Below the pieces are notes generated by a model. That model was not told the origin of the DNA. It saw nothing but the letters and a program-made list of their open reading frames with translations, and did not search any database. Positions 1 to 64,000 of a stretch of DNA of 64,000 bases are shown here, piece after piece (positions within the stretch are counted from its first letter, which is position 1; the number at the start of each line of letters is the position of its first letter). The stretch is from Glycera tridactyla. Lineage: Eukaryota. The translations under genes and the position numbers were made by a program. The stretch is taken from assembly GCA_965644265.1 (NCBI GenBank), contig OZ286461.1:96472001-96536000 (forward strand). The letters are read 5' to 3'.

Positions 1-14
1 CTTTCTTATTCTAG

Positions 15-2015
15 AATTACAAGAGGGATCCGTGCTGGCAGGACCAATATTGACTGCATTCATTGAGTCATCACAGGGTGGCACCACAATAGGACCCCTA
101 GTGACTACGACTGCTAGTGCCATCGTACAAGCCCTCACGGAACTAGGACCTGGTACTTGTCTCGAGCAGAATGAACTTGATCTCCTCGCCAGTGCACTCA
201 GTGGAATTGCCTCCTTGTAAGTTTTGATAATTCTTTGGCTATATCTGCCTCATAAATGCAGTTTCAATTTTCCATAGAGGACTGTACAGGCCACCATTGA
301 TTACTCAGATATGTTGGACGAGACATTTATAGATATTGTTCACTGTAAAATACTATCCTCATTATCGTCTACCATGGTTTTTGTGATCTCCGTTGGAGAT
401 CATTATGCTACCACCTCTCTGCTCGAAATGCTTTCTAACTTCGCTGATTCTGAATCTGGAGGCTGATATAATCAAACGAATATTGATCGGTTCTGTATAA
501 AAGGATCGAATGATCTAATCTAACACAATTTCAGGATGATTTATCGATCTGATTAATGACAATTTGAGGAAATGTAGCGATTACGTAATGGGCATTTCGC
601 CGTACATTCGTTTTTGTTGCCGATTACCGAAGCACACAGATACGACGGCTCAGAGATGTATAGCTACCCACAAATAGTAAATGCCTGTCAATCAAGTTCT
701 TTGGCCACGCCCACATCGGAAAATTAGTGCCTCTTGTTCACAACTCATTACCAGGTTTCATGGAGAAATACTAAACATACTGTTGGAATGATCATCTGTA
801 TTGATTCCTCGACATCCGACTGTCTTATCTGTATGCATAAATCTCGAAAAAAATCCGTTTTTGTTGATATGATCATTTGTAGGGGGGTAAAGTAGTGCTT
901 CTTGTTCACACCTCATTACCAGGTTTGATGGATCACTGCGCCGATTTATGAATGAAGTTGTAGATAGTGTGCGTAAAACCAGCCAATCAGAGATCAGCAC
1001 TCGCACGAATGACGTTGATTCGACGAATGCTTCAGTTTGTGATGGAACATGGCCCAAATTCCTGAAGGAGCGATTGTCATTATCACCGGAGATCACTCAG
1101 CGCAGCTTTGCGCTCTTGTTATAGGCAGGTGCCCTGGTACAACTTTGTATCAAGCAGATCCTATATGAAATTCACGAAGGGTTGGTTCTGTGTACCTTGG
1201 CAATATATACAATTGTACAAATGATTTGGTTCGTGATACGTAACATGGAACCTAACTTTCATTTTATTCTGACTTTGGATATTCATGTTTAGAGATCATG
1301 AGTTCTGGTCTAGCAGTTAGTGATGAACTTTCTGGAAATGACTGATTGTTGCAGGTTGGAGACAACGCTGACAGATATGCTGCAGCTTCTAGAGACCTCG
1401 GACCTGCCGGCAGATCTGGAGCTGGATATTGAAGTTGCTTTATCTGTGAGGAACACCCTCCGCGGTGTCATCAGTGAACTTCTGCAGAACCTTGGCGGAT
1501 CAATGATAAGTGTATTGGGTGAAGCCATCACAGATTTTGAGAACACCAACATCTTGGCTGCCATGTTGGAATTCCTTGGTGAGCATACAAATAAAACAAA
1601 GTACAACCTCGAGTTTCTCAATAGTGGCTCTTGACATTGTGAGTTTATTCACATTATTAGATCCAGCAGTTTTACCACACAATGATGCCAAACTAAGTTT
1701 GTTTACAATTTCTATCACTGTATTCTAAGTTGCACAACTGGTGCTAAACCGATTCATTTGAATCTAGACGTTTGTCCGTAAAGATCAGGTCTCTCTGTTA
1801 AGCAATGATCAGGAAGTTACTATATTGATGAATGATGCATTATCTTACCTAACGCAAGCTTTGTTGTAGTCTGTTGCTGAGAGTATGCTCGCCGTCATCC
1901 AAATTTCCAACACTGGCCCAGTATGGGAGTGACAATCCACCACGTCTGCAGCATGTTCTGCGTTTTTATGCCTCCGCCATATCATGGCGGATGGCATATA
2001 GTGTTTACCCTGTCA

Positions 2016-2047
<32 letters not shown>

Positions 2048-4580
2048 CCGCTCCGTGTCCGGCTCATAACTTTGCCATCCATGACTGGATTTTCATGAAA
2101 CTTGGCACACATCATCATCATATAAGGTTGATGTGTCCTGAGCAAGAACCGTCATGCTTGGGTGATTTCCCACCAAATGGTGGCCTCTGATTGGTCAATT
2201 CGTGTCCGGCCCATAACTTTGCCATCCATGACTGGATTTTCATAAAACTTGGTACACATGATCATCATATGAGGGCAATGTGTCATGAGCAAGAACCGTC
2301 ACGCTTGAGTGATTTCCTGCCAAATGGTGGCCTCTGATTGGTCAATTCATGTAAGGCCTATAACTTTGCCATCCATGACTGGATTCTTATATAACTTGGT
2401 ACATGATAGAATTCTCAAATAAATCGGTACACATGACCATCATATGAAGACATGTTATGTGCAAAAATTGTGATGCTCACTCATAGGTCAGGGTGTCAGT
2501 GGAGGCATCCGTGTCCTATGGACACCTTTCTAGTTGATATATGTATTTCGGTATAAGACCTTGCAAGTGATGCCCTCATCTCCAGCTGACTTGACCTGCT
2601 GGATGTACATGTTTTTGTGTGTTTTTGTTGGAATCCTCACAACCGGTGTTTAGTTCATGCACTATGGATGAACATTGGCATGTATTTGATTCAATACTTT
2701 TGTGCTTTTCATTAGTAATTTTGTGATTATCTGTATTGGCATTTCTTTTGATATAAACAAATTTCAGCATCACCAGAACCAAAAAACCCAGAATGTCAGA
2801 AAAAAATGCTCCCCAATCGTTTCTGCCCCTCTTCATGAATGTCGCCCATATAAAGGCAGTTTACTTGACTATACCACTTGTATGTAGTGGATCTCATCGG
2901 CAGATGATGTAGGATGCCCCAGCAGTCAGGCAGTGAGACACCTGAGATATGATTTGTTTTGGTGAATATTGCAGGCGAGATGATTCCGCATTTGAACTTC
3001 GCCTTCCTTCATGACATCGGTTTGAGTCTCCCTTCACTCACACTACCAGGTCAGTAGCTTCCCCAGCATCAGATTAACTGGATTAAATGAAGGCTTGAGT
3101 CGTCATTTAGCCTAGTTCGACCACTGAACTGGGCCTGAAACCGGAAAAAGATATAGCTATTGACATCACAAACGAGGTGAAATTGAATCGGTGCACTGAT
3201 GCCAAATGGTGAATTTGTATCGTATTTCTAGTCATGGAAGAAGTTAATAAGACTGAAGCTTCACTTTGATCATACTATCGGCACTGGGGCTTTCATTTCA
3301 AATGTGTTCTTATTTCGAGTAGTACCTGTCCTCATATTACCTTGATCATATTTGAATCCTCCGCCGAATCCATGCTTGCAAGATAGTCGCCATATTCTAT
3401 ATTAAAAACAAGATATCCTGTTGGAAGACGTGCTTTTCGGGAGCACTTAGTGCAGGAATTTACTCATAAATCTTTCAACTTCTATGTTTAATGATGCCAG
3501 GGTGGTAGTTGGCAGGATGTCCTGATAGTCCTTATAGGGTTGAAACGATGAACACCAAACTATTCATAAACCATAACCCAAGTCCATCCAATGGGCTTCT
3601 CGATATAGCCATACGCTGTTGACTAGATACGTTGGTCTAATTCCACCTATATTCTAAAACCAGATTTGTCTGGATTGTTGGACGCTGCGATGTCTGCGAT
3701 TACGCTACCGTTGTCTGGGGCCACGCTGATCATGGACCTGACCCTGGATGGACTGCTGGGCATCGCTACCACCATCACCGACATCATCGCTGGTGTACTC
3801 TCGGATGCCGGCATCGAATTCTGCGCTACAGGTCTACCAGTCAATCTGGCCACCTTCGTTGTGGGTGAGTACCATTCTGACTTAAAATCAACTACATTTA
3901 ATTTCATTTTGTCCCGAATTCATGTGGAACATGCATTTCGAGTACCTAGATGGGTATAAGATCACAGTGCGAATTAAGTGGACATCAAACCAATCTGTTC
4001 TCCTGCCTAATCATTCATTGTGTTAAAAGATGGGTCAGATATATGTATGAACGCACAACTGTGTACATCCAATACATTACCAAAATCGTATTCGGGGTAG
4101 ACGAGGATACTTAATGGTAATGGTAATGGGCGTCACGCCATCATACAAACTCCTACAGCGATGATCATCTCACATTGGCCTTGAAACATTTAGCCTACAG
4201 CAATATGTGGGATTGAACGACTTCCAAGTAAGTCATATTTCGAGTAACATTTGAAAAATACCGCAATGAGAGTGTATAGGCCCACCTACAAGCCCCGAAC
4301 TTTGCGCTGCAACATCCCCACCTACTCTTTAGTTTCAAAATGACATCGACAACTATAAAACAAATAAAATTGGTTGCAGGTGGAGTTGGCACATTGTTGA
4401 CGCGGCCATTTGACGGAGCTTTAGAGAACACGGTGATGACTTTGATGGACGGGGCGGACCTGGACACCTCGACCCTGGCTCAGGTACACAGCCTGCTGGA
4501 GACTAGGATGAACCAGCTGGATGACATCATGGACGACACCTTCTCTGACGGACTGGCCGTCCTCGAGGACGTCCTGCCCA
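15..4580 (+). CDS. Cassette 1 exons: A1 15-216, B1 1355-1578, C1 2975-3049, D1 3664-3864, E1 4380-4580
   Basis: A1 ...LGPGTCLEQNELDLL; B1 is 224 nt (one extra codon); C1 GEMIPHLNF; D1 ...AGIEFCATGLPVN; E1 LLTRPFDGAL...QVH. Canonical splice sites. Confidence 0.92.
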
Positions 4581-7500
4581 GTGAGTACCATCGAATCACA
4601 CACCTTCACTATTCTGAGAATGTAGCGAGTCCACATTCTGGGATTCACCCTAGGATTCACTGCCTGGCGTTATTAGGTTTGACAAGATTTCTTGTTGAAA
4701 TGATTGTCAATGTTTCTCTTATCAATTGTATTACAAGAATGTCCACTTGATATTTTCCCTTCGGTGCTCTTAACCATCGACCAGAGGATTGACATTTGAC
4801 GTTTCATCAAAGTGGTTATATTCATACTAATTTTCGATTCACTGCATTTCATCATTTCGATGACTTCGTGCAAAACTAGGCTAACTTCCTATAAATTCAA
4901 GCCTAGTTTTGCACTGAACCATCGATTTGCAGATGGCGGAATTCTATATAAAAACTATACAACCCTTCAATCATCGATCGAGAAACTGTCTCATGCTCAT
5001 TAAACTATTGCCTGTCTTGCCAATTTACTTTTATAATACTCTGAGAAGATGAATTGCTAAGAGAAGAATGAACAGATCAACTTTTCTAGGCGCTAACAGT
5101 GCTGCCATGCTGAGGTGACAAAGTACACAAAACCAGATCACTCCCTGATTCTGGGTGGCTTCATTTCAGATATTCGGTTATCGCCGGAGTTAGGAGAGAC
5201 GATTGTGGCGGATTTCATGACCGGTTTCCAAGCTGGTGAGGCCATTGTTTCCCTGGTGCCCACCCTGGCTGGCGGGATGATAGACGCTCTGGTTGATCTT
5301 GGGGATGGCAGATGTCTGACAGAGCAGGAACTCTCCCTCATCAGCGACACATTGATGCAAATACCAACACTGTAAGTGTCCTACTCGGGATGTATCCCTG
5401 TCCTGGGTATATCTATCTCACGGGTATCTATAATTGGTCTCTGTTTGATGTCTAGAATCATTGACATGCCATTATTCAACATTGATAAACCATTGAATTT
5501 TATCGAATACGCCTTGTTACTGATCAAAACAAGGTGTAAACAATATTGCTATACAAAATGCAATCTCTGCACTTGGACCATACCCCCATATATCAATGAA
5601 ACGGATCGCATGATCGAGTCGGATGAAGTCAATAAGGCTGCAGATCACCTATTCCAACTAGACATCATGAAGTTGAGACAAATCTCAACATCGTCACTGT
5701 ACTCACAAAAGTTGGTTCCCACTCATGAAACCAGTAGATAGACGATTGGATAGCAACTGACGTACGTTTAACGTAGCCACCCCTCATCTCGATTTAGGAC
5801 AGCGGTTTACGACACAATCTAGAAATGTTGAATAATGAACAGGTTAAATATTGTGAGGAACTGAACCGGCATCTCCTTCAAATGAGTACATGTTAGTACA
5901 TACTGAAAGTCCATATATGACAGTCGGGATTGTCCCCTTACTTTAGCCGGGATTATGGAGGAATCCCAAATGATCCCACCAATGCTCTTCGCACGGGCAT
6001 CATAATATAGAACCGATGGTGCCATTGAAACGTAGAACCACCCGCGATCTCGGAAGTCGCGGAACGATGCATGGTCCAGTCAAGAAAATACAATCGAATC
6101 TGTCTCCCGACCACTTCTGACCAGGGAGATAACCGATGATGGTTAGTCATAACATTTGGCGAGACTAAACTCTTCTTCCCTAGAAACGGAGTAGCATCTT
6201 CATAAATGGTGCTGGTTCGGAGTAGTACTCTTTGTATGTCGTTTGACGGTGTCCATCTGATCTCTGGTTACAGGCTGGGGCAAGTAGAGGCCTCTATGCT
6301 AGAGTTCCTGCAGACTGCACCTCTTCCCATCGAGGTGACCCTGGACGCCGAGCTGAGTCTGCAGGTGTCGGGTGTACTTCAGGGCGCCATCTCCGAGCTG
6401 ATTGCTCACCTTCAGCAACTTGTACCTGCCCTTGAAGATGCCATCATCAACGCTAACCCAGCAAATACCATCGGTGCTATCTTACAGTTTGCTGGTATGT
6501 GGATTGCAGGATACTTTGTCAAATCCATTTTCAATAAACCCTTCTTGGTCAAAAACAATGCTTTCTGACTGTCACCCTCTCGCGCAGACTCGTGTCCCAT
6601 GTTCTGAATTGATCGTTAATGAAATAGACTACCTTGGAAAATGTGGCTTAGGAGTCTTACAATCGATATTTGGTTGAAATAACCGATGACCTCAGATACA
6701 AATCTGAGTTATCAGTATTACCAATCTGCATTGTAGTTATTCTCTCTGCAGACAATTTATTCAGCAAACAAATAACTTGTTCTATTCTAGGAAAATGGCT
6801 GATACCTGAATGTAGGTTGGCCCCAACCTTATTGGCAGGATATTTGTTGCACGGCTAGAAAGTATTCTGAATATTGGTTTTGAAGAACTCATTCCAGTTT
6901 GAATCTTGCCAAGGAATAAGATTGTTTACCCCTCGGCAGTTTACAAATATTCAATGATGTGGAGCATAGATATTGAAGTTACATCGCGCATTTTGTCAGT
7001 GAACTGAGACCGCTATCCTTAAATAACCACAAATTTTGACTGGTTCGTTCACACCAAATGAAACATGTCTTTGTAAATGACCCAAATTTCACATCCCTCC
7101 CAGAGGGCAATCCTCGAACTTCTATTGGGAGTATATCAACTTTTTTCGCATATGTTTAGGGGAGTTGACGCCTCACTTGAGCCTGGATTTCCTGTTGAAT
7201 GAAGTATTGCCGGGTAAGTTTGGAGCAATTGAAGTTGGAATCAACTTTTTCTCCCTAGAAATAACATTAGTATCTATACATGTATCATACTCCAAATGTA
7301 CTGGTACTAATAGAAGTATCCTTGGGGCCTCTGTTCTGTGAATATGATTGGTAGTCACCTTATTTGTGAATATATCAATGGACTATGAAATAACATTCGG
7401 ATTCCGAATGCGAATGATCTTTAACCCCTTCTGAAACCATACATTGAGCACGGCCGCAATGGTCGTCAACATTCTACCTAAAGCGGTCTTTTTTATTTCA

Positions 7501-10500
7501 GTGTGCCCAGGTAGACGTTCTCGACAGAGGATTTTAGTGCTTCCATGATAATTGAGCTGAAATGAGTGAATTTCGTACATATAAATCACATTTTGTAGGC
7601 ATTTTTCCTCCAGATTTGTCGGTGTTGCTGGAGACTGCCCTTTCTGAGATCAGCCTACCGGTGGCGGGAGCTACGCTGGTCACGGAGCTTGCTGCTGACG
7701 AGTTCCTGGCGCTCTCCGCAAGCATCTTTGATGTCCTCCAATATATGATCGAGGCTACTGGCCTAGACTTCTGCTCCGATGGATTACCCAGAAATGAAGT
7801 CACACTAGTAGTTGGTGAGTGGATTTGACTGAATTTAGTTCACTTCGCAGGTGGGTGGGACAATCCTCGTGAAGTAGTGTCTTGAGCTAAACAATGTCCT
7901 GAACATTTGCTTAGGTTAGCAAAATATGTGCTAGTGGTATATATGGGCTGGTGGTATATATGGGCTGGTGGTATATATGGGCTGGTGGTATATATGGGCT
8001 GGTGGTATATATGGGCTGGTGGTATATATGGACTGGTGGTATATATGGACTGGCTTGAAAAAATGTTTTATTTGCAGGTGTGGTCGAGAATCTGCTGACC
8101 TTCCCATTTCAAGGACCTCTGCACACGACGATCCTGAACCTGTTGGACTCACAGGACCTGGATGAAGCTACCCTGGAGCAGGTTCACCAAATCCTCGAAC
8201 TGAGAATGAGCCAGATGGATAATCTTATCTCGCCATTCTTCGCTGAACGAGTCGAAACTCTGGAGGGAATTCTCCCTGGTGAGTTGAAACTGGTGTTGTG
8301 ATAGGATATCAATCTGATCTGAAAACTCATCGCTACTCAAGTTACGGTATATCGAAAACTGTGCATTCAAACTTGCTATAACGCCCTTCTCCAAATTACT
8401 GACCAGAAGTACTGCACCTATTATCTGCCACAAAAGATATTTTTCGCCCTGTTCGACATTAAGTTTTATGCTGGCAGAATTCCATCCCGATAATTTCAAT
8501 CATGTGAAAACTTTTCGTATTTAATATTCAATAGATCCGTTTAATATTCAACAATCCATAAGTCGGGTATATGTACCCTCTGTAATGTGGGAACCTGTCT
8601 CTTTTACTGTTTTACCAGCTGGGATTTGTATTTTAGGATTACTCATTGAATTTGTCATCTCACATACAATTAGCTATAATTTGATTGTTTGGTAGTTAAG
8701 ATTTACTGGAGGGGGGGGGGGGGCGACTCACTTGCGAGTACATCCCTTACCGAGCACAAAGGTATTAGAATCCTTCACATCCTTGCATCTCTTCAGGAGT
8801 TGGGATTATACAAGGGTGATTGTTGGCCCCGTTGTTTTCAGAGCTGTCGTCGGCTGCCAGCGAGGCCGGGTCGCTGCTGGCGGAGTGCATGTCTCTCTTC
8901 CTGGAGGGCCGCACAGCCGAGGACCTTGTCGGCACCGCCGCAAACAGCATGTACAATGTCCTCGTCTCACTCGCCCCAGGGGACTGTCTCCCCGATAACC
9001 AAGTCGCACTTCTGGAGGAGGCACTGGAAGGAATTCCGGACTTGTGAGTTACCGTATGCTATCAAATCTGTTCCAAAAAGAAATTTCAAAATGGAAAAAT
9101 TTGAATCAAAATATATCAAATATGTGGACTAGTAGGTTTCGGAGCCTTCAGACCACCCTTGGTTGTGGTCTTTGTATGCGGGGGACCATTGTAGATGTGA
9201 TACTGTGAGAAATACTATCGCGGTCACTGCTCGGGGTGACTTTTGAAGTATATACTGTCGAACCTGCTAGACCTCTTAAACAATCTATCACGAGTATTAT
9301 TTGAGATTCTTGATAATCTTTCGGTGTCCTGTGAAACATGGAAAGATGAGATGTATAGTAACGCTAATCATATCATGCTGGATAGTTGGCAAGTTCGTTC
9401 GATCTGTTTCTCGGTAGGTTGGAAGAAGTGTACACGTCTCTGGTTGAGTTGGTAGACACGGAGGTTCTACCGTCTGAATTGCAGCTGGCCGGTGATCTGA
9501 ACGCATTGCTGATGAACACGTTACGCGGGGCTGTCTTTGAACTCGTACAAAACCTGGAAATAACAATACCCGACTTACGGGAAGCTCTCCTCCAGGGCAA
9601 TCATCCTAACGTGATCAACATCCTTCTGCAGTTCTTCGGTAAGTAATGCTCATAGGCGTTTTATTCAGATTTTGAACACCGGATGTATCAGTATTGATTG
9701 AACTGCTGCGGAATCGTAGAATCAGAAGCGCGGGAAGGTCCTCTAGCGGTGCCAATATTAACTGATAGTTTCCAAGAGTGACACTTGTGTCCACCCTTGC
9801 AAATTGCAAGTCGATACCACGGGAGATGGTGTTTACTATCAATAATAGATGTTCACGGTCACCGAACCCTGTAGAGTAATGCTAATGTTAGATATCTTGA
9901 AGATTATCTATATTTTTCATGTTACCTAAAGAATTGGAGAACCTTTCGAACGTAAGCTTTGTATTCTCTCAACTTTGAAACCGATTGCCCGAGATCCTAG
10001 TCTTTTTGGCTCACACTGGCCATAATAGAATAGGTGAAAACCTTTTGGATCCGATCAAAACTGTTCAACTTTTCCTTAGTGCTAAAAGATAGGCCAATCT
10101 TGACAAGACCAGCAAAATTCCATTGCAAAAGAGCTACACTTATATTAGCATCCGTCGACGTTGCATATCATTGTCATATTACACAATGAGAACTGGAATA
10201 AACCCCACCAGCAGAATTAATAACTCGTGTTGGCAATTGAAGTGAAACCGTCTAAAGGGTAATTGTAAGCTTCTGAATCTAGAAATTGCATATCTGTGAT
10301 GAAATGAACCATTTAACTTGTTATGAGTGTGTTGCTTTGTGTTTAGGTCAACTGACACCAAACATGAACATAGACTTCCTCTTGGAACTTCTCCCACCAG
10401 ATGTCGAGTTCGGTAAGTAAATCACAACTGATCACATTGATCGAGTGCTTCCTGAACTCTACATGTCCATGTACGATCCCCACGTCCTCCCATATTTTCA

Positions 10501-13500
10501 TCTGACAAAACATAAAGGACTCCTTGAGTGTTGGTGAATTTCATCAATTTCCACCTTCCGCTGGGGACCCGGCAGGAGGAGTCATGAATAATCCCACCCA
10601 CGCACATCTGGCGCTTGTGTGGTTGGTTAGGATGGTTCTTGTTGAACATCAATCGACCAACAAAGCACACTATCCACCCACCCGCCAAGCAACCCACTAG
10701 CCACCCACCAATCAACCAAGCTACCCGCCACCCTCCCAATCACTTCTTCCATGTGATACGTGTACATCTTGTCTGCAGATTTGAGTGCGCTGCTTGACGC
10801 CGCCATAGCTGAGATGGGGCTTCCGGTTCCTGAGGCGACGCTTATGACGGACCTGAGCTTGGAGCAGATGACTGACCTGGCCTCTACAGTGACTGGCCTT
10901 ACTGAGTACCTGGTCGATGCCTCCGGTCTAGAAATGTGTGAAGTGGGAATATCCAGCAACGTCGTCACCTTAGTCTTCGGTGAGACCCGCCCCTGATATT
11001 TAGTTTCAATATTCTGACTTCATCTAAGGGATGCAATTGGGGGTCAGCGTTAATAGCCTTCCTAATATTAAATCTCTATTGGTCAATTCCAAGGTAGCAA
11101 CATATGGCACGAGCCCTCGAGTTTTAAATGACCTGATATGGGGTCTCACTGGGTTTTAGACACTGTTTATTCTTCGCCGAACGCGTAGCTATGGTTGTGC
11201 CAAAGAACCTTACCGTAACTCAAAGATCGTAACGGGCTCGGGTAAATTTCAGTCCATGTGGAGCAAAACTTGAAATCTGGAAAACCTGATTGAACTAGTC
11301 TGTCTTGCTACTCATTTCTCAAGACCTCTCGCTTTCTAAGCCCGAGAAGGCATCAAACTCTTGTAAGTCGAAGGTGACAAGACCAGGTCAGATACGATGA
11401 TGACTCCTCACTCACTATGTGATGAATTCTCGGTTTGCAGGTGCTGTACTGAATCTGTTGACTCTACCCTTCCACGGTCCCCTCTACCATACAATCCTCA
11501 CCTTGTTAGACGACCAGGGGCTGGATGCTGCCACCCTGGACCAGGTTCATCAGTTGCTAGACACACGTCTCACACAGATGGACACACTAATGGGCGAGAC
11601 CTTCGCTGATGACCTTGAACTTCTGCAACAAGTGCTACCAGGTGGGTCAAGATACACTGCTACCCGAAGGGCCATGGACTTTTGAACAGTAGCAGCCTCC
11701 GAGTATAGCTCGAATGTACTATGGAATGCTACCAATCGTCAAGGGTACAACTGTTCATGACTTAATACTTGGTGTATGTATCTACCAGATAATAGTCAGT
11801 CTTTTGCAAACTGTCGATATATATTATCTAAATAATTCATTCACCTTGCCCATTCTAAATTCATTAGCACTGCCATCTTGAATGACTTATCGTCGCAGAT
11901 TAGCGCCTGGGTACTTCCGGTTGCTATCAACACCATATACTCCAAACATTTACCAGCTACTTTCACTGACAACCTTCATAGTTTCATCTTGTGTTTGTTG
12001 AACTGACGCTTGAAAGGGACGGAACATGAAGCTCTCAGACCAGGTTCACTGCATACGTAATCTTCTAGGTCAATACAAGACATTTAAAGTAAGCAAACGA
12101 AACCATTGAGAGCGACCAATCGCGTCCCAATATTCAAGCAGCACCGCAACTATGTGGTATTAAGGAAATATCAGAAGTAAATTTGTGGCTTCTTTGCAGG
12201 GCTGGAGCAGGGAATGGAGCTAACAGGAAGTGCCTTAGTTGAAATCATTGGTCAGTACCAGTCTGGCGAGACGGTGGCAGAATTTGTTAGCTCACTGACT
12301 ACTGGCCTGGCTGATGGCCTACTCCACCTGGGAGCTGGTACATGTCTACTAGAAGACGAGATGACGCTACTGGACACTACTCTCGCTGCCATACCAGCCC
12401 TGTAAGTAGGAATTATCTTAATACATGACACTTGAGTTGATAATTGCTGGCCATCGCAATGTAGGTCACTAAGAATTTGATGGTTATTCCTACTTTTCCA
12501 CCGTTCTGCCTCCCTATAGTAGTTTATGGACTGCACGAGGGGTGGTTGCAATCTGGATGTTCTGTTTCCTGCATTCATCTGGAACGCACGATGTATGTTT
12601 AATCATGTCTTCGGATACCACCCTTTGCCAATCCACCGGGACACATACACCAACCACGGGATACGAACATCCTGCGGTGTCTCATACCTTCTCTCGTATT
12701 TAAACTCCTAGATGCACCAATCGATTATTTGCAGGTTGGGTAGTGCGCATGTGTCGTTATTGGAGCTGATCGAGAGCGAGGCTGAGACTGAGTTGGTTCT
12801 ATCAGCTGAGGTCGGTCTACAGGTGACTAACGCCTTGCAGGGGGCCGTGTATCAGCTTACTCAGGACCTGGAGTTGCTCATCCCCATCCTTCGAGATGCT
12901 CTCATAACGGCAGATCATAGCAACATCCTAGAATCCATCATCACATTCCTAGGTACGCTGATAATACACTGGATTCCTTACAAAACTAGGCACAAATCTG
13001 GGCACAACAAATCCGATTTCAACAACACTTGTACAGTTGTTTTCAGGGCCGTCGGCTTCCTTCTGAATGATACACTCTCGAGTAATCTGCTGATGGCAGT
13101 GCAGGTAGACGTATATTTGACTGCCACTTCCACTTGGTCTTTCTCGATAGTTTTGTGTTTAGGGTCTGAATTTTTGAAATGAATTCTGACATATCGATAC
13201 GAAAGGTGGTTGTAGTTTTGTATTGTTTGTTTAGGTCAAATGCTACCACAACTCAACTTGGAGACCCTCTTGGGAAACCTACCCACTTTTCCGATATCAG
13301 CGGAGGATATTCTGTCTGGTGAGTATAGAACAATAAGTAGTGGTATCCTAATATTTTCCCTTCAGTAAACTGACAAATCCTAGAGCGGAACGAAATTGCC
13401 GATCGATTGCTCCGAGAGACGAAATGTAAATTTCAGACACTGGCGACGTGAGGGTTTTTAGTGACCCCTTTCCGAGCACACTGCATGGGCGTCACCTGTG

Positions 13501-16500
13501 TACTCTCCCATGCTCGCATCGGATGATGCTGAGGGCTGTCGTTGCAGATGGTTGGTGTTAATTATAATGGTTCGTTAAACGAGACTCACCTTAGTAAAGT
13601 GTAAGTTCAACGTACATGTCCGCTCCCTGTCGAAGACAGCTTCCAAGTGACGAATATACGTGTCGATTGTGGCGCCCTCTCCTAGAAACGGAGTAGCGTT
13701 TTCACAAATGTTAGCGCCACCACTCGAATCACCCAGCACCACTGGCGGGTAGCTCATGTCGGTGGTGGGTGGGGTGGCGTGGGGGTGAAGGATTACCTGA
13801 CATAGTTCGTGGTTATTTGTCACCTATGTCTCGCATACACTGGCTAGATCTCTTGATACTTGTCATGATCACTCACACTGTCTAGTTGTGAAGACACAAG
13901 GACGTCATGCTGCACCCCAAATGATGCTGCAGGTTCTTGTAGATTGATTCCAATGTTGTTCATACGATTCTGCAGGTTTGGATGGGATGTTGGATGCAGC
14001 GATGGATGTGGTTGAACTGCCAGTGGCTGGAGCAAGCTTACTGATGGATCTGGCGGCAGATGAGCTGATGGATCTGGGTACAAGCATCATGCAGGTGACG
14101 GACCACCTCATCAATGCAGCCGGCCTCAACTACTGCCAACAAGGACTGCCTCTCAATCTAGTCACCTTCGTCATGGGTAAGTCGGCCCTCTTCACCATAT
14201 AATACTGAGATGATTGTATGGGTGTAATTTAGAGCAGCTTTGACTAAGATCACCAACTAATAAAAGCCACCCTGAGCGGTGACTGCGATAGTATTGCCTG
14301 CACTGTGCAGTAACCTCTTCAGACTACTTTTGAGGCACGAACTGGGAAATTGTATGGCTCAATGTAAGGAGTATTTATAGGGGTTATGAACTGACGCCCC
14401 TCATCAGATTACGATACGCATTGCCACACATTCATCACGTGAACGGACATAGAAACATTATGTATTGTGGAGATACTAGAAAGACGGGCAAGAGTTGTAG
14501 GATTCATTCCTACATTCTCGCAACACTTCATCCAATTTCACTTGTATATAATACGATTGAAAGGACAATCAGCAGTGTCCCGCCAGAGAGAGGAATGACT
14601 AGTGGATGAATTTTGTTGTGCAGGTGGACTGGACACGCTGTTGACTGTGCCTTTCCACGGACCTCTACACAACGCCATCCTGACACTGATGGACACGGAA
14701 GACCTTGATGACGTCACACTAGACACAGTTCATGGCATCATCTCTTTGAGAATCAACCAGATGGATACTCTGCTGGAGGAAGTCTTTTCTAGCGAGATGG
14801 AATCTCTCCAACTGGTCCTACCTGGTGAGTATTGGCATAATTGAACCGGTCTCGTCACTTCTAGCATTCTGACTTCATGGGCGCCGCCATCTTGATCAAA
14901 ATTAGTGACGTCACCATACCCTCACAGCGTCGTGCCATAAATACCACTGGCGCTTATCAACGAAAGTGGTCAAATCCCATGGAGTATGACAAATGTGTAT
15001 TGGGCATTGATGAATACTAGCTGAAGGGAAGTGGCCATCTATAAACTGATATACTGGGCAGACGATGACTTCGTTGATAGGGAGTCACAGGAGTAGGAGA
15101 AAGCCGTGAAATTAAGTGCCTGACTGTGAAGTGCTTGTGCATCAATCACGCGCTCGTGCTGTTCATGTTTGGATCAATGTTATGGAAATGTTCACCCCGA
15201 TTTGGTGATCAATATCAAGGGGATGATCACTGCATTGCTTGAATAAGTGGCATATAGTCAAAACTGCACGGGACTACTTCTATACAATGGTGAATTGCCT
15301 GCAAAGACCACTTTTGATAAAACTTGTGAATAGGTTTGACTGTATAGCTGTGCAAATAAGTTGAGTGGTCCCTTTAGGAAGGTTACCTCTATAGATTGGC
15401 AATCCTACCATTCAGAATCGCAGCAATGGTCCAGTCCGTATATTCAGTATGTGAACACCTATTTTTATATAATTCGCTGTTTTTCAGGTCTGAGTGAGGC
15501 CAGGGATGTATCCTCTGTATGTCTGACTGACCTATTGACGGCCTTCCAGTCTGGAGCCAGTGTAGAGTCGGTGGTGTCTTCTGCGGCTGGTGCCCTCCTG
15601 GAAGACCTGCTCCAACTCGGGTCTGGTGAATGCCTCTCAGAAACCGACCTCTCAGCTGTGGATGCGTCACTGATGGCCATACCAACCATGTGAGTCTGCG
15701 TGCCTACCTAGACCTCTGAATAACTAGCTAAATCATTAAATCCTACTATGGACCAGAATCCGAAATGTGCCAGTTTCAGCGAATTCATAGAATTTGTTCC
15801 TCATCGATGCTCAGATTAAGCAATGATATGACATCAGTACAGCAATCAATCAAAATTATTTCCACCCATTAACGAACCAGTTTGATGCATCATTTGTGGA
15901 AACCTCTAATTTATAGGTGAATTAGCTGCAAGAGATAATCGGTGGACCCTGCTGGGCATCAGTCTCCTTTACATGGAATATGGTGCGTGATTTTGGTTAC
16001 ACGCTGCTTAAACGTTCCTGCAAAATTCTCGAATCTATCCCAGACGATCCCTGTGGTCGATCCTGTCTAAAGATATCCCTTGGTTGCATTCACTGACCTA
16101 TAGCCTTTGTGCAGTGAAGTCGGGATTTGGCTAGTATTACCATTGCACTCCGTGGTTTTTCAAGACAGTGTTTTGAGGTGTTTGGATGTTGTGTTACTAT
16201 ATGGTATGGTTTGTTAGGTTGGAGGGTGCGTACACGTCCTTAGTGCAGCTGATCCAGACAGAGCCCCTGCCCGAGGGACTGGTCATACCAGCCGACCTGC
16301 AGTTACAGCTGACCAGTGCCCTACAAGGTGCCGTCTCCGAACTGGTGCAGGACCTTCAGCTGGTCATCCCGGCGATCCATGATGACCTTCTCAGTGGAGA
16401 TGCCCTCAACATCCTTGGCGGCATCATGCAGTTCTTCGGTAAGTTAACACAATCATAACTGGTAACCTTCCGTTATTCAGATGAGTATGTTTGCTAGGAT

Positions 16501-19500
16501 TGTCTGCACTTGCTTCGTTCCTCACCCATGTGCCATTCAACACAAATACGACATTTCATTTGACTGCCTGCGTGTGTTGAGGTAGCAATGTCATATTGCC
16601 GGAATTAATCTATTATTCTTTTTTGCAATCCATTGTGTGTTGTGACCCCTCCCACGATCTTGCTTTTGAAGATTTGCCATCGCAAAGTGATACATAATGT
16701 AATGAGGGGAATGGAATATGTTGATTGAAGTAGGATTTCATTATTGGTTGCTCTTCCATGTAGTGAACATTCTTCGATTGAATATGTTAAGGTGAAATGG
16801 TACCGAACCTTAACCTGGAATCGTTGCTTGCGGATGTGATGCCCGAGGGAGTTTTGCCAGGTGGGTGAATTTTTTCAGAAATTTCTCCTGTGAAATGAAT
16901 GCATACATATTTTTGCTTATGGTCAGGCCATTCGGCCTGTAGATAGCGCTCCTATTCCAAAGTGGTAGCTCGAAAGAGATTAACAAAACAAACTTGAGGG
17001 AAGCAGGATGATAGTGGTTTTGGGTCATATGGGTCGAACGCAAGCATTGCATCCTTCATAAGTTTAACGTTTGCTATTCCAGATCTGTCTACAGCGCTGG
17101 AGGCTGCCATTTCCGAGATAGGTTTACCTCTGCCTGCAGCCACACTGATCGCTGACTTGAGTATGGACGAGCTGGCGACCGTCACCACCACCATCACCGA
17201 CGTTGTAGGACAATTACTAACAGGAACTGACCTAGAATGGTGCGAGACCGGTGTTCCTCAGAATCTGGCCACGCTGGTACTTGGTAAGCTGGAGATCTCA
17301 CTCATTATCTAGATCTCAACACCATTGTGAATGAGTTGGCGTCGATATTTTCAAGCATGTTCTCACTTTCCCTTCCCGCCCACCCCACTTTCTCAGTCCC
17401 GTCACTGTCTTAACTTCTCGCCACTCACCCCCTCCTCTCCTTTGAATTTCCAAGATTTATAAGTGAACAGTCACTATTTAATAGTGGTAGTCACTTACCA
17501 TCTATACTTGATAGTAACGAGATTTCTTTTGCCAAACCCTATAGACTTCTCTCTGATAATCCCCGTTGACGTTGTTTGCAGGTAGCGTTGATACCTTGCT
17601 GACGTTGCCCTTCCATGGTGTACTGAACAATGCTATACTGAGCCTGATGGACACCCAGGCCCTGGACGAGACGACACTGGACAGGATACACGAGGTCCTG
17701 GAACTTCGTATGGACCAGATGGACACACTGCTCAGCGAGGCCTTCTCTAGTCAGCTGGAACAACTCGAAGACGTCATCACTGGTGAGTTTTGCTTGATAC
17801 ACCAGTATAGTGGCTAATGGTAATGCACGTCCACACAATGTCACAAAGGTTCATATAACAATTGCCGTCGAATTTAGTTCACATTTATCGAATTGCTGCG
17901 GTACTGGAATCACTTGAGAGGAAAGTTGAGCATAGTTTCCTTTTTGAACACAACGCCTGCACATATCTTGCTGATGGTGCGCCATACATAGGGATTATCC
18001 ATATTCTCTACGAGATCATGACTGCAGGAATAACTTAGGTAATATGTGTTGACTGCATGCCAAAGCAGTCGAAGGTGTTCCCCTAAATGTCCCAGGCAAT
18101 CAAGAGTGTGAGTGATCCGGAATGAAGTTTAATCGACCATTTCGTGAAAAAGAACTAATGTTCGCCCGAGCGCTAGGCCGGGACTCAAGTATATCAGGGA
18201 AGTTGCTTGCTTGTCTGGGACATGCTGTCTCGTGTGCAAGATCTTCAGAAAGATGCATGCTTGAGTCTCCCTGCACGTCACTCCCTGTACTTCAATGCAC
18301 GATGCATATCAATAACAATACACTTTATTCACGCCTGTAAAGAGAGGGCTGCTCAGATTGCGATATTCTGCAGCAGCGTGGCAATGGCCACAAGCATTTT
18401 TGTCCTTCCTACATGGAGCAGCTTGTTTCGTCATAGTGTTGTGATGTAACAGTGCAACCTCTGACATAATGCATATGATAACTTTGATCAATTGTACTAA
18501 CAACTGCACGAAATATGATCATACTCTATATCATGTGAATTCCTCAGAGCCTACCAAGCTCGAATAGTTGTCAGTCACATATGAGTTGTGCGTGTAGTAT
18601 CAATGCATAGTGCTTCAAATAGGCATATCGACATAGTTAAATGTTTTGGTGCATCACGTTAGTCTGTTCTCGTCACTATTAAATTGCGAATCCTGGAATT
18701 GCCCATACCTTTGTAGCTGTTGTTAATGATGAAGTTGGATGTGTTGGTGTTTCAGGTATTGGACTGGCTTCGGAGATGATAGGCCCGACCATGGCCGAGA
18801 TCGTCTCTATGTACCAGAATGATGGAACCTTGGAGTCACTGGTCACTACATCTGCTGGCGCCATCTTCAGTGCTTTGAGCGAACTCGGGGCTGGAAGTTG
18901 CATGTCACCAGATGACACTTCTCTCATCAGTACGGTTCTAACAGCAGTACCTGATATGTGAGTTATCAGCTATCCTGATATACGGAATCGCCAATACGCC
19001 CTGCAGTCAGTATAAACTGCAGGAATACTATTGTATCCTATTAGTCCAACATTAGTAAAGATGCTGCTCGATTTCTAACCAAATGTTGTCTGCCAAATTC
19101 ACTTAGAACTCTCATTCAACAAACCATCGCCACGCAAGGGTGAGTATTATGGGTGACAATTGTCCAGCGTGTCACCCTGAGGCATCTGAATCATTAGTTG
19201 GTGATTCTCGCACATTGAAACCTCAGACCCGGCACAGGCGCGGCACTCTTCTCTCGGGTATCAATGGGTACCTGGCCAATTGACAGCGATGACAATTCTA
19301 AGGCCGTGCCACCTGTGTTCTTCTCAAAGTTGACTTTTTGAACAGGCCTGCCAAGTAATGTAATTGAAGTCATGCGAACTTGTGCATAATCCTTTTGAAG
19401 ATCGTCTGCTTTAATCAAACCCCACATTACAATTCTGTCACACGAATTCAATAAAGTACTCACAACTTTTGTAATCAGTGGAAGCAGATGAGGGGAAGAT

Positions 19501-22500
19501 ATCAGTGAAAAACATCGTGTCTGTTTAGGTTGTCGTCGACGTTGACGAGTGTGGTGCAGCTGATTGAGACGGACGTCCTGCCGGAGGAGTTGCTACTGCC
19601 GGCCGAGGTGGACCTGGACCTCATGACTGCCCTCGAGGCGGCCGTCTACGAACTGGTGCAGGGCCTTGAGGTCATGATGCCCAACCTAGATCAGGCCCTC
19701 GTCACTGGCGAAGATTCAGACCTCCTCGGTGTCGTCCTTCAGTTCCTAGGTAAGATGACCTCCTACAATTGGAGTTTGATTCGTATCCGAATCTACTGGT
19801 CATGAAATTTGGAAAGGCAATAAGAGATTGGTTGAAGTAGCTTGCATGGTTTTGCACTTTTGCATATTATATACTGGGATTTAAACCACTGGTTTCTCTT
19901 ACATCGGATTTAAATGGATGTGTAAAATGTCATATCAGCTTCAAAATGGTCGCAACCGAACTAATCAACGCCATCGATTCACAAGCTGTGAGCCGCTAAT
20001 TCATGTTTTTCTGTCCTAGCCAGACCATTGGAGTGGAACCTCCGCTTGACAAATTGAGGAGCAACCTAAGATCTAGCAGGGAACATATGATTAAAGCCAG
20101 TATGAACGAGTTTCAATACTAAAACAAATTTTGATTTGATCATTTCCGATATTTTCAGGTGATATTGGTCCTCAACTGAACCTGGAATCACTGCTGGAAG
20201 TACTGGCCCCCGAGGTTCTACCCGGTAAGTTGGTATTCATGGAATAGTTGGCTTGATGGACAGCTTGATATTGATCTTGTTCCTCCAGACATCTTTCATT
20301 AGTACATATATGGTCCATCAAGGTAAGTTATGATTTATGCTACTTCTCATTCGAAATTATCATGCACATCTACTGGAGCTTTAACAGCGGATGTGGATTA
20401 ATATATTCTATATAGGATGCAGCGATTAATGGTATCTGGATTCTTCCAGTTGCTTTATGAATGTGCTTGGCGTCCTTGTTCGTTAGATGTGAGTGAGCTG
20501 CTAGAGGCTGCATTAGAAGCACTTCCGCTTCCGGTACCTGAGGACAGTTCGATCACAGATCTGAGTATTGAGGAGTTGACTGACCTGACTGTCAGCATCA
20601 CTGACATCACTAGTCACCTCCTGGATGCGGCTGGCTTGGACTACTGCGACGACACATTACCACAGAATGTAGTCACACTAACACTCGGTAAGCCACACCT
20701 CCAGCTTTATATAGCTTTCTTTCTGGTTCTGATACTGTGACCCTTTATAACCATCCCAACTGCTATTGGAAATGAGGCGTCGATTTCTCTCATGAAATAG
20801 TCTGTACCTGGATGATGTTTGTCATGTAACATCTATGAATATAAAGTAGTTCAATAAAATCCATGGTATTCCATTCATCTTGCTCACAACTAGTTTTCCC
20901 ATACGACTGTCACCTCTTGCATTGATAACATTGGCCCCTGAAGAATCCTCGCAAGACGAACTTTGATATCGAAGGCGGTGGGTCGACAATGCAGTCAGTG
21001 TCGATTTCAGCATATACCGAGTCGAGTGTACCGGAACCTGTTTCAATGAGTGAGGAAAGTCATCCGATTTGATTAGTCCTCCATGCCAGTATTTTATCGG
21101 AGTTCCACTTTTACAGGTGCCCTGGCCAATCTTCTGACGTTCCCATTCCATGGTCCTCTACACAATGCCATCCTGTCCTTGATGGACTCTGAGGGCCTTG
21201 AGGAGGACACGCTGGACCAGGTACACCAGTTACTGGAGATCCGGATGGATCAACTGGATGGCTTGTTGGAGGAGGCCTTCTCTGGACAGATCCAGGCACT
21301 GGAACAAGTACTTCCAGGTGAGTCGCATTGCATCATGCAACAGAATCTGGAGATAAAAATATGTTGATCTGTGTGTCCTGGTGATATCGTAATTTGTGCT
21401 AAATGTAAATCTACATGCTGCAACAGCCTTTACATTATTTCTAAGTGTGGACTTCATCGAATACTGCGCCTTCAAAACTTGAGAGCATTTGTCAGGACGA
21501 TAGACGGTTGGACATTTCATCAGTTCTAAATAAGTGTAAATCACCACTGAAACGATCTGAATAATGAATGTGCATGCTGGTCCCACAATGGAACCACTTT
21601 CTGTGAGTCCTTGGTGAATTTCAATGGTAATAACGAGTTAGACTTCCATGGAATTTGCATGTATGGGGTCCTGTAGAATCTACCCCTGGATCCACACGGG
21701 AGGTTGAGACCTGGAATTCGTTCCGGATTTGTCTTGATGTTTCACTTTGTAATAGGGTCCGGCACTCCTGGGTAAACGAGTTTTGAAATTGTCGGACTCA
21801 TACCCAATACATATTGAAACTCTTGAGGGTGTTGAGATACATAATATCCAATATAGTATATTGGTACTGATCCCAGGTTACGTTTAGGTTACGAAATGAA
21901 CATTGATATTTCAGGCATAGAGCTTGGATCTGAGCTGTCTGGACCGGGCCTGGTGAACTATGTGACTATGTACCTGAGCCGGGAGACTGTAGAACCTCTA
22001 GTCACATCGATGGCAACCATCCTCTTCAACAGCCTGGTGGAACTCGGGGATGGAGCATGTCTGCCAGATGAATCGGTCAGCCTCATCGAAGCTACCCTAG
22101 TAGCTATACCAGACCTGTGAGTTTTAAGCCAGTGGCATGTTAATTTGTACATGGAAACGCACTCCATGCCTTATGTCGGGGTTGCTAGCCATACACCTGT
22201 AGTTGTGGACAAACTCAACGTTACTATAAGACCCAGCCACTTCGCCAACTAAATATTATCACCAAATGGATTACTTGACCACTTTCACTAAATATCTTCT
22301 ACCAACGTTACCGACAGAGCAAGAATCGGTGAAATGTGATCTAAATCTGAAAAAAGTCCTGGATTGCATGATTGGTGTACTGTGTGAAGCTGTTTGAAGG
22401 GTATGTATCTTTATTGATACACCACCACAGAACGAAGATCGTGAAGCCTTTAAAAAGTATGGATGAGGCTTAGAAGTGACTGGCACGAAGCTCTCATGTC

Positions 22501-25500
22501 TCCTGAATTGTGGAGGATTCACATGTTATCTAAATGTTTGTGACAGGTTGGCAGAGGCCCACGTTGATTTGTTGGGGCTGATAGAGATGGAGGGATTGCC
22601 AGTTGACCTGGACCTCTCTGAGGAGCTACACCTGGACCTCATGGATGCCCTGGAGGGAGCGGTGACCGAGCTGGTCGACAGTCTCGACGACATGGTGGCT
22701 GTACTCCAGAGTGCTCTCCTGAATGGAGATCCCACAAACGTCCTCAGTGCCACCATACAGTTCCTCGGTATGTTTCAATATTTGTTTGTAATGTTGGTAA
22801 TGATGCATTAACTGGTAGCCATGGCAACTTGTAAGTGGAAGTAAAAGGGATTGCAGATGGCGGAGCAATTGCTTCCATAAGTGAAAGCTCAATCATTTTC
22901 GGGATGAAAAAATCAGTTTATTTTCAGCAATCTGAAATCTATCTACTCTCATGTGAACATGTCTTAATGCAAAGGTCATCAATCAAATCTACTGAATACT
23001 TACTGGTCCCTGGTTGAAGGGGTTAGGCCTTGGGATGACGGATTTGGTATGTAATATTAGCAGTTATTTTCGGGATGAGCAATAATTAGAAGTGTATTTG
23101 TTGCAGCTGAGATAACGCCCAGTCTGAATCTGGAGTCACTGCTGGAGGAGGTGGTGTCTGTGCCAGAGCCTACTATACCAGGTCAGTATATATAAAGCTA
23201 GATGACTCAATACTACAACCAGCCACACTGTTACAGCATTGCTCCATGCATTGACCAATGCACTAATCAACAGAAACACTACACTGAAGTTAAAGCGTCT
23301 TTATTGTGAATTGTCTGACTGAAAACATTATCTAACAGGTTAATATATATGCTATCTGACAAATCTACCAGTCCCTGGCATGGATTAATCATGGACTGCA
23401 TCAAGTATTCGTGGATATTCTACTGCATATGCCGCTCTACCTGATTGGAGTTGATGGACTTCACCTACATTCTGGATACTGATTGATGGCTAGCCTTTTG
23501 TTTATCGGTAATTCATACAACTTGCAAGCTCGCTGATGAACGGTGACTGTGGTTAATACATTGGAAGAAATGCCGAATATTCTACTTCGATTTGAGCGGA
23601 CTGAAAACTTCATGAGACCAAACTCAACTAACAAAACCCCTCAAGAGAGCCACCTAATGGCTACTAGTCTGAGAATGACACCAGGTCATTAGTAAAGATC
23701 AAAATTGTGGGTTTCCCGTGTCAGAATTTGACCTCTGGACTGGGAATTTACCGCCATTCTGAGACTGAAGAATTCATAAATCTTGTCCTAGTTCACTCAC
23801 AATTCTCAAACAAGGGAAACCGTAAACTGGAGAGCACCCCCCCCCTCTAGTATGAAAACTCTTGTACTTGGGACTTGCTTTAGTTTGAGGGTTGTTGGCC
23901 ATGAAAAGTTGGAAAATTGTCTTTGTTTTCAGACTTGTCTAGCTTGCTGGATGTTGCCCTGAGCGAGGTGGGCTTACCAGTTCCCCCCAATACCCCGGCG
24001 TTAGAGCTGAGCCAGGAGCAGAATCTGCCTGTGATGACGGCCATGCTTCAGATAGTGGAAAATGTGATGGAAGCTGCTGGAATCGCCTACTGCGAGGATG
24101 GTCTACCCTTAAATCATATCACCCTGACCTTCGGTAAGCACAATCGAGGAATTTGGTTGAAGTTGATACCGCGTATCAACCTGACGTATTATGGTTGCCA
24201 GGTGTTGACGATCTGGGCACTGGTTGCTCTGTCCATGCTACCACCACTCCCATATCCTGAACACAATAGGATTCACACAAAAATGATGTAAGTAGAGGCA
24301 TGAACTGTCTGAGATATGAGATGATAGCTTCGCATTCAATTTCAAGGCAGAGTAATTTGAAACAAGGATATTTCAATTGAAACTCGTCAAGGATTTCTGG
24401 ATTCAGGATTTCTGAATTTCCTGAATCGTCCACCTCCATGGATATTGTATTCAGTGAACTTCACTGCAATCATACTTTCCCCTGACAACTTTTAATGTAT
24501 CAGTTGTCATTGATCGGAACTTTAACATTTTTAATTCAGGCGAGTTGGATGTCCTGTTGTCCTATCCCTTCCATGGACCACTGCACAGCACCATCCTAGA
24601 CATGCTGAACTCTGAGGGATTGGATGAAGCCATGCTGACCCAGGTACAGGACCTCCTGGACGTAAGGCTGGAACAAATGGACTCTCTGCTGGCTACTGCC
24701 TTCTCCGACGTCCTGCAAGCAATGGGTGTCGTACTTCCAGGTGCGTAACGCCCTCAGTAGGATTCCTTGCCTATTCTACCAGGTCTTTTGATAATGTAAA
24801 AAGACCCCCGCCCCAGTCAATTCCCTCCTGTATATTCTGTCTTATCAGCGAACGACGCCCATCGTCAATGAACAGATATCAAACTTCTACATTACAATAT
24901 TATTTCGACACGTGAATGTTCATAGAAATGTATCTCCCAGTATATGTAGACCAATTGTTATGACCATATTACCTATTGCTAGTTCTTACACATCTGGCAA
25001 GCAGGAAAAATCCCAATCCTCCTTCACTCATTCGCCTACATTACCAGCAAATATTCCTACACTACATCCATACTGTTTTCTGCGCTGCTCTTGTAGCCTC
25101 CACCATATATCCATTTCTCCAGGCCACTCACATCTCCACTCTGTCTACATCTTTATGCTTCATTTCATATTTTTGTATTTTGCTGGGAGGGAAAGTCTTT
25201 GATCTGCACCTGAAAATGTTCGATCCAACTATAGATTGTGGCAGTCGCTGATGATGAAGGCTGCTACCATTGTCTTTCGAATTTGACTTTGATTCGGACT
25301 CCTGTTCAAAAACATTTACGATTACATAAACGATGAAATGCGGACCGAATTTCACAAGGCATAAGTATTTATCGAGGTTGGTGAGTCAAGTCATTTCATC
25401 GGTCAGATGATGGAAACAATACTTATACAATACTTATACAATAGTCAGAGAAAATAGCTGCATACAGACAATGCAAATAAACCAAAAATACAAAGTGTAT

Positions 25501-28500
25501 TCACGCATCTGAAGAGGTAATAAGAAAAGAATTTATTGATACTTTTATTGTTTTTGTGCAGAGTTGGAATTCGCAGCTGAGTTGGCAGAGTCGAATATTG
25601 GAACGGTGTTGAGTCTCTATCTAACAAGTCCAACCATTGGCCAGTTGGTGCATACCCAAACAAGTCTAATAGTGGAAAGCTTGACTCAGGTGGGCACAGG
25701 ACGCTGCCTCACACAGGATGAACTTTCCTCCCTTGGATCCAGCCTCGCCACCCTTCCAACGATGTAAGCCACCCAATCATTTCTGTGTTGACATGAGTTG
25801 TGAGAAAGAGTAAACGCAGTCTTCACGGAAAACTTTTTAATAAATTGGCAGCCTCCCGAAAATAAATCCACTCTCCACTCTTCTATGATTTGTAGATGTG
25901 AACGATATCAACTTTAGACGGGGTTCTCTTGACTGACGTCCTATATGCACGACAGCTACAGGAAATTTGTATTTCATGCCACCGGCGGCACCCGGTAACA
26001 CATTCACCGTAACCACCACGAGATGAATGTCTTCAATAATAAATGACCTCTCTATAAAAGCCACCTGTATATAAAGGCCACCTTTTTGTTGTGGTCGAAG
26101 GTGGCCTTCATAGACGGGTTTGACTGTACCTGGGCCATATTGAGTACATTCTGTGTCCAAGCGGCGGCGGGGGTATTTCAGTAATGAAGCTCTAGTTTTA
26201 AATTGTGCCAAGGATTTTTTCGGACCCTTCTCGAGATTCTGGGTGTATGTGATATGTATCTATTTCGATATTCTGATGATTAGTTGCGTGCCGACCTAGA
26301 CGAACACTATTTTGTGAATAGATTTGTGGAAGTGCATGCTGCGTTGGAGGAGTTGGTGGAGACGGCGTTTGTGCCAGTTGATCTGATGGTGCCAGCCGAG
26401 GTTGTGGAGGACTTGATGACCGCCCTGAGTGGTGCCGTGCATCTCCTGGTGTCCGACCTGGAAATTCTAGTTTCCACATTATCAGAAGGCCTAGTCAACG
26501 AGGACGGGGTCCAGATCGTCGAAGCTCTGCAGCAATTCACGAGTACGTGAGAATAAATACATCTTACCTTATTTCACAAAGACCACTAAATCTATTATCG
26601 GATGTAACGGAACATTTATTACATTCTCACTGATTCTTTTCCCTTCTACATGTGAAAATCACTTTTGTCATGTGACCGCCATGTATTCAGTCAATTCTAG
26701 TAGCTTTCTTCAGATTCTGTCAAGACGAGGTTGTCAGAACATCTTTTATCGAATCGCAGCGGTCTCCTGTTACCCACGTCTACGTCTACATGCATATAAT
26801 TGACAACCAACATTGGACGTTTATTGCTAATAACTTCCGCAAAGTAGAACAAAAATCATTGACAAATCGATATTTTATTGCCTTCTGCAACGTCGCCTTT
26901 CATTGTTACCTCCACAGCCCAGGCTCACAAAAAATGCAGTTTATTCGTGGACCAAATTAAGCGCTGCTATTCACAAGAAAATAGAATTAATTAGAACCAG
27001 ATGTCCTAGTTCTGCTGCATAAATACTGATAATTTCTACTTGGTCAGCAAGGTCCTGATACTGATTATCGCTGCACATTACATCAATTTCGAACGACTTA
27101 TTTGCATGGAATTTCCACGAAGCCGATCTGTAAATACTCAACTGTGTTGAATGTGTTTCAGGTGATATTTCAGCAGGCCTGAGTATGGAATCACTTCTGC
27201 AAACCTTCCCGCCAGATATTGAATCAGGTAGTTTCCTCTATTCCGCTCATAAACCCGTAATGCTCAATATGCAATGCAGATAACGCAAAACAAGTGCACG
27301 TGGTACAACCTGCTGAATTTGTTTGCCCAATCAATGATTTTGTTTTCCAAGCTTGCTCATTGGTGTACCAGCTGCTTGGAAGCTCAGTCGAAAGTAATGC
27401 TCTACTTATGCCCCAAGCTGAGAACAGCTGTATGCATATTGATCTTAAATCCGTTTATTCATTCTAAACAAAGGTCGTGACCAAAAGGTGGACCATAGGT
27501 TTCACTCAAATCTCCTGGTATGAACAGTCGAAATTATTTCCATATCGCATGACCTTTCTCTTATTCTAGAGTTGCCGAGCCTATTGGAGACTGCCATTGC
27601 CGAGATAGGGTTGCCTATACCTGGCGACCTGCCACTGACAGATTTGACAGCTGAGCAGACTCAGGAGTTGACGACGACCATCTCGCAGCTGATGGGTCAT
27701 GTGATGGATGCTGCGAACCTCGTCTACTGTACTGATGGCTTACCCCTCAATTATCTCACTCTCATCTTCGGTAAGGATGATCACTGAGGCAGTTGAATCC
27801 CGCTATTCTACTGCCTGATCATAGTTGCATAGTTAGATATGCCACAATTAGGTCCAGTATGTTAATGTGTAGTAGGTACAGGTGTGTCTGGACTGTCAGC
27901 CACTAAAACTTGATAATCTTTCAGGTTCCCCATAATCATGTGTCCCGGGTTTGTGGAGGTAGGGGACATAACATATAGCTTTCGTCGACCAGGAACACAC
28001 GAAATAATTATCCATTGGGTTGATACGTGTCTTAAAACCGCGAACAAGCTAAACAAAGTGAGTATGATTTCTTGCATGATTATCGAGAATATGTCCACAC
28101 GGCTTGCCATACTTTACATCCTATAATTGCCACCTAGCCAGGGCCTTGGGAGGAATATCCTTCATACACGTCACTTATTGGGCTGAAGTTATTATTCCTT
28201 TGGCTTGTATCCTTCATTTAATTGAGAATTTCTCCTACAAACCCGTATAACAGCATTGAAAACTATGATTTAGCTTGAATCCGACCACGCTACAGAACTT
28301 GATGATATGTTGTTGATGATGATCTGTTGCAGGTGATCTGGATAACTTACTGACTCGTCCCTTCCACGGGCCTCTAAACAGCATGATCCTGGCTCTGCTA
28401 GACACCCAGGACCTGGATGAGGACACTCTGGTCCAGGTCCATCAGCTGATTGAAGTCAGGATGGAGCAGATGGATGCTCTACTGAGCAATGCCTTCACTG

Positions 28501-31500
28501 AAGCTATGGAACCCGTCGGAAACGTGCTACCGCGTGAGTGAAGATTCTTCTGTCTTTGCTGTTTGCTGAACTTTGATTTATTGCTCATATAAGACCCGCC
28601 AAGAAATGAGTCCAAGGTCTATTGATGGCAGCCACCAATGAGCGTGGGTCATTTTCTTTGAAGTGTTGCCATCGGGAATGATGTGGCCTAGATGTAGCAT
28701 CATCCCTTCTCTTTTTCTCAATAGTCGTGTGTGTGTGGGGGGTTGAGTGAAAACATACCTTCAAATTCTCTGTCATCTGTCTAGGCAATTTCTACCAAAA
28801 TTACAATCACCATGGTTTCTTTTTCCTCACCTCTTTTCTATCCCTCTAAGCTCTTATTTCTTCAGCAAAATGGTCTCAGGTGTAGGTAGCTAACGGTTTG
28901 CCTGTTGCAGATATTGTCGCTAAGCAAAAAGCAGGTACCAGGCACACCAGTTCTGGTTTACTAGGGCTGCGACTAGGTTACTAGGAAGTGTGATGGCATT
29001 GTATTGCTAGCTTTGGGATACTATAATTGTAAAGCTGGTTTGAAGTTGGCAGTTTTTTTAAATGGCCGCTACGGTTGAGTATTCTCCAAACCTAATGCTT
29101 TTCAATGTGTCAAGTACTGCACTTTGCAAAATGAGCATCGCTATCAGGCTAATGTTAGCTTCCACCCAGTCACATAGTTAGATATGCCATCAAGGTTTAT
29201 TATGTTTTGTGCAGAGTAGGTAGAGGTGTCTGAACTGTCAGCTACTCCTACTTGACAACCTTTCAGGTTGCCCATCATCTAGTGTTCAGGGTTTGTAGAG
29301 GAGAGAACAGCTAGCTTTCATTAACCAGGAATCCATGGCATACATAATCTTAGGGTTGATACAAGCCGTTAAACCGCAAACAATCCTTAATGCCAGCTAA
29401 CGATTTATATTTGTACACATGCCGGACAGTATGGATCAATTGTATTGGTAGGCGTGTGGTTCGATGTTCCAATAGCACTAGTTTAGCAATTCTTAATCCT
29501 GTACACCTAATGACCCGATTACTGACTCACACCCATCACCAGCTCAGCAACGCTATATCCAACCAGTCATATTTGTTACTGTTTTCAGAGATTGAGTTGG
29601 CCGTGGAGTTAGCTGAGGGAACTCTAGGACAGATGCTGTCCTTCTACCAGACCCTGCCAACAGTGGAGGACTTGGTCAACACTCAGACCAGTCTGACAAT
29701 ACAAGCCATCATACAGCTGGGTTCTGGACGCTGTCTGACACAGGAAGAAATCACCCCACTCAGTATTCTACTCTCTAGTATCCCAACATTGTAAGTAAGC
29801 TGGTGGAATAAGTAGTTTGTGATCTTACACTCAGAGCTACAAGCTAAGCATTACGTGGCTTGAAACATGGCATCAAATCCAATGCAAACTCAGGTCAACT
29901 GATAGAAGTAAATACCTCTTTCACATGAAGATTGGCTGGTCAGCCTCTCTCCATGGCAAATAATTTGAATTCGGCCTGAAGTGTCCTCTGTCAATTAGGT
30001 GATATTCCCTCACGTCATTTTGTTTCTTTTGATGAATTCAGTCTTCAAAACATTCATTTGATCAGGTACACCTTAATCTCGGAAATAAGATCTTTAAGAA
30101 ATTCAACTGCACTGAATATCAATTTATCGTGATGTACATGAATATCACCACTGGAGAGGACAGGATCTTCTGTGGGATCTTCACAGCAATACCACGCATC
30201 TGCAAAGTGTAATCGCGTAATCACCTGCCTGATCTTGTAATATTGTTTTGCCGCTGTAGGCTGGAGGAGGCAAGCAGTACGTTGGCGGAGCTACTGGAGA
30301 CTGCCGACCTGCCTGGAGAGATATTGCTGCCTGGTGATCTCGGCATGGACGTCGGGGTGGCCCTGGGAGCAGCTGTAGATGAACTGGTCGGAGATCTAAC
30401 GATGATGGTATCAGGGTTGAATGTGGCCCTTGAAAGCCAGGACCGAGTCGGCGTCTGCCTTGCTATGGAAACATTCCTAAGTATGCTCATCCTAAATTGT
30501 GAACGTGAATACATTACCAAAATTACTTCAAGATAATAGAAGACTATGAATATTGATGGCATAATTGACACTAGTCTGTCTAGTCCTAATGTGACTCTTA
30601 CGCAGATTGGCTGCGCGAATGCAATGGAATGAAATCGGTACATCCACTTTAGGTGGGCTGAGTATCTGAATATGGTCTGACAATCGCTGAAAGTTTCTTA
30701 CGAATTCGTCAAGAAAATTCGCGAATCGTGGCATAAGGGTGTGAAACCTACTCGTCCCCTTTCGATTCGACATTACTGATTCGAACTAGTGTTTGCGTCG
30801 TGGAGAGGGTTGGTGCTGCGCGATGGACATGCTGCCATCTACTGTGAGAAGTGTAAACTATCCTCTCTTCAATCACCTAAGCTCATCCACATTCATAATA
30901 TGCCTAGAACAATTATAATCCTATCAATGGGGCATTTGTCCGATCCAGATATGTACGCCTTGGTTGGACGACAGTGTGAGGTTTGTAGTATTCTGATCTC
31001 CGTATGAGATGCCTAGTTATTGCCCTTTATTCACCAATCATCAATGAACAATTGATCTGATCATTTGGAATATGGATGATACTCTTATAACCAGAGTTCT
31101 ATATACCGAATGTAGTGAATGGAACATGTTTCAGGTGAACTCTCTCCCAATATGGATCTGGATTCTCTTCTGGAGGAATTCCCGCCAGATATTGTCTCAG
31201 GTAAGCACTCGCATCAATTCAGTCGTGAAGTAGCATGCTCAAATGGGACCGGTATCGTCCAATACTCGACAATTTTTCTTGACAACAGTATCAGCTCACA
31301 CCTATCTGCCTGCCCGTCATGCCACCGCGATTTCTGCCCCAAATCAATGTATTTCCCCACCCCTTCTGATCCTGATTTGATCCTGATTTGATCCATCTCA
31401 TCTCCCGTTGTGGTTTCATCGTTTTCGGCTAGGTTGAGAAGGATTTCCTTGCAACATTCGCCGGTGGTGCGCCAGGGTTGTGTTGCACCGCCATCCACAT

Positions 31501-34500
31501 CCACCACTATTGTATCAGGTCTCTTGATTTCTAGAAATCCTGAGGAATATCCCCGCATCGGTAAATGAACATCTGCATGATATTTTCTATACTTCAAGCC
31601 AAACGCATCAGACACTTTTCCCAGGGTTTTAATCATCTTTCAAAACTCCGCCATGTTGTGGGATTGAATTATCGACATTTCTCTGAATTTTCAGACTTGC
31701 CTGAGCTTCTGGCGTCTGCCATCAGTGAGATCGGGCTACCAGCTGTGGAGACGCCAGTGACGGAGATGACGGAGGAGGAACGCCTGCAGATGGTGACCGC
31801 TGTCAGCCAGCTGGTGGGTCATGTGATGGATGCAGCTGGACTTGCCTACTGCCAGGATGCCCTGCCCCTGAATTACATCACCCTGGTCATGGGTAAGCAA
31901 TAATTCACAAATTCGGATCTCGAATGGGTGTCAGATTTGTAAATCTAATCACATTCGACCCTAGAATTGAGCCCGACTAAAAAACATAGCTATGCATATG
32001 CATAATGGATATATTCTGAGTATATTGCTTTACTCAAGGTAGGTTGAAGTACGCAACCCTTAGCTGTGTGAGTTCAGAATTCACCCATCGAAATACCATC
32101 AATCGTGATCGTGATAGCATTTTATTCAGTAAAGAACCCTTTTACAAAGGTCACCTGTCTAGAAGTCGGCTATTGGCGCGACCGAGGGTGGTCTTTGTAG
32201 GCAGGTACAACTGTACCTATACTAAGCGTGAATGCTCTATGCATGTGATTTAACTCTCCTGGCCAGATATGCAGGAGAGGGTTGGCTATATTTGATAAAG
32301 GTTCGCAGCTCACTATGTACCACTCTTCTCTTTCAATGCAGGTGATCTTGCCAATATTCTAACGATGCCCTTCCACCCTCTTCTGCACCATACCGTCATG
32401 ACTCTGCTGGATTCCCAGGGCTTGAACGAGGCCACCCTGGAACAGGTTCATCAGGTCCTTGTAATGAAGATGGACGACTTTGACACTATATCAACTGACG
32501 CATTTGCAGAGCATCTGGAGGCAATCGAGGGCGTTATTGGACGTGAGTATATTCTAATATCGTTTTTATACATCACCTGCATTCTATATTACTGGCGGAT
32601 TTACCGAACTTATCGGCTGTGAATCGGGTCAGGCCACAACACTCTTGCCACGAAGTGTTCGAAATTGATTTGGTGTCAGGGTACATGTTATGAGTGGTCT
32701 CCCGTGGAAATCCCATTTCTAGTAGGCGTGCTCATTTCAATCATATGTGGATTAGCGACAAGAACATACACATCAGGTTTGAACTTCATACCGGTCATTT
32801 CCAATCTGAAATGGTGCATTCCCACACCATTGCTGCGACTGATTTTCCGTGGAATTCGACTTCACATGTCGAAACATTTCTTAGTTGACCCCAATGCTGC
32901 GAATTTCTAGATTCATTGTTTTCAAACGATCATGATCGCCATATCGCTATGATTTCCCATGCAAACCATGGCCGATAACGTCGGCATATTGATCAATTGA
33001 TGCGATGGAAAAAAATCAATCCTCATGAAAACTTGGAAATCACGTCCAATAAAGCGTGGATTCACATTCCACTAATTCCTTTTTCCATGCATGGAGACCT
33101 TGTTATATATGGATTAGAGTTGCTCGGAAAATTCAAAAGATCACATGTTCACTCCAATTCTTATCCACTGAGTTTGGATTCGAATCTCCTATGTTTAATG
33201 TTTACAGCGCTGGAGTTGAGTATAGAGTTGACGGCGTCGGACCTGGTTGGATTCATGTCGGCCTACCGGCTCGCACCCTCGGTCTCTGAGCTGATCCCAC
33301 CCATGGCACAAGGCATGATTCAAACCCTCACACAACTAGGCTCAGGGCGCTGTCTAACCGAAGCCGAAATCACTTCCCTCAGTGCTCTACTCACCGGTAT
33401 ACCGGATATGTAAGTGACATGAAACTTCTAAAATCCTACTAAACTCCGTCGAATCCAAACTTGGCGGGTACGTTTCAGACGCGAACTTTGCCCTTTCTTG
33501 CCAGATTAAAATTTTAATGGCACGAATGTATGGAGGTCTTCCGACGATTATCGAATGTCTCAGTGACTCTGTATGCTTTTGAAGTGGGTGGTCGTGGGAT
33601 TATTTAGTGGGGTACAGGTATAAGGATGTGAGGTAGAGTAGCGGACAAGGTGAGGTATTGACAGACATGTAGATAAAGATGTGCATTTGCTAGCTATAGT
33701 AATTGGTGGACAAGCCCCGAGTCGGCCTCAAAAGTATGATTTGTGATATGATTTATATGCTCCCCGCTCTTGCCTAACTAATTGGAAAAAATCCAGCTCT
33801 TGCCCATTGCACTACCCCATCCTCCACCATTGATGCTGCCACCATTTAGTTTGTAATGGGTTTATTCAGATTCGTGATGTGCAAAGGCTATATTTGGGGA
33901 CAACAAAATGAATGAGGGTTGTGAGAAACGGCAACTACTCCTCAATTTGTGCAGACTTGGTTATAGATCTAAATGTTGAATCAATCTTTCGATTCGCCGT
34001 CTTGTACTTCCGGTATGCGCGCTACCTACAGGGAGAACTTTCGTAGATGAACACAACATGACCTACATGATCCCGTGACTCCCGACTAATCCATCATATT
34101 TTGTAGATTGGCAGAAGTAAACGTTGCCTTGATCGAAGAGATTAGTTTGAGTGGATTACCCGCATCACTGATGCTATCCTCGGAGCTGGAAAGCCAGTTG
34201 ATGGCACTTCTGGAAGCAGTCGTCAATACACTTGTTGGAGACCTGGAAGTGATCGTACCTGAACTCAATGAGGCACTCCTTGGTTCCAACGTCATTGGTA
34301 TCTCTAATATTGTAATAAACTTGATAGGTAGGTTTACTACGAGATCACATGAAAACACTAATCATTCACAGCAAGTATTTTGCTGCAGATATTACGGGGA
34401 ATTCAACATTGTACTGATCATACTGCCGACCTTTCTAATCCTATTATAAATTTCAGGGGATGGGAATGAGTAGGATAGTGAATGGTGAAAGCTGTCAAAT

Positions 34501-37500
34501 ACTGCGTGGTATATGCATGCACATGCTAGCTCATGGTATCTCCCAGAACGTCCCACTCACAAGGATAGCATTTCTGAAATTCAGTGGCATTAAAATATCA
34601 TAGACCAACTGCTTCAACTTGGGACATATATATCTTTGAAAGGTTTTCGGGGTGAGCGCAGTAGAACATAAGGTATCAGTGGGTGGAACAAATTACTTGC
34701 TTGATCTTCAATATACCATATGTGTCTGAGGCCTGTGGAGTAGATATCTCTATAGATCCCTCCAGATATTTCATGAAAGTGTGAATTACAGGACTTTAGC
34801 TGAACAAGATAATTGACTAGGTTTCAAGTGGCCGACCTTACTTTGTAGGTGATCTTCAGTCTCAACTGGACCTGGAGACCTTACTTGAGGAACTAACACC
34901 CGAGTCAGGTGAGTGATGGAATCTCCTCGTTTGGTATAAGGACAGTCGACCTGTATCTTTGATGTCGGTGATCAATTGGCATGGAACCTGCCATTGTTGC
35001 GATCCGGTCGATTTTCTACGAAAGGCTATCTATCCTTCACCTCTGCTCAGAAGTGCTTCAGCAATGGTGGTGCGGGTCTAGATGTCTTATTGGCGAGTGC
35101 GCTATGGATTTAGTCTTGTCAATCTTGAGGTCAGTCATAGTGGGAACTATTGCTTCCTGTCGGCTTCATAAAGTTGTTTCCAGGAGACTGCGATACATAC
35201 TTTCCTACATGAGAAATGATATTACCATTCACATCACTTTGTGCATATATGATTGGTTTCGTAATATTCAAACTGCTGTTACTTTCTCAATATAGCATGC
35301 CAATGTATTCGTGAATATTATCAGCACATTAAGCAATAAGATTGAAATTCGGCATTCTTGTTAATACATGCTGGTACAGTAAATATGAGTCAAGTGTATC
35401 AGTTATTGTTCTGACTTCATATCTGCTTGATAAGAGGCATTAGGTATACCAATCCATTATCTTTCATACCGATGCAAGTACTTAAAGAAAGTAATTGTAA
35501 TTAATTCACTTTTGTAGAGTTAGAAGTGCAGTTGGCTGCGGCTATAGAGGAGATAGGTTTACCAGTACCGAGTGGTACCCCGATGTTATATCTGACGGAC
35601 ACTCAACGTGCTTCTACCGTTAGCCTCATGAATGACTTGATACGCTACATCATCCAGCACTCTGAACAGGACTTCTGTGAGCAGGGCCTCCCAAGCAGCC
35701 TGCTCTCTCTCGTCTTAGGTAAGTGCTATATATCATGAATCCTGGTGTTTTTACAGGCGTATAACGGGTGCTTTTTGCTGAATGTGGGATCCGTCTCTTG
35801 CATAGTAGGTCGACAATAAGATAGTGTTGTGGTTTGAAGCGGTCCGGTCAGATCATACTTCCTGATTTTCCGTCATTGTAGTATTCACAACCATTTACCT
35901 GTATTACTCAACCGCCTGTCTCTGCTACTTATTTTGGATTTCCAGGTGGGGTTGCCAGGTTCAATTAGTTTTGCTACTTTATGTATCCCCCTCCTATAAC
36001 TTAAATTGGCCTCAGTGGTCCCTGACCGCATTCCCAATTACAGTACTTTGAATTATGGAGACAAGCCACTGGCCTACTCGTCTCGTAGGGAATTGTGGCC
36101 ACTTGTACATGAATATACATGAAAGCCCAAGATTTTGTTTGCAGGTGAATTGGATGCCTTCCTTACCTTCCCCTTCCATGGACCACTGAACTCTGCCATC
36201 CTGAGTTTGTTAGATAACGAGGGATTAGATGAAGCAACCCTGGCACAGGTACACCAGCTGCTAGAACTGAGGGTGCAACAGATGGACGATCTGCTCGACC
36301 AAGCCTTCTCTGACGAAATAGCCGAGTTAGAAGGAATTCTGCCTGGTGAGTTTCTCGATCAGTTGATCAGCCATTGTCAGAGCATCCGTGAGTATCTGAA
36401 CGATGCAAATCCATACGCCCAATTTAAGTTATTCCACCTGATCGTTAGTACTTTCGCCATATAGAAATCTACCGATATTGCATGATGCTTGAAACTGCGT
36501 ATTCACTACTGAAGCAGTGACTGAATCTTATTTTGGTTTTGATTCGGGGCATCTCCAGCTTCTTGTGGGCAAACACTCTCAATAAGCTGACTAGGCCAAA
36601 TGAGGTCTTGAGAGAACCGAATAGCCGTGATATTTTCCACGATACCAGACACGACTCGTCCATCTGCTTTAGCTTTTGGCTTGGGTTTATCAGAGCTAGT
36701 TCACTTCTGCGCCGAATCAGTATTAACAGCATGGGCTTCCGATTCTAATGTGTGAAGTGAATGGATGGCGGTGGTGTTGCAGATGTGGAATTGGCGTCGG
36801 GTCTTGCTGGTTCCTACCTAGCAGAGTACGTCGCGACGTATTTGAGTGGTACTCCAGTAGAGGACGTCGCCATTATGTTTGCTTCTGGCAAGTTTGAGGC
36901 CCTGCTGCAGCTCGGAAGTGGTAGCTGTGTCTCTGACTCCGAGATCAGCCTGATAGAAACGACCCTCACTCGCATACCCAGTCTGTGAGTAGTAGCCATG
37001 CAGAGAAGATACTAGTAGCTGCCTAAAGAAATCCCTATTAGATAAATACCCTTGTGGTCATACCCCTCCACATATCTCTTAACAGGCGCGGGCCGCTCAT
37101 ACCTTTACATGTTGGTCCACCATGATGGCCTTTGAGAATTAAATTCCATTGGTTCAAAAATCTGCTCCGATCTGATAAGATATAAACAAAACTTATCTAT
37201 CCATGGAAGTCATTGGTCATTCCCTAGCCAATCGTAATCATTGGACATCTGAACCTTTGCTGATTCTGATGTGGCAAGCTGAAGCATTTATGCCTATCAA
37301 CTATTGTTATTCACATGACTGGAGTTTTGTGGGGCGAGGACCACATGGAAAGTGTAATCAGGTCATGAACAGCACTCACATGGCCAACCATAGGCTTACG
37401 CACAATTTTGGCAGATTTTATTTAGCCCATGGAGTGTCTACATAAGCAGTCTTTGGCAATCCAAATCTGGTGTGTACGTGAGCTCTCCTGTGGTCATTGA

Positions 37501-39803
37501 AATGTGAAATGACAACAGGTTTTACCAGCACCAGTGGCATATTTTGCCAAAACATATGTAGATAGTATGTCCCTCTTGCAACCTATCACAATAGCAGGTT
37601 CGATTTGGTTGATGAAAGTATCATATCATCTTTTCAATGCTATTTATTGTGTGAAAAGATGAGTTCGAACCAGTCAAATATCAACTGAACCTTGCAGGCT
37701 GGAGGAGGCGTATATGAGTTTGACGGATCTGATCGAGACAGAGGTACTTCCGGCGGAAATGACGTTTTCAGCCGAGTTGAACACTCAGGTGATGAACGCA
37801 CTGCGTGGAGCCAGTATCGAGCTGTCACAGGACCTGGAGACGGCAATACCAGCACTCAGTCAAGCCTTGCTTACAGAAACCGACTCTGCTTACCACTGCT
37901 GTAACGTAATGCTGAACCTTATCAGTACGTATCTCTTACCATATTATGCCACACTTGCATGATTTTCTGCGATAATAGTATGATATCACTTGAAATACTC
38001 CTCGGTTGGGAAGTATTGCGGGACTGTTTTTGCTGTTTGAGCTTACTGGTACCCTAGCTTCTATAAATATATGAAACTGTGCTGATGGATAGGGTACAAG
38101 TGAGTATGGAAGGTGAACAAAATGGCGGATGCGTGTTGTCAAGTCATATCTCACGAAGTAGGGCGAAGATTATAACAAGAACAAGAGAATTGATGAGGGG
38201 AAAAAGTTTGACTGTGGCATAAATGCAAGAACTGGCACCATGAGTGGTCCCTCGTGATATCACTTCCCCTGCAATCCTTCGGTTGCGATATCATCGATCA
38301 GACGACCCAGGTTGGAGATTCTTGCTATAATCGCAAAATTCATCCTTTCCAAATTATCTTAGGTGGAAATGTTACTGCTATGACTGCTGAGATTCTCAGC
38401 ATTGGTTGCTTCAGTGTTCATAGTGCTATTGGGATCAGCTTTACTATTCCGCAACGAACATGAAATGGTTGCGAGTGGGGAGAAATTCCTTGTAGGTCCC
38501 CAACAGGTGAAGAATGAAGACATCCCGAGACCGGTCATCTATCCGTAGATCAAGCCATAGAACATATGTCCCGATTACTGATCCCATGTTGTCTGTTCAC
38601 ATTTAAAAACTAAATTGTGAAAAAGTTTGCCAGGGTCGACTGCGAGCTCGTTGATCAATACGTGGATATGACAAGTACGTTTGACACAATCAACTTTTCC
38701 AATGTATATGTACATACCCATCTGAAAGTTTCAACGATGGTCCGACTGTACAGCCACATTGTTATCGAATAAGCATATCACTGAATGTTTCCGCTTTTCT
38801 AATTTCAGCTGAAATGATCCCTCATATGAATTTGGACTGGTTACTACAACTGATAGAAGAGGAAGAGGCAGAAAGCGAGCCCTCAGAGCCCGGTGTTATC
38901 TTACAAACGCTTGATATTAATGCTATCATCGAGCACATAATGTCGCTGGCCGGCGATGAATGTAAGTTGACTTGTCAAATCGAATTCAAGTCTTTTGTAA
39001 GGAATTCTCAATATAAAGCCAGCCAGTGCTTTTCATGTAGAATCATTGAAATCCCATGTGCCTATCTGGTGCCTGTCCACAAGCATGCACTCTGAAACGA
39101 TTTTTTTATGAAAGCCAGTGTGAATTTACTGTAGGAGCAGTAATTTTTGAACTGATCCAAATGTGACTTTATCATGAGGGTGTAAGATTACAGGAAACAT
39201 AGATATCCACCAGTGGTGCGAAAAATTTCCAAGAAGGCTGCCTGGCCATATTCCAGGATCCACTCAGAATCAATAGTTCCCAATGCTTTCTGTATGATAA
39301 TGTGATAGGCCTCCATATATAAGACATTTTGGTTGGAATTCTGGAGCATGTTTGGTTTTAGGATTGGTTAGAAATGCCTTGAATGACATCTCGATAGAGG
39401 ATATCCGCCAACTAATGCCTAATTTCCTCATGATTAGTGACAATCTTTACTGTGTTCTACTGTTGGCCTCGATATGGTTTACTTATTATTTTGAAAAAAG
39501 GCCCCGTACTTGCATTACAGGTATGTGTGGATGACTTATTTAATTTTTTCTGAATTTGCAGTGGCTGCGATGCCCGACATGGATGTACCCCCAACAGCCT
39601 TCTTCATTAGTTTCCTAGACAGCCTGATCTACCGCATGCACGAGCTGGGCATCTCCAACTGGGACGTGATCGGCATGTTGTTGGACTCGCTTCAGTACGC
39701 CTTCGCCAACTTCCCCGAGCAGGACGTGTCCATACTGCAGAATGCCTTGCGTGAAGTCCAGCTGACCAGAGTCTTGAAACGGCGCCGGGGTCTCATCCAC
39801 TGA
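15..39803 (+). CDS. 5'-partial 54-exon gene encoding a giant (>3250 aa) acidic, Leu-rich, nearly Lys-free tandem-repeat protein of unknown family (10 full five-exon cassettes + A/B/C' + terminal exon)
   Basis: All 54 exons are bounded by AG/GT, phases chain 1-2-1-1-1 with no junction stop, exon lengths recur (202/221/201/201) and the translated exons are mutually homologous. Summed length is 9752 nt, +1 nt from an upstream exon = 3251 codons including TGA at 39801-39803. Confidence 0.93.
1963..2535 (+). mobile_element. Non-autonomous Helentron-type element (HINE / DINE-1-like) in intron B1-C1
   Basis: 5' TTTTT-ATGCCTCCGCCAT-atc-ATGGCGGATGGCAT palindrome; (GT)13 microsatellite at 2016-2041; ~2.8 tandem 147-bp units (starts 2055, 2202, 2349); 3' subTIR GGAGGCAT (2501-2508, reverse complement of 1968-1975); stem-loop GTGTCC-tat-GGACAC; end CTTTCTAGTT. 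This layout matches the published HINE architecture. Confidence 0.75.
5170..8278 (+). CDS. Cassette 2 exons: A2 5170-5371, B2 6274-6494, C2 7160-7213, D2 7614-7814, E2 8078-8278
   Basis: Lengths 202/221/54/201/201; motifs LGDGRCL, GELTPHLSL, GLDFCSDGLP, PFQGPLH; AG/GT boundaries in the expected phases. Confidence 0.93.
7934..8052. repeat. 17-bp minisatellite (GTGGTATATATGGGCTG)x7
   Basis: Five perfect copies and two copies with a G>A variant, counted directly. Confidence 0.95.
8842..11641 (+). CDS. Cassette 3 exons: A3 8842-9043, B3 9418-9638, C3 10347-10412, D3 10779-10979, E3 11441-11641
   Basis: Lengths 202/221/66/201/201; LAPGDCL, GQLTPNMNI, GLEMCEVG, PFHGPLYH. Confidence 0.93.
12200..14824 (+). 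CDS. Cassette 4 exons: A4 12200-12401, B4 12735-12952, C4 13235-13318, D4 13976-14176, E4 14624-14824
   Basis: Lengths 202/218 (one-codon deletion)/84/201/201; LGAGTCL, GQMLPQLNL, GLNYCQQGLP, PFHGPLHN. Confidence 0.93.
15488..17782 (+). CDS. Cassette 5 exons: A5 15488-15689, B5 16218-16438, C5 16792-16860, D5 17083-17283, E5 17582-17782
   Basis: Lengths 202/221/69/201/201; LGSGECL, GEMVPNLNLESLL (AAG acceptor), LEWCETGVP, PFHGVLNN. Confidence 0.91.
18756..21317 (+). CDS. Cassette 6 exons: A6 18756-18957, B6 19529-19749, C6 20159-20224, D6 20487-20687, E6 21117-21317
   Basis: Lengths 202/221/66/201/201; LGAGSCM, GDIGPQLNLESLL, GLDYCDDTLP, PFHGPLHN. Confidence 0.93.
21915..24740 (+). CDS. Cassette 7 exons: A7 21915-22116, B7 22547-22767, C7 23107-23181, D7 23933-24133, E7 24540-24740
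   Basis: Lengths 202/221/75/201/201; LGDGACL, AEITPSLNLESLL, GIAYCEDGLP, PFHGPLHS. Confidence 0.93.
25562..28533 (+). CDS. Cassette 8 exons: A8 25562-25763, B8 26322-26542, C8 27162-27227, D8 27570-27770, E8 28333-28533
   Basis: Lengths 202/221/66/201/201; VGTGRCL, LSMESLLQTFPP, NLVYCTDGLP, PFHGPLNS. Confidence 0.92.
26043..26128. mobile_element. Terminal fragment of a Tc1/mariner (pogo-like) MITE
   Basis: Sub-repeats (ctataaaagccacc / tatataaaggccacc) ending GGTGGCCTTCATAGACGGGTTTGACTG + TA, i.e. a CAGTCAAACC... TIR next to TA. No partner TIR found. Confidence 0.45.
27829..28040 (+). repeat. Dispersed repeat family R1, copy in intron D8-E8
   Basis: Aligns by eye with 29090-29385, 40593-40870 and 51445-51580 (atagttagatatgcca...gtgtctg.actgtcagc...cttga.aa.ctttcaggtt.ccca...gaccaggaacac...gggttgatac). 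Confidence 0.8.
29090..29385 (+). repeat. Dispersed repeat family R1, copy in intron E8-A9
   Basis: Same core as the other copies; shares an extra ~85-bp 5' extension (ctaatgct...catcaggct..gttagctt) with the 40593 copy. Confidence 0.8.
29589..32542 (+). CDS. Cassette 9 exons: A9 29589-29790, B9 30260-30480, C9 31135-31200, D9 31695-31892, E9 32342-32542
   Basis: Lengths 202/221/66/198 (one-codon deletion)/201; LGSGRCL, MDLDSLLEEFPP, GLAYCQDALP, PFHPLLHH. Confidence 0.93.
31214..31560 (-). pseudogene. Possible decayed APE-type endonuclease fragment of a LINE, antisense in intron C9-D9
   Basis: 140-aa ORF with RPDTIVV...ENDETTTGDEM...GSEGVGKYI...CELILL, loosely resembling the PDII..TETWL...RGGGVG.YI...E pattern. 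Catalytic motifs are not intact. Confidence 0.3.
32127..32215. mobile_element. Short degenerate MITE related to the 26043-26128 fragment
   Basis: Left CAGTAAAGAACCCTTTTACAAAGGTCACC is an imperfect inverted repeat of right GGTGGTCTTTGTAGGCAGGTACAACTG + TA. Confidence 0.4.
33208..36345 (+). CDS. Cassette 10 exons: A10 33208-33409, B10 34107-34327, C10 34849-34908, D10 35518-35718, E10 36145-36345
   Basis: Lengths 202/221/60/201/201; LGSGRCL, LDLETLLEELTP, QDFCEQGLP, PFHGPLNS. Confidence 0.93.
36783..38961 (+). CDS. Final partial cassette: A11 36783-36984, B11 37698-37924, extended C11 38809-38961
   Basis: A11 202 nt (LGSGSCV); B11 227 nt (two extra codons, ends YHCCNVMLNLI); C11 starts like other C exons (EMIPHMNLDWLL), continues EEEEAESEPSEP plus a helical segment and ends at a strong T|GTAAGT donor. 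Confidence 0.87.
39562..39803 (+). CDS. Terminal coding exon (unique C-terminal tail, ends ...LTRVLKRRRGLIH*)
   Basis: Pyrimidine tract + GCAG acceptor, phase-1 compatible with C11, same acidic/Leu composition, TGA followed by AATAAA 72 nt downstream. Confidence 0.82.
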
Positions 39804-39874
39804 GCCAACCGACAGGGAAGCAATCTGCGATTTGGACCTGATCTCATCCAATTCTGTTACTGTTATTTATTCAT

Positions 39875-39880
39875 AATAAA
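39875..39880 (+). promoter_or_regulatory. Probable polyadenylation signal of the repeat-protein gene
   Basis: AATAAA 72 nt after the stop codon, followed by GT/T-rich sequence (ctgttatgtctc). Confidence 0.65.
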
Positions 39881-40592
39881 CTGTTATGTCTCGGGTCATG
39901 GACTTTGTTCGTTATTCTACTCTGTATTGGTTGGTGAGAGCATTGTGAAGTTGGCATTTCCGGTTGAAACAAACGCAATGTTACTGGAACAGGCGTTGAA
40001 TAAAAGAACCAGCTGCAATTGTTCGGGATGGCTACCAACGTTCACACCAAACAAAGGGAAGACCAGTGGGATGTCAGATGTCAATAATCCCATCAGTTTC
40101 AATCTGCCTGCTTTGCGGGGACATCATGAGAACATGAGTAAGTGGTCCATCTACTTTGAACAAATATATAAGGGTATTTGATGTCTTCATCAATTCATGG
40201 AGGTTTTCTGAAGCGTCTGGAACCTTCGCGATGTGGCATAGATGGAGGCGCTTTCGCTAATAGGAATTCCACCGTGAATGTCTTGAATTTCATAGATTTT
40301 CACCTTCCATGGGGTCGCGAATGATTCTACCCATGCTTATTGCATGGGCGTCTCAATAAAGCGCAAATTGTACATATTCAAACAAAACAAACCATCAAAT
40401 TTTATACTCCTTGATTTGCAAGCCTGGGCTGATTGATACATCAGTAATCGCAGAATATTCGTCTAAGGTGAGAGATCAGTGTTGCCAATTGCACCTAAAA
40501 GGTTCAACACCTAAGTCATCTCAACCAATCGGGAATGTCCAGTGTGCACTTCACCAGTCATTTGGATATTGGGATAAATTTGAACAGGCCCA

Positions 40593-40975
40593 TCTAATGC
40601 TATACCTTGTGTAAAGTGCTGCGCCAATCAAGCATTGCCATCAGGCTTGAGTGTTAGCTTTCAAATAATTAGATAGTTAGATACGCCATCGTCAGCTTTG
40701 TTTTTTGTTGAGTAGGTAGGTGTGTCTGAACTGTCAGCTACTCCCACTTGATAACCTTTCAGGTTCCCCATCATTCTGTGTTCAGGGTTTGTGAGTGATG
40801 TCTGCAGGGGAGAGGACATCTAACTTTCATTAACCAGGAACACATGGCATACATAGCCCTAGGGTTGGTCTACACTGGTAAGGATTTATCCATGAGAATT
40901 TGACTTACTAATTGTACGTGATGCCTACAGGGGACCGAATTACTAGCTTTCATTGACCAGCAGTAATGTGTGGAT
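40593..40975 (+). repeat. Dispersed repeat family R1, downstream copy plus a partial duplicate (40920-40975)
   Basis: Core ...actcccacttgataacctttcaggttccccatcattctgtgttcagggtttgtgagtgatgtctgcagggg...; ctagctttcattgaccag recurs at ~40944. Confidence 0.8.
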
Positions 40976-42431
40976 AATTACCGTACCGTTTCTGGGACCT
41001 GTAAAAGTATACTCACCACATCAAATGAGTCCCTCAATCTAGTCCTCGAGCAAGCCTTTCCTTTGTACCTTGGAAGTGCTGCCATTGGGATAAATTCCAC
41101 ACATCTCACAAAAATCGCATTATAGGGGACGGGGCAATGCTTCCCGTGAAACAAAATTTCATGTTAGATAACTTTCCGTTGAATTCAGCTCGGTGTACCC
41201 CCTCACAATCTAAATTCACTGGAGCCGATGAAACTGGTCGGTATAGTAACGAGAGGCATATATTCGGAGGTCGCTCAGGTATGAGCTAAACTTTCGAACC
41301 AAAGTGGCTTATCTGTCCCCTGCGATTAATTCCTCCTCGTTAAATGAAACTATCTTTCAAGCTGGCCATCGTTTGTGTATTGCGGAGAGTATTAGTGATG
41401 CGTGAAACCTAGGTCTAAATCTCGATACATCTGGGTCACGTCAACTCAAGTCCAAAGTGAGCATGTCAAAACAACTTTAAATTCATAGGTTGTCAAGGTA
41501 CTATGATGTTGCGGATTATCAAAACGTGTGATAATCACATAAGAAAATGAGTTGATCCACCACATTTGAGACTCCGATCTGGTAACCCATGCTTCTATCT
41601 GTCTAGTCATGATCACGAGCCTCTTGTTCCCATGGATAAATGAATTCCTTGGACTATTTCTATGTGCGGGAAATTGTGAAGGAAATCTGACTAGCGACAA
41701 GCATGATGGCTATCAATTTGATAATTGAATGGTCAACGGCTGGCGATTACTTTCGACAAAATGTTAGTTTGGGGAGAATACGCTATCTTGAAGGTATTTG
41801 AAGACTTGGCCATACTTGAAATTTAGTGGCCACCGTTTTGAGTAGTCCAATCCGATGAGGACCTTTCGTTATGAGATTCTCACAATTACCCACAGGTCCT
41901 TAATTATCCCATAGGCAATACATGGGCATCTCCATGTAGCCCAGAATATGCTAGCTAGACAAACTACCAAACCTCAGCCATGTCCTCTTCTGTATTTCAA
42001 AGGGAATTCTACCCTCTCATGCCTGTGCAAGGGCTGATATATTTCATCAGGCAGGTGTCTCGGCCATTTCAAGAATTGTAATTCGGGCGATTGGAACGAG
42101 ATTTCCAACTGTCCTTCCCCTACACTTTCGCCTATTCTCCGCATATGATCCCGATAACGGATATACCGGCCCTTAAAGTTATCCTGCCTGTCTATTTTTA
42201 TCTATATATAAACGAAGTGCAATAAGACATTTGGAGCTTATTTCAACGTGCGTCTCCCTGTTTCGATTACTCTGCTGTCCTAGTTTAATATCAGTCCCAT
42301 GGGCTCTGTGGTGATTTCTGCAGCAACAAAGTCTGACGCCCGGAGGCTTTCTATGTCCTCGCTGCTGACAGAAGGCAAGCCATACTCCATCAAAGCTCAG
42401 GGCGTTGAGTTCAAAGCCTGGTATAAATACG

Positions 42432-45400
42432 TCTGTCAAGTTTAATCATGGCGAGTACGTTTTTCGCCCCAGCATCGCGAATTCGATGTGATCACACAGA
42501 CGTTCACTTGTTTATTTCACCTTAGAACGCCAAATATGTAAATTTCACGCTGGTTTCGCGGCTAGTGCGGCGGCCGTATCTCCACTGTTTCGCATACAAA
42601 TAGTCGCCGATAATGGCGGCGGATTCGCCGTAAGAATGCAATGAAATGATAGTGCATCCTTTCAAACGTAAGCAGTATAACCGAAACCGAGTTCGATAAT
42701 CGCCGGAAGACCTGTACAATGCATTTGTGTCATTAAAAATTAAATCGGCCAAGAGGTGGCGAAGTTACCATTTGAAACGTACCCGCCACATTTGGATTTG
42801 ACAGAATTCCGCATATCTATCCTTTGTCGTGTAATATGTCGAAACCTCTTCATAATGAAATGTTAAGGGGTCGGTGATGAATAGATAAAGGTATGCAGCA
42901 TCAATACTTCCGATAGAACCGCATGAAATAGACACATCAGCAAGATATGTATCAGATATATACGAGTTCACTCCATCGAGATCACATTTCTATTCGTCAG
43001 TGATTTCAACCAAGCCAGTTTCGTGCCTTGGGTGTCAAAGCGCCGCCCATGACAAGAGACAAGACGCCTTATATACTAGATAGATAAATATACCCGTCAG
43101 GTTAGAACTGGGCAGACTTCAGTAGTGCCGATCCGTCAAGAATCACTGGTCTATTCAGCGCACGTCACAATGTCGATTTCAAACAAGAGTCGCTGTCTGG
43201 CTCCGACGACCAAGACATAAAGGAAGCACACGAGCGCGGGACTTTGCTGGGTTCATCTCGGAAGGATATCATTGTTTCAAGACGGAGAGATTCAACAGAG
43301 CTGTTTAATCATTCCTAATAACAACACAATAGAAAGATAAATCGAACATGTAATGCTGATACCATTCCTGTGTTATCCCTACGATATACATCTAAAAAAG
43401 AGCAAGCAAAAATGAATTGAGTTTGACCAGCCATGGATGAATGTGTGGTAGATGGCACGCGACGGCTTGTTGACAGAGCGGCGGGTTGGCGTCTCTTGGC
43501 GTCTGGGTCAGTTTCACTCTTAGGGAAAAGTCCAATCATGACGGTTACACTTATAATCATAACAAATCGGCATTGGCATCGGATTGAAATGAGACCCGCT
43601 GACAATATTTTTCGATATCTCCTGCCACCAGAAATATGAACGCAATGAATTTCATTTGTATATTCGGCCCTAGTGCGCCAGATATGTCGATTTCATACTG
43701 ATTTCATAGCGAGGGCGTTATTCGCCCTAGCAATCGCGAATTTGCATCTGATTCAAACGGAAGATGCTGACAGACATTGTCGGCATCTCCGTGATTAATC
43801 ATATGAGCTCGGTTAAGTTACCTCGTATATCTCAACATAGAGTGCCGAATATGTCGATTTCACGCTGGTTTCAGGGCGATTTCAGGGATGTCAGACGTTA
43901 ATACCGGCTGATTCGTCGTTAAAATGCTAATGTCTGTCAAGCTTGATCGAGGCGGGTACGTTTTTCACCCAAGCATCGCGAATTCGCATCAGATTGGAAT
44001 GGAACTTGCAGACCGACACTGTGGACATCTCCGACGATCAGAAATGTGATCACGCCGAGTTTTACTTGTATATTTCACCTTAGAACGCCAAATATGTCAA
44101 TTCCACGCTGGTTTGGCGGCGTGTGCGGCGACCGTATTCCCATTGTTTCATATACAAATTATCGCCGATAATGCCGGCGGATTCGCTGTAAAAATTCAAT
44201 GAAATGAAGGTGTAATCCTCTTCAGAAGCATGCAGTCTAGTCGAACCCAGGTTCAATGATCTATATATTCCACTCGTGCCATCGAAACTAAAATCGGACA
44301 TAAAATGGCGATGTTAGCGTCTGAAACGTACCCGCCACATTTGGATTTGACAGAGTTTATGAAATGATTGCGTATCATTTTCAAAAGCATGCAGATCATC
44401 TGGACACCAATGCAGTGATCACCGGAAGATCTATACATTCCATCCGTGAAAATGAAAGTAAAATCGGAAAAGAAACGGCTAAGTTGGCGTCTGAAACGTG
44501 CCAGGCACATTTGGATTTGGCTGAGTTTAGTCACAAGATTAGTGAAAGAGACCCGTGGTCTCGTGTGGAGTTTGGAATTGAGACCGCCAGCATACATCTC
44601 GGGCGTGATGACTGAGATGCCGCCGATGTCTTTGATGTCTAGCACGGAGGCGTCGGGCGCATCTTTGATCCACTGATCTCATTCTCTCCGCTATCGACAA
44701 ATGCTGGAATCACCAATCATACCACATCGCCCACAGCAACTGCGACCGGGAAAACGTTTACAAAGCCTTCAAAATTGTATACCAAATTGTACTTTCATAA
44801 GCTGAAGAGCTTGTGCATGATTGCATATAATTCCATCGACGGAGATCACCTCACTGATGTCAAGCTGAAAAAAAGAAAATATTTCTTTGCATGCAATCCT
44901 TTCATGTTAGAGAGGGTTGTGTTATCGTAATACATTTTTCAATAAAATATTCATGGAGCCCTTTGAAGCTTTGCATGCTTCATGAGAAAACCTGATGCAG
45001 CCATCATGCTTTAATGGATACCTTGCATCAGAAGTGATGGAATCGACAAAGATGATTTGAAGTACTATCACTTTCAAAGCGGAATGGCGTATTATAGCAA
45101 AAATATATGGTCTTCCGTCGATTATCGAACCTGGTTTCAGGTAGTCTGCATGCTTTTGAAGAGTATTTCGCCATTCCATCGCATTTTTCCGTATCGGCGA
45201 ATATATATGTATGCGAAACAGTGAGGATACGGCCACCGCACACACCATGGATGAAATCAACGTGAAATCGACATATTTGGCGTTTTATGGTGAAATGTTC
45301 ACGGTAACTTCACCGCGATCACATTTCTAGTCGCTGGAGATGTCAACACATTCTGTCAGCAAGTTGCAATCGAATCCGATGCGACTTCGCGATGCTAGGG

Positions 45401-45436
45401 CAAAATAACGGAACCGCCACAATTGAACTTGACAGA
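42432..45436. mobile_element. Cluster of related MITE/foldback-like units with ~30-bp imperfect terminal inverted repeats
   Basis: Unit 42432-42805 and unit 43933-44354 each start TCTGTCAAG...GGCG(A/G)GTACGTTT and end GAAACGTACCCGCCACATTTGGATTTGACAGA. Partial copies at ~43655-43890 and ~44360-44525; inverted copy at ~45080-45436. No TSD seen. Confidence 0.55.
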
Positions 45437-46198
45437 ATTAATTTCTCGTTGCTAGTGGATTCCTCGTGTCGAGCTCCTGTTCTCAGCGCATGTACAATGG
45501 TCTGGCAATGCGCCCATCATGGGTCATCATCAGTGCACAACCATCGTGACTCTGTCAGCTTTCCACTCAGCTCATTGCCACTCAGTGCCAGAAAGTTTTC
45601 CGGATTGGTCCTGATTTCGGGATAATTATCTCTACATAAGCCTCTTATGTGGGATTCAACCGTTGTGAAGAACAAAGCAATCGTGCAAATATTATTCGAT
45701 AAATAATAAAGAGCATTATATTCTCAATCACTAATCAAGTCGTGGAAATCAAGGATATTTACTGAATGTCGATTAATCTGGACAATGCAGTATGAAAGTG
45801 ATTTGAATGAAAGTCACCCAGCAATCACATGGGGTTATGCGGATCCCATGATCACATTGTTCTTTTCTGAGAAATTGTGAACGAGAAAACTATATAACTG
45901 GACCCGCATCTGATTGGACAATATCATCTCTGACGATCAAACCACTATCTCTGAGCGGGACACAGGAATTAGAATTTCATAGTTCCCTCAGACTTGAGTG
46001 AACACTTCCAGTACGTGAAATACCTGGTAAAATCGTCTTGAAGATTGTGGACTGCTGTCCCAGTTCTTTATCGTCTGTGTTCAGGGTCTGTGCGGATCAT
46101 GCTCACAGAAAAGCGGCACCCCTCCTCCGAATGTGAACACATGTCAACATACCGCATCTGTAGAACTGAAGAGCCATTCGGCTAGCAACGAAACAACG

Positions 46199-46404
46199 NN
46201 NNNNNNNNNNNNNNNNNNNNNNNNNNNNNNNNNNNNNNNNNNNNNNNNNNNNNNNNNNNNNNNNNNNNNNNNNNNNNNNNNNNNNNNNNNNNNNNNNNNN
46301 NNNNNNNNNNNNNNNNNNNNNNNNNNNNNNNNNNNNNNNNNNNNNNNNNNNNNNNNNNNNNNNNNNNNNNNNNNNNNNNNNNNNNNNNNNNNNNNNNNNN
46401 NNNN
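46199..46404. other. Assembly gap (206 N)
   Basis: Run of n. Confidence 0.99.
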
Positions 46405-47607
46405 GACGACGGCGATCGTGATCATGTTAATGGAAGATTTGCAGTTTGTCTGTAATGAGATATAGATCAAACACTTGGTGTCTGAGGAGGACAACATCAG
46501 AGAACTCTCATTTCGTGTGATGCCCTCCAGAGGTGAGCACACACGTGCTTCTAATGTAAGCCATTACCATGGGATTATTCGTTCCACTTTGAAAAACCTA
46601 CACTCGTGTTGTGAAAGGTGTGACTCCAGTTGACGTGAAAACGACGCTTCTCCGCAGATGTCACATTCCGACACTTGCCTGCAGGTTGTTCAGTTGAGCT
46701 AACGGATAAAACGTCCGCCAAATCCCCTACCAAATATTGTCTATCATATGTGTGTCAAATGTGTGTCATATGTAACGTTAGCGAGTGTTAGCTGTAACTG
46801 AACAGCCTGCATGTTTCCTGTTCGACTATTCACAGCGCGAGGTTACATGCGGCTAAATCATATCCCCATCCATCAACCAGCCTCGAATCCGACACCAAAT
46901 GTTTCCAGAGAGAATCCTAATCTCTCATGAGGGGGACTGATTTTGTGTCTCATTTGCTTGAATACCCAATAAAATATCTCAAACCAGTGCCCTCAGCTAG
47001 ATATGATTTTCGAATATGATAATGGATTTTCATCTTACAGTGAGGATATATAGAGACCTTAGGATGTGGTTGACAATACCCCATTGGATCATATACCACG
47101 TTCAAATCACAAGTAAATGAACAATAGAAAACTCAGACATATGGAGCAGTATCCCATAACACTAGGTTAATTGTGTCAGATTATACTAGAATATAGACAA
47201 GTGACAGAGAGGTGTTTCTGGCCACAATATCTGTGGAATTTTAGTATATGATTTTCCTAGGAGCAGAATCAACGTTGGACATTCAACCAGCAACAACACC
47301 CCACCGTGCACTTCAACATATGTACCAGCAGAGATTAAGTATTCGGAGTCAAGCTCAATGTGCATGGGGATATTATATCTGAATGTGCAGTCATCCTGGT
47401 TATCAATATGATCTGCGCTTCTCGCTGAAGCGGCACGTGTGTGTGTGGAGGTAAGTGAGGAGAAACTCTGCGATCCACTTCTACACTTCACTCAGGTATG
47501 AGCGGGTACTAGGCTATAGTACGGTCATGGTATGGTGATTGTAGAGTGCTTAGCTCAAGCAGTCAACTCTGCATCTGTGGTTCAATACTTTTCAGGGATA
47601 TGAGGAA

Positions 47608-47785
47608 ATGGAAATGGTGATGTTTTAGGTCCACTTTCTGCACTTGAGTAGGCTAAATCGGATCACCTGCCAAAGAGGAGCGAAGATGAAGGGTGAACAT
47701 TCCTGCATGGTAGGCCTGGGGATTGAACCCCGGACCCATTGCATGCCGGCCCAGTACGCTACCACTGAGCCACCGAGGCAGGCCC
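47608..47785 (-). mobile_element. Full-length tRNA-derived SINE (178 bp) with a 16-bp target-site duplication
   Basis: Minus strand A box TGGCTCAGTGG and B box GGTTCAATCCC; simple-repeat tail (catcaccatttccat); identical flanking TCAGGGATATGAGGAA at 47592-47607 and 47786-47801. Confidence 0.87.
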
Positions 47786-50700
47786 TCAGGGATATGAGGA
47801 AGCCTCACGCTCGAACAGGGTTGCAGGGCCATACAGCAGGTCGGCTGAACATGTTAAGGATACATCGTGTTTTAGTCTTAATTACAACTTGGGCAGGGGG
47901 TCTTCGGTCTCTTCAGATGGTAGACACCAATCGGTACGGGACATATGCTATAAAGTGTTGTCATCGAGGACGATGGGGCATCAATGTAACCATGACCTCT
48001 TATCCTTTTCACAATATTGATTAATGGGGCACGCTTACCTGAAAGTATAACAAGAGAATCAACGAACAAAATAAACAGAATAAATCATCATCACCGAGTG
48101 AGTTGACATAGGAGGATAGTGAGTGTATGATGATTTCTCGATGATTGATGCTCAGGTCATGATGACTATCAGAGCGGTCTTGGAGGTATCCATAGCGACA
48201 AGCAGCGGCATCTGTCACTATGAACACACAGTTATTACCTGATATTGTTTGATGTCTTGATATGTGCAGATATGAGAACATACCATTGCTGAGACAAAAG
48301 GACAAACACTATCAGTCGATCTCTATGATGGCTATTCACGCAGAAGAAATAAGTAACTATCACCTGCCAGTTCCCATTGACTTTTTGTATCGGCCCACAT
48401 CAAGAATCCAGTGTAGATATACTGTGATAATCGGTTTCCATGTCAATTGCCTCTCATTCGAGCCCATGTGGAGCTGACACAACAGTAAACTACAGACTAG
48501 AAAGACACAGCGTCATATTTCCGTTTTGGTGACCTTAGGGTCAGATCGTCTTGAAGAACCTGGAGTGTCTGGTTTTCATATCATTTCACCGTCTTATGGG
48601 ACACCAAAAGGAAGTGTCGTGAACGAGCTCACCTATAGCCATTCCATTCGCGTCTCAATATAGCCTATCCGATACTCATGAGATGTTAGTCATTCAACCA
48701 ACCTGTTTTAGGCCAGTCTTTGTGAGTATCATCACGTTGGGTTTTGATGGCATGCATCAATGCATGGGGGTGGGGGTGGAATGTCATGTGCTCCAGACCT
48801 ATGCGAACCGAATACTCTTTTCCATGCAAGCATCATGCTTACATAAATTGAAAAATTGGAAAAGGACTGCCAAAAAGTTTGTCATGTGGGACACAGATAA
48901 GACTGAGTGTCATAAGCAACTATGCAGTCTGGGGGCTGATGTTGATGCCCGAAGGCCCTAGACAGTATCAAGACGAAGCTCATGGAATACTTGACCCATG
49001 TATTCAGCTATGAACTGTCGACACCAACTGATGCATTCACGTTCTAACTGTTGAGATCTACCCATTACACTTTCAAGGAAATCGTGTCACAGTCCTGACA
49101 TTCCAATGCTGATGCATATCCTGACTCAAACCCAAACCCATAAAAACACGCGCACAAGCATGTGCATGTGCTGCACAGCCACCCTGGTCTTTGTCACTCA
49201 ACCGCAGTCAACAGTAAGCACAGGACCTTGATCAATGTTGCCTGCAAAGATGTTGTGCCTTACGTCACCCCTTCCCTCCTTCTCAGTTGGTTTCGACCCG
49301 AGAGTTTGATGAAAAGACATTCTCATCTATCCGTATTTAGGCATCACCCACCAAAATCTAGCGTTTGGACAACACCAAATTTGATCCTTGCTATTCAAAC
49401 AATTGTCTTTGATGAAGACATCTGTCAGTGATTCCATTCCGAAACTACTATAGTTCTGTGGCGAGGGTCCATGACGCAGTGCATGCAGGGAAAATATTAT
49501 CATCACCCCATATATAGCTTCAAAAAGTCTTCAACGATCTTCATTTTTCACGGGAGTGTATCCTCGACACATCTTTTCCTTCCCTCTCCCCACATAGATC
49601 GACATAATGTGTATATTGCAGGCAAAAGATCATATATCCCATCAAGATAGTGTTGTGTATAAACTGAAGATTACATCATTTCGGGGAACCAAAGCAATCG
49701 AGAGCAACTCCGTTATTCTGTCTCCTCTGTCATTTTGTGTAAACTTACCCTTTGGTCAAAAATGCTCTATATCCAGGATCTTTCCGTATGACCTTCTCAT
49801 CGATCTACAATCTCTAAGATGCATAATTCAGCAGAGTACCCGCGTCGTTTGCTCCTCCAACAGAAAACCAGACAGCATTGATGATGGGGCAAACTGGACA
49901 CTTGTAATGCATGGGATATATGATCAAAACAAAGAGAACAAAGCGCACAGATAATCAGCGTGGCTGTTGCTCTACACCCGACAAGTATCTCCTCTTGTAT
50001 AATTCCCCATCGTTGGATCCTCTCGGACATCATTCATTCATTCATTCATTCATCCGTTCATTCATCTATTTATTGGTTGATAGATTTATCAAACTTCTGA
50101 TTCACCTTACAACTTTTCTATTCACTGATTCCTTAATTTATTGATGTATCCATGTATATATCTAGTCATGTACTCATTTACTCTTGACCTATGATTTACC
50201 TATAAATCAATTGATCAATTATCTAATTGGTCATATGGTTTTGTCCCTTGATATTGCATATACTGCCGAACCAATGATATATTGTCAAAAAAGGCGCGGG
50301 CACACAATCCGAGAATTCTAAAAATGGGTCAGTGGTACAAAAGCTAGAAATAGCATTTCTTGAATGCAATCACCACTGTCTACTCGGGCACTACAGTGGA
50401 CAGAAGGAGTTAACGCGAAAGGAGTGGGGTCGATTTACGGGGCAGTAATTAATAGTATTGTAGCCATTCATGGATGAGGTGGCCTGAATGTACCATCATC
50501 ACTTCGCGTTTCTTCCGTGTTCTCAAAAAAAGACCTGCCTTCTCTCATCTATCTACTGCTACCAATCAGTGTTTTATCGTCATATCAAGGAACTTCATTT
50601 GGTCATATCACATGTTATAGCAACAACTATGTGGGAAAAACGAGTAAACACCGGAAATAAACATAGTGGATGATATATGATGAGCGTGCTTCACCCAATA

Positions 50701-51059
50701 ATGAGAACTTGGACTGCTTACAGATCTGTCAATCAGACAAATGCTATAGTTCTTCATCATTCTGTATGTAAGGGGCGCGATTGCAAGGGTTGCATCCCAT
50801 CATGAATCTGAATTACACATATCAGTGTGACATACCTTTTTCAGCTACCAATGAAACAAGAGCCTTGAAGCGAGGAGGTATCATTTGCTCATTCGTCACT
50901 CATGAACGAGGGGTTGGTGCAGTTCGTATGCAGAGACAGATGAGTGCTCTTTGTGTAGCTAGCCCCCCCCCCCCCCCCTCTGTCAGTATCCGCCCCTCCA
51001 TCCTCTCGGGTTTGCTTGTCACCTTTCAGGCAGTTATATTTGTGGATATGTCACATGTA

Positions 51060-51580
51060 GGTCGCACTGCCACTTGACAACCTTCCTGGCTACCCATCAT
51101 TTCGTCTGCAGGGTCCGTCAAAGTAATGCTTGAAGGAGACAAAGCACCCGACCCTCATAAAACTAAAACAAGTGACATTTATATTCCCATGGGTTCAGAC
51201 ATGTTTCCAAGCAATCGACCAACCAACCGATAAATGATCTCGCGAAATATCCAACCACAAGACAACCGAATGATCTACCGATCGTCCAGCCAACCGATCA
51301 ACAAACCATCAATTCAACCAACCATCCAACTAACCAACCTACCGACCAAGCATTCAATCAATCAAATAACCAACGAACTAACCAAGCAATCAACGACCGA
51401 TCACGGAGAACTTTTTCTACGACCCGCCCCCCTCCAAATTGCACACTGCAAAACACTTTCCATTATCTTGTGTTCAGGGTTTGTGTAAGTGATGTCTGCA
51501 GGGGACAGAACATCTAGCTTTCATTGACCAGGAACACACGGCATACACAATTCTTTTGGTTGATACATACCATTAAACAT
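51060..51580 (+). repeat. Two further R1 copies (diverged 51060-51200; 51445-51580) separated by a degenerate (CCAA/TCAA)n tract
   Basis: ccacttgacaacctt...cccatcat and tgtgttcagggtttgtgtaagtgatgtctgcaggggacagaacatctagctttcattgaccaggaacac match the family core. Confidence 0.7.
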
Positions 51581-54500
51581 CATTGAGTCAATCAATCAAT
51601 CAATCAATCTCGAATTTGAACAAAGTCATCCGAATATCCCCAGACTCGCCATTATGTATCATTGGAGGTACGCGGCATTAGCTGGATCCACGAAGGACTT
51701 CTACGCGAAATGATACTCGAGTGGTAGCGAAATCAGGAATGTATGTTAGATTCAATGAAGTGTTTTGATTTACTACGATGTTGGCATTGATGTTCATCTA
51801 TCTGCCACTGTACACATGACGAACGGCACCACCCGCCATCAATCTTCAACAGTTCCATGCCTCATTTGTCTGAGAAAAGATTTGAGGCATCGAGGTTTGC
51901 TTGAAATCGTCATGAATTCCTGAGATCCGGCTGCACGAAATACTGAATATAGATGATTCCGATTCTCTATTCTCTCAATTGCCCATTGTGTTTGAAGGAT
52001 TTAACTACAGCATAGGAGAATATGTTCACTTTAGTCAGAAATATATATGCATATTGTCTGTTGGAAATAATGCTGAACACTCTAACTCATACCCCCCAGG
52101 GTGTCCCGATATTGCTCAAAACTCATCAAGGAGAAAATAAGCCATGAACAAACCAACCACCTAACACCATACCCATCTCGGGAAGTGTATCATTTCACAA
52201 AAAAGGTGTTTATGATTATCTCATTTTTCCTTGTGGACAGATCTCGCGGCATCCGTCGTTCCCATCCACATGATGGATGCAGTCCACCAATGACATCTAT
52301 CTTCAGATGTATTCCTCAAGTGCAGCAAAGAGTACGTGATGTATGGCGTCGGTTAGAAATATGTACGGATGCCCTCTAACGGTTTTTTTCCTGATAAGAC
52401 CCCTCTGGTGTCATGTCGCTTTCGACCAGGGAGGAGTCTTGATTGGTCTCTTCCCTCGACTATTGCACGGACGTCGAAATATAACACATGGATTTGACGT
52501 GCTTGCCCCATTGAGATCATGTCGTCCGCCCATGTCTCCCAATACAACTTTATATAGGTACGCCCACAGTAACTTTTTGGTATTTTCCTGCAAAAACGAG
52601 CCAACCAATTCATTTCTAAAAAAGATACATGCCAACGAATTGGACGGAGGTGTAAAGAATTCATGCATTGTCTGACGTTTCATGCTTATCTTTTGTTTTT
52701 CCCTACTCAATGTAGCGATCTGCTCACCCCTCTGACACGCGGAAATCATGCTACCCACCAGTAGTAAATTTTATGTTTTCAACTTTTTTTCCTCGAATCT
52801 TCGTTGACTTCTGTCCTTTCAATTTGGTGAAGCCATCCGTCTTTCGTAGATACTACTGCTTCACATATTCGAATCGAGGGACTATACTTTCCATTCTCTC
52901 CAGAAATGTGCTCTCTTCGCACCCGACTCCTTAGAAAAGCAACTTGAGAATCGTAGTGAATGTAAAGGTCACAGAAATTTAGGTCCAAAACATCAGAGGT
53001 ATAGTCGGCACATTGGTCAGGGAACCTGACTGAGATCATGGAACGCAAGGTCCTGACATCCAGCGTCAAATCATCCATGCGGCGTTAGGGTCTATCCGCA
53101 CGGTAGTCACACATCCTCTAAACGAATTATGCATCATTTCCAATGGTTGGTTTGAGGCACATCAGCTATATTAGCATATCTTGACAGCGGTGCACCCCTG
53201 CGAGTAGGAGATATGCTCACCTGGGCTCCACTCGGCAGTACAAAGAGAATGCAGACTTCGAGGGACATTTGCACGAATGCATCCCACCTAAGTATATGTC
53301 GTTGCATATGCATTTTCTTGAATAACCTATCCATGGAATTCTATCATCAGCCATGAATGAATCCTCTCTCGCTTCAGTGCATATATTTCACATTATTATC
53401 TAATTTCATCTCAAGCCTTTCTGTGATATAGCTGCATTGTCTCCATACATGTTCATAATGCTAGTTATGTTATTCCAGTGGACACCTTGGACTTGGACCA
53501 TACCGCCAAAATCATTTTTGTAGTCATGAATGAATTGCATAATCACCGAGTGGAGAGACATGTTGTTTCTATCGTCCTGTCTGAATACCAAAATGTATAC
53601 TTGCAATATAAACTACCATAGGGTCTCCTGTATTCAATGAGATGTTCCAATTACCTAGCATACATAATGCGTTGAGGCATGTTGTTAGGCCAACACCGCA
53701 TCTGGCAACCTGTAGTTGAGAGTTTATCACAGCTTGTGATTGTGATTGCAGCCATTGAGCTGTCTCGTAAACTCCATCTAATTGGTCTACTCCAGCACCA
53801 TCTAAACTTTGCCTCCTCACATTATTATCCATCCTTACGTTTTTTTTCCTTCTCTAAGCTGTTGTTAGGGAGACCTCTGACATTTCACAGACAAAAAAGT
53901 ACAATCACTACCTTCCAACTAGCAGAATCGGTAATTGTATCTGAAAAAGTTGCCACTTAGCATGCACTGGTCCATTTGAAAATGGTTGAACTACTGGTTG
54001 GGAGAATCGTACATGCAATAGAATCTTGTAATAAGGTTGATCCTCCCAGCTGATCTATTCATGAAAGCTAGCATTTTTTGTTGAGATGATAATTTCGAAC
54101 CATCGACTATCTCTTCTCGATGTACTAGAATATCAAAATAGTTTTCCCTGGGCATCCGTAGGTCAATGATAGATTTTCTGAGTTTCGCCGATCGGTAATG
54201 ATACATCTCCCCGTGGAAATCAGCACTGGACAACAAGTCATATTGTTGCTGTGAAGTATGAGGCATTAAAATTACATTTGATCTATCTGGTGACCAACAC
54301 AGGCATGAAGAAGGCAAACCTTGCCTTTTATTGATTATCGCCGTATCCTTCTGCTCTATTCATCTTGATACATGGTTGAGTGAATTTAATCAATCTAACA
54401 GACCAAGTGCAATCGGCAGGAATGGATACAAAGCGCAGATATCCATAAATAACTTTACACCACAGCTTGTCACTTTATGGACATCGTGCTGACCAGATCA

Positions 54501-54619
54501 GATATGCAGTATGTATAGCGACTTCACGTGAATAGAAAAACAAAGGTGTTTGTGAGATGCCACAATATCATCGCATATTTGTCACCCCACCTTTTATCAA
54601 ACCTTCTCCCAGCCCAATC

Positions 54620-54860
54620 TGTCCGTCTATCTGCCTCTTTGTCTGTTTCTGTCTCTGTCTCTGCCACTGTCTCCGTCTCTACCAGTCTCTCTGTTCGTCT
54701 CTGTCTGTCTGTCTGTCTCTGTCTTTGTCACTTTCTCTGTTTATCTGTCTGGTTGTCTGTCTGTCAGTCTCTCTCTGTCTCTGTCCGTCTGTCTGTCTGT
54801 CTCTCTCGGTTCTGTCTGTCAGTCTGTCTCTCTTTCTCTCTTACTCTCTACCCCTCTCTT
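54620..54860. repeat. Degenerate (TCTG)n/(CT)n microsatellite
   Basis: Direct inspection. Confidence 0.9.
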
Positions 54861-56949
54861 TCAAATCCATCAGTGGGATAAAAACATACTGATTATGTGC
54901 ACCGTTCTGAAACCAGACTTATAGCACAAAACTCTTGTACAGAACACGAGTATGCGTGGCATTCTTGCAGTACCACATGCCATTTTCGGAAGCGATTCAA
55001 TACCCTCCAATTCAGAATCCAACCAACCGATCAGCTACTGTATGGCAGGCGCAGTTATCAGTATTCTGGTGGATATAAATCGTCCCTCATCTTCACTCAC
55101 GTTCATCACCATCATCATCCACTACTACCACCACAATGATGATGGCATCAGGAGGACCATGCATCATGTGCTTTGTGATTGCTGCAATGACCGAAAGATC
55201 AAAAGATCGTATCCCATCTGCTGTCCCAATTCAGGTGAATGAAAAGCAGTGTGGAAGCAGTGAATAAGGGCTAGCCGAGAGAGCATGGGTATATAAATTC
55301 TAATGGATGAATATTGCTATTGGAAAATATATGTAAGTGTAACCTTTCTGTGACGAGTGGAGTCTCGAATGATCCCATCCATGACAAATACATGGACATC
55401 TCAAGAAAACCGAGATAGAGGTAACATCAGGGGAATTCCAACTAACCATCTAACCATCATACATGATTTATCACCGTCTTCATTATTTCGAATGTGAGGT
55501 ATTATCACAAGATTGATCCATCATCTAGAGCTGCACAGATTGTATCTGACTGGTAGGTGTGTGTCGGGACACACCCTGGTCAGCATTACTGTTTTTTTTT
55601 CAAAACAGTTACGAAGCTACATCTTATTTCAGGATTCTCAGCGCTCTGTGGCAAGTTGGGCCCGTTAGACTAGGGCGTATGTGCTCTCAATCAACATGTT
55701 TGTCTCTGACAATATTCAAGGTTGTATGAATCATAATCAAGAGCAGGAATATTCATCCTTGTTGATAGATCATATATCCAATAGCATGCCCTCAATGGTA
55801 TCCCAGACAATTTGACAATTTGACACAAATCAATTTATCCATTCGTCCATGAAGCCCATACATCTATCTAACTATTCATCGATCGATCGATCTATCTGTC
55901 TGTCTGTCTGTTCGTCTGTCTGTCCATCTCTCTGTTGGTCTGTATATGTGTTCTTCCGTGCAATTGCCCGTCCATCCACCTGCCAAGCATGCCCGCCCTT
56001 CCAGTCAAGAGTTTGGAATGCTTGTGAAGTGCATACTTCGACAACCTTATTGAAACGATCATGTGCCAATGATTCTTAGAGAGGCACTCTTTTCATCTAT
56101 CCTCCATTATGAAATGCTTGAAGGGAATCCCTCTTGTAGTTCAAGTACCTCTTTTTACATCGGAGTAAGATAATGGTGAAGACATTTCGATTGATGCATA
56201 GCTCTTGACTGCCTCTACATATTTCAGATATAAAATCGCTGTCGGAGACTCAATGTGACGTTTACAAAAATGTGAAATGCAGATGAGACGAGATTCCACG
56301 TCATTTGGACCAGTCAATAAGAACAGCCTTCACTATGGGTCCTTCTGTCTGTCTGTTGTCTGTCTGTCAAACGAACAAACAAACGAACAAACAAAAAAAT
56401 AAATGAATAAATGAATAAATACTAAAGCCACGTCTTTTCATTTCTTTATCTCACTATGTGCAACCCTCCATCCCACCCCTTAGCCGCAGGGGGAACACGA
56501 TCAGCAACGCACGGGCACTATATATGTGGGTCCCTAGGTCATGACATCGAACCCTGCCAACTCCTTGAAAATTCTGTACTGCCCCCCTGTTTTCTTTTTC
56601 ATTCAAAACCCCATAACACCCCCCGCCCCACAATAATACCCTCCCCTATTCATTCATTCCTTTTCATTCATTTCGCAAAGAATTTATCCCAACCTGCTTT
56701 CAGAAACAATGAACCACATAAGTTGGATCGAGCACCTAGAACCACCCTATATGCAAGGGACTCATTACCCCTTCACCCACCCCCAATTACCCAAACCAAG
56801 GTCCCCACAACTGCTCCCCATCTTTAACATGATTCGAGTAACCCCCTTCTCCCTTTTGGTGAACCCCCGACTAAGTCCCAAGTCATGGGGCGTGTTACGT
56901 CACGCCCAAACCGTTGCCACGGGGAGCTAGGCAGTGACACCCAAACAAA

Positions 56950-57720
56950 TTTGCAAAGCTATCTCGTGGCTTCTAGAGCAACTGAATGCTTTTTGACATC
57001 TCAACCGATGGCTCTGTCCTTTTTGGCGCGCATCTGAAGTGCCAGATCCTGAGATATGCAAAGGTTACAACCAATCCGAGCGTCGGCAATATATGCCTCC
57101 ATAGTTGCCATAATACATCAAAAAGATGGGATTTCAGAGAGAGAAACTAAAGATTTATTTCGATTTCCCTTCGTTTTGAGGACTTGATGATTCTCAATAG
57201 ACCCAAGCGTCGCTCTGCTATTTTTGATCAGGTAGTTGGCGTGATCAGTAAAGGTAAGGTTCTCATCCACTACCACACCCAGGTATTTGAAGTTAGCCAC
57301 CCGTGGGATACTGACGTTTCCCTGTGATATACTTTCGGTAGATAGTCTGCATTTTGAAGTTGTGTTTCCAAGGAACATAAGACGAGTTTTGCTCAGATTT
57401 AAGGACAGCCACATGTGTTTCAGCCAATTAGTCAATATGGACAGATCAGTGGTGATTTTTTTGGGTGATGGTTTCCTCGTTTTCAGCACTGGCACATAGC
57501 GCCAATTTATCAGCGTATAAAAATGCTTTCCCATGTTGTAGCCCAAGTGGGAGTTAATTTACGTAAAGTACAAAAAGTAGGGCGCCGAGGATTGAGCCTT
57601 GTGGGACCGATTAACTGTGGACTGACCATCTCCAGCGGATGCCATACCTGAGTTGTCAGCTGAGGATCTCTCACGAATAGTTTTCAATTTCGACACTATT
57701 GTCTATTCTGTATTTTTTTA
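56950..57720 (-). pseudogene. Decayed non-LTR retrotransposon (LINE, CR1/L2/Jockey-like) reverse transcriptase fragment
   Basis: Minus-strand VPQGSILGALLFVLYVN*LP...FLYADK (57607-57506; in-frame TAA at 57554-57556), then after a frameshift DLSILTNWLKHMWLSLNLSKT...FKYLGVVVDENLTFTDH, typical of RT motifs 4-7 and thumb. Confidence 0.85.
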
Positions 57721-57777
57721 TTTTGATGTAAATTTAGAATTCAGAATGGAATGACACCACAGGTTCTGGGCCATATT

Positions 57778-58081
57778 NNNNNNNNNNNNNNNNNNNNNNN
57801 NNNNNNNNNNNNNNNNNNNNNNNNNNNNNNNNNNNNNNNNNNNNNNNNNNNNNNNNNNNNNNNNNNNNNNNNNNNNNNNNNNNNNNNNNNNNNNNNNNNN
57901 NNNNNNNNNNNNNNNNNNNNNNNNNNNNNNNNNNNNNNNNNNNNNNNNNNNNNNNNNNNNNNNNNNNNNNNNNNNNNNNNNNNNNNNNNNNNNNNNNNNN
58001 NNNNNNNNNNNNNNNNNNNNNNNNNNNNNNNNNNNNNNNNNNNNNNNNNNNNNNNNNNNNNNNNNNNNNNNNNNNNNNNNN
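57778..58081. other. Assembly gap (304 N)
   Basis: Run of n. Confidence 0.99.
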
Positions 58082-58160
58082 GAGAGTGAGCACGAGAGAG
58101 ATACCAAGAGAGAGAAAGAGAGAGAAAGAGAGAGAGGGAGAGAGGGAGAGAGGGAGAGAG
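58082..58160. repeat. (GA)n-rich microsatellite flanking an assembly gap
   Basis: Direct inspection. Confidence 0.9.
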
Positions 58161-58554
58161 GTCAGGCGGCCAGATGATGACATGACGCCATCATATCGTT
58201 TTCACTCAGGGGTGGGACACATCATTAATTCTGTCTTTGCGTCAAACACCGTTCTGCATACACGAACAGACAAACATGTACATAATGCAAGCCTTTCGAA
58301 AACACCACGATTGTGCCGTGCACTGAAAACGAATCTGGAGTATACGGGACTCTCTCCCGGCGTACAGCATGCCTCACTCCGGCTCAGAGTAATGGTTACG
58401 CTGGCATGGAGTAACCAGTACTAACCACTCAGTGTTCTCATCACTGAACTCCGCCAAGCGTTTTCGAAACTCCAGTGGAGTTCTATTCGATAGTTACTCA
58501 TGAGATGTTGTCATAATATACGCTCTTGGTCAGGCTTTTATCATATTGTTTTGT

Positions 58555-58868
58555 NNNNNNNNNNNNNNNNNNNNNNNNNNNNNNNNNNNNNNNNNNNNNN
58601 NNNNNNNNNNNNNNNNNNNNNNNNNNNNNNNNNNNNNNNNNNNNNNNNNNNNNNNNNNNNNNNNNNNNNNNNNNNNNNNNNNNNNNNNNNNNNNNNNNNN
58701 NNNNNNNNNNNNNNNNNNNNNNNNNNNNNNNNNNNNNNNNNNNNNNNNNNNNNNNNNNNNNNNNNNNNNNNNNNNNNNNNNNNNNNNNNNNNNNNNNNNN
58801 NNNNNNNNNNNNNNNNNNNNNNNNNNNNNNNNNNNNNNNNNNNNNNNNNNNNNNNNNNNNNNNNNNNN
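58555..58868. other. Assembly gap (314 N)
   Basis: Run of n. Confidence 0.99.
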
Positions 58869-58904
58869 GGGGGAGAGCAGCCATGCATTGAGTGACCATG
58901 CCTC

Positions 58905-58906
<2 letters not shown>

Positions 58907-58956
<50 letters not shown>

Positions 58957-58984
58957 TGTGTGTGTGTCTGTGTGTGTGTGTGTG
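58907..58984. repeat. (GT)n microsatellite
   Basis: About 39 dinucleotide units with two GTCT interruptions. Confidence 0.95.
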
Positions 58985-61900
58985 AAAAAATCTTAGATTA
59001 CAGCTTCTGAGAAGTCAGTGACGATCCTGTTATAGTCAGCATCATGAAAATCGTTGGAAAAGTATGTATGTAGTGAGAATTGTTATCATTCGGTTCGAAT
59101 ATTGCTCTCTTCCGACAGAATATGTCATACTAGCAGAAAGTTTGGTTGCATCATCAATGTGGTGAGATGGTCATACATATTGGCCACTACTGGACCAGGA
59201 CATCATCCACTTGACTAGATGATTTCTCCTTGATTGACAGTTGTCTGTGTACACATGTCAGATTGAACAGCCTGGTTTGTTGCATTTCCTGTCCCCCCAC
59301 ACTTATCACGATAGTAGCGACACGTTCCTTGGCAAGGAGTAGATCATTCGTATGTTCGCTAGCTTTGTTATGAGTAATCTGTCCAGTCAGCACTTTCTCC
59401 CTATGCTGCATGTATGCATTCATGTGGTGGCGTTACATTGGTAATATATCGGAAGTCTGTATACTAACTTATCAAGGGTGGGATGTGAGAAAATTCTCAT
59501 CTGTTGTCAAAAACAGGCTGGATGAATTTTCACAATATAGCTCAAGCAATGTGATTTTGTGCCCCGTGTCTAGCATCTACGAGGGCCAGATGCCTCGTAC
59601 GCAGCAAGCAGCACTCTCCAGAAGCTTAACGAAGTTCATGGAGAATTAGAAAATGAAAGATAGGCAAGATGGCAGCGGGGATGAAGATAGCTGAAAGTCC
59701 AGCTTGGAGGCTGTGCATTTCACAAAACGTTCAAAAGCATGTACCAATCTATCGAATCATTCTACTCTGATAGGATTATGCTCAAAATAATCTTTCACCA
59801 TCTTCTGCATGTTTCTTCACGTAATTCATTATTTTCTCTGTGTCACAAAAAGGTGAGCCGCCTATTGCTGCAATTTTTGATCTCTCATATCTTATTTCTA
59901 TCTGCATCAAATCTGTGCCAGTTTCATTCCTTAGTTGCCTGGTTTTTCTGACTATGTGTCCTTTTTGGAGTGAAAATCACTGCACGTTCTGAGAGGAAAA
60001 TGATAGGTGAAGCATTAGGGTGGGCGCCCGTGACGGTAGACTGGCAGGCGGGAATGGCCAGTAACATAATGTAATGAATCCCTCTCGACTTCCAGCCTCT
60101 CATTAATCCACAAAAAAGCTTCTGCTGTAACATGCCAATAAATGTCGAGTTCCACGTGTATTTTGTCGCATACTCCTGAGTACAGCCTGTTGATTTCAAA
60201 AGAACAATAAAGTTCCGTTCGATGCCCATAACTTGAATGCACTCTTTCATGCTCATTGAATGAGTGTCTCGATATAGCCTAGGTTGGGCGGACAGGACGA
60301 GACCCTCTAAGCAAGCAAGCAAGCAAGCAAGCGAACAAACAAACAAGCAAGAAAGCAACTCATCAAGCAACCAAGTTATAAATCGAACGATCTCCCGTGC
60401 AGCTTGCCTTCTAGCTGAATCAATAGGTCCAGAGGTGGTTTCGCGCGTGTTAGACTTTAAATCTGATGAGAGCGTAGACTGTACCCACGAGAACCTACAA
60501 AACCTTCACTATCAGAACAACCTACCCAACCTACAGACATAATCATCTTTCTAATACCGGACACCTTCAGGGCAACAGCTCATGTATACTCATACTTTAG
60601 ATTATACTCAACCGAGCATATTAGTTTCTGCATACCACTTTATAAATTCACATACTTCATATTGAATAATGAACACCTCCCTGTTTTCCTTATTGCTATA
60701 TCAAGTTACTTATTGTTTTTCTTTTTCTCAAGTTTCAAGTGAGCTATTCCTGTATTTGTGTTGCATTGGATTGAGTCATTGATGGACCTTAGCTATTGGG
60801 AGAGAGAAAGATCGATCCGAACATCTGCTGTAGACATGATAGTCTTGTTAAACTGGTTTCTGGAAGATATCTACGTGGTATGTACATAGCTGATTCTGGC
60901 CTCATACGTTTGTATGGGTATGAGTTGTGTTCATGTCTACTAGTTCATGAAGTTGAGATTTCCCTCTCTATGGTTTGAACCAGGGGTAGAACCCAGAACC
61001 TTCCAATCGAGCTTTGCAATAACATCTTGCGACCATCTTGCAACTAGACGTTCTCTTAGCCACTCAGTGAACCTCATCAAGACAAACATCTTAGGACAAG
61101 CAGTCTCGTAATGAGGAGTGGGCAATGATGGATTGTCACCCCAAAGGGACACACTGGTCCTGTGCTTGTACTAGTGACAATGTATCTTTATGATATATTA
61201 CGTTCACGTACGGTTTGTCCCTGCAATAAAGATAATATTGCATCAGGTACCACTGTCCTACTTGCAGTTTTCTGATCCTTCATTGCCGCTATGGTGACAA
61301 TTTGTTGTATTCTCTATTCAGTGCTCATGAGTATGCTTCTTCATCATTTATCGTTCACATGCACTCGCAATGAAATCCGTTATCCACATTACATAGGTTG
61401 AGGAAAGTTTTCTCCGCGTAGAATGGATTCCGAATTGGGCATGTATCAACCTCTGAATTGCATATAATATCGCTCAGAATACGGATAATATATCACTATA
61501 CTGGGGCCGATATTCGCTCTACATCTGCTCATAGTCGTGGCGATGAGCAAGCACTGCAATCATGCAGCTTACAGCAAAAACCAGAGATCATGTAAGTATT
61601 TGATCGGATCGCATCGCATGAGAGGGGACTGCTGCGAGATATGACAAGGATGATGACCGAGTGAAGCCTTCTGGCAGTCCCATCCAATGGCTTCAGTGAT
61701 CAGGCCTCATGCTCCAACGGTGAATGATATTGAGAATTATCTCACATACGTGGAATATATTGAAAATATATAATATTTGAATTCACCGGTCAGTCTCCGA
61801 ATTTAGCCACTCTCTAGAGTCCCGAGGAGCGTGAATTGGATTCCGGGAGAGTGAAAAGATTTTTTTAATTGATGAGAAAGTGGTGAATTTATTGTGAATG

Positions 61901-62328
61901 CAGAATACCACAATTTTGAATCCACCAACAAAAGAATACCCTCAAGGAGAGTGAATATATTTGCGGGAGAGTGATTCGTCCAATTTGCTCTTCTGATGGG
62001 AGAGTGGTTTTTCGTGAAGACTGTCACCAACATTGATTCCTGATTGATGCAAGTCAAATCCACGGAGCCTTGCTGTTCCGATGCTCACCGTTAGACGGTG
62101 TTTGGTTGGCGTCACACAGCTCGCTCAATGCCATCTAGCGACAAGTGCGGCAAACATGCTAATGGGGTCTCTGTGTCTGAATCTCACTTTAAACTGACTC
62201 TCAAAAGATTGTTTACCTTGGAGTTATCATTCAAGGTTGGATTACATTTCCCTGAGCTGGGAGTGATAACGATGTCCCTGCCTGCCTGTTTCTCTCTGCC
62301 GACATTAAATCTTGTTACAAGATGAGAC

Positions 62329-64000
62329 GATGGCGAATCTGGGCTGATGTTTCCTTCCAAACAGAGGCACACGGCACCAGACAGTCACTAGAACATACAG
62401 ATAGAAGCTCTGTCACTTCATTCATATTCTCTGATGACGGATCTGGGCTGATGTTTCCTTCCAAACAGAGGCACACGGGACCAGACAGTCACTAGAACAT
62501 ACAGATAGAAGCTCTGTCACTTCATTCATATTCTCTGATGACGGATCTGGGCTGATGTTTCCTTCCAAACAGAGGCACACGGGACCAGACAGTCACTAGA
62601 ACATACAGATAGAAGCTCTGTCACTTCATTCATATTCTCTGATGACGGATCTGGGCTGATGTTTCCTTTCAAACAGAGGCACACGGGACCAGACAGTCAC
62701 TAGAACATTCAGATAGAAGCTCTGTCACTTCATTCATATTCTCTGATGACGGATCTGGGCTGATGTTTCCTTTCAAACAGAGGCACATGGGACCAGACAG
62801 TCACTAGAACATACAGATAGAAGCTCTGTCACTTCATTCATATTCTCTGATGACGGATCTGGGCTGATGTTTCCTTCCAAACAGAGGCACACGGGACCAG
62901 ACAGTCACTAGAACATACAGATAGAAGCTCTGTCACTTCATTCATATTCTCTGATGACGGATCTGGGCTGATGTTTCCTTCCAAACAGAGGCACACGGGA
63001 CCAGACAGTCACTAGAACATACAGATAGAAGCTCTGTCACTTCATTCATATTCTCTGATGACGGATCTGGGCTGATGTTTCCTTCCAAACAGAGGCACAC
63101 GGGACCAGACAGTCACTAGAACATACAGATAGAAGCTCTGTCACTTCATTCATATTCTCTGATGACGGATCTGGGCTGATGTTTCCTTCCAAACAGAGGC
63201 ACACGGGACCAGACAGTCACTAGAACATACAGATAGAAGCTCTGTCACTTCATTCATATTCTCTGATGACGGATCTGGGCTGATGTTTCCTTCCAAACAG
63301 AGGCACACGGGACCAGACAGTCACTAGAACATACAGATAGAAGCTCTGTCACTTCATTCATATTCTCTGATGACGGATCTGGGCTGATGTTTCCTCCCAA
63401 ACAGAGGCACACGGGACCAGACAGTCACTAGAACATACAGATAGAAGCTCTGTCACTTCATTCATATTCTCTGATGATGGATCTGGGCTGATGTTTCCTT
63501 CCAAACAGAGGCACACGGGACCAGACAGTCACTAGAACATTCAGATAGAAGCTCTGTCACTTCATTCATATTCTCTGATGACGGATCTGGGCTGATGTTT
63601 CCTTCCAAACAGAGGCACACGGGACCAGACAGTCACTAGAACATTCAGATAGAAGCTCTGTCACTTCATTCATATTCTCTGATGACGGATCTGGGCTGAT
63701 GTTGTCTTCCAAACAGAGGCACACGGGACCAGACAGTCACTAGAACATTCAGATAGAAGCTCTGTCACTTCATTCATATTCTCTGATGACGGATCTGGGC
63801 TGATGTTTCCTTCCAAACAGAGACACACGGGACCAGACAGTCACTAGAACATACAGATAGAAGCTCTGTCACTTCATTCATATTCTCTGATGACGGATCT
63901 GGGCTGATGTTTCCTTCCAAACAGAGACACACGGGACCAGACAGTCACTAGAACATACAGATAGAAGCTCTGTCACTTCATTCATATTCTCTGATGACGG
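62329..64000. repeat. 104-bp tandem satellite, >=16 copies, continues beyond the window
   Basis: GACGGATCTGGGCTGATG... recurs at 62436, 62540, 62644 ... with an exact 104-bp period up to 64000; only scattered single-base variants. Confidence 0.97.

Follow-up and report, generated by a model that had tools for sequence, protein, structure and literature searches.

Genes for giant repeat proteins in which an exon cassette has been duplicated in tandem are of a familiar kind. Helical bundles strung in arrays are a typical feature of cytoskeletal linkers, and the spectrin repeat is a three-helix unit of ~106 aa. In the nematode polyprotein allergens, basic cleavage sites separate the units of the ABA-1 type, each of about 130 aa.

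Proteins that exclude lysine form another point of reference. A lysine desert is defined operationally as a continuous lysine-free run of at least 150 residues (Szulc et al., quoted in PMC13696103), and the deserts quoted in the same article reach 398 aa in Slx5, 521 aa in UBQLN2, and 950 aa in BAG6 (PMC13696103). Among the 200 longest human lysine deserts, 41% were assigned to the plasma membrane, 24% to the extracellular matrix, and 15-16% each to the cytosol and the nucleus; the authors suggest the avoidance of lysine-linked modification such as cross-linking, and the lysine question is left explicitly open for non-cytosolic proteins (PMC10169902).

Here we compare with these systems a locus of Glycera tridactyla contained in a stretch of 64,000 nt (contig OZ286461.1, positions 96,472,001 to 96,536,000), hereafter called the window, to which all coordinates refer. 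The window contains the 3' part of a single, real protein-coding animal gene, and we consider it very probable that this one gene encodes a helical repeat family that has escaped recognition.

Structure of the gene

On the + strand, positions 15..39803 comprise 54 exons with AG at every acceptor and GT at every donor, and the splice dinucleotides in the window are intact throughout (107/107). When spliced, these exons give 9,740 nt in a single open frame of 3,245 codons whose sole stop is terminal (TGA, 39801-39803), and an AATAAA polyadenylation-signal consensus is found on the same strand at 39875..39880, 72 nt past the stop codon. The window starts inside the intron that precedes the first A exon, and therefore the gene extends upstream of it. 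The first-pass annotation had described one gene of 54 exons encoding more than 3250 aa. The single gene agrees with the 53 phase-matched junctions and the one terminal stop followed by AATAAA, and the product is indeed giant, although the part encoded within the window amounts to 3,245 residues, about 346 kDa.

The exons follow the rhythm A (202 nt), B (221 nt), C (54-84 nt), D (201 nt), and E (201 nt), which is repeated ten times, and the ten complete cassettes are followed by a partial one composed of A, B, C', and a terminal exon. Searches of the window by tblastn and phmmer, seeded with the translations of four ORFs of a single cassette, recovered 11 copies of A, 11 of B, 10 of D, and 10 of E, all on the + strand and in the strict order A-B-D-E. 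These copies are in register, with a pyrimidine-rich tract and AG upstream, a GT donor downstream, and a constant codon position; the donors are mostly GTAAGT or GTGAGT, and that of the last B exon is the GT at 37925, 6 nt off the normalised boundary. Exon C is present in 10/10 complete cassettes, where both its ends are in phase 1 and the motif P-x-L-N-L-E-x-L-L is shared. The starts of successive cassettes lie 3.16-5.16 kb apart and the repeat unit measures 292-301 aa (~297), so that the strict rhythm of one cassette every 3.2-5.2 kb described previously holds. The fixed exon lengths given with it need adjustment in some cassettes, as B measures 224, 218, and 227 nt in cassettes 0, 3, and 10 (the last being the partial one), and D measures 198 nt in cassette 8.

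With the exons listed in the order A, B, C, D, and E, and all on the + strand, cassette 0 (15..4580) occupies 15-216, 1355-1578, 2975-3049, 3664-3864, and 4380-4580; cassette 1 (5170..8278) occupies 5170-5371, 6274-6494, 7160-7213, 7614-7814, and 8078-8278; and cassette 2 (8842..11641) occupies 8842-9043, 9418-9638, 10347-10412, 10779-10979, and 11441-11641. They are followed by cassette 3 (12200..14824) at 12200-12401, 12735-12952, 13235-13318, 13976-14176, and 14624-14824, cassette 4 (15488..17782) at 15488-15689, 16218-16438, 16792-16860, 17083-17283, and 17582-17782, and cassette 5 (18756..21317) at 18756-18957, 19529-19749, 20159-20224, 20487-20687, and 21117-21317. Cassette 6 (21915..24740) is formed by 21915-22116, 22547-22767, 23107-23181, 23933-24133, and 24540-24740, and cassette 7 (25562..28533) by 25562-25763, 26322-26542, 27174-27227, 27570-27770, and 28333-28533. 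The exons of cassette 8 (29589..32542) lie at 29589-29790, 30260-30480, 31135-31200, 31695-31892, and 32342-32542, and those of cassette 9 (33208..36345) at 33208-33409, 34107-34327, 34849-34908, 35518-35718, and 36145-36345. Finally, the last, partial cassette (36783..39803) consists of A at 36783-36984, B at 37698-37924, C' at 38809-38961, and the terminal exon at 39562-39803. Its C' exon measures 153 nt and carries an acidic extension. The terminal exon aligns on exon D in the MAFFT alignment of the repeats, but without the Cys, and the comparison of the two with hhalign gave no significant match. The C-terminal end of the protein reads ...KRRRGLIH.

The 53 introns measure 222-1,396 nt, and they are in phase 2 at A|B and in phase 1 at every other junction. 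Both the intron lengths and the splice signals are of animal type. The introns on either side of C, D, E, and whole cassettes are in phase 1, so that the frame would survive the skipping of any one of them. In the B-C intron of cassette 0, a 147-bp unit is repeated 2.4 times (2054-2403, 90% match) and adjoins a (CA/TG)n tract, which helps explain why this intron and this cassette are the longest. A 17-bp minisatellite (7924-8053, 7.6 copies, 97% match) ends 25 nt before the exon E acceptor of cassette 1.

Sequence downstream of the gene

No Pfam-recognisable ORF was found in 40000-64000. Repeats involving 42486-42810, 43576-44114, 44044-44529, and 45251-45405 include direct ones, 76-85% identical, and inverted ones, 71-78% complementary. 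Spread over 42486-45405, they give rise to short minus-strand ORFs that resemble one another, and they probably represent an unclassified repeat family. Three runs of N are present (46199-46404, 57778-58081, and 58555-58868). The sequence is C-rich at 50-58 kb (GC skew about -0.12), a CT-rich low-complexity block occupies 54630-54859, and a (TG)39 tract lies at 58907-58984. The end of the window is occupied by a satellite of 104-bp units (62329-64000) with about 16 head-to-tail copies that are 97-99% identical and continue off the window end; a degenerate copy starts at 62225.

Divergence of the cassettes

The repeats are 31-46% identical to each other, and this identity declines steadily with distance in the array, from 42% between neighbours to 31% between the two ends, which is the pattern that stepwise tandem duplication would give. 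Between repeats, pS is saturated (0.61-0.77) and pN ranges from 0.34 to 0.48. The equivalent introns are dissimilar, as noted previously: in global alignment, equivalent D-E introns are as identical as shuffled controls, and no pair of equivalent introns was retrieved in the intron-to-intron blastn search, whose five non-self match rows correspond to three distinct pairs, one of them between neighbouring introns. Together, the saturated pS, the lower pN, and the unalignable introns indicate old duplications maintained by purifying selection, in agreement with the first-pass annotation. The sole sizeable similarity between introns is a 222-nt element (73% identity) common to the neighbouring introns D7-E7 and E7-A8 (approximately 27828-28047 and 29173-29383), which is probably a dispersed repeat.

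Searches for related families

Pfam searches with 57 exon translations retrieved nothing above threshold, only scattered single matches and sub-threshold matches to DEK_C (PF08766). The latter cover residues ~11-46 of exon E, with 5 of 15 members at E <= 0.1 and scores of 14-20.6 bits, the best of them (20.6 bits) being below the Pfam gathering cut-off of 24.8. The corresponding PDB chain of DEK, 1q1v, matched the exon E profile with E 0.4-0.9, and it was absent from the Foldseek search of the PDB with the exon E model, an isolated 66-aa fragment for which all matches had E > 5. The likeness to the DEK C-terminal domain is at most one of helix-loop-helix sequence pattern.

Profile searches of the PDB with five exon alignments returned only designed helical repeats and noise, and one of these designed repeat proteins was retrieved through eight summed 3-bit matches. 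Foldseek comparisons are uninformative for helical fragments as short as the exon B and exon E models; that of exon B gave only matches with E >= 1 against the AFDB clusters and nothing significant against the ESM Atlas. In the ESM Atlas feature search, the best scores (0.78 and 0.68) fell within the range of shuffled proteins. Internal sub-repeats relating A to D or B to E were ruled out, as hhalign probabilities between exon classes were <= 1.3. Polynoidin, the photoprotein of scale worms, was considered as a very large protein and was set aside, as a preprint gives about 65 kDa and proposes peroxidasin as its candidate. Neither the PFHGPL motif of exon E nor the accession of the metagenome described below had a match in the literature.

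Relatives were found in a single sample. A profile of the ten E exons, the only exon class used for this search, was compared with 1.84 billion representative proteins and matched five proteins only, of 72-105 aa, all of which are exon-sized ORFs; no long protein was matched in this library, whose coverage of annotated invertebrates is uncalibrated. The contigs fetched for three of these five proteins come from one metagenome (JAAUYI01 / GCA_013332675.1, also ERZ23486739), and a search of the JGI metagenome collection with a subset of the exon E alignment gave matches solely in the same assembly, JAAUYI01. One of its contigs, of 2.2 kb (L005), contains D, E, and A, followed by the beginning of B. 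These exons are 42-63% identical to those of the window and retain both Cys, and their acceptors and donors agree with those of the window in codon position and phase. This layout shows that the cassette architecture also occurs in at least one further organism, known only from a single metagenome. A second contig of that sample (L004, 360-626) encodes a divergent exon E homologue, protein P0005, which is 35% identical to the E exon of repeat 5, contains a 4-residue acidic insertion, and has PFEGPF in place of PFHGPL. Its sequence hints at a second, more distant paralogue or at another species in the same sample.

The proposal that no recognised family is involved is thus upheld by the negative results with Pfam, the PDB, the exon E profile against 1.84 billion proteins, and the ESM Atlas; the check by HMM and structure, run on exon pieces, ended without a significant match in Pfam, the PDB, or Foldseek. 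If expressed, the ~297-residue unit, which in these searches matches nothing but exon fragments of one relative, would be a new helical domain.

Amino acid composition

The 3,245 residues encoded within the window include 19.6% Leu, with a pI of 4.05 and a GRAVY of +0.46, and they comprise 509 D+E versus 43 K+R. Lysine occurs three times, first at residue 2652, and the lysine-free run, which takes in residues 1-2651 of the part encoded here, is thus at least 2,651 residues long. From the DNA composition about 97 Lys would be expected: for Lys, the positional base frequencies predict 2.98% and 0.09% is observed, whereas for Asn the prediction of 2.90% agrees with the observed 2.9%. Likewise, AAR codons number 3 and AAY codons 94, and pseudo-translated introns contain 3.7% Lys. 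Given the imbalance between AAR and AAY and the predicted 2.98%, the scarcity of lysine is not an effect of base composition, and the run is a lysine desert in the sense given above, being well over 150 residues long and unexplained by base composition. Arginine (1.2%) is also four-fold low, so that avoidance of positive charge accounts for part of the lysine deficit.

Another absence concerns N-x-S/T sequons, of which the 3,245 residues contain none. Full shuffles predict 13.3 +/- 3.3 and column-preserving shuffles 6.9 +/- 2.0, and none of the 2,000 column-preserving shuffles had zero sequons. The counts of D-x-S/T and Q-x-S/T are as expected from the column-preserving shuffle. The reverse motif S/T-x-N is depleted as well (2 versus 7.0, P 0.0045), and hence the sequon deficit may be partly structural instead of reflecting the avoidance of glycosylation. 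The bearing of the missing sequons on secretion is therefore suggestive and not decisive. K/R-K/R sites are restricted to residues 3238-3241 (KRRR), 4 residues from the C-terminus, a cluster that may be a putative convertase-type processing site.

Predicted structure and the limits of the repeat

Exons B and E were folded with AlphaFold2 as isolated fragments, using paralogous exons as the input alignment. The exon B model (pLDDT 92.7) has helices at residues 2-14, 25-58, and 62-72, and the exon E model (pLDDT 81.1) at 2-7, 13-23, and 29-64, the longest predicted helices thus measuring 34-36 residues. These predictions, made for isolated fragments of two of the five exon classes and spanning 139 of the ~297 residues, are consistent with the helical nature attributed to the protein previously. 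In addition, hydrophobicity averaged per alignment column has its periodicity maximum at 90-95 degrees per residue. Among the 19-residue windows of the 3,245 residues, judged by hydrophobicity and charge, there is no convincing transmembrane segment.

Of the 26 Cys, 21 fall in two invariant columns, one in exon A (G-x-G-x-C) and the other in exon D (aromatic-C). The spacing from the D-Cys to the next A-Cys is 129 residues in 10/10 cases, while that from A-Cys to D-Cys in the same cassette varies from 164 to 173 residues as a consequence of the variable length of exon C (18-28 aa, with a Pro-rich tail). The fixed spacing of 129, the constant size of exons D, E, A, and B, and the variability of C suggest that the bead probably consists of D-E-A-B and that exon C links one bead to the next, as opposed to the A-B-C-D-E unit adopted earlier, from which this division is displaced by half a unit. 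The rigid unit would measure about 275 aa, and each bead is predicted to be stapled by one disulfide between the Cys pair 129 residues apart. Instead, the two Cys could form a metal site with two conserved, although not invariant, His (PFHGPLH and QVH).

A possible role and its alternatives

The Cys pair in each bead, the missing sequons, the lack of a membrane span, the KRRR cluster, and the reported locations of human lysine deserts favour a secretory reading. From the sequence, we propose that the gene encodes a secreted or luminal, disulfide-stapled, polyanionic helical array of D-E-A-B beads, and we put the probability of this whole statement, including the scaffold function, at about 0.45. 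The protein, whose N-terminus lies upstream of the window, would pass through the secretory pathway, and its site of action would be extracellular or luminal, where the long chain of helical bundles would serve as a polyanionic scaffold. There would be selection for the absence of lysine amino groups, and hence of cross-linking or other lysine chemistry, with few tryptic sites, and selection for the absence of N-glycans. A further step, which we consider rather doubtful, would be to regard this chain of at least 346 kDa, selected to be chemically inert and uniformly negative, as the founding member of an undescribed, lineage-restricted family of extracellular helical domains. If true, the chain could stay un-cross-linked in a tanned, cross-linked, or protease-rich secretion, and the cuticle, tube, mucus, or egg coat would be candidate settings.

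The idea that the beads are amphipathic helical capsules or bundles that carry lipids or other hydrophobic ligands along an uncleaved chain would make use of the high leucine content, the positive GRAVY, the long predicted helices, and a column hydrophobicity close to helical periodicity. However, the high GRAVY largely results from the absence of Lys and Arg and not from an apolar excess, and neither Pfam matches to lipid-binding families nor dibasic sites between units were found, which makes a carrier of this kind improbable. The same holds for an intracellular giant scaffold, a linker similar to spectrin or talin in which the lysine desert would shield the chain from ubiquitylation and turnover. 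Lysine deserts have been experimentally tied to the avoidance of ubiquitylation (PMC13696103, PMC10169902), and the lack of a transmembrane segment would be in keeping with this location. Nevertheless, the two invariant Cys per repeat at fixed spacing, the complete absence of sequons, the lack of a Pfam match to spectrin or any other repeat family, and the low Arg, which known intracellular deserts keep, render it quite unlikely. Next to no credence can be given to the view that, in place of one functional gene, the cassettes are small individual genes or a repeat that is decaying and unexpressed: the 5' end does lie beyond the window and the case is argued from genomic sequence, but 9.7 kb of exons stay open over the phase-matched junctions with every splice dinucleotide intact, pN is well under the saturated pS, none of the cassettes shows its own start codon context, and a second organism retains the exon structure.

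Comparison with known systems

As read from its sequence, this gene is unlike other cassette-built giants in combining an unmatched ~297-residue unit with an extreme composition. With the nematode polyprotein allergens (ABA-1/NPA), it has in common the tandem arrangement of helix-rich units in one precursor; in contrast, its units are more than twice as long and no dibasic site lies between them, and none of the exon translations matched this family in Pfam-A (hmmscan, E <= 0.1 to 1). Similarly, the insect major allergen repeats of the Bla g 1 type share the repeated amphipathic helical units, but differ in unit length and composition, almost no Lys being present here, and no exon translation gave a Pfam match to them. 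The first-pass annotation had restricted its parallel with polyprotein carriers to architecture, and with no inter-repeat dibasic site and no Pfam match the parallel goes no further.

Spectrin-type giants (spectrin, plakins, and nesprins) resemble the present array in that helical bundles, whose helices measure about 30-36 residues, are arranged as beads on a string, and by analogy they are a plausible model for the mechanical behaviour of the chain. They differ from it in the length of the unit (292-301 aa here), the invariant Cys pairs, the absence of sequons, and the near absence of Lys; no exon translation had a Pfam match to the spectrin repeat, and the exon classes are without internal similarity.

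Finally, the protein shares with lysine-desert proteins a long lysine-free stretch beyond what base composition explains, and no link to the ubiquitin system is known for it. Here, the run of at least 2,651 residues is several times the 950 aa of BAG6, it extends over repeats whose folded parts are predicted to be helical and not disordered, and Arg does not replace Lys. Under the preferred reading of a secreted or luminal scaffold, this protein would therefore be a natural case in which to ask why long, seemingly folded, and possibly extracellular proteins exclude lysine.

What the first reader, a model, noticed from the sequence alone, without database searches (positions are those of the whole stretch)
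15..39803. Near-total exclusion of lysine: 3 Lys in ~3250 residues, with a strongly acidic surface
Seen (manual count): Lys occurs only in E9 (replacing the conserved Arg), A11 and the C-terminal KRRR, excluding the unknown first split codon. Arg is about 40 and Trp is 3, whereas Asp/Glu and Leu are abundant in every exon. Independently diverged repeats all avoid Lys, so this looks selected rather than inherited. Inference: possible reasons include resistance to trypsin-like proteases (gut, mucus or egg-coat secretion), avoidance of amine cross-linking, Ca2+/cation or mineral binding, or economy of an essential amino acid in an abundant secreted protein.
Basis: partly seen in the sequence, partly recalled or inferred. 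Interest (0 to 1): 0.75.

Follow-up and report, generated by a model that had tools for sequence, protein, structure and literature searches.

The report
Giant acidic worm protein lacking lysine
The window holds the last 3,249 codons of a huge, expressed, previously undescribed repeat protein of a probable annelid worm that has only three lysines, far fewer than chance or descent can explain; why lysine is excluded is still unknown.

Summary
Observation confirmed exactly. A 54-exon model on the + strand (15-39803) reads as one open frame of 3,249 codons. It has 3 Lys (in E9, A11 and the C-terminal KRRR), 40 Arg, 3 Trp, 19.6% Leu and 15.7% Asp+Glu. Computed pI is about 3.3 and net charge about -467. 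The longest Lys-free run is 2,655 residues.

Spliced, polyadenylated RNA contigs confirm all eight 3' junctions tested. They differ from the window mostly at synonymous sites.

The protein is 10.6 tandem copies of a five-exon unit of about 297 residues. Copies are only 33-50% identical, yet exon lengths are almost invariant.

Among at least 883 accepted replacements, 2 are Lys, against about 40 expected from mutation. Out-of-frame AAR triplets are not avoided, so selection acts on the protein.

The only relatives in 1.84 billion proteins are exon fragments from one metagenome sample: 714 residues with no Lys.

No Pfam, PDB or fold match was found.

Arg and His are also depleted, so positive charge in general is excluded, with extra pressure on Lys.

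Trypsin resistance and amino-acid economy are poorly supported. Whether the protein is secreted or intracellular could not be settled, because the 5' end lies outside the window.

The parts
15..39803 (+). 3' part of one giant gene: 54 coding exons, 3,249 codons plus stop. The gene continues upstream of the window.
   Evidence: Exon HMM hits and splice sites. Single open frame. RNA junctions.
15..4580 (+). Unit 1: A1 15-216; B1 1355-1578; C1 2975-3049; D1 3664-3864; E1 4380-4580
5170..8278 (+). Unit 2: A2 5170-5371; B2 6274-6494; C2 7160-7213; D2 7614-7814; E2 8078-8278
8842..11641 (+). Unit 3: A3 8842-9043; B3 9418-9638; C3 10347-10412; D3 10779-10979; E3 11441-11641
12200..14824 (+). Unit 4: A4 12200-12401; B4 12735-12952; C4 13235-13318; D4 13976-14176; E4 14624-14824
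15488..17782 (+). Unit 5: A5 15488-15689; B5 16218-16438; C5 16792-16860; D5 17083-17283; E5 17582-17782
18756..21317 (+). Unit 6: A6 18756-18957; B6 19529-19749; C6 20159-20224; D6 20487-20687; E6 21117-21317
21915..24740 (+). Unit 7: A7 21915-22116; B7 22547-22767; C7 23107-23181; D7 23933-24133; E7 24540-24740
25562..28533 (+). Unit 8: A8 25562-25763; B8 26322-26542; C8 27162-27227; D8 27570-27770; E8 28333-28533
29589..32542 (+). Unit 9: A9 29589-29790; B9 30260-30480; C9 31135-31200; D9 31695-31892; E9 32342-32542 (holds Lys 1)
33208..36345 (+). Unit 10: A10 33208-33409; B10 34107-34327; C10 34849-34908; D10 35518-35718; E10 36145-36345
   Evidence: The junctions B10-C10, C10-D10, D10-E10 and E10-A11 are seen in RNA contigs.
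36783..38961 (+). Truncated unit 11: A11 36783-36984 (holds Lys 2); B11 37698-37924; extended C-type exon 38809-38961
   Evidence: RNA junctions 36984/37698, 37924/38809 and 38961/39562.
39562..39803 (+). Unique terminal coding exon ending ...TRVLKRRRGLIH plus stop. It holds Lys 3 and 6 of the 40 Arg.
   Evidence: RNA junction 38961/39562.
32467..32469 (+). Lys codon AAG in E9, in the column that is Arg in the other nine E exons
36890..36892 (+). Lys codon AAG in A11 (ASGKFEAL)
39777..39779 (+). Lys codon AAA in the C-terminal KRRR cluster
39875..39902 (+). AATAAA signal at 39875-39880 and poly(A) addition at about 39902
   Evidence: An RNA contig runs into a poly(A) tail after 39902.

Best explanation
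Shown:
- The window carries the 3' 9.75 kb of coding sequence of a real, spliced, polyadenylated gene under purifying selection.
- The product contains at least 10.6 tandem copies of a five-exon unit of about 297 residues. Two of its exon modules are predicted alpha-helical. The unit has a Leu-rich conserved core and two invariant Cys.
- The product is an extreme polyanion (pI about 3.3, net charge about -467 over 3,249 residues).
- Cationic residues are removed by selection acting on the protein. Arg is accepted about 5-fold less often than mutation supplies it, and Lys about 20-fold less.

Inferred, my preferred mechanism:
- The protein works as a very large, uniformly negative and chemically unreactive helical scaffold.
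- A positive charge would create intra- or inter-molecular salt bridges and so cause self-association. The Lys epsilon-amine in addition would make the protein a substrate for covalent chemistry: cross-linking by quinones, aldehydes, transglutaminase or lysyl oxidase outside the cell, or ubiquitin inside it.
- I lean towards a secretory or extracellular setting, with roughly 40% weight on that location. The grounds are the two invariant Cys per unit, the phase-1-flanked duplicable module, the C-terminal dibasic cluster, and the parallel depletion of Trp, Tyr, His and Cys.
- The location is not shown.
For: Gene and expression:
- Open frame through 54 exons.
- Eight junctions and the poly(A) site are seen in RNA contigs of four runs.
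- Between those contigs and the window, 29 codon changes are synonymous and 9 nonsynonymous, none to Lys or Arg.

Folded repeat, not low complexity:
- Exon lengths are 202 / 218-227 / 54-84 / 198-201 / 201 nt, kept in copies that are only 33-50% identical.
- 102 of 274 columns are conserved hydrophobic.
- AlphaFold models of the E and D modules are helical, with pLDDT 80 and 74.
- Entropy is 3.8 bits.

Selection against cations:
- Lys makes up 2 of at least 883 accepted states, against 4.3-4.6% of mutational input. Arg makes up 1.6% against 7-8%.
- AAR triplets are not avoided out of frame.

Lys-specific excess:
- By residues the ratio is 3 Lys to 40 Arg (P = 2e-5).
- Counted by independent alignment columns it is 2 against 18 (P about 0.005-0.012).

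Relatives:
- 714 residues of D, E, A and B exons on contigs of one metagenome sample carry no Lys.

Lean towards a secretory setting:
- The Cys in A (G.G.C) is invariant in 11 of 11 copies, and the Cys in D (C..GLP.N) in 10 of 10.
- Among the top 200 human lysine deserts, 65% are in plasma-membrane or matrix proteins (PMC10169902).
Against: - No signal peptide or N-terminus is available, so the location is untested.
- An all-helical, Cys-poor (0.8%) composition is more typical of intracellular proteins (own knowledge).
- Four of the ten E modules give sub-threshold matches to DEK_C, a domain of intracellular proteins.
- The absence of N-x-S/T sequons (0 against 11.6 expected) looks like secretory-pathway selection. 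However, the reversed motif is almost as depleted (2 against 11.5), so it may only reflect the structural context of Asn.
- The Lys-versus-Arg excess is only moderately significant once shared ancestry of the repeats is allowed for.
- The relatives may be upstream units of the same species and not another species.
Confidence: 0.5

Rival explanations
1. Intracellular lysine desert. The protein is cytosolic or nuclear and excludes Lys so that it cannot be ubiquitylated (or SUMOylated or acetylated). That would give a very costly giant protein a long life, as in BAG6, UBQLN, Slx5 and San1.
For: - The Lys-over-Arg discrimination (3 against 40) is the signature of described lysine deserts (PMC13696103, PMC10169902).
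- The fold is helical and Cys-poor.
- E modules give weak DEK_C-like matches.
- The terminal KRRR fits a monopartite nuclear localisation pattern (own knowledge).
Against: - Described UPS deserts lie mostly in disordered regions and reach at most 950 residues. Here the desert is a 2,655-residue run of ordered-looking repeats.
- Arg is also strongly depleted, which ubiquitin avoidance does not require.
- There is no UPS domain, and there are two invariant Cys per unit.
Confidence: 0.25
2. Charge only. Selection is simply for maximal negative charge (cation or mineral binding, electrostatic repulsion, hydration). Lys is not treated differently from Arg, and the surviving Arg residues are structural positions that Lys cannot fill.
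For: - Arg (1.2%) and His (1.5%) are depleted too.
- The Arg residues cluster in a few columns: E42, A47, B36.
- By columns, the Lys deficit relative to Arg is only P about 0.005-0.012.
- Net charge is -467.
Against: - Lys is accepted about 4 times less often than Arg relative to mutational supply.
- At the one conserved Arg column, Lys has appeared only once in ten copies.
- The relatives carry 12 or more Arg but no Lys in 714 residues.
Confidence: 0.2
3. Acid-compartment adaptation. Like pepsin, the protein has few basic residues so that it carries almost no charge, and stays stable or condenses, at low pH (gut, acidic secretory granule).
For: - Basic residues total 2.9%.
- Computed charge falls from -467 at pH 7.5 to -165 at pH 4 and +36 at pH 3.
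- Pepsin's paucity of basic residues is established knowledge.
Against: - With GRAVY +0.46 the uncharged form would probably be insoluble.
- This explanation needs no excess of Asp/Glu and no Lys-over-Arg bias.
- There is no evidence on tissue.
Confidence: 0.1
4. Protease resistance. Lys is excluded to escape trypsin-like or Lys-specific proteases.
For: Only 42 tryptic fragments, median 50 residues. Lys-C would cut three times.
Against: Trypsin-like enzymes cut after Arg as well. Arg is retained and even conserved (E42 in 9 of 10 copies), at about 4 per unit. This explanation would work only against strictly Lys-specific proteases.
Confidence: 0.07
5. No selection: a Lys-free founder unit was amplified and Lys has simply not yet arisen. 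Alternatively, Lys is spared for nutritional economy.
For: All units descend from one ancestral unit.
Against: - Copies are 33-50% identical, with at least 883 accepted replacements and 2 Lys against about 40 expected.
- 813 codons lie one step from Lys.
- Other essential residues (Leu 19.5%, plus Ile, Val, Thr and Met) are used lavishly.
Confidence: 0.03

Closest known systems
Lysine deserts of ubiquitin-proteasome components (BAG6 950 aa, UBQLN2 521 aa, Slx5 398 aa, San1)
   Same: A long, evolutionarily maintained stretch without Lys in which Arg is tolerated. It meets both operational definitions: at least 150 Lys-free residues, or at least 50% of the sequence.
   Different: - The Lys-free run is at least 2,655 residues, about 2.8 times the longest human UPS example listed.
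- It lies in diverged, ordered-looking helical repeats, not in disordered regions.
- Arg and His are also depleted.
- There is no UPS domain, and the location is unknown.
Extracellular and plasma-membrane lysine deserts (e.g. LOXL1), noted but unexplained in PMC10169902
   Same: Lys-free regions in proteins outside the reach of ubiquitin. Avoidance of Lys-linked cross-linking has been proposed as the reason. This is also my preferred reading here.
   Different: The LOXL1 desert overlaps a predicted disordered region. Here the desert is a giant tandem-repeat polyanion, and extracellular location is not demonstrated.
Catalytic A chains of ER-trafficking AB toxins (Arg-over-Lys bias)
   Same: A strong Arg:Lys bias that base composition does not explain.
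   Different: The toxin chains are small enzymes with normal total basic content. This protein shows no homology, no enzymatic motif, and depletion of all basic residues.
Alpha-zeins / prolamin storage proteins (own knowledge)
   Same: About 19-20% Leu, helical tandem repeats, virtually no Lys or Trp.
   Different: Zeins are small, Gln/Pro-rich, nearly uncharged plant proteins built of 20-residue repeats. This is an animal protein with 16% Asp+Glu, only 4.5% Gln, and 297-residue units. No sequence similarity was found.
DEK C-terminal domain (Pfam PF08766)
   Same: Four of the ten E modules give weak matches (best 20.6 bits) over a helix-turn-helix stretch, and the predicted E module is a three-helix unit.
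   Different: All matches fall below the gathering score of 24.8 bits. The PDB profile search gives E = 0.38 for DEK, and there was no fold match.

Membership tests
Lysine desert (operational definition, Szulc et al. 2023 as quoted in PMC13696103) | Continuous Lys-free region of at least 150 residues, or covering at least 50% of the sequence | tested here: met
   Lys-free runs of 2,655, 355 and 229 residues within 3,249
Lysine desert | Not a low-complexity artefact (Shannon-entropy filter of Kampmeyer et al.) | tested here: met
   Whole-protein entropy is 3.81 bits. Mean over 40-residue windows is 3.47 and the minimum is 2.84. Repeats are 33-50% identical. Their exact cut-off was not applied.
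Lysine desert | Lys absence conserved in relatives | tested here: inconclusive
   714 residues of related exons from one metagenome sample carry no Lys. These may be other units of the same or a sister species. No annotated orthologue exists.
UPS-type lysine desert | The desert lies in an intrinsically disordered region of a ubiquitin-proteasome component | tested here: not met
   Modules are predicted helical with pLDDT 74-80. The hydrophobic core is conserved. No UPS domain was found in Pfam. Cellular role is not testable here.
DEK_C domain (PF08766) | Score at or above Pfam's gathering threshold (24.8 bits) | tested here: not met
   Best score is 20.6 bits, and 4 of 10 E modules match at E <= 1
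Secreted gel-forming polyanion / mucin-like protein | N-terminal signal peptide | not testable with these tools
   The 5' end of the gene lies upstream of the window
Secreted gel-forming polyanion / mucin-like protein | Pro/Thr/Ser-rich low-complexity O-glycosylated repeats or Cys-rich D/CK domains | tested here: not met
   Ser+Thr is 14.9% and Pro 4.6%, both interspersed. Cys is 0.8%. No Pfam domain was found.
Prolamin / zein-like Lys- and Trp-free storage protein | Gln/Pro-rich short tandem repeats, near-neutral charge | tested here: not met
   Gln is 4.5%, Pro 4.6%, Asp+Glu 15.7%, and the unit is 297 residues

The most novel reading that the evidence does not exclude
This is the founding member of an undescribed class of giant secreted 'inert polyanion' scaffolds. 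It would be a folded helical-repeat protein purged of every side chain that takes part in biological cross-linking: Lys about 60-fold, Trp about 13-fold, Tyr about 3-fold, and Cys and His about 2-fold below typical animal usage. That would let it stay soluble and un-cross-linked inside a quinone-, aldehyde- or transglutaminase-hardening secretion (tube, cuticle, chaetae, cement or mucus) while binding cations. It would also be the longest non-repetitive lysine desert known.
Probability: 0.15. Interest if true: 0.8.

Novelty: new variant of a known kind. Interest (0 to 1): 0.62.

Why it matters
Lysine deserts are a recent topic. Tested examples are intracellular, mostly disordered, and at most about 950 residues long. 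Why extracellular and structural proteins have them is an open question (PMC10169902).

This gene offers an extreme natural case. It has at least 2,655 consecutive Lys-free residues in about eleven independently diverged, ordered-looking copies of one domain. Each copy therefore acts as a replicate of the selection experiment.

The family has no annotated relative in 1.84 billion proteins. Trypsin-based proteomics would also be almost blind to it, with only 6% of the sequence in usable peptides. That may be why nothing like it has been described.

Finding its location and partners would show whether Lys exclusion serves charge, cross-link avoidance or escape from ubiquitin.

Tried and rejected
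Family and structure searches that found nothing:
- Pfam on 24 exon peptides gave nothing above threshold.
- Rfam on the window gave nothing.
- PDB profile searches with all four large exon types gave nothing below E = 0.01.
- Foldseek against PDB and the ESM-Atlas shape search with the E model gave only generic helices.
- Atlas feature searches for E1 and the terminal exon scored below 0.85, so there is no lead.
- The word-index protein search with E1 was blank, but it only sees proteins of 86-273 aa.
- The exhaustive profile search found 5 short exon ORFs only.
- The JGI metagenome scan returned the same sample again.
- hhalign among exon types A, B, D and E showed no mutual homology, so the unit is not a fourfold module.

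Other dead ends:
- A literature search for the sample codes and for Lys-free annelid proteins found nothing.
- An alternative exon at 39362-39523 was rejected. It would create a TGA at the junction and is absent from the RNA contigs.
- N-glycosylation sequon absence was considered as proof of secretion. I set it aside as ambiguous, because the reversed motif is also depleted.

Not done:
- I did not fold a whole spliced unit, because spliced sequence cannot be given by reference and I did not type it.

Full report
**What is there**

The window is AT-moderate animal DNA (GC 0.35-0.47). Open segments on the + strand between 1 and 39.8 kb fall into five recurring peptide types. Iterative HMM searches place them in a strict A-B-C-D-E order, with 11 A, 11 B, 10 C-type, 10 D and 10 E copies, plus a last extended C-type exon.

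Every copy has canonical AG and GT sites at the same codon phase. The intron after A is phase 2 and all others are phase 1. Joining the exons gives a single frame without a stop.

A diverged C1 exon at 2975-3049 was found at low threshold with perfect splice sites. It brings the model to 54 exons and 3,249 codons. The frame ends at 39803. AATAAA lies at 39875. The gene begins upstream of the window.

**Expression**

Four public runs of one study (organism coded) hold spliced contigs, one of them 9,145 nt long. These reproduce every junction from B10 to the terminal exon exactly (34327/34849, 34908/35518, 35718/36145, 36345/36783, 36984/37698, 37924/38809, 38961/39562). They end in poly(A) after 39902.

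The contigs are about 95-96% identical to the window. Of the listed differences, 29 codons change synonymously and 9 nonsynonymously, and none changes to Lys or Arg. This is a functional gene under purifying selection.

Earlier notes of this scan on other pieces of the genome call the animal a probable annelid. I did not test that.

**The observation**

- Lys 3: E9 at 32467-32469, replacing the Arg that the nine other E exons have; A11 at 36890-36892; and KRRR at 39777-39779.
- Arg 40, Trp 3, Leu 19.6%, Asp+Glu 15.7%.

Further properties:
- pI is about 3.26 by my own titration. Biopython's 4.05 is its lower bound.
- Net charge is about -467 at pH 7.5.
- GRAVY is +0.46.
- The longest Lys-free run is 2,655 residues.

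Against chance, the AAR frequency in the gene's own introns predicts about 123 Lys (P = 6e-50). Position-specific base composition of the exons predicts about 96. The two other frames of the same exons contain 83 and 30 AAR codons. The avoidance therefore acts on the protein and not on the DNA or RNA.

**Selected, not inherited**

- Copies are 33% (A), 35% (B), 39% (D), 42% (C) and 50% (E) identical on average.
- Even so, exon lengths are almost fixed: A 202 nt in all 11 copies, E 201 nt in all 10, D 201 nt in 9 of 10.
- Summing distinct residues per column gives at least 883 accepted replacements in 302 columns. Two are Lys (0.2%).
- By contrast, 4.3-4.6% of all possible nonsynonymous single-base changes of these codons yield Lys (P = 1e-14).
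- 813 codons lie one step from Lys.
- Arg is accepted at 1.6% against a supply of 7-8%, so cationic residues in general are selected against.
- Lys is hit about four times harder than Arg. By residues the ratio is 3 to 40 (P = 2e-5). By independent alignment columns, which is the fairer count, it is 2 to 18 (P about 0.005-0.012).

**Relatives**

A profile of the ten E exons was searched against 1.84 billion representative proteins. It found five proteins of 72-105 aa and nothing longer. All five are prokaryote-style ORF calls on short contigs of a single metagenome sample (SAMN14350216, GCA_013332675.1). The JGI metagenome scan returned the same assembly.

The contigs carry D, E, A and B exons in the same order, with introns of about 250-670 nt. 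Their 714 residues of exon sequence contain no Lys and at least 12 Arg.

Nucleotide identity to the window's exons is 67-76%, the same range as paralogous units. I therefore cannot say whether they come from another species or from upstream units of the same or a sister species. No annotated homologue exists.

**What kind of protein**

- No Pfam family reaches threshold. Four of the ten E modules give sub-threshold DEK_C matches, best 20.6 bits against a cut-off of 24.8.
- PDB profile searches with all four large exon types found nothing.
- AlphaFold models of the E and D modules are helical, with pLDDT 80 and 74. They have no specific structural neighbour.
- The four large exon types are not homologous to each other.
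- 37% of aligned columns are conserved hydrophobic and almost free of Asp/Glu. The other columns are 24% Asp/Glu. This fits a folded helical core with an acidic surface, which is an inference.
- Each unit has two invariant Cys: G.G.C in A (11 of 11) and C..GLP.N in D (10 of 10).
- There is no charge-free (Asp/Glu/Lys/Arg/His) stretch longer than 26 residues.

**Why lysine is excluded**

- Trypsin resistance is weak as an explanation. Arg is kept, partly at conserved positions, and trypsin would still give 42 fragments.
- Economy of an essential amino acid is weak, because Leu, Ile, Val, Thr and Met are used lavishly.
- A founder effect is excluded by the replacement count.

Three readings remain.
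(a) A uniformly negative, chemically inert scaffold in the secretory pathway or outside the cell, where amines would be cross-linked.
(b) An intracellular lysine desert against ubiquitylation.
(c) Pure charge selection, with structural Arg residues left over.

For (a):
- The invariant Cys pair and the phase-1-flanked module.
- The terminal dibasic cluster.
- The parallel depletion of Trp, Tyr, His and Cys.
- Most long human deserts are in membrane or matrix proteins (PMC10169902).

For (b):
- The helical, Cys-poor make-up and the DEK_C-like hint.

The complete absence of N-x-S/T sequons (0 against 11.6 +/- 3.1 in shuffles) would favour (a). However, the reversed motif is nearly as rare (2 against 11.5), so I treat it as ambiguous.

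I give (a) about 40%, (b) about 25%, (c) about 20% and acid-compartment adaptation about 10%.

**Comparison with the known**

The phenomenon is the known 'lysine desert'. This case meets the operational definitions and passes an entropy check. It differs from tested cases in several ways:
- Size: 2,655 residues against 950 in BAG6.
- Ordered repeats in place of disordered regions.
- Co-depletion of Arg and His.
- It lies in a protein family with no described member.

I file it as a new variant of a known kind.

Trypsin yields 9 usable peptides covering 6% of the protein, while GluC yields 161 covering 72%.

Noticed in passing
window 15-39803 (whole protein model): No N-x-S/T glycosylation sequon in 3,224 residues (the 53-exon model, before C1 was added), against 11.6 +/- 3.1 in composition-preserving shuffles (0 of 5,000 shuffles reach 0). 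The reversed motif [ST]-x-N is also depleted (2 against 11.5), so the cause may be structural context and not secretory-pathway selection.
   Followed up: partly
window 37698-37924 (B11): The truncated last unit lacks exon D and its invariant Cys. B11 carries a two-residue insertion and an unusual Cys-Cys (..SAYHCCNVM..). This may be a compensating partner for the A11 Cys.
   Followed up: no
window 37981-38330 (intron B11-C11): RNA contigs of the same runs partly match this intronic stretch. They show odd non-GT/AG joints and loose ends running into unrelated sequence. This is probably a repetitive element transcribed elsewhere.
   Followed up: no
window 62329-64000: A 104-bp satellite with 16 copies at 98% identity, running off the end of the window.
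   Followed up: no
window 7924-8053 and 2054-2403: Intronic tandem repeats: a 17-bp unit x 7.6 copies between D2 and E2 (it reads as WYIWAGGIYGLVVYMG in frame), and a 147-bp unit x 2.4 copies between B1 and C1.
   Followed up: no
window 57118-57546 (- strand): An open segment resembling the C-terminal part of a non-LTR retrotransposon reverse transcriptase. It is flanked by masked N runs (57778-58081, 58555-58868) and by TG and TCTG microsatellites (54630-54859, 58907-58984).
   Followed up: no
L004:360-626: A much more divergent E-like exon (E = 3.6e-5 to the profile; ..GPFEGPFQEAVYTMMEELEEE..) in the same metagenome sample. It is also Lys-free. It may be a distant unit or a paralogous gene.
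   Followed up: partly
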